Shown here in pieces: positions 1 through 64,000 of a DNA stretch of 64,000 nt. This DNA is from Raillietiella orientalis. Lineage: Eukaryota. The stretch spans positions 1 through 64,000 of the forward strand of contig JAYWIR010000130.1 of the NCBI GenBank assembly GCA_036172245.1. The letters are read 5' to 3'. Each line of letters begins with the position of its first letter. The stretch's first letter is position 1. Position numbers and translations under genes: made by a program. The notes beneath the pieces are model-generated. The model saw only the letters and a program-made list of their open reading frames with translations. It did no database searches and had not been told where the DNA came from.

Positions 1-1847
1 GTCAGTGCCACAAGTGACAGTGCCACCAAAGGACTTAAGCAACAGCAGGAGCAGCAGCGCCGAGGAGCATGAGGTGGAGGATACCCTGCCAACTTTGCCA
101 GCGGCAGTACCAGCCGCGACGATGCAGGCAGAAGGAACAGCGAAGAGACCGACGTCCTTTAAAAAGGTACAGTGCGGCAAAGGCGAGGAGGCGGCGATTG
201 CAAAGGTTGCGCCCGCGGTGGTGTTGACGCGCCAGCGGCGGCGATGCCGAGGTTCGTGCCCGCGGCGACGATGGAGGAGGTCGTGCCCGCGGCGGCGATG
301 ACGAGGATCGCGCCCGCGGCGGCAACGGTCGCTCCGGCGGCGGCGATGCCGGAGGCTACGGCCGCTGCGGCCACAACGGCGACTTCGACGGAGAGGGTCG
401 CGCCCGCGACGGCGACGTCCCAGGCGGAACTCGCGGGCCTCCACGCGGCACACAGGGTGCCAGACGCGACGCCATCTTGCTCGGGAGCTCCAACGCAACC
501 ACTGAGTTATGCTGCAGCAGCAGCGGCAGGTGCGAATACATTTTTACGCCCTGTAGGACAGTATGGTAAGCCGAGGGTACTAATCCTTCGGGATGTTCCG
601 GAACCTATGGCGCCGGAAAAGGAAAATGTACGCATAGTCACGTTTAAAACGGGTCTTATTCGCGTACATAATCTCCGCGACGTCTACTTTGCCCTTAACA
701 GGGCTAACGTAGACTTCGGTAGAGTACAGGCCATCATTCCGTGCGGAAGTGGCTTCAGCATCCAAACGGACGATGAAGAACTGGCAGATTCCCTTCTCGA
801 ACAGGGAATCAACATTAATGGAAGGGTGTTACGGGGGCTTGTGTGTGGAGATTTTTGCAGCAATTTGAAGAAATCAAGCAGGCAGCTTTCTACAACATTG
901 TGGAGGAAGTTTTCTCAGGAGTAGGCTTCGCAAAGATGAAGCTGAGAGAAGATGCTCAAATCCCAGCAGTGTACCATCTTGATAATCAGTCCCCGGAAGT
1001 GATGTTTTGGCACAAAATGCAACCGCCATTCTGTACCATATGCAAGGCGTTTGGGCACAGAATGACAACGTGCACAAAAGCGTGCTGCTATCGGTGCAGC
1101 AAGATCGGCCAGCTAGCAAGACAGTGTCTTCAGCCGGAGGCGTGCTCTTTCTGCAAATTGCCGGACCATGCCAAATGGAATTGCGGAAAGTTCGAGGAGT
1201 AGAGAGCGTTGCGTGGTCTATCTCCCGTGCGAGCGAAACCACAAAAACCAATCGAGGAGGCGAAAACAACTACTGCGGAGAAGGCCAGAACAACCACGAA
1301 AGTCCCTCTGATACCGGAGGATGGCTTCGTGAAAGTAAAGCAGAGGAAGAGGAGAAGGATGCACCAAAATGGGCATCAAATCTCTGAAAAACCAGTAAAA
1401 TCAGCAGAGGAAGGCGAGAAGGTGGTAGAAGATGAAGGGGACGTGGTGGTGGATAATCCCGCCCCGATAGCGCAGGAACATCTGCAAATAAATGAGGAAA
1501 TGGACAACCTGTCCAAGGAAGTCCAGAAAGCACGAGATCAAGTGGAACACGAACAACTGTTACGTCGTTTGTGTGATGTTCAACAAGATATCAATAAGAT
1601 CGTGGAAACAAAACAACGAGAGAACATGGAGAAACAACTCCTCGCTGTAAAGGGGAACTACTGTGCGATGGTGAGTTTGCAAGCACTCCCACGCAAGATT
1701 GTACAGAAGGAGCAACACACGACGGGAGAAGTGGAAACAACAGACCTCACTGGCACCGAGAGCGATGCTGGGAGCGAGAAACCGTCGGCTGCCGGGAGAA
1801 TGAAAAGATCTCCCCGGCAGATGAAAACGAGGAAAACCAAAAAATAA
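1..1847 (+). pseudogene. A ORF1, gag-like nucleic-acid-binding protein (frameshifts and a stop at 1200)
   Basis: ORFs 5-301, 172-924, 843-1202 and 1209-1847 join; knuckles CTICKAFGHRMTTC, CYRCSKIGQLARQC, CSFCKLPDHAKWNC; SYAAAA motif; helical charged C-terminus. Confidence 0.8.
205..420 (+). repeat. Degenerate ~27-bp coding repeat (VPAAxMxxx) in A ORF1
   Basis: Units gtgcccgcggcgacgatggaggaggtc, gtgcccgcggcggcgatgacgaggatc, gcgcccgcggcggca. Confidence 0.7.
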
Positions 1848-1873
1848 CCTACAAATAGGAAAACCTACCCTAC

Positions 1874-4800
1874 ATGACCTCGTCGCTGTCCTCGACCAGG
1901 AAGGTTAACATCGCTTCCTGGAACGTCAATGGACTTTCCGACTCAGGCAAACGAAAAAGAATACTGCGGACCATCGCAAGACAAGATGTGGTGTGCCTTC
2001 AAGAAACCCACCGTCTCGGGCACCAGAACGCCCTGGAGATGGAACGTCGGTTTAATGGGCAACTGTTCGTCAGCAAAGGAGAGAAGCAGACCATGGGGGT
2101 GGCGATCCTCATTAAGAACGAGCTCGCCCACACCATGTTGGAAACCTTCTGTCCGGTACCTGGCAGAATAATCGGCGTGCGACTGTCCTGGTCCAATAAC
2201 GTTCACCTCTTTCTGGTGAACGTATATGGACCGCACAAGCGGAAGCATCGGTGCGCGGAAAAACTACATGAAGAACTCCGCAAAAGAGTAGCACCGAAGG
2301 ACATAATCATCGTCGCAGGGGACTTGAACATCCTGTATGAGATCAAATACCCGCAGGACGCCAGAGGAAGAGAGGCCTATCGACGGTTGTCCGATGATTT
2401 CGGACTTGTATGGCGAACAGCTAGCATCAAACCGATCGACCACGTCCTCCACAGCGCGGAGATCGACAACTGCATACAGGGGTTTCGTGATGTGCAAACT
2501 TTGCTGTCCGATCACCCTCTGGTACTGTTCTCTCTCCGAACAGAAAATCCTCGGCAAAATAAGGCCACCAGGGCCGCGCTCATCTGCATGCCCGCCTGGT
2601 TTGAAAAGCTTTCCTGTCACCAGGAAGTCATCGAAGCGATTCTGAGTGACACCACCATTTGCAGAGTGGTTGACTGGGACAGATTCAAGCATAAGATCCA
2701 TTTATTCTGCAATATGCAGTATCTGAGTAAGCGATTGAGGCAAGAAGCGTACCGGGAGCTTAACATCCAAGACCGCTCCCTCTCAAAGTACTACGACCAG
2801 TACGAGAGTCGGTACGTCTTCCAAAATGTAAAAGGGGAAGTCGACGTGCTGGAGAAGAAGAATCTAGCGATAGATATCTACTGCATCCAATACAACGGAC
2901 AAAAAAGACATCTTTCGGAGGATATTCTCGATGCTTTTCATCGACATCACTAGAGCCATTTTAGGCAGCAACAACTGTGTACATCGTTACAGCAAAATCT
3001 TCTAGGACACCTTGAGAAGAGGATAGACGATCTCCAAAGAAACAGACTGCAGAAGGAGTTTTCCTAAGACGAGGTGAAAGCTGCATTCCACGAACTACGC
3101 AAGGATGTGGCGGCAGGCCCTGACAGTGTACCGGTTACACACTACCAGCGGTACCTGCACGCCTATCTACGCTTGTTCCAACAGCTCACCCTCTGCATCC
3201 ATGAAGAAGGCAAACTACCTGAGTCCTTCTACGAAAGTCGAATGAGATTGTTGTTGAAAGGAGGAGACCTAACACAGGTCTCTCAATGGAGGCCAATCTC
3301 CGTCCTAAACTCCGATGCCAAATGGTTGGCGAAGATCTGGAACAACCGTTTAGGCAGAGTCATGGCGGAGCTGATCTCTCCGGTCCAAACATTTGCGGTC
3401 CCAGGTCGCCACATGTCGGACAATGTCAAGTGCGCCCAGGCCATAGTGGGCTCAGCCGATATGTCGGTGAGAACCTGGTCCTGGTGTTCACTGACATGGA
3501 GAAGGCTTTCGACTTCATAGACCATAGGATGCTGCTGAAAATTCTGGACAAGCTGGGTCTTCCAGAATACTTAAGCAACTTCGTGAAGATGGTACTTCAG
3601 AAGCACTATTGCCGTATTAAAATCAACGGCCAGGAGACGACAGCAATTAGGATGGAACAAGGAGTCCAGCAGGTAGATTCGCTAAGTCCGATGCTGTTCG
3701 TCATCTACATGGAGGCACTATAGTCGTTAATCGAGAAGAGTGGACATCTAAAAGGAATAAAAATAGACAGTCAGCGACTTACCCATCTGGCGTATGCAGA
3801 TGATCTCCTCTTTTTTAGAAAGGGGGAAAGAAAGCCAGCGTTCCTGGATGTGGTGGAGACTATGGAAGAAGGACTGGTCCTGAAAATAAACGCCCAAAAG
3901 AGCCAGCTCTTGCCCGTTGGGATCCTGGATCTCTCCGCTCTAGAGAGGAGAGGATTCCGAACGGTGGACAAGGCCAAGTACCCAGGAGTCTACATTGGCG
4001 ACGACTCCGCGTCGAAACTATTGTGCACCGAGATCCTAGGGAAAACGGCCATTGAAGCAGCCAAGTTCACCCGAACGGACCTTGGGATGAAGCGAAAGGC
4101 CCACATATGGAACGGAGTACTCCTTCAAAAAGTGCTCTTCGGGGCGGCCTTCGCGAGGATGAACAAGGACACCACGAGTGAGTTCGAAAAGCTGCAACGC
4201 AAAACACTGTGGGGCCACTACCGCCGAAGAGTATGTCTCAAACTCCTGTGTCGTCCCAGAGAAGATGGCGGTTACGGGATGAAGTCGCTTGAACACTCCA
4301 TAATAATCATGGATACGCGACACTTCCTGGACATCTCCACTCACTATGATGACTGGCCGTATGCGGCGCACTGGGCCTACGCGTTGTTGTTAAGCAACTC
4401 GAAAGGCCTGATGACTGCGCTGCTAGGCCGAGCAAGCGAATGGAAAAAAATCGACCCAACTTGGACGAGGAAGCAACGGCTGCTGCGAAAGCACAAAATC
4501 AATATCGTGCTGAGAAGTAGTGAACTCTGGCAGGACGATTCCATCCTTGTGATCCATTGGATGCTTCCTGTCCCGCCGGACACCAGAAGCTGGATCCATT
4601 CGCGGTCCAGAGTTACCCTACAACGAATCCAGGAGTGGAAACGAGGAGGGTACCTACATCACACTCGTATACTTAGGTATATAGAGATGATGTTAGGAAG
4701 GTTTACTCACATGACACGCGAAGTGTGGTTCAACCACAACGACATTGCGTGGTCCAGGGTAACCAAAACATACCTCCGAAGACTAATTCAAGAAGAAGAC

Positions 4801-5388
4801 CGTAATATTAGTGCCCTCCAGGAAGCCGCCGATCGCTACGAGAGTGACCGGATCAACCTGTTAGCGATTGGCACGACGCTCTGGAGGAGTGACCTTCCGC
4901 CGGGCACCCAGGATGACCTCCTGATGTTTTATCATGGAGGAATCCAGAGTGGGTTCCGACTGCAGCACTACACCGGAAGAAGAGAAGATCGAGACTGCAC
5001 AGCATGTGGAGACATCGACACGAGACTTCACGTCTTGACGTGTCCCACATTGCTTTATGACAGGCTGATCCTGAAAAGGATCATCGGACTCACCACCAGG
5101 TCCGTAATGGAGATCCTCGCCGGGATGTTTCAGGAGGATGGTAATGTTCCCTGTTACAATTCCATGGTGAGGACGACCATCGCCCTCTTCATCACCGCCA
5201 TACTCGTGCGGTGGTGGAGTATGAAGAAAGCCAGGAGAGCCGCACCACCGATGGAGATCCTACAAGGATTCCTGAAGAGGGAAATCGGCATTAGGAATTG
5301 CGGAAAAATCCAAGTCTTGACGTACCGATTCATCCTCAAGAGGATAGAAGACGACGCTCGGTACCAAACATCTGGAAACCCACAATGA
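1874..5388 (+). pseudogene. A ORF2, APE endonuclease-reverse transcriptase (stops near 2953, 3066, 3723; frameshift near 3460)
   Basis: SWNVNG, LQET, GDLN, IDH, SDH; WRPISVLNSDAK, DMEKAFD, QGVQQVDSLSP, YADD (gcgtatgcagatgat, ~3790), CTACGDIDTRLHVLTC. Confidence 0.92.
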
Positions 5389-5524
5389 GTGCAGAACTTG
5401 TGAGAACCCAAGGACTTCATAGTGGTAAAAAAAAAAAAAGTGCTAATAATATGGATGAGATTGTAGTGTGAATGTATTTATAGAAAAATTTTGGAAAAAT
5501 AAATTTACCCCACCCCTTGTGGGA

Positions 5525-6873
5525 CTTGGAGAAAACTGTCTTGTTGCGGAGGATGCAGCTTGTTGCTGCGTGTTTTGAGGCAACGGAACGCTGCTTTCGT
5601 TGGCTTTTTTGGACGGACCTGCAGATGCCTTCGTGAGGTTTCCGACTGAAGCCTCCGAAATGGAGAGAGCGCTCAAGGAGGCGATTACCACGCAATTTTC
5701 TTTCACGTGTCCTCCTTTCGCCTTGTCGCAAGGAGCGACCGGTTTTACTGATCCCATTTTGCGAGTAGCGTTTCCGCGATCAGCTACTGGGACAGAAACG
5801 GTACGCGCGGAGCCCTCTCGCCCTTTTTTGAATGGCTTCCCTGCCGCGCGATTGTTCTTTTGGGGCTTCGATGCTAAGGGAGTGAACTTTGAGATCGCGC
5901 TCCTGCCTTCTTTATCTTCGGCCTTTCGCGAGCCTCCCTGTTTTTTTTTTTTTGAGGATGCTGTTTTCTCCTTTGCGCACTCTTTGGCACGCCGGATTCT
6001 AGCAGCCTCCTTTTTTTTCTTTATGTCCAGGCACTTTCTAATTTCGTGCCCGGACTGCTACAGAAGCGGCACTTTGGGGAAGGGCATTCTTTACCCCGAT
6101 GCCCTTCTTTGCCGCATTGCTCGCACGTTCGAGTTTTCCCAACGAACCAAAGGTGAACGACCGTGCCGTTGACCTGTAGCGTGTCAGGAAGCGTGCGGCG
6201 GTTAGGAACGGTTACCCTAAACGCAGCAAATCCTGTGTGTACGCAAGGTATTTTCCTGTAGGAACTCTCCTTCCTCCAATCCGCATGAACAGTTGCGAAT
6301 TTCGCCACCGCGTCCATCAACTCTTTGTCATTGATCTCCAGTTCTACGTCTGAGAGAACAACGACAAAAGACTCGTCCATCGCGGAAGGAAAAACTTGCT
6401 TTCCCCAGATGGACAAAGGAGTGCGGAGGAGCCTCTGCACTAGTGCAGCCTGCTTGCATCGGACCTTCACATAGCCCATTGGTGGAACAGGCATGAGTGC
6501 TATGAGGTCCTCTTCTCGCACTCCCACACGGTAGAGTTCGTCCGCGAACTCCTCCACAGCCTTACCTACCTTACTTACGTTATAGCGGAGAGCAGGCTTG
6601 TAGCCCTGGGCTACATAGGCTTGCATCTCAACCTGGTCGGAAAGAAATCCTTGCACGGCAGCAGAAGCAGTCACGTCCGCAAAGGTCCTGGCCAGTGGCA
6701 CGGGGCTCAACCACGATGTCGCCATCACTTTAGCTGCGAGAAGTTCCTGAACCACAGGCTCGAGGTCTTCCGCGTTGCGTTGTTCACTGCTCATCCTTAG
6801 GGATGTGCAGTAGAATGCACAAACACAACCAAAACGCAGAACCACGGAGCGACACGAAATCACGTCCGACTCG
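5525..6873 (-). mobile_element. Element B: 5' UTR and ORF1 part (ATG ~6794), same family as L; cut by the 3' end of A
   Basis: ORF 6021-6863 QAYVAQGYKPALRY, CEQCGKEGHRGKEC; 5' motif GGACGTG at 6861-6867 (minus). Confidence 0.85.
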
Positions 6874-7935
6874 TATGAGGGCGAACGCTGAAATCGCGTG
6901 CAACCAGATGGGCATTCCGCACGCCTGCTTCAGTCAGCCAGTCGCGCCGGAGGGCAAGGAGAAACTCTATCCTTGCCCTCCTGTTCATCAGGTCCGCGCC
7001 GCTGGGTGCGTACACCTTCGCGACGATCAGATCGATCGAGTCGGGCCACCTGAGAGTCAGCTGGCCGACACGAACGTGAACGTCGAACCGCACGCCCCGA
7101 GCAGCGACCTCGACGGCTGGCCGAAGCAGGTAGGCGACACCTCAACTTTTCGGTCTCCCACATCTGTACCATAGCCGCCCTCAAGAGATCCGTTCGATCT
7201 CTTGCGCTTGTTCTGCGGGAATCACGTGGATCTCCTGCAGCAGCGCAAGGTCGTAGTACTCCAGAAGGGCGGCCATGATTCGTCTCCTGCCAGCGTCTGT
7301 CATGCCGTTCACTTTCCAAACGGCGATGCGCAGACGATGGCGGAAGGAGATTCCCGGCATTACTGCTGGGAAGATTAAGGTGTGGGGGAGCCCGCCTCTT
7401 GCGAAGCGGAAATGATGTCCATGGTGGTTTCGGCCTTCTCAGGCACCTGAGGCACGTGATCGGCCTCCACCCCCTCGATCCCCTCCGTGTCCGCGCGTGG
7501 GAGTCTCTCGGGCGACGGATCACGCTAGTTTCCCACGCTCATGGCACCCACGCTTGCGGAAGCCATCTCTTCCCCCTCGACGGGGGAGACGAGCTTGCTC
7601 GGCTTTGTGGACTTCCGTCCAGCCTTCTAACGCGGTGCCGTGGAAACGGAGGCTGCGCTTCCGGTCTCCAGCTCGGAATCGCAAGTAAGCGATTACTGAG
7701 GGGAAACCGGACCCCTTACGGCCTTCTTGCCAGCCTTGGAGGCGACCGGCTGCAACGAGGCACTCAGCTCCTCCGCGGCTCGCGCGAAGGCTACGTCATC
7801 GATAATGGTGTCGCTGACGGACGCCGCCGCCGGCTCGCTCCCCTCGCTGTTGACAGAGTCAACAGAAGGGTTGTCGTCGGTAGCGGCGAGTTCTTTTTCG
7901 CAGCGGTAGGGAATACGCTCCAGGACAATGCTGCA
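6874..7935 (-). mobile_element. Element C: ORF1 C-terminus plus APE N-terminus fragment (E-like family)
   Basis: ORF1 motifs CSIVLER and DDVAFARAAEEL; TAATG junction at 7358-7362; APE VWKVNG, LQEIH, VYAP, AHLVARDFS. Confidence 0.85.
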
Positions 7936-10764
7936 CGGACGTGTTCTGTGTTGCTCCTCGAGCGTGATTCCTTTTCGTCTTTCTGCGTGTGGTGTGCCCG
8001 AGTGCGTCCACTGGGATGTCCACGGAGCCCCTGCAGCAAAAGTTGGATGTGAAGGCTGCTACGGGCATTAGAGACTGTACTCCAGATGTTTGTTCCGCTT
8101 CTGATTCTTGTGTCTCGCCATCGGCGAGAAGCTTCGCGTCCGTCGTCAAGGCGGCGGCAGTCAACGGAGCACCGCCCGACGGAGCGGAGCTGTAGGCATA
8201 TGCAGCCCATGGCTACAAGTTTGCGTTCTGCTATCCGGTGAGTGCTGAGATCTCCCACGAAGTCGGAGAAAATTCATGGGAGGAGCTTTTGCGCGTCGGG
8301 GTCCGACAGGAAGACCTCCTGGCCGTCATGCCGGTTAACGCGCTCGGACACGGGGAGGTGCACTGCAAAGAGGCATCCCTAGTCCAGCGCCTTCTCCGCA
8401 CCACGCTAAAAATCCGCGGGAAGGAGGTCGTCCCGTCGGCCATTGACCAGTCGTTCGTGGTCCGATTGTCCGCCGTCCAGGTGGACACGCCCGATCGCGT
8501 GCTAGTCGCTGCACTTAGTGCATTCGCCACGGTGCACGAGCTAGGGAGAGCAGACAATCCGAACAAAAGGATTGCATCTCTCCACAGCGGACTTGACATG
8601 GCGCGTGTCACCATGGCGGATAAAAGGCAGATGCATCCGCACTTCCAGGTGGGCGATGCGATCGTCCACCTTAAATTTGCCGTTCAGCGACCGGCTTGCG
8701 GCATTTGCGGTGCAGAGGGCCACCGTCCGTGGACGTGCCCTTCACGCAAATTCCGCTATTGTAAACAGCGCGGCCACTCCATCAAAGAGTGCGCCGAGCT
8801 GAAGAGAAAGCGGCAGGCGAAAAGCTGCCAACAATCTACCCGGTCCGCGCAGAAAAGATCCCCCGTTGTGCGACGGGTGGAATCGGGCGCGAAGGGCGGG
8901 GCATCTTCGAGTGGCGGTCCCGCGAAAAAGGGCGCCGTTTCTTCAAGGAAGCCACCATCACAGACAGCCGCGCAGACACGAAAGTTGCCACGTCTCCCTA
9001 GTGGGAAATCGCGCAATTCTAAGCAGCCTAAGAGTGCGGGCATGCACTCAGTCAAGGCTGCTGTACCGTCCGCGTCCGCTTGCGCGTCCAGCGGAGCACA
9101 CGGGAAACCGTGCGCAATTACCCTCGCAGCTGCCTCTCCACGGCAATCTTTTTCTACGGCGGTGGAGATCACGTCTTCCACGCGGAAGGCACGAGCAGCG
9201 AAGGCAGCAATAGCGCCTCGCGGGACGACGGCATTGACCGCCGTTTCGCCCGCATCGGTTAAGGAGCAGGTGAGGTGCGTAAGGGAGACGGAGCCGTCTC
9301 CCGCCGCAAGCGCGAAACGTGAGCCGGCATCTCCCGCCAAACAATTGAGGGAGGCGTCGGCCTCGCAGGAGGGCATCCCCGACGTGGGCTGGACTCGCGT
9401 CTCCAGGACGCTCACAAAGGGGTAGAAGGTTGACCCTTCAATATTCCCCATCATAAATGTGGGTGGGAGGCAAAAGAGAAGCACGCCGAAGAAGGTGCGT
9501 ACCCAGGTATACACTACGGCTGCGTGCTCTGTCTCTGTCGCTTCGCGCGAGGGGGCGGCTGCGGAAGCCAAAGCTCCGGAGGCTGCGTTGGCGACTTCGA
9601 CGACCCCCGCGCGGGCAGGGCAAGCCTCCACCTACCGAAACAAAAAGAGACTTGCAAAACACCAGTCTCGCGCCAGGCACTCGGAATTCGAGGTGGAGTC
9701 CGAGTGCAAACAAATGGAGCGCGCATCCCGGGGTAAGCCGGTAGCGCGCCGGGCTGAAGTGCGAAAGCACGAGTCTGTTGCCGGTGGCGGTTCCGGCTCC
9801 TGCACGGAAACCGAGGCGATGATCTTCCGCTCCCAGGAGTCAGCTGTGCGCGATGTGATGGCGAACGGGAGCCATTCCGCTTCCCAATCCGCAACCTTAC
9901 TAGCTGACTTCTCGCCGGACGGGGCGAGGAGCTGGCCGTCATGTCCGCAGCAGTACTGCGTGGACTCGCGTCCGCATGCCACTCCAGCTTGGCCTGTTGG
10001 AATGTCAACGGGCTGCGTGATGCTTACAAAAGGCGGAAGGTAGCCAACGCTTTGCACGCGTTCTATCTGGTGCTGCTGCAGGAGATACATAGCATTTCCG
10101 AACGGTAGGCATCGGATCTGTAAGAGCGCGCTGGCGGGACGCTACACTGGAGGCATGGTTCCGCGCACACATGCGGAATCGCGTTCTTCGTCCGAGGGAG
10201 GGTAGCGTAGGCGGTGCGGAACGTTTGTTTTGATGAGGAAGGTCGTGTGGGCCAACTTGTCTTGAAGTGGTCCGTATCGATCGTCCTGGTCGTTAGGAAC
10301 ATCTACGCGCTGAGCGGCGGATGGCATTAGACCCAGCGACTGGCACTGCTGGCTGGCCTGCGCAGCTGCTGGCTCGCTGACTGCAAGCCTGACGTGGCGC
10401 ACTTCCTTGCAGGAGACTTCAATGTCCACCTGCTAACAGAGGAGAGATGCCGCTTGAGGGAGAAGCAACTGGTGAGCGAGGTATGCGCGTCCGTGCGCGT
10501 GCAAAAATTGCTTGCTGGTGAGCCCGGGATGGAGAGATCGCCGGACCATGCGTTCCTCGATAAACACCTGCTCTCACGAGTAGGTCGGAGAAGGCGCCTG
10601 CTGTCCGCGATTTCGGATCATCCGAGACTGGAGTTCCAGCTCCTCCGGCCTGGCAAAGGGCCTCCGATGAATGCTCGGAGGTTGCCGGCCGACTGCCTTA
10701 GCAATTCGGAGGCAACGGAGCATCTTCCCCAATACCTCCGGGGCTTCGCCATCCGTGAACTCGA
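7936..10764 (+). mobile_element. Element D, 5' part: ORF1 (~8016-9956) and APE (~9956-10764); G/I-like family
   Basis: GGACGTG 7937-7943; CGICGAEGHRPWTC, YCKQRGHSIKEC; ACWNVNG, GDFN, PDH, SDH; ends at GFAIREL. Confidence 0.88.
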
Positions 10765-13700
10765 TTTTCACCCGGTTGCGCCAAGACGTTTATTCTTTGG
10801 AATAAAACAAACTTTGGTGGCTGACCAGGTGGTCCGGACACATACTGATATACAAAATTAAGCCTGCTGGGTCACCGGTTCGTATTCCGGCACGGTCGAC
10901 CACGACAGCAGATGGGCCAAGGACAGAACAAAAAATAAAACATAAAAAAAAATATATATAAAATCAGGATCTGGGGGGCACCGGAAGGGATCGCAGTCTG
11001 CTGTGGGGCCGTTACATCCTTTGAAGGATGCCGGCAAGCTGTTTTTAAATTTCTGAATCCAGATGGGTCCATCCTGTCACCGTCCGCATAAATTTGGCTG
11101 CCAACTGGACGGCACCCTTATCGCGAGATCCTCCCGTTGCTTTGCTCAATGCAGCGACGATCCCGCGAAAGCAGCACAGAGCTACTAACGAGGCCGAGGG
11201 CCGAAGAGGGTCGCAAACGAAGATGGATCTGATTGCGTCTCTGGAGTTGCCACAGGGGTGACCGATTGCCGCAACAAAACGGTTTTAAAGGGTCCGAAGA
11301 GCCACACAATCCAAAAGAAGGTAAGTGAAAGACTCTTGTTCTCTATACCTCGCACAATTAGGGCTCACCGCTCCCCAGGTCCAATGGTGTCCGCAAGCGT
11401 TGCAGGGGAGTCCCCAATGCAGCAACAATAGCGCCCACTCCTGCCATTTTAAGGGGAGGGTGGAGGTGTTCATCAGCACAGGGGGCCACTTTAATTGTTC
11501 ACGCGGAACATTTAGCACCTCGATCCAGCGCAAAAGTCTAATAGAAGTAGTAGTCCGGGCCCGGATATCGCAGAGAATTCCCGTTTTCCATTCCCCGATC
11601 TTTTTCTCCGTACCGGAGATTTTGACATAAACATCCCATTTCGCAGCAGTGTTGCCGTTTAAATGTTTCGCGAGCGGAAACAGCATTGCAGCGAGGGGAG
11701 TTTTTCTTTCCCACGCTCGTTTTTAAGGGTTCACCTGCGTTGCTGGTTGCTCCTTGCCCACGTCTGAACCGTTTCCTGCAGCCATGCAGGTCCGTTAACG
11801 GGGCGATAGCACAGCCATCCTGCGTTCTTCCTCATCAGGTAAGCCACTCTCCGTAGCTGCAACCCGCAGTGACCGACTTGGCGGCGCCGACGGAGCGCAA
11901 GGAAGGATGTCAGTCCCACCTTGCCTGTAGCCTGCTCGACGAGGAGACGTGCGGGCTCGCACCAACTGCTATTCAAATATTTCGCCACTAGGGCGAGTAA
12001 CCGAAATTGGAGCTGGAGCTCCAGCCGCTCTAGCGTCAGGAGGCCGAGACCGCCATCCCGACGCTGACCGCTCAAGTCCTCAAGCCGGACTCGGGCACTC
12101 CCATTACCCCACAGGGCAATCCTTAGGAGGTCCTTCGTCCGCTTTTTAGTCTCTGTGGTGGGGGAACAATCAAAAAGCAGGGAACGGAGAAGGGGCGTTG
12201 CGAATGCGTTCCACACCACGGCCCGTTCCGGCAGCAAAAACCTGCGGCCTTGGAACGGGCCGATCGCCGTCTCTACCTTCTGATGGCAGCTGGACCATGC
12301 ATCCGAAGGGAGATAATCACCTACCGGTACACCAAGGTACTTGAAGATCCGTACCGTGAGGATCCCCAAACGGACCTAGTCCGGCTGCCCTGCCCACGCC
12401 GCACCGATTGGCATGACGCACGACTTCGCCCTGTTCACCTCAAGCCCGGTTCCCCGAATTAGCAGGTCGAAAAACTCCTCGACCGCTCATGCCGGGGTGG
12501 ACATAGGGAGCAGCAGGAGTAGGTCGTTCGCATATGCTGACACCGCGGACGTACAAGGATAGTCGCGCGGCAGGTGCGCTAGAGTTTGCTTGTACGCTCT
12601 CAGCACGAACTCGAAATAGGCACTGAAGAGCAAGGGACTCAGGCTGTCTCCCTGCCGTATGCCGCGTCGCACCGGTACGCCGTGCACGGTGTGTCCACTG
12701 AAAAAGATCTGGATCAGCGCGTCGCGCCAGCAGGATCGCAGGTAGGTCAGCAAAGAGACCGGGAAGCCCAAGCGATCGAGGAGCTCCAGGAGGAGCCTCT
12801 GGTCGACACAGTCGAATGCTTTATGCAAATCGACTGCGACTGCGGGGGCTCCCTCCCCCCCCATAACCATCCCGTTTCCTAGCGGCGGACATTCCGGAAG
12901 TCCGGTAGCCCATCGTGACCCTTTCCTGTCGGAGCGCGAAAAAGGTGCTGGCGATGAACAGTTTTGCATCCATGCTCCGCCTGGGAACAGCATATGTCTG
13001 CTCCGGGCAAATAAAGCTTTCCGCTAACCGCCGCAGGCTTTCAGCCCACAACTTCGCCAGCAGCTTGGCTTCCACGTTCATCACGGTAATCAACCCCCAG
13101 TTGCTCATGCTCCGAAGGTCTCCTCCCTTAGGGAAGAGACGCACCTTTGCCGAACGAAACGAGGCGGTGACGTCGCCCGTTTCGCGGATCAGCAAGGTGA
13201 GTTTCTTCACCAGAGGAATGAGCTCTGCCGCAAAACATCGAAAAAATTCCACTGGCAGGCCGTCCTTTCTTGGAGCCTTCCGCCTCTTAAACTTTCCGAT
13301 GGCCGAGATGATCTCGCCCATCGTGAAAGGCTCGACGAGGGTCTTTCTATCTTCCTTCCCGAACGCCGAAGCGCCTTTCGGAATTAGAAGTCGCAAGTCA
13401 TCCCGTTCCGGAGGAGCGCACGATTACAAGAAAGAGTACAATTTTTTTAATAAGCCTTTAACCTGGGCGGGGGCCGAGTGCTCCGAACCCTGGTCGTCCA
13501 GTAAGCTGGCCGACCCGGATTGCCACGCCTGCCACTCGACTCTTGCACATTATTTGGATAGCCTGCGTACGTCTGGTGTTTGCGCGTAACATCGAGATTG
13601 TAAATACCATCTCTCGTTACGCACGCTTTCACCAAACCCGGCAGGCAGGATGTGCATACGGAACTCGTCACAAAAATCCCGGACCGAGCGCTTGAAGCGG

Positions 13701-16246
13701 TTCCAGTCCTGAAGCGTGTGGAAGCTGAAACCTCGTATGAATCCGCGGAGATGCTCCGCGGCTTCCGGAAGTTTCAGCTAGTCCCGCGGCAAGCGCCACG
13801 CAGATAACGGCGTACCTTTATCGCGTGGGCGTACCTCGAGAACGATCCGGTCATGCTCCGACAGTTCCGACGGTAACTTGCCGCGACTGCCCACGCGTGA
13901 GCATAGGTGATAGTCAAGAAACACGTGATCTATGCTGTCGGCCATTTCCATATCACCCGCGAACAAGTTGCGCGTGTACATCTCTGCACACAGCTCTTTC
14001 ACGCGGTCCCGAAGAGTGTCGGACGCACCTGACAGCGTGCGCAGGTTAAAGTCACCTGCGATTAGGTGCGCTTTGCGCACTCCCGCTTCGTCCAGATATT
14101 CCCGCCTCAGGGTTAGGAAGGAATCTCTTCTTGCCTTTGCCCTTAGCGCGTCGCTGCCGCCTGGGGCGTACACGTTGGTAATGAGCAGATCGATGGATTC
14201 GGACCACCTGATGGTCAACTGCCCGACGCGACCGGCACTATCGAACCGTACGCCCTTTGCCGCAGCCTCGACAGCTGGACGAAGCAGGAACGCGACACCG
14301 CAAGATTCAACGGTGCCGCAACGCGACAGCAGCCGTCCACCCGAGTTACGCTCGATCTTCGTTGCTTGATCTGCGGAGATCACGTGGATGTCTTGCAGCA
14401 GCACCAGGTCGAACGATGCCAGTGGGAAGGCCACGTCTCATCTCTTGCCGTCGTCGCTTAGCCCGTTGAGGTTCCAACAGGCAATTCGCAGACGGCGGCA
14501 AGAGGCGATTCCCGGCATTAAGGCTGGGAACCTGGCGTTGCAGCACCTGTCAACGGACAGGTGGGAGGGACGAGTAAGGGGACCGCGGCCATCTCAGGCA
14601 CTTTAGGCACCTGGGGCACAGACTCTACCCTTTCCCTCCCTCCGGGTTCGCAGCGTGGAGTTACCTTTCGAGGAGAGTCCCCGGAGTTCCCCACTTTATT
14701 CTCACGCTCGCTTTCCTCAATTAACTCTACCTTTTCCACGGACGGGATAATTTTGCGGGCAGCCTTGTTCGTGCGATTGGCCTTGGAGCGGGAGGCCGTA
14801 ATGCCGCAGGCTGTGTTTTCCGCCTCTGCATCAGAGTTCGGAACCTTCGACTTCTTGATCGAGGTCGGACGCCTCAAGGCCTTTTTCGCGGATTTAGAGG
14901 GACGCTGCAAGGACGCAGCGAGCTCCTTCGCCGCTCGCTCAAAGGCGACGTCGTCGAGCATGCGTTCGACGACGGAGGCCACCGCAGGTTCGATAGCCTC
15001 GGGCATTAATTTGCCGGAGGGCTCAAAGTCGGCAGCGACGACAGCGTTTTTGCGGGTCTGTTGGACCGCAGGAATGTGCTTGATGACGAAAGAGCAGCGT
15101 TTGATATTTTGGTGACGTGGCAAATTATCGCTGCGTCTATCGACATTGTCTTTTGCTTCCTTGAGGCTTTTCTGCCTCTTGGATTTTACTACCTGCCATC
15201 CAGGTTCCAAGCCGTTTTCCTCGACCTTGTCCGAGTTTTCCAAGATCTCGGAGCTGAGGTTCACCTGGGGCACGATAGTTGTTTTTCGAGCGGCGGCTCT
15301 CTTCAGGGCTGCCTGAACTCGTCTTTTTCTCGCCACGCGGTTCTTCGCATTCCGTGCCGCCGCGACGCGGAATTCATTTTGCGGGCACACTGAAAGAGTG
15401 TGCCCGGGTTGCTTGCATTGCTTGCACTGCAAGTGGGAACACCTTTTTTTTAGGTGACCAGAAGTGCATCAATGCCCGCAGAAATTCGGCTTACCAACAT
15501 ACCAGATGTCAACGGGTTCCCCGTTGACCTCCAGCTTGTTAGGTAGGGAGCAACCCTCGCGGACCGTGATGCGCGCGGAAGCCATACCGCAATTCAGGAG
15601 ATCGTACTCCCAAAACGGAGTCATACTTTTCCACAACGCGTGGACAGTTCCAAATTTAAGTAGTTCCTTTCGGACAGCCTCTTCGGCCATCCGGAAGGTG
15701 ATTCCGAGGAGGTGGATCACGATAGATCTATCCTGCGTGATGGGAAGGAGCCGACGATTCCCCAAAGGTACAGGTGTACGGAGGAGACGCTGGGCAAGAC
15801 TTACTTCTTTGCAAATCACCTCAACGTACTGTCACTTCTCCTGATGGTCATCGCCAAGAGCTCCTCCTGTGGTACTTTCAGGGAGTGCATCGCTTTCGAG
15901 AAAACGCGTGCACTCTCAAAGGAGTAAAGGTTGCCTAACTTTTAGATAAGAGGAGGATTGTACCCCTCCTCCAGGTAGGCTTTCAACTCAGCCGCAGCCG
16001 CTTGCGTTGGCGCCGCAGTCACGGAACTCCAGCTTCTCCCTAGCAAGGGAGTCGCTTCTGTGTGGGCGGTTGCCCCCACATCCATTGATTCAGGAGGCGA
16101 CATAGACGTCGCCCCCTCCTTAACATTAATGGTGGTCCCAGGCATTGCTGCCTAGCCACCACCGAATCCACTGGCACACCAAGAAAAAAAAGAAAAAAAA
16201 CAAAACCACAAACGCTCAAGAGCGAAACAAAAACCCGTCAGCTCTC
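10765..16246 (-). mobile_element. Element E: full-length (~5.5 kb) decayed copy nested antisense in D
   Basis: ORF1 16145-14518, TAATG, ORF2 14518 to ~10990 (GDFN, DLHKAFD, QGDSLSP, YAND); 3' AATAAA plus hairpin 10771-10794; CTCGA at both flanks (10760-10764, 16248-16252). Confidence 0.92.
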
Positions 16247-16500
16247 GCTCGAGGACTGGGACGATCTGAAAAGATCGGTCTGCGAGTTCTGCTGCCGGAT
16301 CCCCTTGCACCTGCATCCACGCGGCTTCGGGAAGGGTGTCGCGAGCAGCAGATCGTTTCTGCAGACGCGTACCTTTTACCGATGCCAGGATGTCCGGCGT
16401 CTGGCGGAGTAGAAGGCCAGGGCCGAGGGTCAGGTTTGGCAGTCTGGAGCGACTTGTCTGCTCGATGACGCTGGCCAGGAATGCTCGGCTGCAGCCGACG
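16247..16500 (+). mobile_element. Element D, continuation of ORF2 after the E insertion
   Basis: Reads LEDWDDLKRSVCEFC...LLDDAGQECSAAADV, continuing D's ...IREL. Confidence 0.85.
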
Positions 16501-16894
16501 TTTGTCACTTGGCGATGCCGGGGCAATTGTTATTCTAAGTTTTTACAAAAATTAGATAATGAAGTCTTTAAAAAATGTTTTCTGTGGGGGAACACTGGGT
16601 TCTCATACGCAACAATGTACTTGCTAATCGGTCTTTTGACAGGCGAGTTTCTCTCCCCAGGCGCTGCAGAAAGGAAAAAAGGAAAATAAAAAACAAAAAA
16701 AAGGAAATAACGGGGAGAAAAACTGTTCTATGGGGAGGTGGGGGGTAGGGAAGGGATCACTGAACGCCTGGTACGGTCCTCCGCTTCCTGTTGAGGATGC
16801 AGTCAAGTTCAGTTTTTATTGTGAAAGGTAGACGCCACCTTGTCGCCGTCTTCGAAGAGATCGTCGTCTAGTGGATGGCGTGCGCAACACTTGT
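16501..16894 (-). mobile_element. Element F: 3'-terminal fragment, same family as T
   Basis: C-terminus AIH*TTISSKTATRWRLPF matches T (AIHWTTISLETATRWRLPP); 3' UTR homologous to 57355-57464. Confidence 0.85.
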
Positions 16895-16907
16895 GGAGGG
16901 GTGGTTG

Positions 16908-19900
16908 TTTGTCACCCGGGTGCGCCGGGGCGTTTATTATAAACTAACCGGGAACAGGGTTCCCGGACAAAGGGGAAAAGAAGAGACGAAGGGGGTGGGA
17001 TCCCCGACACGCAGGTCGGTATGCCGAAAGTCCGGAACGGGAGAAAAGGGACCACAAACACACTACTATATAAAAAAATAAAAGAAAAATATGGAGGGCA
17101 GGGGACAGGGGTCTTTGGTAAATCCGTTCCTTCCTTTCAAAACGGGCGATGGATGCCGGCGATCTCTCTCCTTACGCCCTGTGGCAGATGGGCCCACTGG
17201 GCAGCCGACGACATGTTTGCGCTGGCTAATCCGGTGGGCTGACGAAGGATGGCCAGCTTCTCCAACTCTCGGTGGGCCTTGTCGATGGCGCGGGTGCAAC
17301 ACACGGTTGCAACGACAGCACCCAATGACAGGCCGCCTGGCGTGAAGAAGCGGCGCATCAACTCCCTCGCGGTGTCCCCCTGGTGCAGGAGAGCTGAGGC
17401 CAGCCTCCGCCAGAGTCCTAGAAGGGCACCACAGTCCAGGAGCAGGTGCGAGAGCGTTTCCACTTCCCCGCACCGCTTACAGTTTGGGGAGACGACTCCC
17501 CCGGAAACAAGGTTCGTGCGCTGGTTGGAGTGAAAACCCCAATGCACCATCATAATCACATCCTGCTTCCACGAAAGGGGGAACACAGAAGTGTTCAGAC
17601 ACGAGGGAGGAACCACAAGTTCTTCAAGGGGCACACTCAAGTGTTCGCTCCACCGAAGAAGTCCCTTCGGAACGTGGCGAGGCGTGGCGGCGTCCGCCAG
17701 CTCGCAAGTCTTACAGCCGCCAATAGGTCGCGTTGTTCCTGCGATGGTGCAGGCGACCTCCCATCTCGCCGGTTCGCAACTGTCATCTCTTGCCCTGAGG
17801 GCTGACAGCGCGTCTTCGAGGGGGGTGACGGCCAGGCGGGTCCACTTCTCCTGGCTGTTGCACACCTCATCCACCGTGCAGTACGGGGAGAGGTGAGCGC
17901 AACGGAGTTCCAGGAGGGAAACATCCTGGTGCTTTGCCTAACCATGCAACGGTTCCTGCCGCCAGGCTTGAAAGTTCGTTGGGCGGCAGGAGATCCATTC
18001 CTGGGCTTCCAGGAGCCGATACAGCGGTTTCAAGGGGAAACCGAAGCTTCTCGTGGCGCGCTCCGTGTGCGGCCGCAGCGACAGAAGTCCATCGCTGCCT
18101 GTGCAGCGCCGCAGAAGCAGGCGCGCGGGAGCGCACCACGGAGTGGACCAAAGGTTGGCGCACAGGGCCAACATCCGAAGCTGCACCTGCAGCTCGATTC
18201 TCTCCAGCGTCAGGATGCCTAATCCAGCATCCCGACGCGGAGCCGCCAAGTCTTTGAGGCGGATCCTGGACCTCGCAGGTCCCCACAGAGCGTTCCTCAA
18301 CAGGCTGTGCGCCTGGAGCTTGGCCGAGTAGGGGGGCGGGCAAACAAAAAGCAGGGGGCGCAAGAGAGCGGCAACGAAGGTGTTCCATATCGTGGCCCGC
18401 TCCGGCAAGACGAACCTGCCATGGTGGAACGGGCTCAGGGCATTCGAAGCCTTCCGAAGGCAGTCCGACCACACTTCCACTGGGCTGATGTTCCCCAGCG
18501 GAACGCCCAGATATTGCACGGAGGAAGCGGTCGGGATCCCCAGGCGGATCCAGTCGGACTGCCCCTCCCACGCCGCACCAATAGGTACGACCACGCTCTT
18601 GCTCCGGTTTACGCTCATGCCCGCTCCCCGGCGAATCAGCTCGAAGAAATCCTCGAGACTGGATGCCGGGGTGATCATGGGTAAGAGGAGGAGCAGGTCG
18701 TCAGCATAGGCCGCCACGGACGGCGTTCCTGGACAAGAGCTCGGCAGGTTGGCCAGCGTCAGCCTGTACGCCCTCAGCACCAACTCAAAGAAGATGCTGA
18801 AGAGCAACGGGCTTAAGCTGTCGCCGTGCCTGATGCCCCGCCGCACCGGAACGCCGTACACGTGGCAGCCGCTAAAAGAGATGGAAATGAGCGCGTGGCG
18901 CCAGCAAGCGCGCAAATACGCCACGAGTTGCAACGGGAGACCGAGGCGTTCCAGGAGCTCCAGCAGGAGATCCTGATTTACGCAATCGAACGCCTTGCGG
19001 AGATCGACCGCGACCGCCAAGGCACCCGGCGCTTCCCCAGGCCGAATGCAGCGACGCCTAGCCTCGGCAGCCGCAGACGCGGTTGCCTGGCTGTCGTGCG
19101 CCACGCAGCGTTGCAGCTCGAGCAACGTGCGCGCGAAGAACAGGTTCGCCTCCATGGACCGCCCGGGAACAGCGTAAGACTGCTCCGGACTTACCACGGA
19201 TCCAGCGATCCTGCCCAGGCGCGCGACCCACAGCCTGGAGAACAACTTGACGTCCGCATTCACCAAGGTGATGGGACGCCAGTTGCTTAAATGGCGCATG
19301 TCTCCGCCTTTCGGCAACAGACACACCCTTGCTGAGCGAAACGAGGCCGGGACATTGCCCGTCTCTCGCCTCAGCGCAGAAAGCCTCAGCACCAGGGGGA
19401 TGAGTTCCGCCGCGAAGCACTGAAAGAACTCCGCAGGCAGACCATCCTCACCTGGCGCCTTGCGCTTCTTGAGGCCCGATATGGCGGAAGACACTTCTTC
19501 CGCCGTGAAGGGCAAGTCAAGAGTGGCGCGTTCCTCCTCGTCGACCGCCGGGGAATCCGCCGGCAGAAGCAGCTCCGAGAGACTGCGTTCCGTCGGCTCC
19601 CGAGCGTACAACAAGGAGTAATAGCGCTTTAGGAGGCGGCGAACTTCGGCCGCGCCCGAGCACTCCAGGCCCTGGTCGTCGAGCAGACAAGCTGCTCCTG
19701 ACTGCCAGACCTGGCGCTCGGCCTTGGCCTTGTACTCCGCAAGGTACCGGACGTCCGGGCATCGACAGAATTGGCGGGCCTGCAGAAACTCTCTGCTGTT
19801 GGCCACGCCTTCCCCGAAGCCACGGGGAAGCAGGCGCAAGGGGAACCGGCTGCAGAACTCGCGGACCGATCTTTTCAGATCGTCCCAGTCCACGAGCTCT

Positions 19901-21525
19901 CGAACGGCAAAGGTCCGGAGATGCTGGCGGAGGTGCTCCGCAGCCACCGGATTTCTCAACCAGTCGGCCGGCAACCTCCAGACGTGCGTCGGAGGGCCCT
20001 TGCCAGGCGGGAGTAGCTCAAACTCCAGCCTGTAGTGGTCGGAAAGCTCGGACGGCACGGGACCTCTTCGACCCACCCGGCAATGCAGGTGATCGTCGAG
20101 GAACACATGGTCCGGCAAAGCACGCATTCCGGGATCGTCGGCCAGCAAATTCGAGGCGTGCACCGACGCGCACACCTCGTTCACCAGCCGTTTCTCCCGG
20201 CGACGGTGAGACTCCTCCGATAGCGCCTGGACGTTGAAGTCCCCGGCTACGAGGTGAGCCACGTCAGGGCCGGAGTTCCTCAGCCAGCGGTCGCGCAGTC
20301 TCTCGAAAAACTCCAGTTTCTCTATGTGACGCGCGGAGCTGCTCGTCGCGTACACGTCCGTGAGGACAAGGTTGATCGATTCGGACCACTTGGGAACAAG
20401 TTTGCCCACACGACCTTCCTCGTCGAAACAAACGCTCCGCACTGCTCCCTCTACCCTGCCCCGGACAAAGAATGCGACTCCGTAGTTTTTCTAGGAGCCT
20501 GACCTCCAATGGAGCGTTCCAACTGCGCGAACTTGCAGATCGGCCGCTTGCTGCTCGGAGATTGCGTGAATCTCCTGCAGCAGGGCCAAATCAAAGTCGC
20601 GCAAGACGTTGGCAACCAATCGCCTCTTCTCGTTGTCTTGCAGCCCGTTGACGTTCCAACAGGCCACTCGGACACGAGGATAAGAAGCGAGACCGCGCAT
20701 TGCTGCTACGGACATGAAGGTGCGTTCCACGCCCCGTCAGGCGAGGTATCAGCCGGGAGCACGGCGGATGAGGTAGCGCAAGCGCTTCCTGTCCCCGCCG
20801 CGCCGCTCGCGGCTGGCTCGATGGAGTCGAGGACCATTGCCTCGGGCTCCGAGGAGCATCGGGAACCGTTTCCGGAATCGGGCTCTTGCCTGGCAAGTTT
20901 AGGCTTGCGCGCAGCCCTGGCCTTGACCGGGGCTTGGCGAGCCTTAGCGCTGCCCTCGGACTCCACCTCGGAGTCCGAATTGCGCGCGCGCGGCGGCGGG
21001 CGTTTCGCCTGCCTCTTTGTTTGCTGGCAGCCCGGAGCTGGTCCAGCACTCTTAGAGGGTGCCTTCGTCGCCGATCCCCCTTTCGGGGTCACGGCTTCGG
21101 CAGCTCCCCTCTCGCCGCGGGTGTTTGAGGCGGCGCGCGCGGGGGCAGCAGAGGCTTTTCCTTGCGCCTTTCTGGGCGCGCGGGGTTGCCTCTTCACCCC
21201 GCCTACCTTTTGGATCGGGAAGTGGGAAGGATCGCGCGGTTTGCGCTCCTTCTTTCCCCCGACGAAGGTCCAGCCATCCTCGCCGCCTTCCTGTTTGCCC
21301 CGGTTGGGCGCGAGGGCTTCCAGGGTCCTTCGCATCCTTTCCAAGGCCTCGGATACAGCGATGGAGGCCAGTGTCTCCTTCGCCACGTCTGCCTTCTGCA
21401 CCTCCTTACCGGGAGGTGCGGGCACAGTGGCGGGATTCTCGGGTGTCGCGCGAGGCTTTTCAGCCTTTGCTGGCGTTCGGCCCGCCGTGGCCGGCTTGCC
21501 TGTCGCGGGCAAAGAAGCGCGCGAC
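16908..21525 (-). mobile_element. Element G: 5'-truncated copy with ORF1 C-terminus and near-complete ORF2
   Basis: ORF2 20700-17137 in frameshifted pieces (834-aa ORF with GDFN, SDH, DLRKAFD, YADD; CKRCGEVETLSHLLLDC); 3' AATAAA plus CCCGG-CGCAC-CCGGG. Confidence 0.92.
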
Positions 21526-22097
21526 CCCCGCGATAGCCGAGAGGATCTCGTCCATCGGAAGAGGCTCGTCGAGGTTCTTTGTCTCCTCCTCCCCGATCGC
21601 TGCAGCGCCTTCCGGAAGCAGGAGTCGTGAGACGTTCTTCTCCGAAGGTGCCCTGGCATACAGGGAGAAGTAGTAACTTCGCAGCAGCCTGCGGATTTGG
21701 GCGGGTGCCGAGTGCTCCTGGCCCTGATCGTCCAGCAACATGGCCGATCCCGACTTCCAGGCTTGTATCTCGGCTTCCGCTTTGTATTCCGCTAGCCTGC
21801 GGATGTCGGGGGTCCTGGCGTAACGACGGGCCTGCAGATAGGCTCGTTTGTTGCGGACCTTGGTCCCATAACCCGTAGGTATGCGGTGCAGAGGGAACTG
21901 GTCGCAGAGCTCCTGGACTTACCGCTTGAAGCGGTCTCGATCCTGGAGTGTCCGCATGCTGAAGCTCCATATGAACGCGCGGATATGTTCCGCCTTGTCC
22001 GGGTGCTTCAGCCAGTCCCCTGGGAGACGCCATGCTGAAGAGGGGGCCCCTTTGTCTCGCGGATAAACCTCGAGAACTATCGGGCGATGGTCGGACA
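21526..22097 (-). mobile_element. Element H: internal ORF2 fragment (APE end to pre-RT linker)
   Basis: SDH...AWRLPGDW...LLDDQGQEHSAPAQIRR...DEILSAIAG. Confidence 0.85.
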
Positions 22098-23571
22098 CCT
22101 TCGTTGCCCCTCTCTTGAGCCCCCTGTTTTTTGTTTGCCTGTTTCCCTACTAGGCGAAGCTTCAGGCGCACAGCCTATTAAGAAACGCTTTGTGGGGTCC
22201 TGCGAGGTCCAGGATACGCCTCAAAGAATTGGCGGCTTCGCGTCGGGATGCTGTCTTAGGCATCCTGATGCTGGAGAGAATCGAGCTGCATTTGCCGCTT
22301 CGGATGTTGGCCCTGTGCGCCAACCTTTGGTCCACTTCGTGGTGCGCTTCCGCCAGCCTGCTTCTGCGACGCTGCACAGGCAGCGATGGACTTCTGTCGC
22401 TGCGGGCGCACACGGAGCGCGCCACGAGAAGCTCTGGTTTCCCCTTGAAACCGCTCTACCGGCTCCTGGAAGCCCAGGAATGGATTTCCTGCCGTTCAAG
22501 GAACTTTCAAGCCTAATGGCAGAAACCGTTGCATGGCTGGGCTAATCACCAGGATGTTTCCCTCCTAAACTCCGTTGTGCTCACCTCTCCCCGTAGTGCA
22601 CGGTGGATGAGGTGTGCAACAGCCAGGAGAAGTGGACCCGCCTGGCCGTCACCCCCCTTGCCGACGCGCTGTCAGCCCTCAGGGCAAGAGAAGACAGTTA
22701 CGAACCGCCGAGATGGGAGGTCGCCTGCACCATCACAGGAACAACGCGACCTATTGGCGGCTGGAGGATTTGCGAGCTGGCGGACGCCGCCACGCCTCAC
22801 CACGTTCCGAAATGACTCCTTCGGTGGAGCGAACACTTGAGTGTGCCCCCCGAAGAACTTGTGGTCCCTCCCCCCTGTTTGAACACTTCTGGGTTCCCCC
22901 TTTCGTGGTAGCAGGGCGTCATTAAGCTGGTGCATTAAGGTTTTACTCCAACCAGAGGACGAACCGTGTTTCTGGGGGAGCTGTCTCTCAAACTGTAAGC
23001 GGTGTGGGGAAGTGGAAACGCTCCCGCACCTGCTCCTGGACTGCGGTGCCCTTCTAGGATTTTGGTTGAGGCTGGCTTCAGCTCTCCTACACCAGGGGGA
23101 CACCGCCAGGGACTTGATGCGCCGCTTCTTCACGCCAGGCGGCCTGTCTTTGGGTGCTGTCGTTGCAACCGTGTGTTGCACCCTCGCAATCGACAAGGCC
23201 CTCCGAGAGTTGCAGGAGCTGGCCATCCTTCGTCAGCCCACCGGATTAGCCAGCACAAGCATGTCGTCGGCAGCCGAGAGAGCCCATCTGCCACAGGTCG
23301 TGAGGAGAGAGATCGCAGGCATCCATCGCCGGTTTTGAAAGGAAGGAACGGACTCACTAAAGACCCCTGTCTTCTGCCCACCATATTTTTATTTTTATTT
23401 TAATTTTTTATGGTAGTCTATTTGTGGTACCCTCCCTCCTGTTCCGGACTTTCGCCATACCGACCTGCGTGACGGGGATCCCTCCCCCTTTGTATCTTTT
23501 TTTCCCCTTTGTCCAGGAAGACTGTTCCCGAATAGTTTTTAATAAACGCCCCGGCGCATCCGGGTGATAAA
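22098..23571 (+). mobile_element. Element I: 5'-truncated 3' fragment, same family as G
   Basis: Close reverse-complement match to 16908-18385; AATAAA 23541-23546 plus CCCGG-CGCAT-CCGGG. Confidence 0.9.
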
Positions 23572-25660
23572 CAGCCGACTCCCGCGATCGTCTGGATTTC
23601 CTCGACTTCTGCCGCGGTGATCACGTGGATCTCCTGCGGCAGGGCCAGGTCGGACTCACGCAGGATGTCGGCCGTATCTCGTCTGCTGCTGTCGTCGCGC
23701 AGCCCGTTGACATTCCAAGAGGCCAGGTGTTTCCGACGGGGACAGGCGAGCCCAGGTGGTAATCCTGCAAAAGTGGTAGTGCGGCGTCCGCCACCTGTTG
23801 GTGGGGGACGCTTGGAGGCGGACGGGTCGGTGCTTCGAGCACCTTCTCCCCCTCTTCCATTGGTGTCGGTGCGTCAGACGTATCGCCCGAAGGTGTGGTC
23901 GCGCCTACCTGATCACCCTCGTCCATAGGGGCATGCTTTTCGGGTTGGGTGCATGCAAGGTTGGCTTCGTTACCCTGCTCTCCTTTTTCCATAGGCGTCG
24001 CCTGTGCGCCGGCTTCCGAGCGTGAGAGTTCCCCCTCCGTGATTCCCACGCTGGCGTCGGCTTTCGGCTTCTCCTCCTCGCTCGAAACGGGAGTGCACCT
24101 TTTGGGCTTTTGGAACTTACGTCCTGCCTTTCGAGGATGTTTCTCCGCGGAGGAGGATGAGTTTCCGGACTACCGGTGGGACTCACCTGCTTGAGACATT
24201 ATGTCTTTCTTAGGATCCGGCCTGCGGACTTCCTTACGCGACGGGGTTACGCGCTCTGCGAGCGTTGCTGCGAGCTCCTCCGCGTCCTTCTCGAAGGACG
24301 CGTCATTGCTGCCGGCCAACGTTGCCGCGGGCTCCTTCGCGACCTTATCAAACGCGGCGTCCTCGCTTTCGGCGCGCTAGTTTCGCGTCTCACCCTCTAA
24401 CCCTAGAGTAGACTCGTCCTTGGGAGTTTCGATCGCTTCCGCATCAGCTGATTTCTCAACTTTCTCGCAGGCAGCATCTTCAGGAACGGGTAAGCGTTCC
24501 AATACCACCGAGCATTGTCGGAATTCGGCGCGCGGTAGCGATTTTTTCTTTTATGCGACGGTAACCTTTTTCTCCGACTTTTTCTCATCTTCCTTCTCTT
24601 TCTTTTCTTTCCTGGCCTTTACCAGCTTCCAGTACCTTCGTTTTGCGTTATTTCGGAATGCTTTTCCTCCGACACCTGTGTCTGAGGTTGAGGATCCGAG
24701 GGCAGTTGCCGGCCATTTTCCGTATTAGGTCTTTCGACCTTCCTCATGAGTTTCGGTTGCACTTTTTTGGCGGCAGGCAGAACCGGGATGGGGCGCATAG
24801 GGCAAACGCTTCGAACTGCCCTTTATTTCCGCATAAGTGGCAGACAATGTTCGGGCAACTTTTTCTTAGATGAGCTACTAAATTGCAGTTGCCACAAAAT
24901 TAAGGGTTCCCCAAGAACAAGAGATCTACCGGTTCATAACAGACCTCCAGTTTGTGGGTAAGCACACCACCCACTTCCACCATGAGACGCGCTGCGGCTT
25001 GGCCTCCAAAAATGCTATTGAAGCCATCAAAAATCGTAGGCTTCGGCCTCAACGCGTGCACTTCACCGTGCTTATGTAGTTGATCACCAACCGCTGACCA
25101 CGTCATGCAACTGGTGATACCGGTGAGATGGACCACTACAGAGCGGTGCATCATCACCAGCAAGATCTTTCAAATATCAACGATCAGCGGGTCGGTGATC
25201 AGCCGTTGGGTCAAGGTGATATTTTTGTATACCACCTCGAACCGCTGACCCCCGCTAAGGACGGAGAGGCCGTCGAGATCCTGCTCCCGAATATTTGCGT
25301 TCTGCAGCGCCCTCGAGAAGGCGCGAGCAGTCCCCCCATCAAATAGTGGTCCTACCATATATATCAGCGTGGGTTAATACCCTGCTGCCCGGTAGGCCAT
25401 TTGTTCCGCCAGGGCTTCGGCGCGGGGCGCTGCCTCCATGGCACTCCAAGTCCACGTCTGTAGCGCCAAGAGCGATTCCAAAGCGGATGGCCCTGATCCA
25501 GTAGGCTCTGGGAGCGAACTAGCCTCCCCCACGCCTACTTCCATCGCGGTGTCCTCTAGCAACGCAGCCTTCGGACACTGACGATGTGAACGCACAAACC
25601 AGTCAAAGAAAAACGCTCCTCTTGCCACGCAGGCGTTGCGACGGAAAAACACGTACGCTC
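23572..25660 (-). mobile_element. Element J: 5' UTR, ORF1 and start of APE (N/W-like family)
   Basis: MEVGVGEASS...AYRAAGY, SGGQRFEV, CSVVLERLP; ASWNVNG, QEIHVI...TIAG; 5' GTACGTG at 25650-25656. Confidence 0.85.
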
Positions 25661-25678
25661 ACCACAAGAGGGTTTGGC

Positions 25679-28600
25679 GTTGCCACCCGGGTACGCCCAA
25701 GGCGTTTATTTATATACTCAACAATGCGTTGTACAAGGCCCCACCACGGTAATGGACACGCGACCTGTCAGGACACCGGGAAGCAGCCCGGCGTGATACC
25801 CCCCGACAGCAAAAAGGGATGGAGGAAAAACAAAAAGAAAAATGAAAGACATAAACAAACAAAAAAAGGTTTGGTGGGTTGGGAAGGGATTACCATAGAA
25901 TGTGAGGAAAGCCCATCCGTCGAAGGAATCCCTCCAGGTCTGTCCGCACAATTCCCAGATAAGGCCATCAGGCAGCTCTCCGCCAGAAGCGTACTGCGTG
26001 CTGGATGACGTCCCTCTCGTTCCAATCTTCATCTTTGCTGCTGGCATGGCTCCAAGCCGCCACGATAAATCGAACGCAGCACAGGGCTGCGAGGGCTGCT
26101 GCTGGCTGCAGGGTGTCCTGCACGGAGAGGGGGCGCAAAACGTCTCTAAGTGCACTGCCCTTAGGGAGCCCGAAAGTCTTCCCGAACCGTTCCCAAAGGG
26201 GTCGGAGGGCATCACAATCCAATAAAAGGTAGGGGAGCGATTCTTGCTCCCCACATCTGGCACACGCAGGATCCACAGCTCCTTTCGTCCAGTGGAATTG
26301 GCGTGCGTTGCAGGGTAGACCCCAGTGCAACAGCAGCAACGCCGACTCTTGCCACTTGAGGAGCAGGATCCGGGATTCCTTCATCACTGGGGGCAACTTG
26401 AGCTCTTTCCTGGGGATGGCGAGCAGCTCGCCTCATGACAAGATTCCACGCGGCTGGACGCTCGGGGTCGTAGCGTTTGCCAGTTGACCCATGGTCCAGC
26501 CGCTCATCTTATCCCTTCCCTCCAAGCAGCATGAAACTTGCCACCTTTGCGTCCGGCTGCGGTAAAGCGCCCTCCACAGGAAGGGCATCGCCGTAGCAAG
26601 GCAGATTGTCTCGGCCTACGTGCTTGTAGCAGGACTCTCCAAGAGAACCCGCAGCGTGCAGCGCGCGTATGGGCCGCATGGGAGACGATTCCACGTTTCG
26701 GGGCTTCTCTGTTTCACAACAGCCCAGGTGTTGATGTTTTCCTCCAGCCAAGCGGAGAAGTTGGCAGGGCTGCAAACCATCCAGCGGTTCTTTATGGCCA
26801 GGGTTGCCATGCGCATGTGCAGTAGGCCGCATCTTCGGATCTTCCGTCCGGGGCACAGAAAAAAAAAAGCAAGTCCCTCGCACCGGGACACACGGCTGGC
26901 GAGAAGGCGTGCCGAAATGCACCATGGGGTGCTCCATAGCTTAGCTGCGATGGCCAGGGTGCGCCATCGCAGCTGTATGTTTAGGCAGTCAAGCGTTAGG
27001 AGGCCAAGCTTGCCGTCCCGACGCGGAGCGCATAAGTCTTTTAGAGGCACACATGGCCTCCCGCTGCCCAAGAGGGCGATGCGGAGATAGTCTTTGGTAC
27101 TCTTATTCAACTCACGGAGGACGGGGCAAACAAAAAGCACGGGGTGGAGGATGGAAGTCGCGAACGCATTCCACATAGCGGCCCGTTCCGGTAGAAGGAA
27201 CTTGCCTTCCAAGAACGAATCGATTGCCAACAATACCTTTTGGAGACGACCTGACCAGGCTTCTGCGAGGCAGAAGTCCCCCAACGGAACACCCAGGTAC
27301 TTCAGGCACCTGACCGCGTGGATCCCCAAGCGGATCCAGTTAGGCCGTTCAGCCCACGTCGCCACCACCGGTACCACCGACGACTTCGCCTTGTTCACCC
27401 GCAATCCACTCCCACAACTTCACAGGTCGAAGAAGTCCTCGACTGCGGCTGCCGGGGCGGACATGGGCTACATCAGCAGGAGATCGTCGGCGTATGCTGG
27501 AACGGCGGGTGTGCCGGAACACGAGCTAGGCAAGGCAGCCAAGGTTGCCCTGTACGCTCTTAGCACCAAATCAAAGTAGGTGGTAAAGAGCAGGGGACTG
27601 AGGCTATCGCCGTGCCGTATGCCCCGCCGCACCGGCACGCCATACACCTGTTGACCTGAAAAACTCATATTAACAATGTCGTTGCGGCAGCAGCAGCGCA
27701 GGTAGGATAGAAATGAGGGTGGAAAGCCCATGCGACCCAGGAGCTCCAACAGTAGCTCCTGGTCCACGCAGTCAAACGCCTTATGCAGATTGACCGCGAT
27801 CGCTAGGGCACCTTTTCCTGCTTTTGTATCCATTCCCGGCCCTGCTGGAGGCCCTAAAGCTAAGTTGCCAATCTTGGCCCCAGTTCCGTTCGGACAACGC
27901 TGCACATGGTACCATGTGCACGCGAAGTACAGGTTGGCATCCATACTTCGCCTGGGAACAGCATATGCCTCTTCTGGGCTAATTATGGAGTTTGTCACCT
28001 GTCCTAAACGCAAAGCCCACAGCCCAGCAATCAGCTTGGCTTCACTATTAACAATTGTCATCGGACGCCAATTGCTGAGTTGTCTTAAGTCTCCTCCATT
28101 TGGGAGGAGCCTCACTCGGGCTGAACGAAACGAGGCGGGAAGGTTGCCTTCGTCGTGGATCAGCCCGGTCAACTGAAGCACCAGGGGTGCCAACTCTGTC
28201 GCGAAGCATCGGAAAAGCTCCGCTGGTAGGTCGTCCCCTACCGGCGCCATACGACTCTTCAGCCTTTTAATACCGGTAAGAATTTTGCCGGTAGTAAAAG
28301 GCTCGTCGAGGCTAATCATCTCTTCCTCCCCTATTTCCGGGGCTCCGTCCGGAAGCAGGAGCCGCAATGCATCCCTCTGTAAGGGTGCCCTGGCGTAAAG
28401 GGAGCAATAAAATCCCTGTACAAGGTGCCTGATCACGTTTGGGGCCGCGCGCTCCCGACCCTGGTCGTCCAGCAAGCTGGCCGACCCGGATTTCCAGGCT
28501 TGGCGCTCGGCCTTGGCTCGGTATTTTGCCAAACGACGGACGTTGGGGGTTCACTCGTACCGGCGGGCCTGTAAATAGGCCGAATGATTGCGACCCTTTT

Positions 28601-29019
28601 CCCCAAATCCGAAGGGAAGACGGTGCAAGGGGAACTAGTCGCAGAACTCCCAAACCGAGCCCTTAAATAGCTCCCAATCGGCGAATTTCCGGAGGGTGAC
28701 GCCTCTCAGGAATTGACATTGTTCTTTTGCAGATGAGAGTCGCATCCAGTCCCCAGAAAGCCGCCACGCTCTGGACGGGGGTCCCTTGTTACGCGGGCAC
28801 ACCTCGAAGATTTACCTGGAATGGTCCGAGAGCGTCGACGCAACTCTCCCCCGTTTGCCGACCCGTGAACACAGGTCGGCATCCAGGAAGACGTGATCTA
28901 TGCTTCGGTCGATTCCCTTCACGTCCACCAGGAAGTTGCGCGTGCGCATGGCAGCGCCCAACTCGTTGGCCGTGCGTTCTTTCGCTTGGGGCTCACCTGA
29001 AAGCAGACGGAGATTAAAG
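25679..29019 (-). mobile_element. Element K: ORF2 from the GDFN motif to the 3' end
   Basis: FNLRLL, IDH, SDH, NLHKAFD, YADD, CARCGEQESLPYLLLDC; 3' UTR homologous to N and W. Confidence 0.9.
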
Positions 29020-32000
29020 TTTGTCACCCGGTCACGCTGGGGCTTTATTAATAATAATAAACTAGTCAGGGACAATGTCCCCAACCAACAGAACGACAGG
29101 TGAACTGAGAGAAATTCTTGCACCGCAGGCCTGGTAAACCAATTGCTCGCAACCTGAGAGGAATAAAGGGATAACAAACAAAAATACAAAAACGGGAGGG
29201 AAGGGTAATGTGTCTTTGGTTAGGCTCCGTACTTAGGGGGATTCAAACGGAGAGCACATGGAATGATTTGGAGCCTGTTGGGATGCGGGTGTGAAGAGAA
29301 AGTACAGAATCAGTTCATGGAGGGTAGGGCAATGATCACTGTGTTGTCCGCTGCTGAGCTTGTGTAAACCGGTGGTGTATATCGGCGAGATTCCTTTTTG
29401 ACTCCTCTGTCAAATAAGGCCATCAAGCGGCTGCTTTCATGTGGAGGAATGCTTTGCTGAATACCTCTTGGTGCTGCACGTTGATTACCATCGCCTGGCG
29501 AACTGAAACTATTGCGCGTATGCAATTGATGGTTGCAATCCTTGCTCTTAGGGACATGCCGCTCGGCGTGAAGAATCGTCGAAGCAACTCTCTTGCGGTG
29601 TTCACGGGATGCATTAGTGCTGTTGTCAGCCTACGCCACGTTACTTCTAAGACACCTCAGTCCAGAAGTACGTGCGGGATCGACTCTGTCGACCCGCACC
29701 GAACGCAGTTCGCAGACGCAAGTCCCCCGGAGTCCCGATGCCAACGCTCGTTGCACTGAAAACCCCAGTGAACGAAAAGCAGCACGGCTCGTTTCCAAGC
29801 AGGGGAGAGCAGCGAAGTGTCAATACACTATGGAGGGACTACAAGTTCTACGGGGGTGACAGCAAGTTCTTCTGCCCACCGGAGGAGTCCCTTTTCAGTA
29901 ACACTAGGAGTGGCGGCGTCCGCCAACTCACTCCACTTCCTGGCGCCAAGGAGTTTCGATTTTCCCGCTATCGTGCAGGGAACCTCCCACCTCGCCGGTT
30001 GGCAACTGTCACTTATTGCCCTGAGGGCTTACTGCGCTGCGGCGAGAGGCGAAGCAGCCAGGGTAGAAAACTTCACCTCGATCTGCAGTTCTTCTTTCAA
30101 AGATCGCAAAAGAAGATGGCGCAGGGCGCGAAGATCTTCAAAGCGAATTCCTTGGAACGCCGGTTAGGATTCAACAGACTCCTGCCGTTAAGCTTCAAAG
30201 TTCATTGGGTGGCAGGAGATCCACGAATGGGCTTCCAGAAGTGCGGTCAACTTACCCAATGGAAGTCTAAACCTCGCTTCCTGTATTGGGTGTTTGGCAA
30301 AAACAAGAGCAGTCCTTTGCTTCCGGCGCATCTCCGCAGAAGAAAGCGTGCAGGCACACACAGGGGGGATGTCCAAAGCTAAGCACACAGTGCCAGCAGT
30401 CGAAACAGCACATGCAGTCTTATTCGCATCATTGTCAGGATACCCAAACCAAAATCCCGACGTGGAGCAGCCAATTCTTTAAAGAGGATCCTGGATCTCG
30501 TCGGACCACGGAGAACTTTCTAAGCAAGCGTTTAGCCAGCTGTTTTGCCGCATAGGAAGGGTCCAAAACAAAAAAGAGGGGGCGGAGTAGGGGGACCACA
30601 AAAATGTTCCAAATAGTCGCCCGTTCGTGCAGGGTAACCTTGCCGTTAATGAACGGGCTGACGGACAACTCTGCTTTCTGAAGGCAGTCTGAACACGCTT
30701 CGGCTACGCCGAGAGCGCCCGAAAAAACGCCAAGGTACTTAAAGTACCTGCTCGTTGGGATTCCCAGGCGGATCCAGTCTGATTGCCCCTCCCACGACGC
30801 TGATACCGAAAGGATCACTCTCTTCTCTCTGTTCACGCTGACGTGCGCTCCACGACGAACCAGGTCGAAGAATTCTTCGACACTGGACGCCGGGGTGGAC
30901 ATGGGGAGCAGAAGAAGCAGGTCATCAGCGTAGGCGACCACGGCAGGCGTTCCCGGGCAGGAGCTTGGCAAGTGAGACAGCGTCAGCCTGTATGCTGTAA
31001 GCATCAACTCAAAGAAGATGCTAAAGAGTAACGGGATTAAGCTATCACCTTGCCGAATGCCTCTGTGCACGGGAATACCGCACAAGAGGCAGCCGCTGAA
31101 ACTAATACAGGTGAGCGCGTGGCGCCAGCAAGCTCGCAAGTAAAGCAGAAGATGCTCCGGAAGTCCAAGGCGTTCCAGAATCTCCAAGAGCAGCACCTGG
31201 TTTACGCAGTCGAAAGCCTTGTGGAGGTCGACTGCGACCTCAAAGGCACCTGGAGTTTCCTCCTTCCTTCGGCGCCTGTTCTTATTGCCTACGGCTGGGA
31301 CTTTCACCTCAGCCAGGCTTTGTTGCGCCACGACTTCCTCCAGCTGCAACCAGGTACGCGCGAAAAGGATGTTCGCCTCCATGGATCGTCCGGGAGCAGC
31401 GTAGATTTGTTCCGGGCTCAACACAGATTCCGCGATACTTCCTAACCGCGCGACCCACAGCTTATAAAACAACTTGACGTCCGAGTTTACCAGGGTGATC
31501 AGACGCCAGTTGTCAAGTTGGCGCGAGTCTACGCCTTTCAGCAGGAGACGCAACTTCGCTAAGCGGCCCTCGCCTTGTACTCCGCGAGACGACCAACATC
31601 TGTGCGTCTAGAAAACGTGCGGGCCTGCAGAAAGTCTCTACAGTTGGCCACGCCTTCTCCGAAACCGCTTGGAAGCCGGTGTAAGGGGAATTGGCAGCAG
31701 AACTCGCGGACAGATCTTTTGAGATCGTCATAGTCCGCGAGTTCTTGAATGGCGAAGCCTCGAAGGTGTTCACGGAGATGCTCCGCAGCCTCCGGATGCC
31801 TAAGCTAATCCGCCTGCATCCTCCAGTTTTGCAACGGGGGCCGCTTGGCTGGCGGAGGGATCTCAAACTCCAACCTGTGGTGGTCAGAAAGCCTAGTCAA
31901 CAATCTTCCTCTTCTACCCACACGCGAATGCAGGTTTTTATCGAGGAAAACGTGATCGATCGATCTTTCCATTTCAGGTTCGCTGACCATCAAGTTGGCG

Positions 32001-34569
32001 GCGTGCACCGACGCGTACATCTCGATGGGCAGCGCGCGCTCACTGGGGCGGCCCAAATAGTCGGAGAGCAGACGGACGTTGAAGTTTCCAGCGACGAGTT
32101 GCGCCACTTGGAAGCCCGAGTTGTTGAGCCAGTGGCTCTGCACCTCACCAAAGAAAGCAACTCTTTCTTCGAGGTAGCGAGAGCCACTCGGCGCGTAGAC
32201 GTTCGTAACGACGAGATCGATGGACTCGGACCACTTGATGACAAGTTGGCCTACCCGTCCTTCGTCGTCAAAAGGAACACCACGCACCGCTTCCGCCATT
32301 TTTCCTTCTACGAGGAATGCGACCCTGAAGGTGTGGGCGTCGCTGCACCGCCAATGAAGCGTTCTGCTTGCGCGCTCCTCGATTTCGGCTGCCTGCTCGT
32401 CGGAGATTACGTGAATCTCCTGGAGGACCACCAGGTCGATGGGACGGAGGGTTTCGGCTACTGATCGCCTCTTTTCGTCGTTCTGCATTCCGTTTACGTT
32501 CCAACACGCGACAGACAGACGACGAGAAGACGCGATTCCCTGCATTACTGTTGTGAAGGCGGCGGCTTCTTGCTCGCTTTATCTGGCGAGCGGACGGCGT
32601 GCAGCATTACCGGTTGGAGGGGTTGCCTCCGTCCTTCGTCGTGCTGCATGCAGTTGAGGTGCCCACCTTATGTGTCTCCTTCTCGAATTTTGGAAGGTTT
32701 CAAGCTGCTTCGCGGTTGGAATCTCCCGCCTGCTGACCTTTATACGACGCGCCTCCGTTTCCGAAATAGTCACTTGACGTTCGGAAATCGGGTCGTTCTC
32801 CGATGCGGAGTCCGAATAGAGTTTGCGTGACTCGCTCTTCGCGGCACGCGAAGAGCAACGGCTGTCTTTTTTTGGACAGCGATCGTTTTTGCGCTCTTTG
32901 GTGATCGCTTTTCTCGAAAGCTGTTTTTACAGCTCGCGCGATGTCAGCATCAGGGCGCAATATTGGACAAGGAACTTTCGCGCGAGTCTTTTTCATCACT
33001 CGAGTGTTCTTTGCCTTGAGGAGCGCTCTCGACGGATGCTGTGGAGCGTTTTTTGGAGCTTTTTTCTCACCGCTCCTGTCCACCACCGTCCACTCGCTTT
33101 CCCCGTATTCGGAGGCGATCTCCTGTTACGCCGCGAAAACTATTGAGGTTAACTCCTCGGCCGTCAGCCGCGCTACGTGCGCGACTGCCGATAACGTCTC
33201 CGTCGGGGTCGCATTCTTCAGTCAGAAGCTTCCTCTCCGATCGTGCGCACGGAGAGCGTTTCTCCGCTGACGAGGTGCTGCCGCGAGGCGCGCGATTATT
33301 TTTTCCGGTTTTCGAATGCTGAACGAAGGACTCCTTTCTTTTTTGGCCATTGGGCTTTTTCGGCTTTGATGGAAGCAAGGTCAAGGAATGTTTATTTTCC
33401 ACTTGACCGCGATCGCCGTTTAGCGGTTCTTTTCCCTTTGCCTTCGTTGGGCTCTGGATTCAAACCGCGTTTCCGCGATCCTTGACACGAGCTCTGGAGT
33501 CGTCCTTTGAGCTTCCGCGCCATTTCTTCTGCACCTTCCCTGCCGCTAAGTGGGCGCGAGGGGCTTTAACGTTAAGAACCTCTGCTGCTGTCCGGCATTT
33601 CGCTTCGCATCGGAACGAGACTCAGCCCGTGCGCACTGTTTTTCCTCTGCCACGTTTCTTTTTTTCGCGACGTATTTCGCGCGCTGATGCTTTGCGGATG
33701 CCTTTTTTCTAGCAAGGTCCAAGCAATTCTTTAAGTTGTGCCCGGATTGCTTGCAATGACGGCATTTACTAGAAGGGCACTTTTGTGGATAATGCCCCTT
33801 TTCGCCGCCTCTTTCGCATGCTCGCGGCATGCCTGCATGCCACAAGTGAACGACCGTGTCGTTCACCTGCAGCTTAGAGGGTAGAAGCCGGCGGTCCGGC
33901 ATGGTTATTCGAACCGCGGCACTACCGCTGACGATGGATGGGAAGTCCTTAAGGGTGCTTCCAACATTCCACAGAGCATGGACCGTGGCGAATTTCGCTA
34001 ACACAGTCCTCAATTAGAGGTCGGAAGTTTCCGGTTCGATGCCGTAAAGCTTCGCCACGAACGACTCATCCATGGTAGACGGGAAGACCTTCTTACCACG
34101 GATGGACAAAGGAGTGCGCAGCAAGCGTTGCACAACAGCCACGTCTTTGCAGATCACTTTGAAATATCCCAAGCTTTTGATGGGCATAATGGCCAGAAGG
34201 TCTTCCTCCCGCACGCCAACACGGGTCAGTTCATCGTTGAACGGATTACCGTCGCGAACAGTAAAAAATCCACTGACCTGGTAGCGGATTGAGGGATTGT
34301 AGCCCTGAGCTACGTAGGCCTGCACCTTTGCCTCGTTGGGTGTTACCCCTTTGAAGGCTGCCGCGGCAGCAACGTCAGCAATACTTCTCGCCATTTGCGA
34401 GGCAGAAGAAGAGCAGATGGCCGTCGGTTCCTCCATTGCAGATCCGGATGCTAATCCTCCATCTTCAGAAGCTTCGGCTTGGGTCGCCCTCGTCTTCGAA
34501 ATGCACGACACCAGGATGAAGCGAATGAAAGCCCGGATACGAGAGCGAAGAAAAACACGTTCCGAACTC
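29020..34569 (-). mobile_element. Element L: near full-length copy (internal ORF2 deletion near 31560) nested in an APE GDFN motif
   Basis: 5' GGAACGTG 34556-34563; ORF1 VQAYVAQGYNPSIRY; TAATG 32543-32547; DLHKAFD, YADD; 3' AATAAA plus hairpin; GATTAAA (29012-29018) and GATTGAA (34570-34576) at the flanks. Confidence 0.9.
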
Positions 34570-34770
34570 GATTGAATTCTCTCGCTATCAGGTGCGCCCG
34601 TGGCACGCCTGCTTCGGCCGACCAGTCTCGCCGCAGGGCTTCGAGGAACGCAGTGCGTTCTCCGCGCCTGTGGCTGCTGCGGGGCGCGTACACGTTCGTG
34701 ACCACGAGGTCGATCGAGTTGGACCACTTGAGAACAAGTTGCCCAACTCGACCTTCCTCGTCGAACTGTA
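34570..34770 (-). mobile_element. APE fragment upstream of L (probable 5' continuation of K)
   Basis: QFDEEGRVGQLVLKW...NVYAP...AHLIAREFN. Confidence 0.8.
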
Positions 34771-37560
34771 CGGACATGTTTCTCCTGCACTCCTACCGCT
34801 TCGGCTTGAGAAGTCTTCTTTATTTTTTTTCGTCTGATAGAGTGTGTGGCGCATCGTCGGTGTCCCATGGCAGAAATGCCAGCGGACACCGCGATGGAGA
34901 TTGGAGTAGGAGAGGCTACTTCCTCTTTCCAACCCATGGTGGTAAGGGCGATCGCCTTCACGGAGGCGAGGGCATCAATCCCCGTGAAAAAGGGTGCAAG
35001 CGTGTCCTCGGAGCCATCCTCGCCAATGACGAGGACTTGGAGCGCCGTGGCTGCAGCACCATCCGCTGATGCCATGGCCGAACAAACAGCCTATAAAGAA
35101 CAAAGGTACAAGCCGTCTTTCATCTATAAGGTAGGCAATATCTTTGTTGGAAATACCGCTTGCAACTTTGAGAAAAAGTTGCAGCGGCTCAATGTTAAAG
35201 AAGAAGATTTGGAAGGTCTTTCAGTGTTAAGCGGTGGTCAGCGGGTGCAGTTGACTTGTAAGGATGGAAGCCTGGCTCAACGCTTGCTGAACACCCCCAT
35301 TACGCTCGAAGGCAGAAAGCTCTTCCCTGTAACTGAGGACTGCTCGGTAGTCGCGCACCTCACGGAAGTTACCCTGCGCATGTCGACGGAGGGCGTGCAG
35401 GAGGAACTGAGCATGTCATGCTGAGTTCTTCCGGCACGGTTCACGCGCTTTGGAGCAAGCCCAACGTCTTACAGTCCTATGGAAGGCTGTTTAGTGGCAT
35501 GGCAACAGCGCGTGTAACCGTGCATGAGAACGGTGAGTTACTTCACAATATAGACGTCGCCAACGAAAAGGTCGATATCTGGCACGTCAGGAAACCCGAG
35601 TTTTGTGGACATTGCAATGAGACAGGGCACCTGAAAAAACGGTGCCACCACATCGAGTGTTTCTCGTGCGCAGAAAAGGGCCACCTCCAGAAAATGTGCC
35701 TAAAGCGCGTAACTTTGGCTCGTCCCACTTTGAAAAAAGCTCAGAAGCACGTGTTGACAAAACTTTGAAGCCCAAGGAGGCTACAGCAAGGCGTAGTCAG
35801 AAGCAAGACCTAGAACCCTTTCAGCAAACGCCGGTCGAGAAAACTTTCGACGGCGCTGATAAGGAAGGCTGGCGGACGGTGAAGCAAAAGAAACCAAAGC
35901 ATACCGTAGCCACGAAAGCGGAGCCAGAGGCGAAACCTTTGAACAGGAGAGAGCGCCGCGCACTACTCCTTTGAAGCTCGGTCACTTTGGAGCGCGTGGA
36001 GGCCATAGAGGTCACTACCGGGGGAGATATCTCCCCCTCGTTTGCGTGGAAGCCGCGATCACCGAAGGATAACCCTCTCTGAAAACAGAGGTGGATCCTT
36101 CGACGCGCTGTCCGTAATCGAGGACGAAGCCTTCGAGCAGGCTGCGGAAGAGCTCGAGGCTTCACTCGTCAGCCACGAGATCCCTGCGCAAAAAGCCTTG
36201 AAAAGGCCGGCCGTGGTTAAGGCACCCGAAGAAGGTGATACTGATCCGGACGCCGGTATTGCGTCCTCCTTTGCTTAGGCGCCTCCAAAGAAGACCGGAC
36301 GCAAGTCTAAGAATCCTAGGAAGCGACTCCCGACAAAGAACGAGGGTGAGGACGCACCGGCAGTCGGGGGGGAGCCGACAGCATGGTAACGGAGGGAGCT
36401 AATATTTCACTCCCCGCTACCGAGCAGCTGTCAACCCCAATGGAGGTGGGGGAGTAGGTAGGTGACAACCTCCCACTTCCACCGACCGTCCCAGCAGGCG
36501 AATTGGACCTCATGGAGGAGGAAGCGCAGGTAGGAGATATCTGCATGCCCACCGCGATTAGGCCTGTATTCGAATCGGCCTCGATGGAGGAGGAAGAACC
36601 GGTGTGCGATGCAACCCCTCCTCCATCCGTCCCGCCCGATATGGTGAAGGTAACCGCACTGCCAAGTTTCCAGGATTAACCCCTGGGCTCGCTTGTCGCC
36701 AAAGGATCCGCGTGGCCTGTTGGAATGTCAACATGCTGCGCGACGACGGAACCAGGCGAGATACAGCCGACACCCTGCGAGAATTCGACCTAGCGCTTCT
36801 GCAGGAGAACCACGTGATCATTGCAAGAGAAGTCGAGGAGATCGAGAGGATCGCAGGGCGTCGGTTGTATTGGCGATGCGGAAACCGCAACACCTGCGGT
36901 GTCGCGATCTTTCTGAAGCCAGAATTCGACGACTCCGTGTGGAACGTACGCTTCGTTGGCAACGGTCGTGTTAGACAGATAATTCTATGCTGGTCTGACA
37001 CGATCGATCTCATCGTTTCTAACGTGTATGCTCCGAGCAGCAGCAAAGGATACGCGGAAAGAACTCAGTGCTTCCAGTACTTGAAGCGCGACTAGCTGAC
37101 AGATGCAGGAGTGCGCAAAGCTCACCTAATAGCCGGGGACTTAAACCTCCGCCTGCTCTCAGGTGCGTGCTGCACGCAAAAGAAAATGCCGATCGAGTTA
37201 TGCTCCGCCATGCGCGCGTGCAACTTGATGCAGGGACACCTGGAAATGGAGAACAGCATCGACTACGTTTTCCTCGACCACGACATGTTTACTCGAGTCG
37301 GTATACCAGGAAGGCTCCTGTCGACGCTGTCCGAACATTTCCGTATGAGGTTCGATGTCTGGCCACGCAATAAGGGACCCCCATTCTGGGCGTGGGGTCA
37401 ACCGGGGGATTAGACGAGGCTTCCAGGTGCGGCGGATCATCTCCGCCAATTCCTAAGAGACGTCACCCTCCGGAATCTCGAGGATAGGGACGTTTTCAAG
37501 CGTTCGGTCCGCGAGTTCTGTGAGGAGTTTCCCCTGGAACGCCTATTCTCCGGATTTAAG
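34771..37560 (+). mobile_element. Element M, 5' part: ORF1 (~34876-36679) and APE
   Basis: GGACATG 34772-34778; CGHCNETGHLKKRC, CFSCAEKGHLQKMC; ACWNVN, GDLN; ends REFCEEFPLERLFSGF. Confidence 0.9.
37551..37560 (+). repeat. Target-site duplication CGGATTTAAG (partner CGGATTTTAAG at 41765-41775)
   Basis: Flanks element N; both copies share AAG where other families have GGN. Confidence 0.8.
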
Positions 37561-40500
37561 GTTATCACCCGGGTACGCCCGGGGCGTTTATTTATAAACT
37601 CTACGTGCGTGGTAAAAGGACCCACCACGGCCGTAAACACAGTACCTGTCGGGACACCGAGACGCAGCCCGGAGTGGCACTAACCGACAGCGAAAAAGAA
37701 TGAGGGAAAAATAAGAATAAAAATAAAGAAATAAACAAACAAAAAGAGTTTGGAGGGCAGGGTAGGGAACACTGGACGCTGTGAGGAGGGCCCATCTGTC
37801 GAAGGAAGCCCTCGTGGTCTCTCCGCATATTTACCAGATGGGGCCATCGAGCAGCTATTCGCAACAAGCGTACTGCATACTAGATAACTTCCCTCTCGTT
37901 CTCGTCCACAGCTTCGATGCTGGCGTCGCTCCAGGCCACCATGATGCCTCGGACGCAACACAGGGCTGCGAGGGCTGCTGCTGGCTGCAGGGCGTCCCGC
38001 AAGAAGAGAAGCCGGAGAACGTCTCTGGGTGCACTGTCCGTAGGGAGCTCGAGGGTCGTCCCTAACCGTTCCAAAAAGGATCGAAGGGCAGCAGCAGCAC
38101 AATCCTCAATAAGCTGGGGAAGCGAATCCCGCTCCTTGCAACTGGCACACGAAGAACCCACAGCTCCCCTCGTCCAGTGGAAGCGGCGTTCGTTGCAGGG
38201 TAGACCCCAGTGCAACAGAAGCAACGCCGACTCTTGCCATTTCAGGGGCAGGATCCTGGATTTCTTCATGACTGGGGGCCACTTTAGCTCATCCCTGGGG
38301 ATAGGTAGCAGCTTGCCCCATCTTGCTAATCCTCGGGGCTGGACGCTCGAGGTCAAGGCGTCGGCCAGTTCTCCTGTTTTCCAGCCACTTATCAACTTCT
38401 CTCGTCCCTTGATGAGGCAGGAGAATTGCCACCTTGGCGTCCGGCCGCTGTGAAGTGTCCTCCTCAGGAAGGGCAGCGCGGTAGCTAGGCAGGTGGTCTC
38501 TGGCAACGTGGATCTTGCTGGACTCTCAAGGAGATTCCGCAGCGTGCGGCGGGCGTAGGAGCTGCATCGGAGACGATTCCACGTCTCGTCGCTCCGCTCG
38601 TTTACCACTGCCCACGTTCCGATGTTCTCCTTAAGCCAGGCGGAAGAGTTGGAGGGGCAGCAAACCATCCAGCAGTTGTTCATGGCCAGGGATGTCATGC
38701 GCCCGAGCAGTAGGCGGCATCTTTGGATCTTCCGGCCGCGGCACATAAGAAAAGATGCGAGTCCATCACACCGGGACACACGGCTGGCAAAGAGGCGAGC
38801 CGGAATGCACAAAGGAATGCTCCACATCTTCGCTGCGATGGCGAGGGAACGCCATGGCAGCTGGATTTATACGCGCTTCAGCGTCAGGAGGCCAAGAACG
38901 CCGTCCCGATGCGAAGCGCTTTAAGTCCTTCAGAGGGACTCGGGGTGTCCCCTTGCCCCAAAAAGCGACACGTAGGAGGTCCTTTGTCCTCTTTTTGCAT
39001 TCTCTGGGGGCGGGGCAAACAAAAAGCAAGGAACGGAAAATGGGGGTTGCAAAAGCATTCCAACCGCAGCCCGTTCTGGCAAGTGAAACTTGCCTTCGGG
39101 GAACGGGCCGCTCGCCGTCTCGACTTTTTAAAGGCAGCTAAACCACGCTTGCGCAGGGGAGTAGTCCCCCAACGGCACACCAAGGTACTTGAAGTAGCTC
39201 GCAATGGGGATCCCCAGACGGACCTAGTCCTGCTGACATGCTCACGCCGCACCTATTGGCACCACCGACGACTTCGCCCGGTTAACCTGCCGTCCGGTCC
39301 ATCGGCTGAGCAGATCGAAGAACTCTCCGGCCGCCTTTGCAGGGGTGGACATTTGTAACAAGAGCAGCAGACCGTCGGCGTACGCTGCTACGGCGGGCGT
39401 GCCGGGGCACGAGCTCGGCAAGCGGGCCAAAGTCACCCTGTACGCTCTCAGCACCAACTCAAAGTAGGTGCTGAAGAGCAGAAGGCTGAGGCTATCGCCC
39501 TGCCTTATGCCCCGCCGCACCGGCACGCCATACACCTTTTGACCGCTGAAAGAGACGGTAATCATCGCATTCCGCAAGCAAGAGCGCAGGTAGGAATTCA
39601 GAGAGGGTGGGAAGTCCATGCGACCCAGGAGCTCCAAGAGGAGTTCCTGGTCTACACAGTCGAACGGCTTGTGGAGATCGACTGCGAGCGTTAGGGCCCC
39701 CTTCGCCGCCCAAGGGACCCTTCTCAGCCCGGCTGGCGGCCCTTATGTTGTATTGCCGATTTTTCCTCTCTTTTTCTTCTGTCTGCTCTGCAGGTGCACC
39801 CATGTGCTTGCGAAGAACAGGTTGGCATCCATACTTCGCCCGGGAACAGCATAAGTCTGCTCTGGGCTAATTACGGATTCTGCCACATGCCCCAGTCGCC
39901 AAGCCCATAGCCCTGCTATTAACTCAGCGTCCGTATTCACAATCATGATCGGACGCCAGTTCTTTAAATCTCTGAGGTCTCCCCTGTTTCGGTAGGAGCC
40001 TCACCCTGGCTGACCGAAACGAGGCGGAAACATCGCCTTCCTCTTGGATCAGCTTTATCAACTCTAGCAACAGGGGTGCGAGCTTTTCCGCAAAGCTATA
40101 AAAGAACTCCGCCTGCAGGCCTTCTTCCCCTGGAGCTTTACGCCTCTTGAGCCTTTTGATATTGGCGAGAATTTCGATGGTGGTAAGAGGCTCGTCAAGG
40201 CTTCTCATCTCCTGCTCCCCTATTGCCGGGGCGCTATCCGGAAGCAGACGCCGAAGGGCGTCTCAATGCGGATGCTCCCTGGAGTAAAAAGAGGAAGAAA
40301 AACTCCGCACGAGATGTCGTACCGACGCCGGGGACGAACATTCCCTGTCCTGGTCGTCCAGCAAACTGGCCGACGCGGATTGCCAGGCTTGGCGTTCGGA
40401 CCCAGAGCGCTACTCGGCCAGGCGACCGACATTAGGGGTTCTCTCGTACCTACGGGCCTGTAAATAGGCCCGATTGCTGCGAGGACCCTCGTCGAATCCG

Positions 40501-41764
40501 AAGGGCTGGAGGTACAAGGGGAACTGCTCGCAGAACTCCCGGACCGAGGCCTCAAAAAAGTCCCAATCTGGAAGAGTCTGGAGCGTGAAGCCTCTCAGGA
40601 ATTTTCGAAGGTGTTCCTTCGCACCAGAGGGACGCGTTTAGTTTCCCGTCAGACGCCACTCCCTGGATGGCGCCTCCTTGTCGCAAGGCCTTATCTTGAA
40701 GATTTACCGGGAATGGTCCGACAGCGTGGACGCAATCCTCCCCCTTGTGCCGATCCGTGAACACAGGTCAGCATCGAAGAAGACGTGGTCGTTGCTGCGG
40801 AACATTATCCTCTCATCCGCAAACAAGTTGCGCGCACGCATGGCGGCGCAAAACTCGTTCATCGCGTTCTCTTGTGGTTCAGGCTCACCTGTTAGCAGAT
40901 GGAGATTGAAATCTCCCGCTATCAGGTAAGCCTTTCGCACGTTAGCGTTCTCCAGCGATTCGTGCTTCAGGGATTCCAGCAACCTGGTGCGGTCGCTGTA
41001 TCCCTGTTTTCCGCTGGGGGCGTACACATTCGTGACTATCAGATCGATCGAGTCTCACCAGCTGAGAATCAGCTGACCGACTCGGCCGTCGTCATCGAAG
41101 CGCACGCTCTTCACGGCAGCCCCTACCCTTTCCCCAAATTCGACTGCCATAGCGCGTGTACTTCGCCGAATTTACTAAGCTGATCACCAACTGCAGACCG
41201 CGTCATGCGGCTGGAGATGCCAGTGAGATGGACCACCACGGAGCGTTCCATCGTGACCAGCAGGATCTTGCGCCCGTCCACGTTCACCGCGGTAGTGATA
41301 AGGCTTTGCGCCATGGTGATATCCTTACAGACATCCTCGACGCGCTTACCCCCGCTGAGCACGGATAGGCTGTCAATATTTTTCTCTAATACGTTGGCGT
41401 TCTGCAGCGGCTTAGAAAAAGCGCGTGCAATTCGCTCGTCAAAGAGTTTGCCTACCTGGTAGACTAAGCTGGGCTTGTACGCAGCTGCCCGGTAGGCTGC
41501 CATCCCGGCCATGGCTTCCGAGCTAGGCGCGGCCATCATGGCGCTCCAGCTCCACGCCTTGGGCGGCGACGGCGATTCCGGTTCGGACGCCCCTGATTCT
41601 GAAGGCTGTAAGGGTGGGCATGCCTCTTCCGCACCTACCTCCATCGTGGTGTCCTCAGGCATCGCTTCCGTCGGACACAAAGGATGTTCCACACAAAACA
41701 CCACAAAAAAAAACGCTTCCTGTCGACTCACTCCAGAGCGAGGAAAACACACGTCCGCTATATA
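37561..41764 (-). mobile_element. Element N: both ends present, internal deletion near 41125; nested antisense in M
   Basis: 5' GGACGTG 41750-41756, ORF1 ATG 41662; GDFN, QGDSLS, YADG; 3' AATAAA plus CCCGGG-CGTA-CCCGGG; flanks CGGATTTAAG and CGGATTTTAAG. Confidence 0.92.
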
Positions 41765-44070
41765 CGGATTTTAAGAAGAAGCTCTCAACCATACGGACTC
41801 TTTACAGGCCCGCCGGTACGAGAGAACCCCCAACGTTTGTCGCCTGGCAGAATACCGAGCCAAGGCCGAGCGCCAGGCCTGGCAATCCGGATTGGCCAGG
41901 TTGCTGGACGACCAGGGTCGGAAGCGCGCGGCCCCACACGTGATCAGGCACCTCGTTCGGCGATTGCATTCCTCTCTCTAAGCCAGGGCACCCCTACAGA
42001 GGGATGTCTCGCTGCTCCTGCTTCCGGAGGGAGCCTTGGCATAAGGAAAGGAAGAGATGATTAGCCTCGACGAGCCTCTTACTTCCGGCGAACTTCTAAC
42101 CGGTATTAAAAGGCTCAAGAGTCGTAAGGCGCCGTGGGAGGACGGCCTACCCGCGGAGTGTTTCCAATGCTACGCGACAGAGCTTGCCCCCCTGGTGCTT
42201 CAGTTGACCGGGCTGATCCGCGACGAAGGCAACGTTCCCGCGTCGATTCGGTCAGACCGACTGATGCCTCTCCCAAAGGGAAGAGACCTGAGACAACGCA
42301 GCAATTTCGTCCGAAGACAATTGTGAATACGGACGCCAAGCTCATTGCTGGGCTGTGGGCTTCGGGTTTAGGACAGGTGGCCGACTCCATAATTAGCCCG
42401 GAAAAGACTTATGCTGTTCCTGCGGGAATTCTGGATGCAAACCTGTTCTTCGCGAGCACATGATTTCATGTGCAGCGTTCTCCGAACGAAACTGGAGCCA
42501 AGATTGGCAACCCAGCTTTAGGGCCTCCAGCCGGGCTGGGAATGGATACCGGGGATGGGAAGGGCGCCCTAGCGATCGCGATCGTTCTGCATAAGGCGTT
42601 CGACTGCGTGGACCAGGAGCTACTGCTGGAGCTCTTGGGTCCAATGGGCTTCTCACCCTCCCTTCTCTCCTACCTGCGCTCCTGCTGGCGCAGCTCCATT
42701 CTTAATATAAGTTTTTCAGGTCAACAGGTATATGGCGTTCCGGTGCGGCGGGGAATACGGCAGTGCGATATCCTCAGTCCTCTTCTCTTTAGCATCTACT
42801 TTGATTTGGTGCTAAGAGCGTACAGAGCAACCTTGGCTGCCTTGCCAAGCTCGGGCCCGGCACGCCCGCCGTTGCAGCATACGCCGACGATTTTCTGCTG
42901 GTGTTCCCCATGTGCGGCCCGGCAGCCGCACTCGAGGACTTCGTCCACCTGCTAGGCCGTGGGACTGGATTGCGGGTGAACAAGGTGAAGTCGTCGGTGG
43001 TACCGGTGGTGGCGACGTGGGCAGGACGGCCTAACTGGATCCGCTTGTCGATCCACGCGGTCAGGTGCCTGAAGTACCTGGGTGTCCCGTTGGAAGACTT
43101 TTGCCTCGCAGAATCCTAGGGAGGTCGCCTCCAAAAGGTGCATTTGCAATGGGCCCGTTCTTGGAAGGAAAGTTCCTTCTACCGGAACGGGCCGCGGTGT
43201 GGAATGCGTTCGCAACTCCCATCCTCCGCCCCCTGGTTTTTGTTTCCCCAGTCTTCCGTGAGTTGAATAAGAGGACTACAGACCTTCTCCGCATAGCCCT
43301 CTGAGGCAGCGGAAGGCCACGTGTGTCTCTAAAGGACTTATGCGCTCAGCGTCGGGACGCGGTCTTGGCCTCCTGACGCTTGACTGCCTGGACATAAAGC
43401 TGCGTTGGCGCACCCTGGCCATCAGAGATAAGCAATGGAGCACCCCATGTTGCATTCCGGCACGCCTTCTCGACAGCAGTGTGTCCCGGTGCTAGGGACT
43501 CGCGTCTTTTCCTCTGTGCCCCTGCCGGAAGATCCGAAGATGCGGCCTACTACACATGCGCATGGCAACTCTAGCCATGGAGAACCGCTGGCTGGTTTGC
43601 AGCCCTGCCAACTCCACCGCTTGGCTGGAGGATAACATCTACAGCTGGGCTGTGGTAAGCCGGAGAAGCCACGAAACGTGGAATCGCCTGCGATGCCGCC
43701 CATACTCCCGCTGCGTGCAGCGGGATCTCTTGGAGAGTCCCGCTACAAGCACGTGGGCCGAGACAACCTGGCTTCCTACGGCGATGCTTTTCCTAAGGGG
43801 GGCGTTTCACAGCAGCCGTACATCAAGGTATCAAGTCTCCTGCTGCTTCGAGGGAAGGGATAAGATGAGCGGCTGGACCATGGGTCAACTAGCGGAAGCC
43901 ACGACTCCGATCGTCCAGCTGCGTGGAATCATGTTATGGAGCGAGTTGCTCGCCATCCCCAGGGATGAGCTCAAGTGACCCCCTGTCATGAAGGAATCGA
44001 GGATCCTGCCCCTCATGTGGGAAGAGTCGGCGTTCTCCATTTGCACTTGGGTCCACACTGCAACGCACAA
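41765..44070 (+). mobile_element. Element M, continuation: RT and C-terminal region, 3' end lost
   Basis: LQARRYERTP...AERQAWQSG, LHKAFD, GIRQCDILSP, YADD, KYLGV. Confidence 0.88.
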
Positions 44071-44243
44071 GTCCAATTGACCTCAACGTACTGTCCACCG
44101 CTCCTGATGCTCATCGCCAAGAGCTTCTCCTGGGGTACTTTAAGGGAGTGCATCGCTTTCGAGAAAGGGCGTGCACTCTCCAAGGAGTAAAGGTTGCCTA
44201 CCTTGTAGAGAAGAGCGGGATTGTACCCCTCCTCCAGGTAGGC
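44071..44243 (-). mobile_element. Fragment O: short ORF1 piece of the E family
   Basis: AYLEEGYNPALLYKVGNLYSLESARPFSKAMHSLKVP, nearly identical to 15820-15980. Confidence 0.8.
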
Positions 44244-44843
44244 ACAAGGCAGCCATGTGCGAGTGAACAAGAGATTTGCTTCCATGGACCGCCCAGGAAC
44301 AGCGTAAGTCTGCTCTGGACTTACCAAGGATTCCGCGATCCTACCCATCCGCGCCAACCAAAGTTTCGAGAACAACTTGACGTCCGAATTCACTCATGTG
44401 ATCCGACGCCATTTGTTCAGTTGGCGGAAATCTCCGCCTTTCAGCAGTAGACGCACCTTCGCTAAGCGAAACGAGGCGGGGACATCGCCAGAGTCTCGCA
44501 TCAGTGACGAGAGTTGTAGCACAAGGAGGATGAGCTCCGCCGCTGAACACTGGAAGTATTCCGCAAGGAACCATTCTTCGCCTGGCGCTTTTCGTCTCTT
44601 GAGCCCCGAGATGGCCGAGGAAATTTCCTCTGCCGTCAAGGGCTCATCAAGACGCGCGCGTTTTTCCTCGTTTACAACAGGTGCATCAATCGGCAGAAGC
44701 AGCCGGAAAAGGCTGCGTTCCGTCGGTGCCTCTGCATACAGATAAGAGTAATAGCGCCTGACTATCCGTCGCACGTCAGCTGGAGCCAAACATTCCCGGT
44801 CCTGGTCGTCGAGCAGAACTGTCGCACCTGACTGCCAGACCTG
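44244..44843 (-). mobile_element. Fragment P: ORF2 linker and RT N-terminus (L/U-like)
   Basis: QVWQSGATVLLDDQDRECLAPADVRR...KAPGEE...NSDVKL...PGRSMEANL. Confidence 0.85.
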
Positions 44844-44851
44844 ACTGCCAG

Positions 44852-45510
44852 CGCTGAACTCCAAAAATTCGCTGGCGTTTTCGCGATGTTGGGAGAGCCC
44901 AACACCATCGGAGTGAACGGTGAGTTCAGTAAGCGAATAGGCGCGCGCGTGACGCTTAGAGAAAGCGTACAGCTTCCCCACAAGCTCCAAATTGGCGACG
45001 AGTTCGTCGACATTTGGTTTGTGGGGAAACCTAAATTTTGTGGAAACTGTAAGTCGTTCGGGCATTTGAAAAAGCGGTGCCCGGACGCGGTTTGCCAAAC
45101 ATGCGGCGCGAAGGGCCACATCAAAGTGGTGTGCCCGATGAACGTCGCTCCAACGCCGGAACTTCCGCAAAAGAAGGAAGGGAAGGCAAAAATAGTGATA
45201 AACCCCACAAAAGGGGATCAGCTGTCGGCTCCGACAAAAGTCGCGCAGCAGGAAACGGACTCGGTACAGGAGCTCCCGGAAAAGACCGTCGACGAGGAAG
45301 GCTGGCAGCTGGTCACCCGTAAAGTAAAAATCGTCAAAAAAACCGCGCCCGCACCGGCGAAAGTGGTGAAGGGCAAGGGGAAGGTCGCGCCACGCTCAAC
45401 AATCAAAGCGTGCAGCGTGGCCATCAAACGCGTGCCGGCGATCGATACTCGCTCCGCTGAGGGATCGATGCGTTGTGACGTCATGCCAGCTGTTCAACCC
45501 GCCGCCTGAG
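44852..45510 (+). mobile_element. Fragment Q: ORF1 middle, same family as V; host of the R array
   Basis: CGNCKSFGHLKKRC, CQTCGAKGHIKVVC, CSVAIKRVP. Confidence 0.85.
45495..45505 (+). repeat. Target-site duplication CAACCCGCCGC (also 51089-51099 and 51619-51629)
   Basis: Exact 11-mer at three R-family junctions; extends to CAACCCGCCGCCTGAG before R1 and R3. Confidence 0.88.
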
Positions 45511-45515
45511 AGGGT

Positions 45516-45522
45516 GGACGTG
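45516..45522 (+). promoter_or_regulatory. GGACGTG 5'-terminal motif, DPE-like (representative copy)
   Basis: Exact or degenerate copy within ~10 nt of all ten retained 5' ends; resembles the internal-promoter DPE of jockey-type LINEs. Confidence 0.5.
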
Positions 45523-45597
45523 CTTTTGTGGTGCTCCGCGTTTTTCTCGCGAGTGTTTTCGGTGTTTTCAGCTGTGAGCGGTTGTTCCTGGGCAGAG

Positions 45598-47266
45598 ATG
45601 CCCGAGGACGCCGCAAAGACGGCGGAGGGGGGCGAGCGAGCCTCGTCCCCCCAGCCCCTGGATGTGGGGGCCATCTCCCCCACGGAATCGTCCCCCGCCC
45701 CGGCGAGGGCTTGGAGCGCGGTGGTGGCGGCGCCTGCGCCGCCCCCCGCAGAGGAACAGCGGGCCTATATGGCCGACGGCTACAACCCGGCCCTACTTTA
45801 CAAGGTAGGTGGTCTGTACTCCCCCGCGGTGTTACGATCGTTCGCCGCGGAGTTTAAAAAGTTGAAAGTCCCGGAGGACGAAGTCCTCGGGCTTTCGGTT
45901 AGGAGTGGCGGGCAGCTGGTTGAGCTGAACTGCAAATCTGCAGGGATGGCTCAGCAGCTGCTCCGCCTGCCGGTGACCGTGAACGGTAGAAGGATCTTCC
46001 CGTTCACGGCGGACAACTCCATCGTGGTGCATTTGACCGGCATAACGATGCGCATGGCAAAGAGCGCCGTGCGAGAATCGTTAGAGAAGTTCGGGACCGT
46101 TCACGCGTTGTGGGCAAAACCCAATGTCCTGGGTTACACCAGGGCATTTAGTGATTACGCCGCTGCGCGCGTGACGGTACGTGCCGAGGGTGGGCTACCC
46201 CACAGACTGCAGGTCGGGGAGGAGGAGATCGACCTGTGGTATGTGGGGAAACCCGTATACTGCGGCTTTTGCCAGGTGTCGGGGCATTTAAAAAAGAAAT
46301 GCCCCAACATCGTGTGCTTGGGCTGTGGGGAGAAGGGGCACATCAGGCGGATGTGCCCCAACCGAAAAAGGTCCGTTCCGTCAGGCGCGAGAAAGGATGA
46401 GACGCCGAAGGAAAAGGACCGAAGCCAACAACTGGCAGAATCCCGCCCTGCCGACCAACCCGCTGCTCAGCCATCCTCCAGCGAACAACCAGATGGAGGA
46501 AGCGCCGAGAACGAGAAAGGTTGGCAAAAAGTAGAAAAGGAAGAAGCCCCAGAAGAAGGAGGCAAAAAAGATAAACAAGGCGGCGCCGAAAAAGCAGAAA
46601 CCGGTCGTCCGCGCTTGTACGGTGAAGATCGAACGCGTCTCGATCGCCAGAGCCGTAAAGAAAGTAACGGTAAAGGCGATCGATGCCGTCGATCCTGAGC
46701 CGGTCGTGCCCGCAGTGACGTCACCATCAGCTGACGACAATGCCGTTCCGGCATTGCCAGCGAAGGACGTCTGCGCGCCGATCGATGAAGCCGCCCCTGT
46801 CGCGCCTACGCAAAGCGTCGGTGCGGAAAGCGAGGAGGCGGCGCGCATAACGGACGCGACCTTCGCGCAGGCCGCGGAAGAGCTGGCAGCCATGTTACGG
46901 CAGCCTGCCAAGGCCGAGAAGAAGGCCTTGAGACGACCGGCAACGGTGAAGGGCCCGGAAAATTCCGAGTCCGAAACCGAAGCCGGTTGTTCTACTTCCG
47001 CAGCCGTGCCGAAGAGGAAGGCTGGCAAGAAGACCGGTTGCCCGAGACGGGTCGCCCCTCCGCAGGTGGAGGAGGCCATGTCCTCGGGCACGGAGGAGGA
47101 GGCAATGTGCGTCGCGCCACGCGACCCCTCCCCGATCCGTGTCTCGGAAGCCAGCCCCATGGAAGTCGCTGTGGACGACGTGCTCCCGTGTGAGCAGCCG
47201 ACCGTCGTCACGGCCGCCAACAAGCCGCCTCCCGCAAGGGAGGAGGCCGCCTCCACCCCACAATAA
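45598..47266 (+). pseudogene. R1 ORF1 (gag-like, two CCHC knuckles; +1 A frameshift near 46535)
   Basis: CGFCQVSGHLKKKC, CLGCGEKGHIRRMC; R3 reads through the same point (gtagaaaggaag versus gtagaaaaggaag). Confidence 0.9.
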
Positions 47267-47274
47267 ACGCATCA

Positions 47275-50200
47275 GTGCGTGGGCTCGCCTTCTGCCGCCG
47301 CTTGCGCATCACCTGTTGGAATGTCAACGGGTTGCGCGACGGCGGAAAGAGGCGAGATGTAGCCGCCAGACTGCGAGACTTCGACCTGGTGCTCCTGCAA
47401 GAGACGCACGTTCTCCGACCGGGAGATGTCCAGGAAATCGAAAGAATCGCGGGAGGGCGGCTACTGTGGAGGAACGGAACGGACAAATCCTGCGGAGTGG
47501 CCTTTCTGCTAAAGCCAACCGTCGACAACTCACTGCGCAGTGCACGGTTCGACGGGGATGGTCGAGTTGGGCAGCTTGTGTTCAAGTGGTCCGACTCGAT
47601 CGACCTCGTAGTCACGAACCTGTACGCTCCGGTGAGCAGCCACAGGGCCGAGGAACTCACTGCGTTCTTCGAAACCTTGCGGCGAGACTGGTTGGCCGAA
47701 GCAGGCGTGCGAAGGGCGCACCTCATTGCGGGCGATTTCAATCTCCGCCTGCTGGCAGGTGCGCCCAGCGGACGAGCACAGCTGGTCAACGAGTTGTGCG
47801 CAGCCATGCATGCGCGCAACTTGTTGGCCGGCGATGTCGGGAGAGATCGGAACATCGACCACATGTTCCTCGACAACCACCTGTGCACGCGGGTGGGAAC
47901 TCGAGGAACGCTCCCGGCAGAGCTGTCCGACCATCCCCGGCTCGTGCTCGAGTTACATCCGCGCAATAAGGGCCCTCCCCTGAAAACATGGCGCCTGCCA
48001 GGGGATTGGTTGCGCCTCGCAGGAGCGGCGGAACATCTACGCTGTTTCCTGCGAGGATTCCAGCTTCAGACGCTCGCGGACTGGGACGAAATGAAGTGCT
48101 CAGTCCGTGAGTTTTGCGACCAGGTTCCGCTGGAACGTCTTCCGCCGGGCTTCGGTGAGGGTGTCAGGAACGAGCGGGCGTACCTCCAGGCGCGCCGTTA
48201 TTCCCGGCGTCCCGACGTCCGTCGCCTGGCTGAATTCAAGGCTGAGGCGGAAAGGCAGGCCTGGCAGTCAGGCTCGGCCTGCCTGCTGGATCATCAGGGC
48301 CAAGAACGCTCCAGCCTAGCCCAGGTAAGCCGCATCGTGCGGGAGTTTTATTCCTCCTTGTACGCGCCACTAACACCTGAGCGCCATTTTGCGCAGCGCC
48401 TGCTGCCGGATGGCGCTCCCGCGCTCAAGGAGGAGGACCGTTCCAGATTGGCGGAACCGTTCACGATGGCGGAGATCATCTCCGCCATCAACAGGCTAAA
48501 GAGAAGGAAGGCACCAGGGGAGGACGGCCTGCCCGCGGAGTTTTACCATCGCTTCGCGCCAGAGCTGGCCCCCCTGGTGCTCAGGTTAAGTACGCTGATC
48601 CGCGAACACGGCGAAGTTCCCGCCTCGTTCCGGTCAGCTAAAGTACGTCTCCTGCCGAAGTCAGGAGACTTACGCAACATTGGCAACTGGCGTCCCATCA
48701 CAGTAGTGAATGCGGACGCAAAGTTGTATGCCAAGGTGTGGGCTGAGCGTTTGGGGCGGGTGGCCGCTTCCGTGGTGAGTCCCGAGCAGACCTATGCTGT
48801 TCCCGGACGAACCATGGAGGCCAACCTGCTCCTCTCCAGCTCATGGTGGCAGTTGCGACAACGCGTTGCACAGGACGGTCAAGGGAGCCTCGCGCCCCCC
48901 TCTGACCAAGAAGATCGGGCAGAGGGTGGGATGGACTCGGCGGGAGCCTTTGCCGTCGCGGTCGATTTGCACAAAGCATTCGACTGCGTCGACCAGGATC
49001 TCCGTCTGGAGCTCCTGGAACGCATGGGTTTCCCTGCCGTGCTCCAGTCCTACCTGCGCTGCTGCTGGCGCAACGCGTCAATAAATATTGGTTTTAGCGG
49101 CCGGCACGTGTACGGTGTGCCAGTGCGCCGCGGCATCCGGCAGGGTGACAGCCTGAGCCCCTTGCTCTTCAGCATCTACTTCGAGTTGGTGCTGAGGGCA
49201 TACAGAGTAACTCTGGCAACCCTGCCGAGCTCGTGTGCCGGCACGCCTGCCGTGTCGGCCTATGCAGACGATCTTCTGCTGCTGCTTCCCGGGTCCACCC
49301 CGGCGAGTGCACTCGAGGACTTCTTCGAGTTGCTGCGCCGCGGGACGGGCCTGGAGGTGAACAGGGCGAAGTCGTCCATGGTCTTCGTCGGTTCGGCGTG
49401 GGCTGGACGGTCGGACTGGATCCGCTTGGGGATCCCCACGGGCAGGTGCTTCAAGTACCTCGGTGTACCGTTGGGGGACTTCTGCGCAGCAGAAGCCTGG
49501 TCCGACCGTCTCCAAAAGGCAGCGTTGGCGATCGGTCCGTTCCAAGAAGGCAAGTTCTTCTTGCAGGAACGGGCCGCGGTGTGGAACGCGTTTGCGGCTC
49601 CCCTCCTTCGCCCCCTACTTTTTGTTTGCCCCGCCCCTTATTTTATTCGAAAACGAGCAGCGGGCCTCCTGAGGACAGTCCTTGGGGGCAAAGGGAGGTC
49701 CCGTGTGAGGCTCAAAGACTTGTGCGCTCCACGTAAGGACGGTGGACTTGGCTTACTTACGCTGGAGCGCATCGAAATACAACTTCGATTCAGGACTCTC
49801 GCCCTTGCGGCAGAATTGTGGGACACGCCTTGGTGCGTTCCAGCACGCCTCCTGTCCCAACGAGCCTGCGGAATCGGCGGACTTTTGTCGTTTCTGTCTG
49901 CGCGCGTCTGCAGAAGACCATACTGTGGCTCTATGCTGCGACGCATCTTTGTTGCGGTTCGGGAGAACGCCTGGATCTCCTGCCTCCCAGGGAACTACTC
50001 CGCCTGGTTGCACGAGTCAGTCTCCACCTGGTTAAGATCCACGTTCCGGCGGGCACAAGGAACACTTGTATGAAAAGGCACGCCCGCTGGACGCTGCAGG
50101 AGATCGTGCAGTCCCACGACAAGCTTCTGTGGGCCTTGATAACCCCCCTCGCCCCAGTGCTGCCCTTCCTTGTGAATGCCAGGGACAGTAGCGAGCAGGG

Positions 50201-50831
50201 GAAATGGACCGTGTCCTGCACTCTAGGCGGCAGGACACAATCGATAAAGGCGTGGACATCTCGGCAGCTAGCTGACGCTGCGACGCCGAGTGTCCCGCCC
50301 AACGGAATTCGACGCTGGGGCGAGCTACTCGGACTATCTCCGGAGGAGATGAAGTGGCCCCCAGCGTCCTGGAACAGTGCATCCCTCCCCCTGAAATGGC
50401 AGGATGTGGCGTTGCTTGTGGTCCTCTGGGGACTTCCATTCAAAGCACGCCTTCATCACACAACCCGGGGGGCTGTGGATCCTTATTGTGACCGGTGCGG
50501 GGCAAAAGAGACCTTCCCCCACCTTCTCATCGAGTGCAGTGCCATCCGCCCTTTATGGGATCGTCTCGCGGCGATCCTGGACTTGCGCGGATTCGGCCCA
50601 AAGGACGTTTTCAGGCGCCTCTTCTGTAGTGACGCCTTCTCCCCGCCCGCTAGTGTAGCAGTCCTCTGCTGCATCAGAGGAATAGTGGCGGCTTGGAACG
50701 CCACCAGAAGAAGGCGTCAGCCAACCGGCAACGCCTTACACTGGACTCGCGTTTTCGCGCGAAGTGTCTGCAAGTGGCACCACTTGGGCGCTGAAAGGAC
50801 TCAGCTTGTGCGGATCCTGAATAGGATCTAG
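47275..50831 (+). pseudogene. R1 ORF2 (APE-RT-CCHC, GTG at start position, frameshift near 50050)
   Basis: 932-aa ORF: CWNVNG, LQET, GDFN, IDH, SDH, WRPITVVNADAK, DLHKAFD, QGDSLSP, YADD, KYLGV; downstream frame has CDRCGAKETFPHLLIEC. Confidence 0.95.
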
Positions 50832-51058
50832 AGGACCTCTCCACGCGCACCGTGATCCCTTCCCCGCCCTCCCATCCCTACAACATTTGTTCCCCCCCCC
50901 CATTTGAACTTTTTGTTTCTTTTTGTTTTTCTTTATTTCCCATCCCCGCGCATCGGAAGGACCTCTCCGGCACGGAGCCGGTAACCATCAAGCTGTTATG
51001 GAGTGGTGAACCTTCGGGTTCGCCACGCGACAATTTTTCTGTTAGTTTATTTCTATGA

Positions 51059-51088
51059 AATAAATGCCCCGGCACATCCGGGTGTGAA
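51059..51088 (+). terminator. Conserved 3'-terminal signal: AATAAA plus short hairpin (representative copy)
   Basis: AATAAA-TGC-CCCGG-CACAT-CCGGG-TGTGAA; variants at all 12 retained 3' ends. Function inferred, not shown. Confidence 0.65.
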
Positions 51089-51096
51089 CAACCCGC

Positions 51097-51618
51097 CGCG
51101 GCGATCCTGGACTTGCGCGGATTCGGCCCAAAGGACGTTTTCAGGCGCCTCTTCTGTGGTGACGCCTTGTCCCCGTCCGCTTGTGTAGCAGTCCTCTGCT
51201 GCATTCGAGGAATCGTGGCTGCTTGGAACGCCACCAGAAGAAGGCGTCAGCCAACCGGCAACGCCTTACACTGGACTCGCGTTTTCGCGCGAAGTGTCTG
51301 CAAGTGGCGCCACTTGGGCGCTGAAAGGACTCAGCTTGTGCGGATCCTGAATAGGATCTAGAGGACCTCTCCACGCGCACCGTGATCCCTTCCCCGCCCT
51401 CCCATCCCTACAACATTTGTTCCTGCCCCACATTTGAACTTTTTGTTTCTTTTTGTTTTTCTTTATTTCCCATCCCCGCGCATCGGAAGGACCTCTCCGG
51501 CACGGAGCCGGTAACCAGCAAGCTGTTATGGAGTGGTGAACCTTCGGGTTCGCCACGCGACAATTTTTCTGTTAGTTTATTTCTATGAAATAAATGCCCC
51601 GGCACATCCGGGTGTGAA
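51097..51618 (+). mobile_element. Element R2: 5'-truncated ~520-bp copy of the R family
   Basis: Matches 50567-51088 with several substitutions; followed again by CAACCCGCCGC (51619-51629). Confidence 0.9.
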
Positions 51619-51634
51619 CAACCCGCCGCCTGAG

Positions 51635-53929
51635 AGGGTGGACGTGCTTTTGTGGTGCTCCGCGTTTTTCTCGCGAGTGTTTTCGGGATTTTCAGCTGTG
51701 AGCGGTTGTTCCTGGGCAGAGATGCCCGAGGACGCCGCAAAGACGGCGGAGGGGGGCGAGCGAGCCTCGTCCCCCCAGCCCATGGATGTGGGGGCCATCT
51801 CCCCTACGGAATCGTCCCCCGCCCCGGCGAGGGCTTGGAGCGCGGTGGTGGCGGCGCCTGCGCCGCCCCCCGCAGAGGAACAGCGGGCATACATGGCCGA
51901 CGGGTATAACCCGGCCTTGTTATACAAGGTAGGTGGCCTGTACTCCCCCGCGGTGTTACGATCGTTCGCCGCGGAGTTTAAAAAGTTGAAAGTCCCGGAG
52001 GACGAAGTCCTCGGGCTTTCGGTTAGGAGTGGCGGGCAGCTGGTTGAGCTGAACTGCAAATCTGCAGGGATGGCTCAGCAGCTGCTCCGCCTGCCGGTGA
52101 CCGTGAACGGGAGAAGGATCTTCCCGTTCACGGCGGACAACTCCATCGTGGTGCATTTGACCGGCATAACGATGCGCATGGCACAGAGCGCCGTGCGAGA
52201 ATCGTTAGAGAAGTTCGGGACCGTTCACGCGTTGTGGGCAAAACCCAATGTCCTGGGTTACACCAGGGCATTTAGTGGTTACGCCGCTGCGCGCGTGACG
52301 GTCCGTGCCGAGGGTGGGCTACCCCACAGACTGCAGGTCGGGGAGGAGGAGATCGACCTGTGGTATGTGGGGAAACCCGTATACTGCGGCTTTTGCCAGG
52401 TGTCGGGGCATTTAAAAAAGAAATGCCCCAACATCGTGTGCTTGGGCTGTGGGGAGAAGGGGCACATCAGGCGGATGTGCCCCAACCGAAAAAGGTCCGT
52501 TCCGTCAGGCGCGAGGAAGGAAGAGACGCCGAAGGAAAAGGACCGAAGCCAACAACTGGCAGAATCCCGCCCTGCCGACCAACCCGCTACTCAGGCATCC
52601 ACCAGCGAACAACCAGCTGGAGAAAGCGCCGAGAACGAGGAAGGTTGGCAAAAGGTAGAAAGGAAGAAGCCCCAGAAGAAGGAGGCAAAAAAGATAAACA
52701 AGGCGGTGCCGAAAAAGCAGAAACCGGTCGTCCGCGCTTGTACGGTGAAGATCGAACGCGTCTCGATCGCCAGAGCCGTAAAGAAAGTAACGGTAAAGGC
52801 GATCGATACCGTCGATCCTGAGCCGGTCGTGCCCGCAGTGACGTCACCATCAGCTGACGACAATGCCGTTCCGGCATTGCCAGCGAAGGACGTCTGCGCG
52901 CCGATCGATGAAGCCGCCCCTGTCGCGCCTGCGCAAAGCGTCGGTGCGGAAAGCGAGGAGGCGCCGCGCATAACGGACGCGACCTTCGCGCAGGCCGCGA
53001 AATAGCTGGCAGCCATGTTACGGCAGCCTGCCAAGGCCGAGAAGAAGGCTTTGAGACGACCGGCAACGGTGAAGGGCCCGGAAAATTCCGAGTTCGAAAC
53101 CGAAGCCGGTTGTTCTACTTCCGCAGCCGTGCCGAAGAGGAAGGCTGGCAAGAAGACCGGTTGCCCGAGACGGGTCGCCCCTCCGCAGGTGGAGGAGGCC
53201 ATGTCCTCGGGCACGAAGGAGGAGGCAATGTGCGTCGCGCCACGCGACCCCTCTCCGATCCGTGTCTCGAAAGCCAGCCCCATGGAAGTCGCTGTGGACG
53301 ACGTGCTCCCGTGTGAGCAGCCGACCGTCGTCACGACCGCCAACAAGCCGCCTCCCGCAAGGGAGGAGGCCGCCTCCACCCCTAAATAGACGCACCAGTG
53401 CGTGGGCTCGCCTTCTGCCGCCGCTTGCGCATCACCTGTTGGAATGTCAACGGGTTGCGCGACGGCGGAAAGAGGCGAGATGTAGCCGCCATACTGCGAG
53501 ACTTCGACCTGGTGCTCCTGCAAGAGACGCACGTTCTCCGACCGGGAGATGTCCAGGAAATCGAAAGAATTGCGGGAGGGCGGCTACTGTGGAGGAACGG
53601 AACGGACAACTCCTGCGGAGTGGCCTTTCTGCTAAAGCCAACCGTCGACAACTCACTGCGCAGTGCACGGTTCGACGGGGATGGTCGAGTTGGGCAGCTT
53701 GTGTTCAAGTGGTGAAACTCGATCGACGTCGTAGTCACGAACCTGTACGCTCCGGTGAGCAGCCACAGGGCCGAGGAACGCACTGCGTTTTTCGAAACCT
53801 TGCGGCGAGACTGGTTGACCGAAGCAGGCGTGCGAAGGGCGCACCTCATTGCGGGCGATTTCAATCTCCGCCTGCTGGCAGGTGCGCCCAGCGGACGAGC
53901 ACAGCTGGACGACGAGTTGTGCGCAGCCA
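51635..53929 (+). mobile_element. Element R3: 5' part of a third R copy (ORF1 51722-53389 with a stop at 53003; APE truncated)
   Basis: Near-identical to 45511-47806; breaks after DELCAA. Confidence 0.92.
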
Positions 53930-54505
53930 GCATCCGGTATCCCAAGTGCCGTTTGAAGACGTTTCCAAAGAATTTGGACGGCAGGGCATTCAACTAAGTG
54001 CTGGGGGAGCGACTCCCGCTCCCCACACATAGCACACGCAGGATTTACTCTTCCCCGCGTCCAGTGGAAGCGGCGCGCGTTGCAGGGTAGACCCCAATGC
54101 AGCCACAGAAGCGCCGATTCTCGCCAGTTCAGGGGAAGAAACCTGGAGCCTAGTATAACCGGGGGCCACTTTAGGACATCCAATCGAATGCCGAGCAGCT
54201 CGCCCCATCTTCTTAATTTACGCGGCTGGAGTCTAGGGGTCGTTGCACCTGTCAACTCTCCCATGGTCCAGCAACTCATCGTCTTCTCTCTTCCTGCGAT
54301 ACGGCAGCAGACTTGCCACCTTGGCTTCCGGCTTCCGTGAAGCGCCCTTTGGAGGAAGGCCATCGCCGTAACAAGGGGTGTGCTTTCCGCCCACGTGCAA
54401 CTCGGTGGAAATTCAAGTATTTCACGGAGAGTTCGGCTGGCGTAAAAGCCGACTCGCATGCAGTTCATCTGGTCTTCGCACCTCTGGTTCAGCTTGGCCC
54501 AGGCT
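53930..54505 (-). mobile_element. Fragment S: ORF2 C-terminal piece of the K/N/W group
   Basis: HWGLPCNARRFHWTRG, CAMCGERESLPQHLVEC. Confidence 0.85.
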
Positions 54506-57464
54506 CCGGCATTCCGCGAAGGGCTGAGTAACGATTGGGCATACCACCACGCCCGTCTATACTCTAGGACTCCCGACGTTCGACGCCTGGCGGAGTATAA
54601 AGCTGGGGCTGAGCGACAGACCTGGCAATCCGGGTCGCCCAGCTTGCTGGACGCCCAAGGCCAAGAATGCTCAGCTCCGGTGAGAATAAACCGCATCCTG
54701 CGGGACTATTACTCCTCCTTGTACGCGCGTAGAACAACAGAGCGCGCCGTGGCGCAGCGCTTGCTGCCGCAAGGCGCCCCCGCGCTGCAGGAGGAGCAGG
54801 CACATGAACTCGCGCAGCCTTTCTCCATGGCGGAGATCGTCTCCGCCATCGGAAAGCTCCGAAAGAGAAAAGCACCAGGGGAAGACGGTCTGCCCGCGGA
54901 GTTCTACCAAGGCTTCGTGGCGGAGCTGGCCCCCCTGGTGCATCGGCTATGCATGCTGATCCGAGAACAAGGGGACGTCCCCAAATCGTTCCGGTCAGCT
55001 AGAGTACGTCTCCTGCCGAAAGGAGGAGACAATCGTAACGTAGGAAACTGGCGTCCCATCACAGTAGTGAATGCGGATGCGTAGTTGCTTGCCAAGCTTT
55101 GGGCTGAGCGACTGGGACGGGTGGCGGAATCCGTGGTGAGTCCGGAGCAGACATACGCTGTTCCCGGACGAAGCATGGTGGCAGTTGCAACAAAGCGAAG
55201 ACCAGGGAGGTCAAGAGAATCCTGGATTCTCCTCTGACCAGGGAGGGGACGCCCTTCATGAAAAAGCGGCGCGCGGTACCCTTGCGGTCGCAGTCGATCT
55301 GCGTAAAGCGTTCGATTGCGTCGACCAGGAACTGCTTCTGGAGCTCCTGGAACGCTTCGGATTCCCGGCCGTCTTCCGGGCTCATCTGCGCTCCTGCTGG
55401 CTCTTCACTCTAATAAACATCTCTTTCAGCGGCAGGCACGTGTACGGCGTGCCGGTTCGGCGTGGCATAAGGCAGGGTGACAGTCTGAGCCCCATGCTCT
55501 TCAGCATCTACTTCGAGCTGGTGCTGAGGGCATACAGGGAGACTCTGGCAACCCTGCCAAGCTCGTGTCCCGGCACGCCTGCCGTGTCGGCCTACGCCGA
55601 CGACCTTCTGCTCCTGCTTCCCGGGTCCACCTTGGCGTCGGCGTTCGAAGATTTCTTTGAGTTGCTGCTCCGCGGGACGGGCCTCGAGGTGAAGAGAGAG
55701 AAATCCACAATCGTTCCTACATCACCACTACTTTCAAACAATACGGCGTGGGCCGGACGGCCGGACTGGATCCGCTTAAGGATCCCCACGGGCAGGTGCT
55801 TCAAGTACCTTGGCGTTCTGTTTGGGGACTTCTGCGTTGCAGAAGCCTGGTCCGACCGTCTCCAAAAGGTGGAGTTGGCGATCGGCCCGTTCCGGAACGG
55901 CAAGTTTTACTTGCAGGAGCGGGCCGCGGTGTGGAACGCGTTCGCGGCCCCCCTCCTTCGCCCCTTACTTTTTGTTTGCCCCGCTCCTTTCATCATACAG
56001 AGACGGACGAAAGCCCTCTTGAGGACTGCCCTTTGGGGCACAGCGAGGTCGCGAGTCCGATTGAAATACTTGTGCGCTCCACGCAGGGATGGTGGCTTGG
56101 GCCTCCTTACGTTGGAGCGCATTAACTTCAAACAACAATTCGAAAGTTAGCCCTTGCGGCTAGCTTATGGATGACGCCATTGTGCGATCCGGCACGGCTC
56201 CTCGCCAGAAGAGCGACCGGCTGCGAAGGATTGTCCTCGATCCTCGTGGCCTACCAGCGCAGCCTCTCCAACTCTGGTCCCGATTTGCGCCAGATGGTCG
56301 CCCTGATGAGGGAGAATACCTCGATCTCCTGCATCCCCGCGAACTGCACTGCCTGACTTCAGGAGTCAGCTTCCGCGTGGGCTGAGATCAACGGAACGAG
56401 CGAGGCGGAATACAACTGCCTACGACGAGGACCGTACGCTCGACAGACGCTGCAGGATATTATCAACACGCCCCGGAAGTTTCTGTGGGCTTCTTTCAGC
56501 CTTCATGCCCCCGTTCTGTCCTCCCTGAAAAACAGTAGAAGCAGCAACGAGCTGGCATCGTGGGTAGTGTCCTGCCTCATCCGAGGCAGGAAAAAACCTT
56601 TAAAGGCGTGGACGACTCGGGAGCTCACGGACGCTGCCACCCTGAGCGTCCCGCCTCACGGACTTGTGCGCTGGGGAGAGCTGCTCGCAATACCTCCGGA
56701 GGAGGTGAAGTGGCCCCCAGCGTGTTGGGATTGCGGCACACTTCCGTTGAAGTGGCAGGAGACGGCGTTGCTATTTCTGCACTGGGGACTGTTAAGCAGA
56801 GCACGCCTGTCTCACTGGACACTGGGGAATGTGGATGCCCGCTGTGTCGAGTGCGGAGAAAGAGAAACCTTCCCGCATCTCACCCTCGAGTGTGTCGCCC
56901 TGGATGGACTCTGGAGTCGAATCGCCCCAATCCTCCATCTTCCAGTAGGCGACCCTAAGGATATTTACCGTCGCCTCTTTCTGCGTGACGGCCTGCGCCC
57001 CGCTGCGTCTCTAGCAGTCCTCTGCTGCGTGCGCCGCATTGTGCAAAGGTGGCACGCCAGAAGAAGAGGCCCAAGATGCAGGGACGCCATCCACTGGACG
57101 ACGATCTCTCTAGAGACGGCGACAAGGTGGCGTCTACCTCCAACGGTAAAACCTGAACTTGACTATATCCTCAACAGGATGCGGAGGACCGACCCAGGCG
57201 CTTAGTGATCCCTTCCCTGCCCCCCCCCCTCTCCCCATACAACTGTTTCCCTCCCCGTTATCTCTCTTTTTGTTTGTTTTTGTTTTAGTTTTCCCTTCCC
57301 ATGCGCCTCGGGGATGGACCTAACCGGTGAATGCACCAGCTACCGACACGTCAACCAAGGTGGGAAAACCAAGTGTTTCCCACAATTAACTTTTGAAAGA
57401 CTTTATTATCTAATTTTTGTAGAAAATTAGAATAATAAATGCCCCGGTATATGCGGGTGGCAAA
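54506..57464 (+). mobile_element. Element T: ORF2 from the GFG site to the 3' end
   Basis: DLRKAFD, QGDSLSP, YADD, CVECGERETFPHLTLEC, stop 57205; AATAAA 57434-57439 plus hairpin. Confidence 0.9.
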
Positions 57465-57760
57465 CGTCGGCTGGAGCCGTGTATTCGCGGTCCTGGTCGT
57501 CGAGCAGAACTGTCGCCCCTGACTGCCACACCTGGCGCTCGGCCTTGGCCTTGTACTCGGATAATCGACCAACGTCCGCGTGCCTGGAATAGCAGGGGGC
57601 AGCAGAAAATCTCTTCTGTAGGCTACACCCCCTCCGTAGCCGCGCAGCAGCTGTTGCAAAGGAAACCGACGGCAAAACTGGCGGACCGCTCTTTTCAGTA
57701 CGGCCCTGCGGGCGAGCCACGGAGGTACCGGCGAAGATAGGCCTTTGGAGGAGGCGAACG
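57465..57760 (-). mobile_element. Fragment U: ORF2 linker piece
   Basis: LKRAVRQFCRRFPL...AERQVWQSGATVLLDDQDREYTAPADV. Confidence 0.85.
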
Positions 57761-60060
57761 GCGGACGCAATTGCTGTGCGCTCCGTGGATAGATAGTATT
57801 TTGTCTGGTGTTTCGTTTGTGTTTAGCGGGCGTTCACAGGCAGAAATGCCTGTGAACGCCGAAGTTTCAGGTGAGGAAGGCGGGAAGACCGCATCTCTTA
57901 AGCCAAAGGAGGTGGGATCACGCCCCACCACTACTTCTGAACCCCCGCAACTACGGCGAGGGCCTGGAGCGCGGCGGCTGCGGCGGAAACGCCCGATCTC
58001 GCCCCCTAAATACAATCCTACATCCAGGAGGGCTACCATCCAGCCCTCTTGTACAAGGTAGGAAATTTATATCCCCGTTAAGGGCGCTAAAGTTTGGCAA
58101 TATTATCAAAAAGATGGCCATTGCCGACCATGAAATTGTTTTCGTGTGACTTCGGAGCGGAGTGCAGTTGGCGAAGCACATCTGCAAGGATGCAGCTCTC
58201 ACCCACAAAATGCTCTGCACGCCCGTACAATTTAAGGGCAAAAATTTACTCCCCCACACAATGGACCACTCTATTGTGGTTCATCTTACCGGGACAACAG
58301 TGAGGATGGATGAGAACGGCATCCGCGGTGACCTTAAAAAATTTGCAAGCGTTTTCGCAATGTGGTAAAAGCCCAACACCTTCGGAGTGCACGTAACATC
58401 TAGTGGACGAGTAGGCGCGCGCGTGACGCTGCGAGAAAGCGTGCAGCTTCCCTACTAGTTCCAAATTGGCGACGAGTTCGTCGACGTTTGGTTGTGGGGA
58501 AACCTAAATTCTGTGGCAATTGTAAGAAGTTTGGGCACCTGAAAAACCGGTGCCCGGACGCAGGTTGCCCAACGTGCAGCGCGAAGGGCCACACCAAAGT
58601 AGTGTGCTCGATGAAGGTCGGTCAAACGCCGGAAATATCGCAAAATAAGAAAAGGAAGGCAAAAATAGCATTAAACCCCACAAAAGGGGATCAGCCGTCG
58701 CCTCCGACGGCGCGACAAAGTCGCGAGCCCAGCGTGAGCAGTGACGACCGGAATTTCAAAAAGGCGGCGGCAGAGTTGGCAGCCATGCTCCAGCAACCAC
58801 CCAAGGCCGAGAAGAAGGCCTTGAGGCGTCCGGCTGAGAAAAGAGGACAGGAAACTCCCGAGTCCGAAGCCGAATCCGGCAACGCTCCGGCTGTCGCTCT
58901 CCCGATGCGCAAAGCGGGCCGCAAGGAAGGCAACTCGCGGCGCTCCGCACCTCCACCGTCGGAGGAGGAAATGAGGTCGGACCACGACGACGGGGATTCG
59001 ATGTCTGCGAGGTCTCGGGACTCCTCGCCAAAGGCGGCCCAGGCCAAGCAGCATCCTCCAACCACCACCACAACCACCGAAGGACCACCTCCTTGCAAGG
59101 AACAGCCCGTCGCAATGGACACACAACTCCCGCTTGCTGAACAGCAGGCGGACGACCGTAAGCAATCACCATAAACACATTAACGCGTGGACTCTCTTCC
59201 TGCCGGCGACTGCGCGTAATCTGTTGGAACGTCAACGGGTTGCGCGACGAGGGCAGGAGGAGAGAAGTCGCCGCCATCCTCCGGGACTTCGACCTGGCGC
59301 TTCTGCATGAGACGCACGTGCTCCTTGCTGAGGAGGTCCAGGAAATCGAACGGATCGCAGGCGGGCGGCTTATATACGAGAACGGGAGACCGCACTCGCG
59401 GTGTGGCTTTCATGCTGAAGCCAGCCGTCGTTAATGCGCTGCGCGACGTGCACTTCGACGGGGAAGGTCAAATCGGGCAGTTTGTTGCCAAGTGCTCCGA
59501 CGCGATCGACCTCGTCGTGACCAACGTGTACGCGCCCGGCACGTGCCACAGGCGCGGGGAACGCACTGCGTACTTCGAAGGCCTGAGGCGAGATTGGCTG
59601 GCCGAAGCAGACATGCGAAAGGCGCACCTCATTGCCGGGACTTTAACGTCTGCCTGCTGGCAGGTGCGCCTGACATTCCCGAACAGCTGGTCAACGAGAT
59701 GTGCGCTGTCATGCGCGCGCGCAACTTGTTGACAGAAATACAGAGGATTGCCAGCAGCGTGGACCACGTCTATCTTGAAAAAGACCTGTGCACACGGATC
59801 GAAAAACGAGAGACACTTGGATCTTCGCTGTCGCACCATTCCCGGTTCTTATTAGAAATGCTTCCGCGCGACAAAAGACCGCCATTTAGGCATTGGCGTA
59901 TGCCAAGGGACTGGACGCGCCTGTCAGGAGCGAAAGAACATCATCGCAAATTCCTGCGAGGCGTTACCTTGAGAATCTCGCGGATTGGAACCTATTTAAG
60001 GACTGGGTCCGGTAGTTCTGTGAGCAGTTCCCTATGCAAGGACTGCCTTGGGGATTTGGC
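57761..60060 (+). mobile_element. Element V: 5' UTR, ORF1 (57846-59174, internally deleted) and APE
   Basis: GGACGCA 57763-57769; CGNCKKFGHLKNRC; ICWNVNG; ends QFPMQGLPWGFG. Confidence 0.88.
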
Positions 60061-63000
60061 GTTGCCACCCGGGTACGCCCGGGGCGTTTATTTATAAAAA
60101 AACTCTACAATTGCGGTACCAGGCCCCGCTCACGGCCTTATGCACGGGACCTACCGGGACGCCGGGACGCAGCCCGGCGTGGCACTCCCCGGCAGAGAAA
60201 GGGGATGGTAAAAACAAAAATAAAAACAAAAGGCAAACCAACAAATGAGGTTGGGAGGCAGCGAAGGGATCACTGTTCGCTGAGAGGAGGGCCCAACCGT
60301 TGAAGGAAGCCCTCGAGGTCCATCCGTATATTCCCCAGTTGGGGCCATCCAGAAGCTCTCCGCAAGAAGCGTTGGGCATATCGGATGACATCCCTCGCGT
60401 GTTGACCCACTCCTTCCTTGTTGGTGTCGCTCCATGCCGTCACGATGCCTCGGACGCAGCACAAGGCTGCAAGGGCTGCGGCTGGCTGCAGGGCGTCCTT
60501 CACGAAGAGGGGCCGAAGAACGTCTCTAGGGGAACTGCCTGTAGGGAGACCGAGGATCGTCCCAAACCGTTCCCAAAGGGGACGAAGGGCAGCACAGTCC
60601 ACAATAAGGTGGGAGAGCGATTCTCGCTCTCCGCACCTGACACACGCAGGATCCACAACTCCTCTTGTCCAGTGAGAGCGGCGTGCGTTGCAGGGTAAAC
60701 CCCAATGAAACAACAGAAACGCCGACTGTTTCCACTTAAGGGGCAGGATCCTGGATTCCTGAAGAAGCGGGGGCCACTTCAGCACATCCATAGGGATGGC
60801 CAGCAGCTCGCCCCATCTTCTTAGTCCTCGCAGCTTGACGCTCGGTGTAGTGGCGTCGGCCAGTTCTCCTGTTGTCCAGCCCCTGATCAACTTCTCGCGT
60901 CCCTCGATGCAGCAGGAGACTTGCCACCTTAGCGTTCGGCTGCTGTGAAGTGCCCTCCACAGGAAGGGAAGCGCCGTAGCTAGGCAGGTCGTCTCTGCCC
61001 ACGTGCATCTTGCTAAACTCTTCAGGAGATTCCGCAGCGTGCAGCGGGCGTAGGGGCTGCATCGGAGACGATTCCACGTTTCGTGGCTCCTCTGGTTAAC
61101 CGCTTCCCACGTTCCAATATTCTCCTCCAGCCAGGCGGGGCAGTTGGCGGGGCAGCAAACCATCCAGCTGTTCTCCTTGGCCAATGTTGCCATGCGACCG
61201 AGCATTAGGCCGCATGTTCGCATCTTCCGGCCACGGCTCAGAAGAAAAGACGCGAGTCCATCGCACCGGGAAACACGGCTGGCCAGGAGGCGGGCCGGAG
61301 TACACCAAGGGGTGCTCCACATCTTCGCTGCGATGGCGAAGGTTCGCCACCGCAGCTGCTTCTCCACGCGCTCCAGCGTCAGGAGGCCAAGACCGCCGTC
61401 CCGACACGGAGCGCACAAGTCCTTCAGAGGGACTCGGGGCCTCCCCTTGCCCCAAAGGGCAATACGGAGGAGGTCCTTTGTCCTCTTCTTCGATTCCACA
61501 GTGGAAGGGCAAACAAAAAGCCAGAAGCGGAGGATAAGGGCCGCGAAGGCGTTCCAAACCGCGGCCCGTTCCGGCAAGTGAAACTTGCCTTCCAGGAACG
61601 GGCCGATCGCCGTCTCGACTTTTTGGAGGCAGATGGACCACGCTTCCGCAGAAGAGTAGTCCCCCAACGGCACACCAAGGGTCTTGAAGCACCTCGCCGT
61701 GGAGATCCCTAGACGGACCCAGTCCTGCTGCCCTGCCCACGCCGCACCTATTGGCACAACCGACGTCTTCGCCCTGTTAACCTGCAGTCCGGTCCCGCGC
61801 CTGAGCAGATCGAAGAAGTCTCCGACCGCCTTTGCCGGGGTAGACATTGGCAACAAGAGCAGACGATCGTCGGCGTACGCTGCTACGGCGAACGTGCGGA
61901 GGCACGAGCTCGGCAAGGGGGCCAAAGTCACTCTGTACGCTCTCAGCACCAACTCAATGTAGGTGCTGAAGAGCAGGAGGCTGAGGCTATCGCCCTGCCT
62001 TATGCCCCGCCGCACCGGCACGCCATACACCTTGTGGCCGCTGAAAGAGACGGTAATCATCGCATTCCGCCAGCAAGAGCGCAGGTAGGAAATCAGGGAG
62101 GTTAGAAGCCCAAGCGACCCACGAGCTTCAAGAGAAGTTTCTGGTCAACACAGTCGAATGCCTTATGGAGGTCGACTGCGATCGCTAAGGCCCCCTTCCC
62201 CGCATGAGGGTCCTTACCCCTTCCCACTGGCGGCCCCAATGTGGGGTTGCCGACTTTTCCTATCCCTTTCTTCTCTCTTCTCTGCAGGTGCACCCATGTG
62301 CTTCAGAAGAAGAGGTTGGAATTCATACTTAGCCCGGCAACAGCATAACTCTGCTCCGGGCTAATTATGGATTCTGCCACCTGCCCCAGACGCGAAGCCC
62401 ATAGCCCTGCTATCAACTTGGCGTCCGTATTCACGATCGTGATCGGACGCCAGTTCTTTAAATCCCTGAGGTCTACCCCTTTCGGAAGGAGCCTCACTCT
62501 GGCTGACCGAAACGAGGCGGGAACATCGCCTTCGTCTCGGATCAGCCTGATCAACTTAAGCAGCAGGGGTGCCAACTCTTCCGCGAAGCTCTGAAAGAAC
62601 TCCGCGGGCAAGCCGTCTTCCCCTGGAGCTTTACGCCTTTAGAGCCTTTGGATACCGGCGAGAATTTCGCCGGTGGTAAAAGGCTAGTCGAGTCTTTCCA
62701 TCTCCTCCTCCCCTATTGGCAGGGCGCCATCCGGAAGCAAGCGCCGAGAAGCGTCTCGATCTGAGGGCTCCCTGGCGTAGAGAGAGGAATAAAAACTCCG
62801 CACGAGATGCCGTACCTACGCCGGGGACGAACATTCCCTGCTCTGGTCGTCCAGCAAGCTGGCCGACCCGGATTGCCAGGCTTGGCGTTTGGCCCCAACG
62901 CGGTACTCGGCCATGCGACGGACATTAGGTGTTCTCTCGTAACTACGAGCCTGTAAATAGGCCCAATGTTTGCAAGGACCCTCGCCGAAACAGGGGAGCA

Positions 63001-64000
63001 GGCGGTCCAGGGGGAACTGCTCGCAGAACTCCCGGACCGAGGCCTTGAGAACGTCCCAATCCTAGAGATTCTGGAGCGTGACGCCTCTCAGGAATTCGCG
63101 AAGGTGTTCCTTCGCACCTGAAAGTCGCTTCCAGTCCCCGGGCAGACGCCAATCCCTAGATGGCGATCCCTTGTCGCGAGGCTGCATCTCGAAAATTAAC
63201 CGGGAATGGACCGACCACGTCGACGCAAACCTCCCCCGTTTGCCGACCCGTGAACACAGGTCAGCGTCGAGGAAGACGTGGTCGATGCTACGGACCATTC
63301 CCCTCTCACCCGCGAACAAGTTGCGCGCACGCATGGCGGCGCACAACTCGTTCATCGCGTTCTCTTGTGTTTCTGGCTCACCTGTAAGCAGACGGAGATT
63401 GAAATCACCCGCTATCAGGTGAGCCTTCCGCACGTTCGTGTCCGCCAGCCAGTCGCGCTTCAGGGATTCCAGCAGCCTGGTGCGGTCGCTGTATCCCTGT
63501 TTACCGCTGGGGGCGTACACATTCGTGACGATCAGTTCTATCGAGTCGGACCAGCTGAGTATCAGCTGACCGACCCGACCGTCGTCAGCGAAGCACACGC
63601 CCTTCACGGCAGCGTCGATGGCCGGCTTCACGAAGAACGCGACCCCGCAGGTTTTGCGGAGGCCGCATCGCCAATACAACCGACCCCCCGCGATCGTCTC
63701 GATCTCCTGTGCGTCTGCCGCGGTGATCACGTTGATCTCCTGCTGCAGGGCCAGGTCGAGCTCACGCAGGGTGTCTGCCGTATCTCGCCTGTTACCGTCG
63801 TCGCGCAGCCCGTTGACGTTCCAACAGGCGGCGCGAATCCGACGGCGACTGGCGAGCCCAGGTGTCATTCCTGGAAAAGCGGCTCTGCGGCGTCCTCCAC
63901 CTGTTGGGGCGAGACGCTTAATGGAGCAGGAGGGACAGGTGCCTCGAGCACCTGGTCCCACTACTCCATCGGTGACGGGGCGTCGGGCGGGTCATCCTCC
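60061..64000 (-). mobile_element. Element W: ORF2 and 3' end, ORF1 runs out of the window; antisense in V
   Basis: ACWNVNG, GDFN, IDH, DLHKAFD, YADD, CVRCGERESLSHLIVDC; 3' AATAAA plus CCCGGG-CGTA-CCCGGG. Confidence 0.92.

Follow-up and report, generated by a model that had tools for sequence, protein, structure and literature searches.

The window analyzed here, the whole 64-kb stretch of Raillietiella orientalis DNA, raises the question of whether related LINE lineages can each hold an insertion target of their own inside one another, or whether the recurring junctions were inherited from a few old insertions. The first-pass annotation had proposed the former, and our analyses support it: several related LINE lineages in the 64-kb window each have a precise coding-sequence target in other LINE copies. 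All site and event counts refer to this single 64-kb window and to junctions as assembled in the contig.

Composition of the Window and Assignment of Its Elements

A tblastn map indicated that L1-like LINE fragments, on both strands, are the entire content of the 64-kb window, and searches of the same 64 kb found no Rfam families or tRNAs. The LINE copies were dead or defective and nested inside one another. The earlier parse into elements A to W was reproduced (Table 1), with 12 element 3' ends, ten of which carried a tail made of AATAAA, a GC-rich block and GGGTGnnAA(A). Element F had a degraded version of this tail, and the distant element A its own version, AATAAA with a small hairpin. The AATAAA..CCGG pattern was observed 9 times in the window against 1.1 expected. 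These ten tails closed with 2–4 A and no A-tract after them, rather than with the poly(A) or simple-repeat 3' tail of the L1 superfamily. In 11 tail folds, one of which was meant for F but lay on another stretch, the hairpin was no better than in shuffled sequence (all z-scores > -1.5).

The ORF2 of R1 matched Pfam Exo_endo_phos at residues 42–247 (51.8 bits, cut-off 24.5) and RVT_1 at residues 488–759 (80.9 bits, cut-off 29.6), that is, an N-terminal APE-type endonuclease followed by a reverse transcriptase, as in the L1 superfamily. The R1 ORF1 matched zf-CCHC (22.4 bits, cut-off 20.8), in line with the nucleic-acid-binding CCHC knuckle found in the ORF1 of plant- and algal-type L1. The best solved relative was human LINE-1 ORF2p (E 2.3e-46) and not R2 or another reverse transcriptase, R2 and RT-like proteins coming next at 1.9e-15. 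The nearest database proteins matched at 65% (one metagenome fragment), the others at no more than 36%, and a metagenome scan returned only two loci, neither similar to the window's elements. Based on these matches, we assign the elements to the L1 superfamily, and the level of assignment stops there. They have the sequence-specific insertion of the Tx1 group, in the form of nucleotide-exact common junctions per lineage, and the nesting of copies in their own kind seen in Zepp and ZeppL, the 64-kb window being wholly LINE-in-LINE; the (A)n tail of the latter was not found, the tails here being specific.

Table 1. Elements of the 64-kb window, with their limits, strands and junctions.
Element	Coordinates	Strand	Description
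A	1..5527	+	Distant AT-richer LINE, 28–30% aa identity to others; 3' end within B, antisense
B	5528..6866	-	Clade II, 5' UTR + ORF1; 3' part removed by A; 5' end adjoins host C at GDFN codons, sense
C	6867..7396	-	Host fragment, ORF2 codons 17–185, ends at GDFN (GATTTCAGC)
D	8001..10762	+	Host; ORF1 + ORF2 codons 26–294; E interrupts at ELD codons; 5' limit uncertain
E	10763..16244	-	Full-length insert, 5.5 kb, antisense in D; CTCGA target-site duplication
D'	16245..16501	+	D continued, codons 293–381; terminates GCAGCCGACGT = ADV site
F	16502..16907	-	T-family 3' end, degraded tail; antisense at ADV of D'; cut by G
G	16908..21531	-	Clade II; tail then ACAACCACC in F C-terminal coding region, sense; 5' end adjoins H
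H	21532..22101	-	ORF2 fragment, codons 243–432
I	22094..23571	+	G-family copy, 5'-truncated, 90% identity; tail then ACAGCCGAC, antisense in J, codon 87
J	23572..25669	-	Clade I; 5' UTR, ORF1, ORF2 codons 16–87; 5' end preceded by CGCCAAACCC = GFG-type duplication
K	25670..29019	-	Clade I, ORF2 codon 181 to 3' end; start = GDFN, adjoining L tail; K tail then CGCCAAACCC (25670–25679), then J = tandem insertion at GFG
L	29020..34569	-	Clade II, full-length, 5.5 kb; sense; both ends at GDFN codons
K'	34570..34813	-	ORF2 codons 105–183, ends GAATTCAAT; R-like (85% to R1), not K-like
M-up	34826..37561	+	Host; 5' UTR, ORF1, ORF2 codons 13–320; ends GGATTTAAGG (GFG)
N	37562..41765	-	Clade I, internal deletion; antisense at GFG; GGATTT(T)AAG duplication
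M'	41766..44068	+	Host continues at GGATTTTAAG, codon 319 onwards
O	44069..44250	-	ORF1 piece, 90% identical to E ORF1
P	44251..44858	-	Clade II ORF2 codons 339–551; empty ADV-like site CCAGCTGACGTG
Q	44859..45505	+	V-family ORF1 3' part (85% identity), ends CAACCCGCCGC; R array host
R array	45506..53931	+	Copies 97.5% identical
R1	45506..51088	+	Full length; then CAACCCGCCGC
R2	51100..51618	+	5'-truncated; then CAACCCGCCGC
R3	51630..~53931	+	
S	53932..54505	-	Clade I fragment, 5'-truncated; 5' end meets T at first G of GFG codons
T	54506..57464	+	Clade III, codon 318 to tail; hosts S at GFG; itself antisense at ADV of U
U	57465..57760	-	Clade II-like host fragment, codons ~280–381; ends CCAGCCGACGT (ADV); small deletion where D carries E; upstream limit approximate
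V	57765..60061	+	5' UTR, ORF1, ORF2 codons 4–323; ends GGATTTGGCG (GFG); W host; 5' limit approximate
W	60062..64000	-	Clade I, antisense at GFG of V; continues past window end

Common Junctions and Their Targets

The common junctions were nucleotide-exact and in a single orientation per site. The GFG site (ORF2 codon ~320) held N, W, S and the K-J tandem, all antisense. The tails of N and W met the host right after GGATTTAAGG and GGATTTGGCG, respectively, and the host continued with GGATTT.. past N and GGCATT.. past S; the GFG targets were non-identical (GGATTTGGCG, GGGTTTGGCG, GGATTTAAG and GGCATTCCGCG). At the ADV site (codon ~380) F and T lay antisense, both tails being followed by ACGTCGGCTG(C/G)AGCC, and their flanks were identical over 10 nt, with 14 of the 16 nt shown matching. 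B and L occupied the GDFN site (codon ~182) in sense; the L tail was followed by ACTTTAAT, and the 5' ends of B and L came after GATTTCAGC and GAATTCAAT. R1–R3 stood in tandem at CAACCCGCCGC in an ORF1, and AACCCGCCGC occurred three times in the 64-kb window, each time at an R1–R3 junction. These four sites, listed before in the first-pass annotation, were confirmed. A fifth, "CARCC" for G and I, did not hold up: the likeness was reduced to the 5–6 nt ACA(A/G)CC, and the two copies differ both in host position and in orientation, with the G flank in a C-terminus in sense and the I flank at codon 87 in antisense.

Target choice follows clade. All five GFG inserts (J, K, N, S and W) belong to clade I, B and L cluster together in ORF1, and T clusters with R; F was left out of the trees, its tie to T being a common 3' UTR end only. 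The further suggestions that the lineages have divided up motifs of their clade, and that they disable competitors in doing so, were not supported. All copies here are already defective, and M, a member of the GFG-targeting clade, is hit by its sister N, so the insertions are not simply competitor-directed.

Event numbers were small (GFG 4–5, ADV 2, GDFN 2–3, ELD 1, R site 1 locus). A rough Poisson estimate (+/-3 nt window, 5.6 kb x 2 strands) gave a probability of chance coincidence of 4e-4 when only 3' junctions were counted (10 events, with two pairs coinciding) and of 2e-11 with the 5'-junction events added. Look-alike sites in the 64-kb window were mostly empty (GFG 10 of 14 rows, GDFN 11 of 14, ADV 11 of 13), and included GATTTCAAT in N, R1, R3 and W and GGATTTGGGG in K.

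These observations bear on the explanation that the array is targeted as a region, e.g., by chromatin or centromere tethering, and that the recurrent positions are places where a low-specificity endonuclease or the local DNA structure favors nicking, rather than products of lineage-specific recognition of ~10 bp. A window of nothing but LINEs would fit it, as would the short flank common to G and I, the variation among GFG targets, the many similar sites left empty and the short A run that precedes all cDNA starts. We nevertheless consider it improbable: each site has one clade and one orientation, the F and T flanks agree over 10 nt and in 14 of 16 nt, every AACCCGCCGC in the window is at an R junction, and a nuclease of low specificity would not produce nucleotide-exact coincidence.

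Target-Site Duplications and Host Flanks

The duplicated target sites, among them CTCGA (E), GGATTT(T)AAG (N), CGCCAAACCC (K/J) and CAACCCGCCGC (R), ranged from 5 to 11 bp in length and were consistent with target-primed insertion, as had been claimed. The accompanying claim that hosts resume across E, L and N was upheld in full for E only, where the CTCGA duplication in D is clean and the flanks on both sides are family-consistent. It was not confirmed for L, where K', on the upstream side, resembles R (85% to R1) and K, on the downstream side, is of the N/W clade. For N it stood in part: the flanks have GGATTT(T)AAG in common, but M-up is 68% identical to K and M' 85%, and the whole rise falls within 30 nt of the junction.

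Such switches of family exactly at insert boundaries would be produced if part of the pattern, above all at the L and N flanks, were an assembly artifact in which reads of similar inserts in different hosts had been mis-joined. The read evidence consists of short contigs only (52 of 425 at >=99% identity), and among those listed none spans a whole insert. A read is longer than any single junction, however, and the junctions recur in diverged sequence, so that the coincidence of sites cannot come from mis-joining; in addition, the unusual GGATTT(T)AAG duplication is present on both flanks of N. We regard an artifact of this kind as very improbable.

Independence of the Insertions

The first-pass annotation had named, as one refutation, the copying of an ancestral junction through segmental duplication. 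Unequal exchange of a satellite-like kind among host-plus-insert units would act likewise, with a single insertion per site and inherited junctions. Some of the alignments are what such copying would give: M-up+N aligns with V+W across the junction over 4458 bp, D'+F aligns with U+T across theirs over 631 bp at 73.5%, and K-down matches M' at 86%, the differences being near-neutral. Chlamydomonas ZeppL arrays, in the passages cited, do change through unequal exchange (PMC9977147).

At the GFG site, copying is contradicted by the unequal divergence of hosts and inserts. Hosts M and V differ by ~35% with a third-codon-position excess (mismatch by codon position 0.33/0.21/0.44), about twice the ~15% of inserts N and W (0.15/0.13/0.18). 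In 200-nt windows of M-up+N against V+W, identity was 72, 62, 67 and 61% in the hosts, 72% across the junction and 78–91% in the inserts, a sharp step at the junction. In addition, K versus N or W, S versus K, N or W, and J versus N were 24–27% apart, again with a third-position excess, which marks S, K and J as separate selected lineages; their flanks are unlike, and so are the 5' ends of the GFG inserts (N and J full length, S truncated). At the GDFN site, B and L diverged under selection (0.31/0.21/0.54), and the hosts are of different families, C being E-like, K' R-like and K clade I. At both GFG and GDFN the common junctions arose independently, and copying is excluded.

The ADV pair is less clear-cut. 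Hosts D' and U differ by 0.30 (72/242) and inserts F and T by 0.21 (74/360); the two values are fairly close, as copying would have it, and a two-proportion test separated them at p of about 0.01. Against copying, E is in D but not in U, and a 450-nt contig from run X1, a single short-read assembly product, carries an uninterrupted U/P-like host across the ADV site, 94% identical to each. Based on these comparisons, F and T are probably independent events. In the R array, the 5'-truncated R2 lies between two full 5' ends, which fits serial insertion and does not fit unequal exchange. Taken over all sites, we consider copying unlikely as the source of the common junctions.

Proposed Assembly of the Array

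We think it probable that the LINE-only nested array was built by target-primed reverse transcription by at least four lineages of a single L1-superfamily group, each with a heritable sequence-specific site in the coding sequence of related LINEs. Clade I (J, K, N, S and W) lies in the GFG codons, antisense, with a 10-bp duplication, and the F/T family at the sequence ending in AGCCGACGT (ADV), also antisense. The B/L lineage occupies the endonuclease catalytic motif GDFN in sense with an 8–9 bp duplication, E occupies GAACTCGA (ELD) antisense with a 5 bp duplication, and the R family, with an 11 bp duplication, stands in sense at CAACCCGCCGC within the Q/V-family ORF1. The duplication would regenerate the target and permit repeat insertion at the same site, which would account for the head-to-tail tandems R1-R2-R3 and K-J. 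The site may be read by the element's own endonuclease or by another element-encoded DNA-binding part. Both L flanks, and the one downstream of N, depart from simple single-host insertion; some flanks may have been scrambled afterwards by unequal exchange or gene conversion that had the inserts as its limits.

In a wider reading, which we hold to be nearly as likely as not, this is a community of sibling LINEs whose endonucleases have evolved differing heritable specificities of ~10 bp for conserved LINE coding motifs, including their own GDFN. Dead copies might then be the landing pads of other lineages, and the guild might extend its own gene-free domain, possibly a centromere-type repeat, as a multi-species "ecosystem" on the Zepp principle with target switching on the tree.

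Cross-insertion of LINEs is a rarely documented route by which mobile DNA can build its own gene-free territory, and offers a concrete mechanism for the growth and gene-free upkeep of LINE-only domains, e.g., the putative centromeres of the Zepp type. TE lineages, it suggests, can take each other's remains as habitat. Target-specific LINEs are a natural choice of model, both for gene insertion that is programmable and RNA-templated and for the way in which mobile DNA reaches harmless niches. In the known cases a single element is matched to a single multicopy target, cellular or foreign. The closely related APE-type elements here differ in target, and their exact sites, orientations and duplication lengths can be read off the sequence, which makes them a natural series in which to map the endonuclease or linker residues that set specificity. 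The pattern in a single window is a strong lead and not yet a result, and deserves description if it holds genome-wide.

Comparison with Known Systems

In the R1 and R2 LINEs, each lineage has a fixed site in multicopy rDNA, lacks a long poly(A) tail, and forms tandem or re-inserted copies. They sit in a cellular gene (28S rDNA), and the endonuclease of R2 is restriction-like. In the window, the LINE population itself provides the multicopy host sequence.

In organization the window is likened to Zepp (Chlorella, Coccomyxa) and ZeppL (Chlamydomonas), L1-type elements described as forming LINE-only clusters by nested insertion, with frequent tandem 3' parts. These clusters are reported as GC-richer than their surroundings and as candidate centromeres (PMC8226300; PMC3446292). 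The Zepp and ZeppL pattern is a single cluster on each chromosome, at the putative centromere. Zepp differs in being described, in these accounts, as one or very few families per genome that target their own copies, with no codon-level sites given, whereas at least four lineages here insert into one another, each at an exact target of its own. An (A)n end is listed for Zepp and L1-1_CR (PMC3747384, Table 3), unlike the specific GC-rich block and 2–4 A of the tails here.

Strict sequence-specific insertion of an L1-superfamily APE-type LINE into another TE is described for the Tx1 group, in which Xenopus Tx1L and Tx2L insert into the DNA transposons Tx1D and Tx2D (PMC6719617; PMC3747384). The targets given for that group are a DNA transposon, RNA genes and microsatellites, one LINE to one target; here they are coding motifs of sibling LINEs. 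TE-in-TE nesting as a niche has been described for Tourist MITEs and maize TE families (PMC6719617), but those are DNA transposons and LTR elements with a regional or short-motif preference as described there, in contrast to the codon-exact cross-targeting of LINEs here. We judge that nested Zepp arrays and Tx1 insertion into Tx1D are the known parts of this picture, and that the new part is several lineages, each with a coding-motif target of its own in its siblings.

Content of the array and structure of the elements

The 64-kb window had a GC content of 50–64%, and non-LTR retrotransposon fragments, on both strands, were its sole content. A tblastn map, for which the queries were the longest open frames (an ORF1 with a CCHC knuckle and a 959-codon stretch of the ~1,210-codon ORF2), showed LINE fragments tiling nearly all of it, and searches of the window for Rfam families and tRNAs found none. 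One small tandem repeat was present. Self-comparison of the window revealed many copies with identities of 65–97%, none of them intact or coding-competent. Reading every junction led to the same 23 lettered elements and tandem copies R1–R3 that the first-pass annotation had parsed.

ORF2 contained APE endonuclease and reverse transcriptase (RT) domains; by a wide margin, its best solved relative was human L1 ORF2p (E 2e-46; R2, 1e-15), and the elements are members of the L1 superfamily in all but their tail. Searches of public proteins returned one fragment of 65% identity, with the remainder at 36% or less, and the Atlas protein search returned generic APE-RT clusters only; on these comparisons the group stands isolated in public protein space. 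The 65% fragment, which begins at codon 364, was uninformative, and the next-best protein, from a turtle (36% by listing, ~31% per blastp segment), was a tandem-repeat gene model and no close relative. Element A, antisense inside B, was a far more distant and AT-richer APE-RT LINE (28–30% amino acid identity) and the only member of its family in the window.

Target sites, elements and contig contacts. Target sites are named by ORF2 codons, except the ORF1 site; primes mark host pieces beyond inserts.
Feature	Position	Orientation	Elements or remarks
GFG site	ORF2 codon ~320	antisense	N, W, S, K-J
ADV site	ORF2 codon ~380	antisense	F in D', T in U
GDFN site	ORF2 codon ~182	sense	L, B
ELD site	ORF2 codon 293	antisense	E in D; clean CTCGA duplication
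ORF1 site		sense	R1-R3 array in host Q; 11-mer
ORF2 used for codon numbers	47194-50070		
Element A	1-5527	antisense	inside B
27-bp tandem repeat	231-323		in element A
D/D' around E	10721-10762, 16245-16265		ELD site
U gap	57706-57740		~14-19 nt lacking
G	16903-18383 (arm of the G/I inverted repeat)		
I	22095-23576 (arm of the G/I inverted repeat)		
K, downstream flank of L	28700-29019		
K', upstream flank of L	34570-34813		
M-up, flank of N in host M	37300-37561		
M'	41766-42030 (other flank of N)		
O	44069-44250		182-bp ORF1 scrap
R copies	45506-53931		97.5% identical
5' ends with GGACGTG-type motif	16244, 25669, 34569, 41765, ~6850	(-)	
5' ends with GGACGTG-type motif	45506, 51630, ~57775	(+)	
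X1 contig, 485 nt	51591-52075		21 differences
X1-X3 contig joint	51103 to 58704		43 nt
A-rich stretch	near 60206-60245		X2, X3

Shared insertion sites

The first-pass annotation had proposed that sister Tx1-like families target specific sites in each other, and the core of the shared-junction observation on which it relied was solid. At the GFG site, the tail of N adjoined host M after GGATTTAAGG, with M restarting at GGATTTTAAG; the tail of W adjoined host V after GGATTTGGCG; and the 5'-truncated S stopped where host T starts, at GGCATTCCG. The tail of K was followed by CGCCAAACCC, which is the reverse complement of the same GFG 10 bp, and J began with its 5' end immediately after it, making this a tandem double hit. 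At the ADV site, the tail of F ran into ACGTCGGCTGCAGCC of host D' and the tail of T into ACGTCGGCTGGAGCC of host U. At the GDFN site, ACTTTAAT lay directly beyond the tail of L, while at their 5' ends L and B came after GAATTCAAT and GATTTCAGC, respectively. At the ORF1 site, full-length R1 came after Q's ...CAACCCGCCGC, and the same 11-mer followed directly after R1 and after the 5'-truncated R2, the latter copy of it leading into the full 5' end of R3; AACCCGCCGC had three occurrences in the window, every one at R junctions.

V was considered as a second ELD insert and ruled out: U continues upstream of the supposed V junction, so ELD represents one event. U lacked a short stretch exactly where D/D' carries E, with homology between U and D picking up again on both sides of the gap, which may be a coincidence or a repair scar. 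G and I were 90% identical and of one family, and both tails were followed by ACA(A/G)CC. The common "CARCC" site that had been assigned to them did not hold, as G lay sense in the C-terminal region of F and I antisense at codon 87 of J; their likeness is one of a short motif and not of position. G and I also formed a 1.48-kb inverted repeat around the 570-bp fragment H, with both 5' junctions touching H, at codons 432 and 243.

The coincidence of insertion points was assessed with a rough chance model that assumes independent events (+/-3 nt, same strand, 5.6-kb unit). The ten events with a visible 3' junction were expected to give 0.03 coincident pairs and gave 2 (P = 4e-4); when 5'-junction events were added, the six GFG pairs alone gave P = 2e-11. 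Most look-alike sites were empty (10 of 14 rows for GFG, 11 of 14 for GDFN and 11 of 13 for ADV), some of them carrying identical core sequence.

Independent insertions or copied composites

Shared junctions could also have arisen if host and insert had been copied together as composites, the alternative that was tested (INDEPENDENCE). When M-up plus N was aligned with V plus W in 200-nt windows, the hosts gave identities of 72, 62, 67 and 61%, the junction-spanning window 72% and the inserts 78–91%, with a step at the junction. The hosts M and V differed by codon position at 0.33/0.21/0.44, a pattern of divergence under selection that indicated different lineages. The inserts N and W differed at 0.15/0.13/0.18, a near-neutral pattern indicative of one family that had decayed in place. 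K, S and J were 24–27% from N and W, with a third-position excess and with different 5' ends and flanks, and were further lineages at GFG. Together, the step, the codon patterns and these lineages show at least four independent insertions at GFG, and the divergence step between host and insert speaks against copied composites there.

At GDFN, B and L differed by codon position at 0.31/0.21/0.54, and the three host pieces fell in different clades. At ADV, the hosts differed by 0.30 and the inserts by 0.21 (two-proportion test, p ~0.01), E was present in D and absent from U, and a 450-nt contig from sequencing run X1 comprised uninterrupted host across the site, matching U before it and P after it or the reverse, each at 94% identity. 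The ADV events were probably independent, on weaker evidence than those at GFG and GDFN.

In the R array, a full 5' end lay on either side of a 5'-truncated unit, and the 11-bp spacers were identical; serial insertion into a regenerated target yields this layout and unequal exchange does not. The R copies were the youngest elements in the window, and even so R1 was broken by several frameshifts, some in ORF1 when compared with R3 and others in ORF2, near 47200 and 50075. The 485-nt X1 contig reached from an R tail through the 11-mer into an R 5' end, so that the R-R tandem junction seems to occur in the same sample in one or more further copies that have diverged. Among the placements listed, contigs from runs X2 and X3 contacted only the A-rich stretch. 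One contig joint placed an R tail and 11-mer beside V-like ORF1, over a length too short to interpret; all X1–X3 contigs were short, and a lack of coverage in other parts of the window carries no meaning.

Relationship of target to clade

Trees of the APE, RT and C-terminal parts and of ORF1, made by quick ML with SH-aLRT as the sole support measure and without rows in which <30–50% of columns were filled, gave clade I (K, M, N, W, S, J), clade II (G, I, L, P, D, B) and clade III (R, T). E, C and O formed a separate lineage, as did Q and V. All GFG inserts (5/5) were in clade I, and B and L clustered together. F, which had only a 3' UTR and a short coding tail, had no place in the trees; the 3' UTR end that it has in common with T suggests that the two are one family. 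Hosts were drawn both from other clades and from the insert's own clade. In this window the events at GFG and GDFN were independent, and the first-pass interpretation of lineage-specific targeting was upheld in part; its simple account of families disabling competitors was not, because host M, itself clade I by ORF1 and APE, carries the clade I insert N, so that there is self-targeting in addition to cross-targeting.

Flanks and arrangements that do not fit

The reported resumption of the host across L was not confirmed. The upstream flank K' was R-like (85% identical to R1, at most 69% to members of clade N/W, and matching M over no more than a fragment) and the downstream flank K was N/W-like (77% to W, 67% to R1). 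The flanks of N shared an unusual duplication, GGATTT(T)AAG, and identity to K was 68% for M-up and 85% for M', this switch in family affinity falling within 30 nt of the N junction. As a yardstick, E in D was tested in the same way and no family switch was found across it. We would most readily attribute this to exchange among array members, by gene conversion or unequal crossing, with tracts ending at the insert heterology; unequal exchange is documented for ZeppL arrays (PMC9977147). Families of recombinant origin, or mis-joins of repeats during assembly, are possible alternatives. The single junctions are unaffected by these mismatches.

O (90% identical to E ORF1) lay between M' and P, with M' cut before its 3' end. 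The junctions O/P, P/Q and R3/S were unique and resembled deletions or rearrangements, not targeted insertions.

Element termini

Ten of the 12 element 3' ends visible in the window consisted of AATAAA and a conserved GC-rich block (GCCCCGG...CCGGGTG), then two variable bases followed by 2–4 A. The tail of F was a degraded version of this arrangement, and element A ended in AATAAA and a small hairpin of its own type. No poly(A) tract was present at the element 3' ends. A hairpin can be drawn in the tail, yet the consensus fold had only 4 pairs, and the energies of single tails (F left out) ranged from -3.7 to -13.2 kcal/mol, with no tail more stable than shuffled sequence; we therefore regard this feature as a conserved sequence block, which is real, with an unproven structure. 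Inspection by eye found no obvious complementarity between tail and target. A metagenome scan with the tail pattern identified two loci, which were taken as chance matches as neither resembled the window proteins or DNA.

Full-length copies of different lineages opened with a conserved GGACGTG..TTTT..CGCTC-type motif within the first ~40 nt, which may be an internal promoter or 5'-end signal.

Proposed mechanism and comparison with known systems

Based on these data, lineage-specific and sequence-specific nesting is quite probably the process that built the array. Within each lineage, the cDNA started after 2–4 T, at a fixed nucleotide and on a fixed strand; the second-strand cut was 5–11 bp off, giving the duplications, and many insertions were full-length. 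The specificity would reside in the element's own APE endonuclease, with the endonuclease-RT linker or ORF1 as possible co-determinants, and the conserved 3' block would be the RT recognition signal, as in stringent-type LINEs. Because duplication regenerates the target, repeat hits can follow, which explains the tandems.

Tx1 LINEs are target-specific and insert into the Tx1D transposon, and a preference of transposable elements for other transposable elements is a recognised strategy, according to PMC6719617. In Table 3 of PMC3747384, the tails of Zepp and L1-1_CR are given as (A)n, unlike those of the elements described here. The full-text literature searched, with most subscription journals outside it, contained no sibling LINE lineages with different codon-exact targets in each other. 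In this single-window sample, the junctions are clean and clade maps to target, the elements may serve as a natural series for the study of specificity, and we judge several sibling lineages, each with its own codon-exact target, to be new within known LINE nesting and targeting.

Follow-up and report, generated by a model that had tools for sequence, protein, structure and literature searches.

Two 3′ ends of one LINE family, here called T, meet two different, older host elements at an identical base of their antisense LINE ORF2 within the window (the whole stretch of DNA analysed, 64 kb in length). We consider it likely that target-primed reverse transcription inserts this family at a single defined sequence in the ORF2 of an F-like LINE lineage. 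As judged from the alignments, two independent integrations are shown at the identical base in the window and a third in a public contig, with the nearest host relatives empty; the sample behind this target specificity consists of the two window junctions and the one contig, known from partial sequence.

Composition of the Window

The window is occupied by nested L1-type LINEs, with ORF1 and ORF2 fragments on both strands throughout and many elements interrupting one another. Domain searches recovered Exo_endo_phos, RVT_1 and zf-RVT in the ORF2s and a CCHC knuckle in ORF1. A 932-aa ORF at 47275-50073, belonging to family h, carries both Exo_endo_phos (1.1e-13) and RVT_1 (1.2e-22), and T's own ORF at 55185-56150 carries RVT_1 (6e-19). 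The zf-RVT of the T C-terminal ORF scored 27.2 bits against a cut-off of 27.5, and zf-CCHC in the ORF1s scored 20.7-22.6 bits against 20.8; the ORF2 C-terminal alignment contains invariant Cys columns. The top PDB match was human LINE-1 ORF2p (E 1.9e-46), with R2 proteins behind at ~1e-14. A protein search returned one close relative (65% identity) and others at 22-30%, the latter having the PF03372+PF00078+PF13966 architecture in common. The poly(A) or A-rich tail of L1-group elements is absent from all 11 element 3′ ends; they stop a few bases past ...CCGGGTGnnAA[AC], and an A run occurs only in an unrelated element at 1874-5400. From the endonuclease and reverse transcriptase domains and the L1-like relatives, we classify the T family as an APE-type, L1-group non-LTR retrotransposon. 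A metagenome scan gave no match to the T-type 3′ UTR word, and 68 pattern matches to the C-terminal domain alignment, none of which was confirmed.

The longer T copy (54506..57464, plus strand) extends from about codon 291 of ORF2 to the C-terminus, with several frame breaks, and continues through the 3′ UTR and terminal motif to its end at ...GCGGGTGGCAAA. Within the window it is closest to h (72% by amino acid, 78-80% by nucleotide). No T-family copy in the window has a certain endonuclease domain, T itself starting at codon ~291, and for no T-family insertion there could the 5′ junction or a target-site duplication be identified. The second copy, T′ (16501..16906, minus strand), is a fragment in which the final ~39 codons lead into the 3′ UTR and a terminal motif in decay; it ends ...AAGTGACAAA at 16501. 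Its assignment to the T family is based on its alignment to T 57084-57464, a tblastn match at 16879-16763 (74%) and the UTR word at 16544-16560. On its 5′ side, ~25 nt (AACCACCCC...) lack alignment to T. The element at 21532-25669 (H22) was considered as the upstream part of T′ and rejected, since its protein looks a-like rather than T-like and BLAST gave no match between the element and T.

Adjoining T′ is F proper (16907..21530, 5′ limit approximate, minus strand), which carries a C-terminus (17137-17874), a 3′ UTR and a terminal motif of its own, the last being GGGTGACAAAC with its end at 16907; the two are joined head-to-tail. A sister copy of F at 22094-23572 (plus strand) is 89.9% alike, with a quite different 3′ flank. 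The sequence-only reading had taken F itself to use the site. This does not hold, as the piece at the junction (16501-16906) is the T-family fragment. There is no combined family of F and T, because F ends at 16907 with its own motif and its sister has a different 3′ flank.

A Shared Junction in Two Hosts

In both hosts, here D and U, the sense flank reads ...GGCTSCAGCCGACG|T, encoding A-D-V, and the T-family 3′ ends read ...TGACAAA at 16501 (minus strand) and ...TGGCAAA at 57464 (plus strand). At the D junction the plus strand runs ...GAATGCTCGGCTGCAGCCGACG (host D sense, E-C-S-A-A-A-D-V) up to 16500, followed from 16501 by TTTGTCACTT..., the reverse complement of ...AAGTGACAAA. At the other junction T ends ...GCGGGTGGCAAA at 57464, and host U begins at 57465 with CGTCGGCTGGAGCCGTGTATTC, antisense of E-Y-T-A-P-A-D-(V). 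The host sense strand stops at ...GCCGACG in both cases; the next base can be assigned either to the Val codon, as T, or to the element tail, as A, so the base is the same within a 1-nt ambiguity. The antisense junctions at one base of the A-D-V codons had been described correctly from the sequence alone, with coordinates that were 1-2 nt off.

The C-terminus and 3′ UTR are likewise common to both inserts, as had been claimed: 16503-16881 and 57084-57464 are identical at 278 of 376 positions, and identity over the final 39 codons is 74%. Two occurrences of the T-type 3′ UTR word ATTATCTAATTTTTGTA were counted in the window against 0.03 expected, one at each of these junctions, placing both T-type 3′ UTRs of the window (2/2) at the site. 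The exact target GGCTSCAGCYGACG occurs three times in the window, in D, U and a fragment called P, and is filled in two of the three; the target predicted beforehand, CGTCRGCTG, fits all three. By reasoning rather than computation, the odds that two random landings would coincide in base and strand of a ~6-kb element are about 1 in 12,000, and remain below 1 in 100, again as an uncomputed estimate, when corrected for the 55 pairs among 11 element 3′ ends.

Filled and Uninterrupted Hosts

Host D is split in two by element a, a full-length LINE lying antisense at about codon 267 (10765..16244, minus strand; ORF2 14512-11000, ORF1 16118-14974). The 5′ part of D (9956..10764, plus strand), located by tblastn, covers ORF2 codons ~1-267, with ORF1 upstream at ~8001-9425, and ends ...TTCGCCATCCGTGAACTCGA where it adjoins the 3′ end of a. 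That end reads GGGTGAAAA and then antisense D; the 5′ end of a adjoins D at 16245. The part of D with the filled target (16245..16500, plus strand) covers codons ~267-351, ends ...GGCTGCAGCCGACG, and is 81% alike to F 19897-19642 (79.7% over 236 columns). The rest of D (codons >351) was not found in the window. The plus-strand stretch at 22094-23572 was rejected as this missing 3′ part, being 90% like F, whereas D is ~80% like F.

Host U (57465..57745, minus strand) covers ORF2 codons ~272 (possibly 252) to 351 with the sense end ...GGCTCCAGCCGACG, and is clear to 57700 and decayed beyond. It is abutted by the 5′ region of V (57746..60051, approximate, plus strand), an h/T-like LINE whose ORF2 is cut at G-F-G codons by element k.

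Two related stretches are uninterrupted. The target homologue of F itself (19630..19655, minus strand) is diverged and reads …GGGCGCGGCCGAAGTT|CGCCGC (A-E-V-R-R), with the site between 19642 and 19641. Fragment P (44253..44842, minus strand), from a host-lineage ORF2 (codons ~325-524), bears out the earlier observation of an uninterrupted target: GGCTCCAGCTGACG at 44774-44787 runs on into TGCGACGG (A-P-A-D-V-R-R). Upstream, P borders on element W at the latter's truncated 5′ end. As an empty site P is perhaps not independent, its position being where the other flank of the U host is expected; if P and U were one host hit twice, CGTCGGCTG... and antisense host codons to 351 would be expected after the 3′ end of V.

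Proposed Mechanism of Site Choice

We propose that the target lies on the sense strand of the linker joining endonuclease and reverse transcriptase in ORF2, in an F-like lineage to which D, U and P belong. The host coding strand would be nicked at 5′-GGCTSCAGCYGACG^T-3′; with a target carrying GGCTCCAGCCGACGTGCGG, the expected position of the coding-strand nick is after GACG or GACGT. The freed 3′ OH would then prime cDNA synthesis on the 3′ terminus of the T RNA (...GGGTGRCAAA-3′), with an overlap of at most one base pair (T:A). Together, these two steps would account for an antisense copy whose 3′ end joins the A-D-V codons. We infer that the element's endonuclease, rather than pairing between RNA and target, picks the site, and that the conserved 3′ terminal motif AATAAA-GCCCCGG...CCGGGTG is probably the recognition element of the reverse transcriptase. 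The terminal hairpin is conserved, with compensatory change in none of seven pairs and weak single-sequence z-scores.

Site choice might instead be guided by flanking sequence, which we regard as unlikely. Here the nicked target would pair with host-derived 3′ sequence on read-through T transcripts, the endonuclease would not be the main chooser, and specificity would be inherited via the landing site itself. Co-transcription with the target is said, in the portion of the source drawn on here, to strengthen target-specific integration of R2-/R1-type elements (PMC4494074). Beyond the 3′ end of element d lie just 9 nt of its usual target, after which another element starts with its 5′ end on the same strand, an arrangement that would fit an RNA template running on into the target downstream. 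Numerous sibling families, 55-80% alike, also each have an exact site of their own, which would be easier to evolve via flanks than through protein specificity. However, complementarity between the T 3′ UTR and the target is no better than in shuffles (local scores of 15 and 14 against shuffle means of 15.4 and 16.1, none beyond chance), the overlap at the junction is 1 nt only, and a nick at the site would be required in any case.

Independence of the Two Insertions

Both junctions could also descend from one old insertion into one host copy, the two having then been copied together through segmental duplication, gene conversion or 3′ read-through transduction. A single BLAST match does span the junction (16407-16881 vs 57558-57084, 77.8%), and insert and host have diverged about equally (T-T′ 74%, U-D 69%). 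Furthermore, each of D and U meets another antisense LINE by its 5′ end on the far side, near codon 267 in D and ~252-272 in U, and U is short enough to be a possibly transduced flank. Nonetheless, over 236 columns D is closer to uninterrupted F (79.7%) than to U (69.1%), and U is closer to uninterrupted P (87.5% over 72 nt) and to a public contig with the site empty (8 differences in 137 nt); F and P are the nearest relatives of D and U. The far-side neighbours a and V are just 55% alike (154/280; shuffled mean 41%), and their break points differ. D is no transduced scrap, because it continues beyond a as a full host element to ORF1, and a third junction has another host flank. The case against the shared site that had been named at the outset, with D and U as copies of one pre-inserted composite, fails given the closeness of D to F and of U to P. 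From these sequence comparisons, a duplicated composite is unlikely as the source of both junctions, and we give such hitch-hiking as a whole a very low probability.

Returning to independent integration, T together with U could be a read-through copy of a master at the site rather than a fresh integration, given the small size of U (~240-280 bp) and the position of V, which follows U by its 5′ end on T's strand. Such an origin would still need an integration separate from that in D.

Public contigs supplied the third junction, all of them from run X1; runs X2 and X3 covered the stretch too poorly to count for or against. Record 6 (run X1) bridges 57411-57558 with 20 mismatches, two indels and T at 57466, and has no indel at the junction; against the same stretch, D/T′ shows 31 mismatches and no indel. 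As these patterns differ, the reading of record 6 as the plain D/T′ junction was rejected, and the record counts as a distinct, third filled junction. Record 7 (run X1) differs from U by 8 mismatches in 137 nt (~94% like U) and breaks exactly at 57464. In two contigs the loose end at 57464 continues into uninterrupted host codons, making these empty U-like sites. Two contigs match at least part of the T 3′ end, as far as 57459, and then carry another tail (ATAAAC) and another flank (ATCCAGAACC...). These may belong to another family with the same terminal motif; if they are T-family copies, site specificity is not absolute.

A Second Family-Specific Site

A comparable pattern was found in the d/f/k family, of which all three 3′ ends (3/3) are followed by antisense G-F-G/K codons (GCCAAATCC, GCCAAACCC and CTTAAATCC). 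A fourth copy of this family, i, meets T at G-F-G/K codons too, and family f shows a ~9-10-bp duplication, GGATTT(T)AAG. Several window junctions fall outside any recurring site: the 3′ flanks of F proper and of its sister are unrelated, and e, F and h each adjoin another element head-to-tail. Yet it is hardly credible that LINEs here insert nearly anywhere in LINE-rich chromatin and share a base by coincidence or alignment artefact, given that the junctions are base-identical with the same orientation, that both T-type ends in the window (2/2) and a third in the contig lie at the site, that a second family behaves alike at another site, and that chance odds, reasoned and not computed, are below 1 in 100 after multiple comparisons.

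We tentatively entertain a broader reading, at slightly less than even confidence: that of a self-building, LINE-only island in which sibling L1-type lineages each have a private exact site in the conserved coding sequence of others. The A-D-V codons of F-like elements would be the target of T, and the G-F-G codons in T, V and g that of d/f/k. The target of the guest would stay conserved through purifying selection acting on the host protein, and the families would exploit each other instead of the cellular genome. No description of mutual targeting of coding motifs among LINEs was found in the literature searched.

The gain from the T finding alone is modest, adding one more family-site pair. 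If T does recognise a 14-nt coding stretch of a sibling LINE, this genome would offer a natural series of related L1-type enzymes with differing exact DNA targets, and with it material on how APE-type endonucleases and LINE RNPs acquire specificity, of use for programmable insertion. It would also provide a concrete mechanism by which LINE-only GC-rich islands, which include the proposed centromeres of some green algae, build themselves without harming genes, and would describe an ecology where the conserved protein motifs of one parasite are the safe harbour of another.

Comparison with Known Systems

In its insertion behaviour T resembles the Tx1 clade, whose LINEs, according to the parts of the source used here, land at set positions within DNA transposons and LTR retrotransposons, with the endonuclease mainly setting the target (PMC4494074). 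Examples given there are Tx1L in the Tx1D transposon, Tx1-Mar in Mariner-N4_AMi and Tx1-9_AMi in Harbinger, along with Tx1-8_Crp and Tx1-4_AMi in LTR retrotransposons (PMC4494074). As in the elements of this window, these are APE-type and occupy a fixed position and orientation inside another multicopy mobile element; sister families occupy different positions, tandem copies occur at the site, and specificity is credited to the endonuclease (same parts of PMC4494074). The likeness of T to Tx1 is one of behaviour, seen in a small sample (two of two window copies and one contig, all antisense). T has as its target the protein-coding sequence of sibling LINEs of its own group, in contrast to DNA transposons, LTR elements, snRNA genes and microsatellites, and the targeted elements here are hosts and guests of each other.

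Zepp of Coccomyxa/Chlorella and ZeppL of Chlamydomonas and relatives are also L1-type LINEs forming GC-rich clusters of nested copies, but there one or a few families target their own copies, producing arrays of 3′ ends; the sections of these accounts consulted describe this without a fixed nucleotide position, an antisense rule or private sites per family (PMC3446292, PMC8226300). LINEs specific to rDNA (R1/R2-type) or to telomeres resemble T in their exact-nucleotide, oriented, target-primed insertion into a multicopy target (PMC5035012, PMC7265360, in the portions used). They differ, in those same portions, in that their targets are host genes or telomeric repeats rather than retrotransposons, and in that the R2 endonuclease is restriction-like. 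Taken with these systems, the insertion of T appears best read as sequence-specific and target-primed, as in Tx1-type LINEs and Zepp nests.

Composition of the LINE nest

GC content is 50-64% along the whole length of the window. Comparison of the window with itself, together with tblastn mapping of ORF2, C-terminal and ORF1 queries, revealed about twenty related LINE copies and fragments, 70-90% alike and on both strands, many of which break into each other. Exo_endo_phos and RVT_1 domains are present in the long ORF2s, along with zf-RVT in ORF2 and a CCHC knuckle in ORF1 at scores close to the cut-offs. Among solved structures, human LINE-1 ORF2p comes closest to the 932-aa ORF2 at 47275-50073 (E 1.9e-46). 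Relatives in the protein database are few, one at 65% identity and the remainder at 22-30%. A different, more distant LINE (28% amino acid identity to the others), with an A run after its stop codon, lies at 1874-5420 on the plus strand.

All nested families have a common terminal motif at the 3' end, AATAAA-GCCCCGG-(5-6 nt)-CCGGGTG-nnAA, without poly(A), as at 57434-57464, 51059-51089 and 60061-60092. A regular expression for this motif gave 16 matches in the window; 11 were taken as element 3' ends and five (8853, 28406, 46152, 47262 and 52276) were set aside as internal or chance. The motif is foldable as a short hairpin, in which C-to-T changes on one side retain G-U pairs; comparison across the nested families found compensatory change in 0/7 pairs.

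A shared landing site in sibling LINEs

Re-reading of the sequence bore out, to within 1-2 nt, the two junctions that the sequence-only reading had placed antisense at the same base of 'AxADV|RR'. At one, the plus-strand host LINE D ends in sense as ...GGCTGCAGCCGACG at 16500, and the insert runs from 16501 as the reverse complement of ...AAGTGACAAA. At the other, the plus-strand LINE T (54506-57464) ends ...GGGTGGCAAA at 57464 and adjoins CGTCGGCTGGAG..., the antisense of ...GGCTCCAGCCGACG in the host ORF2 piece U (57465-57745, minus strand). Apart from the next base (T/A), which is assignable to host or insert and leaves an ambiguity of 1 nt, the two junctions are identical in position. They fall in the linker that separates the endonuclease from the RT, at ...LLDDQG.E.S.A.ADV|RR.... 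The hot spot is real.

The insert at D had been read as a single element, F, sharing its C-terminus and 3' UTR with T. We find two elements: a separate element has its complete 3' end at 16907 (...CCCCGGCGCACCCGGGTGACAAAC) and the T-like alignment extends only to ~16881, which makes the insert adjoining D a fragment of the T family, T' (16501-16906, minus strand). The sharing stands for T', which aligns with T only over 16501-~16881 versus 57084-57464 (278/376 identical; 74% over the last 39 codons) and has ~25 unaligned bases upstream of the T-like part, before 16907. It does not extend to F proper (16907-21530, minus strand), which has its own C-terminal ORF (17137-17874) and 3' UTR. Nor does the F family show a preference for this site; the 3' end of F proper is at 16907, and that of its sister (22094-23572, plus strand, 90% identical) is followed by AGCCGACTCC..., which is antisense to a further LINE around its codon 60.

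T-type 3' ends in the window lie at the site in 2/2 cases, the T-type 3' UTR word ATTATCTAATTTTTGTA having two matches, in T and T' only (0.03 expected). The exact target GGCTSCAGCYGACG occurs three times in the window, in D, in U and in P, a minus-strand ORF2 fragment of the host lineage (44253-44842), and two of the three are filled; in P the target is unbroken (GGCTCCAGCTGACG-TGCGACGG). Since the exact target is limited to the D/U/P lineage, with F and other families diverged at these bases, T appears specialised on one host lineage. By reasoning rather than computation, we put the odds that two random landings in a ~6-kb element would agree in base and strand at ~1 in 12,000, and at <1 in 100 after correction for 55 pairs among 11 element 3' ends. 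Small as the sample is, we regard sequence-specific insertion of the T family as probable.

Possible mechanism of insertion

The junction geometry agrees with target-primed reverse transcription. The host coding strand would be nicked at GACG^T and the nicked 3' OH extended on the 3' end of the T RNA, the cDNA beginning TTTGYCAC... and yielding an antisense copy. Less probably, the site would be found through host-flank sequence on read-through RNA (flank-guided homing), which a 9-nt target remnant between the 3' end of d, a LINE copy of another family, and the 5' end of the next element would fit. The junction overlap is 1 nt and complementarity of the T 3' UTR to the target was none above shuffles, from which we infer that the site is chosen by a protein, most likely the APE endonuclease, as in Tx1/R1-type elements (PMC4494074). 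The window holds no certain T copy with an endonuclease domain.

A short dyad, CGGCT-(G/C)C-AGCCG, lies in the T-family target just upstream of the putative nick (16483-16500, 57465-57482), and a target pattern search in D matched the opposite strand too.

Independence of the two insertions

The sequence-only reading had allowed that D/T' and U/T might be copies of one pre-inserted composite, for which speak a single BLAST match spanning the junction, the similar divergence of insert (74%) and host (69%), and the far-side limits of D and U, each set by the 5' end of a further antisense LINE. This explanation fails when the hosts are compared, as D is nearer to F's own ORF2 than to U (79.7% versus 69.1%, 236 aligned columns) and U is nearer to P than to D (87.5% versus 76.4%, 72 nt common with P). 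The far-side neighbours, element a of D and V of U (an h/T-like plus-strand LINE, 57746-60051), are alike at 154/280 (shuffles: mean 41%, maximum 45%), their break points differ, and D is a whole host element, with ORF2 codons 1-267 and an ORF1 beyond element a. Moreover, the site is unbroken in F and P, and a single ancestral insertion would therefore require two precise losses. The insertions in D and U are independent events.

Three public runs were compared with 56900-57900 at a likeness of at least 80%; useful cover came from one run (X1) only, in short contigs, and among those listed some were 99-100% identical to the window. One contig (record 6, 284 nt) spans 57411-57558, junction included; it has T at 57466, 20 mismatches and two indels of 1 nt, neither at the junction. 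Between D/T' and T/U, this 148-nt stretch shows 31 mismatches and no indel. Because record 6 differs from the D/T' pattern, we take it for another filled junction at this base, the third; its loose end past 57558 resembles F/D-type host more than U. Another (record 7, 450 nt) differs from U at 8/137 positions and breaks exactly at 57464. In at least two contigs the loose end at 57464 continues into unbroken host codons (sense ...V-R-L-I-V-R-R-Y-Y-S), and these are empty sites in the closest relatives of U. Counting against site specificity, at least two contigs match T's 3' end as far as 57459, beyond which their tail (ATAAAC) and flank (ATCCAGAACC...) are different; these may represent another family with a common terminal motif, or T relatives that landed elsewhere.

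P had also been taken to show the empty site. Its target is indeed unbroken, but P may be a regenerated site. P and U share a strand and lie on either side of a plus-strand block (LINE copies W, the h array, i and T), P on its left and U on its right, with an overlap of 72 nt. They could represent two separate copies of the host; alternatively, they may be one host struck twice (V first, then W to T) with long target duplications, which would make P a regenerated site and not an independent empty one. W is 84% like V, and V and T are each ~78-80% like h, V/W and T having no overlapping part to compare. The empty sites in the public contigs are independent of this question. The remainder of host D was not found in the window, nor was a 5' junction or target duplication of the T-family insertion definable there.

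Other family-specific sites and joins

A second LINE family, d/f/k, behaves like the T family, with its own site. Each of its three 3' ends (25679, 37561 and 60061, minus strand) is followed by antisense G-F-G/K codons (GCCAAACCC, CTTAAATCC and GCCAAATCC), with GCCAAAYCC or CTTAAATCC beside all three. In the hosts (g, V and T) the landing site is the G-F-G codons of ORF2, at ~codon 293, and antisense host ORF2 continues past the 3' ends of f and k. Copy f is flanked by a target duplication of ~9-10 bp, GGATTT(T)AAG (37552-37560 and 41766-41775), and a fourth copy, i (53905-54513), adjoins T at homologous codons (54506-54513).

At 25670-25678, just 9 nt of the d-family target (GCCAAACCC) separate the 3' end of d from the apparent 5' end of the same-strand LINE H22; either a host was destroyed here, or template jumping joined on a read-through RNA. 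The full-length element a (ORF1 and ORF2) is antisense in D at ~codon 267 (F-A-I-R-E-L), and CTCGA on both its sides (10760-10770, 16240-16260) is a possible short target duplication.

A recurring site is not seen at every junction, as F-to-T', e-to-d and h-to-h-to-h are same-strand head-to-tail joins. Across ~16 kb (16501-32545), T', F, H22, d and e lie in succession, all on the minus strand, with only the F-like copy at 22094-23572 nested antisense, in H22. Family h forms a plus-strand head-to-tail array with no spacer (45496-53933), comprising a full copy (45496-51089), a mini copy (51090-51619), in which the element's first 10 nt (AACCCGCCGC) are fused to its last ~520 nt, and a second large copy (51620-53933), which is 97.6% like the full one. 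T', with ~25 nt followed by the final 380 nt and its join to the F 3' end, may be a deletion derivative comparable to the mini copy. The second h copy ends at ORF2 codon ~177, fused directly at 53925-53940 to the C-terminal region of minus-strand i (GTGCGCAGCCA|GCATCC), in what looks like a plain deletion by which T lost its 5' part and i its 3' part. At 44843 the upstream end of P is joined to the truncated 5' end of W just before Q-V-W-Q-S-G codons, and an internal deletion of e (codons ~325-465 missing) starts, at 31529-31565, just before the same codons, a position that may be another recurrent break or landing point.

Comparison with known systems

Our full-text literature search, covering listings, abstracts and passages, found no report of LINE families using exact sibling-LINE ORF2 codons as antisense landing sites; reported in that literature are site-specific LINEs in mobile elements, and LINE nests. 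Among the former, APE-type LINEs of the Tx1 clade are described in PMC4494074 as inserting at fixed position and orientation into Tx1D, Mariner-N4_AMi, Harbinger and LTR retrotransposons, and the T family likewise lands at fixed position and orientation in other mobile elements. Zepp/ZeppL, according to PMC3446292 and PMC8226300, form nests that 'target existing copies', and like the window they are nests of L1-type LINEs.

Follow-up and report, generated by a model that had tools for sequence, protein, structure and literature searches.

L1-like LINEs, nested in one another, fill the whole 64-kb stretch of DNA analysed here (the window), and several of these elements end at what appear to be the same codons of the reading frame that they interrupt. 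A sequence-only reading had proposed four such antisense junctions at the P-x-G-F-G codons of ORF2 and had taken them for independent events. Are these junctions equivalent, did they arise separately, and what would bring LINEs to a coding motif of other LINEs?

Composition of the nest

The LINEs of the window, designated here by letters, encode an ORF1 with a CCHC knuckle and an ORF2 with APE, reverse-transcriptase (RT) and zf-RVT domains. The Pfam profiles Exo_endo_phos and RVT_1 score above their cut-offs in R, F and others, giving the order APE then RT expected of such elements; in W they reach 34 bits and 33.7 bits respectively. The best PDB match of a window ORF2 is human LINE-1 ORF2p (E = 2e-46). 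The APE catalytic motifs are retained in every family of the window, and the alignment revealed no obvious insertion in the APE domain specific to K, N, W and their close relatives (the KNW group). Variable 5' truncation (seen in S, H, R' and Z), intact 3' ends and target-site duplication, as in LINEs, are all found. A poly(A) or simple-repeat 3' tail is not: the copies in the window have no A run and end in ...CCGGGTG followed by a tail of 4-7 nt (RYAAC, RYAAAC and variants). Since many LINEs have no poly(A), these copies can be LINEs all the same.

All copies are old and stop-bearing. The nearest public protein is an unnamed fragment of 619 aa with 65% identity (8 matches in the protein search), the remainder being at or below 36%. 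P0009, the second-best protein match, is a repeated RT fragment with 31-38% identity. The representative protein library returned 37873 matches at E<=0.001, a single one of them above 36% identity, and the 10 top names include matches of about 30% identity from sea turtle, pseudoscorpion and Closterium.

Eleven 3' termini were located in the window by profile search (10 strong, 1 weak), and all have a common box. Read in antisense, this box translates into a string resembling P-P-G-F-G-E-G, a likeness of about 10/18 nt by eye that we judged not significant. The consensus fold of 9 of the 3' termini has 7 pairs and 0 compensatory changes, and we therefore claim no conserved structure for them. 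When metagenomes were scanned for relatives of the 20-nt KNW 3' terminus, 3 matches were found, none with the upstream box or a LINE context; they look like chance matches.

Antisense junctions at the G-F-G codons

The elements that meet at these codons are given below; junctions were placed by codon alignment to the intact ORF2 of R.

23577..25665, minus strand: M, a LINE of the KNW group; it has a full-length 5' UTR start and ORF1, but its ORF2 is broken off at aa ~90 by insert H
25666..25678, plus strand: host remnant, 13 nt of the G-F-G site (R-G-F-G) between the M 5' end and the K 3' end
25679..29021, minus strand: K, a KNW-group LINE, 3' terminus at 25679; its 5' side is truncated or interrupted, stopping against the 3' end of L at ORF2 aa ~181
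34821..37560, plus strand: V-left, left flank of N, ORF1 and ORF2 aa 13-320, ending in GGATTTAAG (37552-37560)
37561..41765, minus strand: N, a KNW-group LINE, complete 3' terminus at 37561 and full-length 5' UTR start at 41765, with an internal deletion from ORF1 aa ~248 to ORF2 aa ~110
41766..44068, plus strand: V-right, right flank of N, starting with the duplicated target GGATTTTAAG (41766-41775), then ORF2 from aa ~319; its closest relative is K (80-92% identity)
47194..50073, plus strand: intact ORF2 of R, 959 aa, with an unoccupied P-P-G-F-G-E-G site at 48145-48165
53937..54505, minus strand: S, a KNW-like fragment from the C-terminal region of ORF2, with neither end complete; on its 5'-ward side it meets T-right
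54506..57467, plus strand: T-right, a LINE of the R group that starts at ORF2 aa 318 (P-A-F-R-E-G) and runs through to a 3' terminus of its own, the right half of S's host
58013..60060, plus strand: U, host of W, an ORF1 fragment and ORF2 aa ~4-320, ending in GGATTTGGC (60052-60060), the G-F-G codons
60061..64000, minus strand: W, a KNW-group LINE, 3' terminus at 60061, ORF2 aa 16 at 63901, continuing past the window end

All four junctions lie where the sequence-only reading had put them. The 3' terminus of K (25679) directly follows GGGTTTGGC (25670-25678), and those of N and W directly follow GGATTTAAG and GGATTTGGC; in each case the minus-strand terminus ...CCGGGTG(G/A)(C/T)AAC begins immediately past the site. 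In the alignment to ORF2 these three breakpoints coincide at nucleotide level: each follows the second G (or K) codon of L-P-x-G-F-G at aa ~320, with the insert antisense. The 5' junction of S with T falls within 3 nt of them. Sequence comparison also bore out the proposed homology of the K, N and W 3' regions. Within the window, use of the site by 3' ends is restricted to this one family: KNW-type termini lie there in 3/3 cases, and the other 8/11 termini lie elsewhere. Under a uniform model, the chance that three 3' ends coincide in position and orientation on a host of ~5.5 kb is ~8e-9, or 7e-7 if any 3 of 9 ends are allowed, 9 being the number of ends in this calculation and 11 that of the profile search.

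Three 5' junctions, those of N, M and S/T, are found at the same site. N meets V-right at 41765/41766, at the site of its own 3' junction, and the target is repeated on its two sides as a duplication of 9-10 bp (GGATTTAAG / GGATTTTAAG), in which AAG replaces the second G codon, a change unique among the site sequences listed. S joins T at the P-G-F-G-E-G position, as had been proposed, the 5'-truncated minus-strand S meeting the plus-strand T-right at 54505/54506; relative to the place at which N's host picks up again, T-right starts one codon (3 nt) further upstream. S probably belongs to the KNW group. M had been taken for the host of K, which the analysis refuted: it is a further KNW-group element with a full-length 5' end, its 5' junction has the same target as K, and all that is left of K's host at the junction is the 13-nt remnant. 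The host of W, U, had been absent from that reading.

Could the four junctions go back to one original insertion, copied as a composite segmental duplication or by 3' transduction? In fact, a single collinear blastn alignment of 4458 bp with 80% identity connects the N locus to the W locus and runs across the junction. Within this alignment, however, the hosts share 58-70% identity and the inserts 76-92%, the change falling at the junction, and identity drops to 41-52% upstream of 36675/59179. N, M and S also have different right flanks and 5' ends, the 5' end being full length in N and M and truncated in S. Trees place T-right with R, V-right with K and the N-terminal part of U with R, so that the hosts fall in different clades. 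Composite duplication and 3' transduction are contradicted by the N/W identity step and were rejected; that a single event underlies the four junctions is barely credible. The insertions at the G-F-G site are independent events, and the earlier claim of independence thus holds on the identity step and the trees, with M struck from the list of different host families.

Twin priming, which causes 5' inversion in LINE-1, also leaves oppositely oriented LINE segments adjoining, since the inverted 5' piece of a copy becomes joined to that copy's sense 3' piece. This was rejected because a complete 3' terminus here abuts a different, far more diverged element, and N possesses both a full 5' end and a duplication of its own.

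Probable targeted insertion and its alternatives

On the basis of this one 64-kb window, we consider it likely that K, N, W, M and probably S are one L1-like group that inserts by target-primed reverse transcription into ~GG(A/G)TTT(A/G)(A/G)(C/G) in the ORF2 of related LINEs. The target would be the G-F-G triplet of P-x-G-F-G-E-G, between the endonuclease and reverse-transcriptase domains. An APE-type endonuclease would nick the host sense strand right after the second G codon, and the resulting 3'-OH would prime cDNA on the 3' tail of the insert (...CCGGGTGRYAAC); with the host sense strand as primer, the new copy would therefore always be antisense to the host ORF2, whose endonuclease it would split from its RT. 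A second nick in the other strand, 9-13 nt upstream, would produce the target duplication, and an early stop of reverse transcription may account for a truncated copy such as S. Since the target survives in the duplication it would be reusable, and its reuse may give rise to head-to-tail pairs such as K-M, with 13 nt of target between them. We infer the nick positions, and also that the sequence is read by the endonuclease rather than through pairing of RNA with the target.

Counting both strands, the 64 kb contain the motif GGRTTTRRS only 7 times, against 8.3 expected. Three occurrences are the occupied sites, whose fit is circular because the motif was derived from them, and K's own G-F-G site provides a fourth. 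Two points tell against the target reading. The site in T-right, GCATTCCGC, fits at 5/9 positions, and ten G-F-G sites of the window stand empty, including two with a good fit: K's own, GGATTTGGG, and that of E, GGGTTTGGT.

Alternatively, a weakly specific endonuclease could be guided by RNA. The site would then be found by pairing of the nicked host DNA with target-derived 3' sequence on putative read-through transcripts of a master copy lying in a G-F-G site, and each lineage would inherit its site from its master's flank. Read-through target sequence plays a role in R1-type elements. The exact 3' junctions are consistent with such pairing, as is the sharing of one 3' box and tail type by all families, whose sites differ. 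A common antisense ORF2 site at aa ~380, found in another pair of elements (Tr and Z), is what flank inheritance would lead one to expect, but this pair may be one duplicated composite, its host side being 69.5% and its insert side 72.9% identical. Junction sequence does not discriminate between the two models, since either one has host DNA as its primer strand. We regard RNA pairing as unlikely.

The flanks of the inserts bear on a third possibility, that the G-F-G codons are a hot spot of breakage or recombination and that ectopic recombination or repair, rather than targeted integration, joined the elements there. N is flanked by sequences of discordant family affinity, a point that also weighs against the targeting model: identity to K is 61-70% for V-left and 80-92% for V-right, and the similarity steps exactly at the insertion site. 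The flanks of L (P and K) belong to different families and meet at a single homologous point, where 9 nt overlap and 6/9 of these match, and trees show U to be a mosaic. Identity between K and W is uniform across the site. A hot spot of this kind would nevertheless leave unexplained why complete 3' termini lie at the site three times, why N has a full-length 5' UTR start and a 9-10 bp duplication, and why the orientation is constantly antisense; the mosaic flanks are equally explained by exchange between inserts after targeted insertion. We therefore find joining by recombination or repair very unlikely.

Relation to site-specific and self-nesting LINEs

If the KNW group does home to this motif, its targets would exist solely in the cluster, each insertion would add further targets, and each hit would inactivate a competitor. 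Some self-nested LINE clusters are proposed centromeres, and the available excerpts of the accounts of Zepp, Zepp-like elements and Cnl1 give no sequence-level cause for self-nested, LINE-only clusters. A target in the LINE's own conserved coding motif would provide a simple one. It would also extend the known targets of site-specific APE LINEs by a protein-coding motif of a retrotransposon, and with antisense nesting one would expect such clusters to yield double-stranded RNA.

A broader, speculative and unlikely extension is that each L1-like lineage of this genome homes antisense into its own fixed ORF2 codon motif in its relatives. Such homing might build and confine a LINE-only cluster, as in those of Zepp or centromere type, and disable rivals by splitting their endonuclease from their RT, and repeated nicking might drive exchange, leaving mosaics with breakpoints at the target (V, P/K).

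At the level of literature listings and abstracts, we found no description of a LINE targeted to the ORF2 codons of LINEs. A close likeness is to the target-specific APE LINEs of the Tx1 and R1 clades, which also combine an APE-type endonuclease with one short target in multicopy sequence. As far as excerpts of the published account go, these have precise 3' and variable 5' boundaries, with occasional tandem insertion, and transposons are among their known targets (PMC4640811). The KNW target differs in being a coding motif in the ORF2 of related LINEs, their own group included, entered in antisense.

Two self-nesting systems offer a second comparison. Zepp and Zepp-like LINEs of green algae, compared here by published description only, are L1-type and occur almost exclusively as clusters of nested copies; the excerpts describe them as tandem arrays of 3' ends and name no codon-level antisense site. 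Unlike Zepp, the KNW copies have no poly(A). Cnl1 of Cryptococcus is a non-LTR element that, according to excerpts of its description, prefers to insert into itself and forms nested arrays (PMC9942834). These are described as tandem in orientation and near telomeres, whereas KNW elements insert antisense, at ORF2 codons, and into other families too. On the targeting model the KNW group would be a new variation on both themes, that of APE LINEs with a fixed target and that of LINEs that nest in themselves, as Zepp and Cnl1 do.

Composition of the nest and its common 3' box

The window is a nest of nothing but L1-like non-LTR retrotransposons, as follows from its domains, end-to-end tblastn matches and similarity to human LINE-1 ORF2p, whose structures are the closest solved (E 2e-46). 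GC content is 50-64% along its whole length, stop-to-stop frames of at least 200 aa occur on both strands, and many of the 43 frames scanned contain Exo_endo_phos (APE), RVT_1, zf-RVT or a CCHC knuckle. With ORF1 and ORF2 of the reference element R as tblastn queries, R-like fragments were found end to end over the 64 kb, on both strands. Public databases are nearly empty of close relatives (one fragment at 65% identity and the remainder at ≤36% in protein searches). Amino acid positions refer to R's ORF2, in which the APE domain reaches aa ~247 and RT starts at aa ~490. The youngest copies in the window are R, R' and T-left; from ORF1 on, T-left matches R at 97.5% identity, and it breaks off abruptly at ORF2 aa ~204.

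Reference elements and 3' termini
47194-50073, plus strand: intact ORF2 of R, 959 aa, reference for coordinates
45330-53936, plus strand: head-to-tail series of R (full length), R' and T-left
51092-51621, plus strand: R', a 530-bp 3' fragment with the same 8 nt on either side
10765, 16909, 23570, 25680, 29021, 37562, 51088, 51618, 57463, 60062: 3' termini

All families share a 3' box (AATAAA, a short GC-rich stretch, CCGGGTG and a 4-7 nt, RYAA(A)C-like tail), although their ORF2 are only 60-70% identical, and poly(A) is absent from the 3' ends of every family in the window. A hairpin is predicted in the box, with no compensatory changes. A profile of the box located 11 termini in the window, 10 strong and one weak. 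Three belong to K, N and W, all minus-strand elements, whose homologous 3' UTR and G(G/A)(C/T)AAC tail, noted in an earlier sequence-only reading, were recovered here. The plus-strand translation of their box at 60061-60088 resembles the target motif described below (P-P-G-F-G-E-G, within a tblastn alignment), a likeness that we judged by eye to be chance.

Junctions at the G-F-G codons

The sequence-only reading had placed four antisense junctions at equivalent P-x-G-F-G codons of ORF2, and all four were borne out. A tblastn alignment of the window to ORF2 aa 260-380, converted to codons, puts K, N and W after the same codon, and the junction of fragment S with its host T in the same motif.

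3' ends at the G-F-G site
25679, minus strand: last base of K, immediately after GGGTTTGGC
37561, minus strand: last base of N, immediately after GGATTTAAG
60061, minus strand: last base of W, immediately after GGATTTGGC

V-left, the plus-strand host on the left of N, ends in L-F-S-G-F-K; U, on the left of W, ends in L-P-W-G-F-G; and the short piece preceding K has R-G-F-G. All three break after the third G-F-G codon of L-P-x-G-F-G-E-G (aa ~318-325), a motif located between the APE domain and RT. To the right of S, T-right (plus strand, from 54506) starts with P-A-F-R-E-G of the same motif. At every G-F-G junction, insert and host ORF2 run in opposite orientations.

Two 5' junctions extend this set. 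N is a full-length copy whose 5' UTR starts at 41765, in alignment with the starts of full-length E, L and M; beyond this point the plus strand picks up with GGATTTTAAG and then ORF2 from aa ~319 (V-right), so that N is flanked by a 9-10 bp duplication. The AAG for the second G codon in this duplication is unique among the site sequences compared. Between S and T the junction is placed one codon further upstream than at the 5' end of N, which implies duplications of 9-13 nt. N also has an internal deletion (41126-41147) that joins ORF1 aa ~248 to ORF2 aa ~110.

The second 5' junction is that of M, whose full-length start is only 13 nt from the 3' end of K (25666-25678). The ORF2 N-terminus of M clusters with those of W and V-left (support 95/93), and its ORF1 with that of N (100/99). 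Given this placement and its full-length start, M is not the host of K, as had been proposed; it is another copy of this group that entered the target used by K, and the two form a head-to-tail pair. Counted together, the site has six junctions, which represent five or more insertions (K, M, N, S, W).

Independence of the insertions and mosaic flanks

A single 4458-bp blastn alignment (80% identity) spans the N and W loci and could suggest that they are copies of one duplicated host-plus-insert composite. However, identity in 200-column steps is 41-52% upstream of ~36750; the host ORF2 is then 58-70% identical and the insert 76-92%, and this last change coincides with the junction. The hosts are also placed apart in the trees: N is sister to W and K to V-right (100/99 each), and T-right falls with R (99/99), which upholds V and T as hosts of different families. 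V-left and U form separate long branches in the left-side tree, the N-terminal ORF2 part of U groups with R/T-left (98/97), and S groups weakly with K/N/W (74/92). The 5' ends are unlike, those of N and M being full and that of S truncated. With this identity step, these tree placements and these differing 5' ends, the insertions cannot stem from a single event; they are independent. Under a uniform model, the chance that three ends agree exactly in both position and orientation is ~8e-9. The earlier observation is confirmed and extended, and its interpretation supported, for this window.

V-left (37161-37560) is 61-70% identical to K and V-right (41776-42415) 80-92% (K 27962-29001), with the step exactly at the N insertion site; K versus W is uniform across it. 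Either a natural recombination event in V or K had its breakpoint at this site, or the flanks of N are two hosts joined later, perhaps through exchange between two inserts; two hosts would mean one more insertion event. The flanks of L are P (34571-34813, a 240-nt piece, R/U-like at 78-85% identity and not K-like at 68%) and K, which meet at one homologous position, the G-D-F-N codons (junctions 34570/34571 and 29021/29022), overlapping by 9 nt with 6/9 identical. U (58013-60060) is itself mosaic, its ORF2 aa 185-317 falling in a clade with K, N, W and V-left (96/97), unlike its N-terminal part. These flanks show that the nest has undergone rearrangement, and they do not weaken the site preference.

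Target choice and comparison with known systems

The proposed confinement of the site to the K/N/W family holds in the window: 3/3 KNW termini lie at it and the other 8 of 11 elsewhere. Seven of the 11 are antisense in an ORF2, the G-F-G site being used by the KNW type only.

Other termini
E: antisense in D, aa ~296
H: antisense in M, aa ~90
29022-34570, minus strand: L, full length, in K's strand at the G-D-F-N motif, aa ~181
F: head-to-tail behind Z
R, R' and T-left: head-to-tail series
T-right and degenerate Z: both antisense, aa ~380 of two hosts (second common site)
57467/57468: T-right 3' terminus (plus strand) adjoining X57, a minus-strand ORF2 fragment
16502/16503: Z 3' terminus adjoining D; Z is ~390 nt (16503-~16893, minus strand)

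Both aa ~380 insertions come after ...CAGCCGAC. Identity between them is similar on the host (69.5%) and insert (72.9%) sides, so this second site may represent one duplicated composite.

GGRTTTRRS matches all three 3'-junction targets and occurs 7 times in the window versus 8.3 expected; of these, three are occupied, and a fourth is the vacant site in K itself. The 10 unoccupied G-F-G sites mostly have TTC or TAT/TAC at the F/Y codon. K's site (GGATTTGGG) and E's site (GGGTTTGGT) fit the pattern well despite being unoccupied, and T-right's copy (GCATTCCGC) fits poorly. Because the pattern was derived from the occupied sites themselves, it is a description and no test.

The 3' terminus is complete and exactly placed, there is a duplication, the 5' ends vary and the orientation is constant; this is the anatomy of target-primed reverse transcription, which would here act at a fixed target. 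The host's sense strand would be nicked first, directly past the second G codon, with a second nick 9-13 nt upstream. The target may be read by the APE endonuclease; alternatively, read-through RNA carrying the old target sequence would guide priming. In the alignment the APE catalytic motifs are kept in all families, and no group-specific insertion was seen.

An abstract-level literature search returned no description of codon-level antisense targeting of relatives' ORF2. As summarized in the accounts it covered, target-specific APE LINEs of the Tx1 and R1 clades use multicopy targets, transposons included, with a precise 3' boundary, a variable 5' boundary and occasional tandem insertion (PMC4640811). 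Zepp is described as nesting by targeting existing copies and as forming tandem arrays of 3' ends in one cluster per chromosome (PMC8226300, PMC3446292), and Cnl1 nests in its own copies, in tandem orientation (PMC9942834). Compared with these systems as so described, the KNW group differs in having an exact codon-level target in the ORF2 of its relatives, entered antisense and by a single group only.
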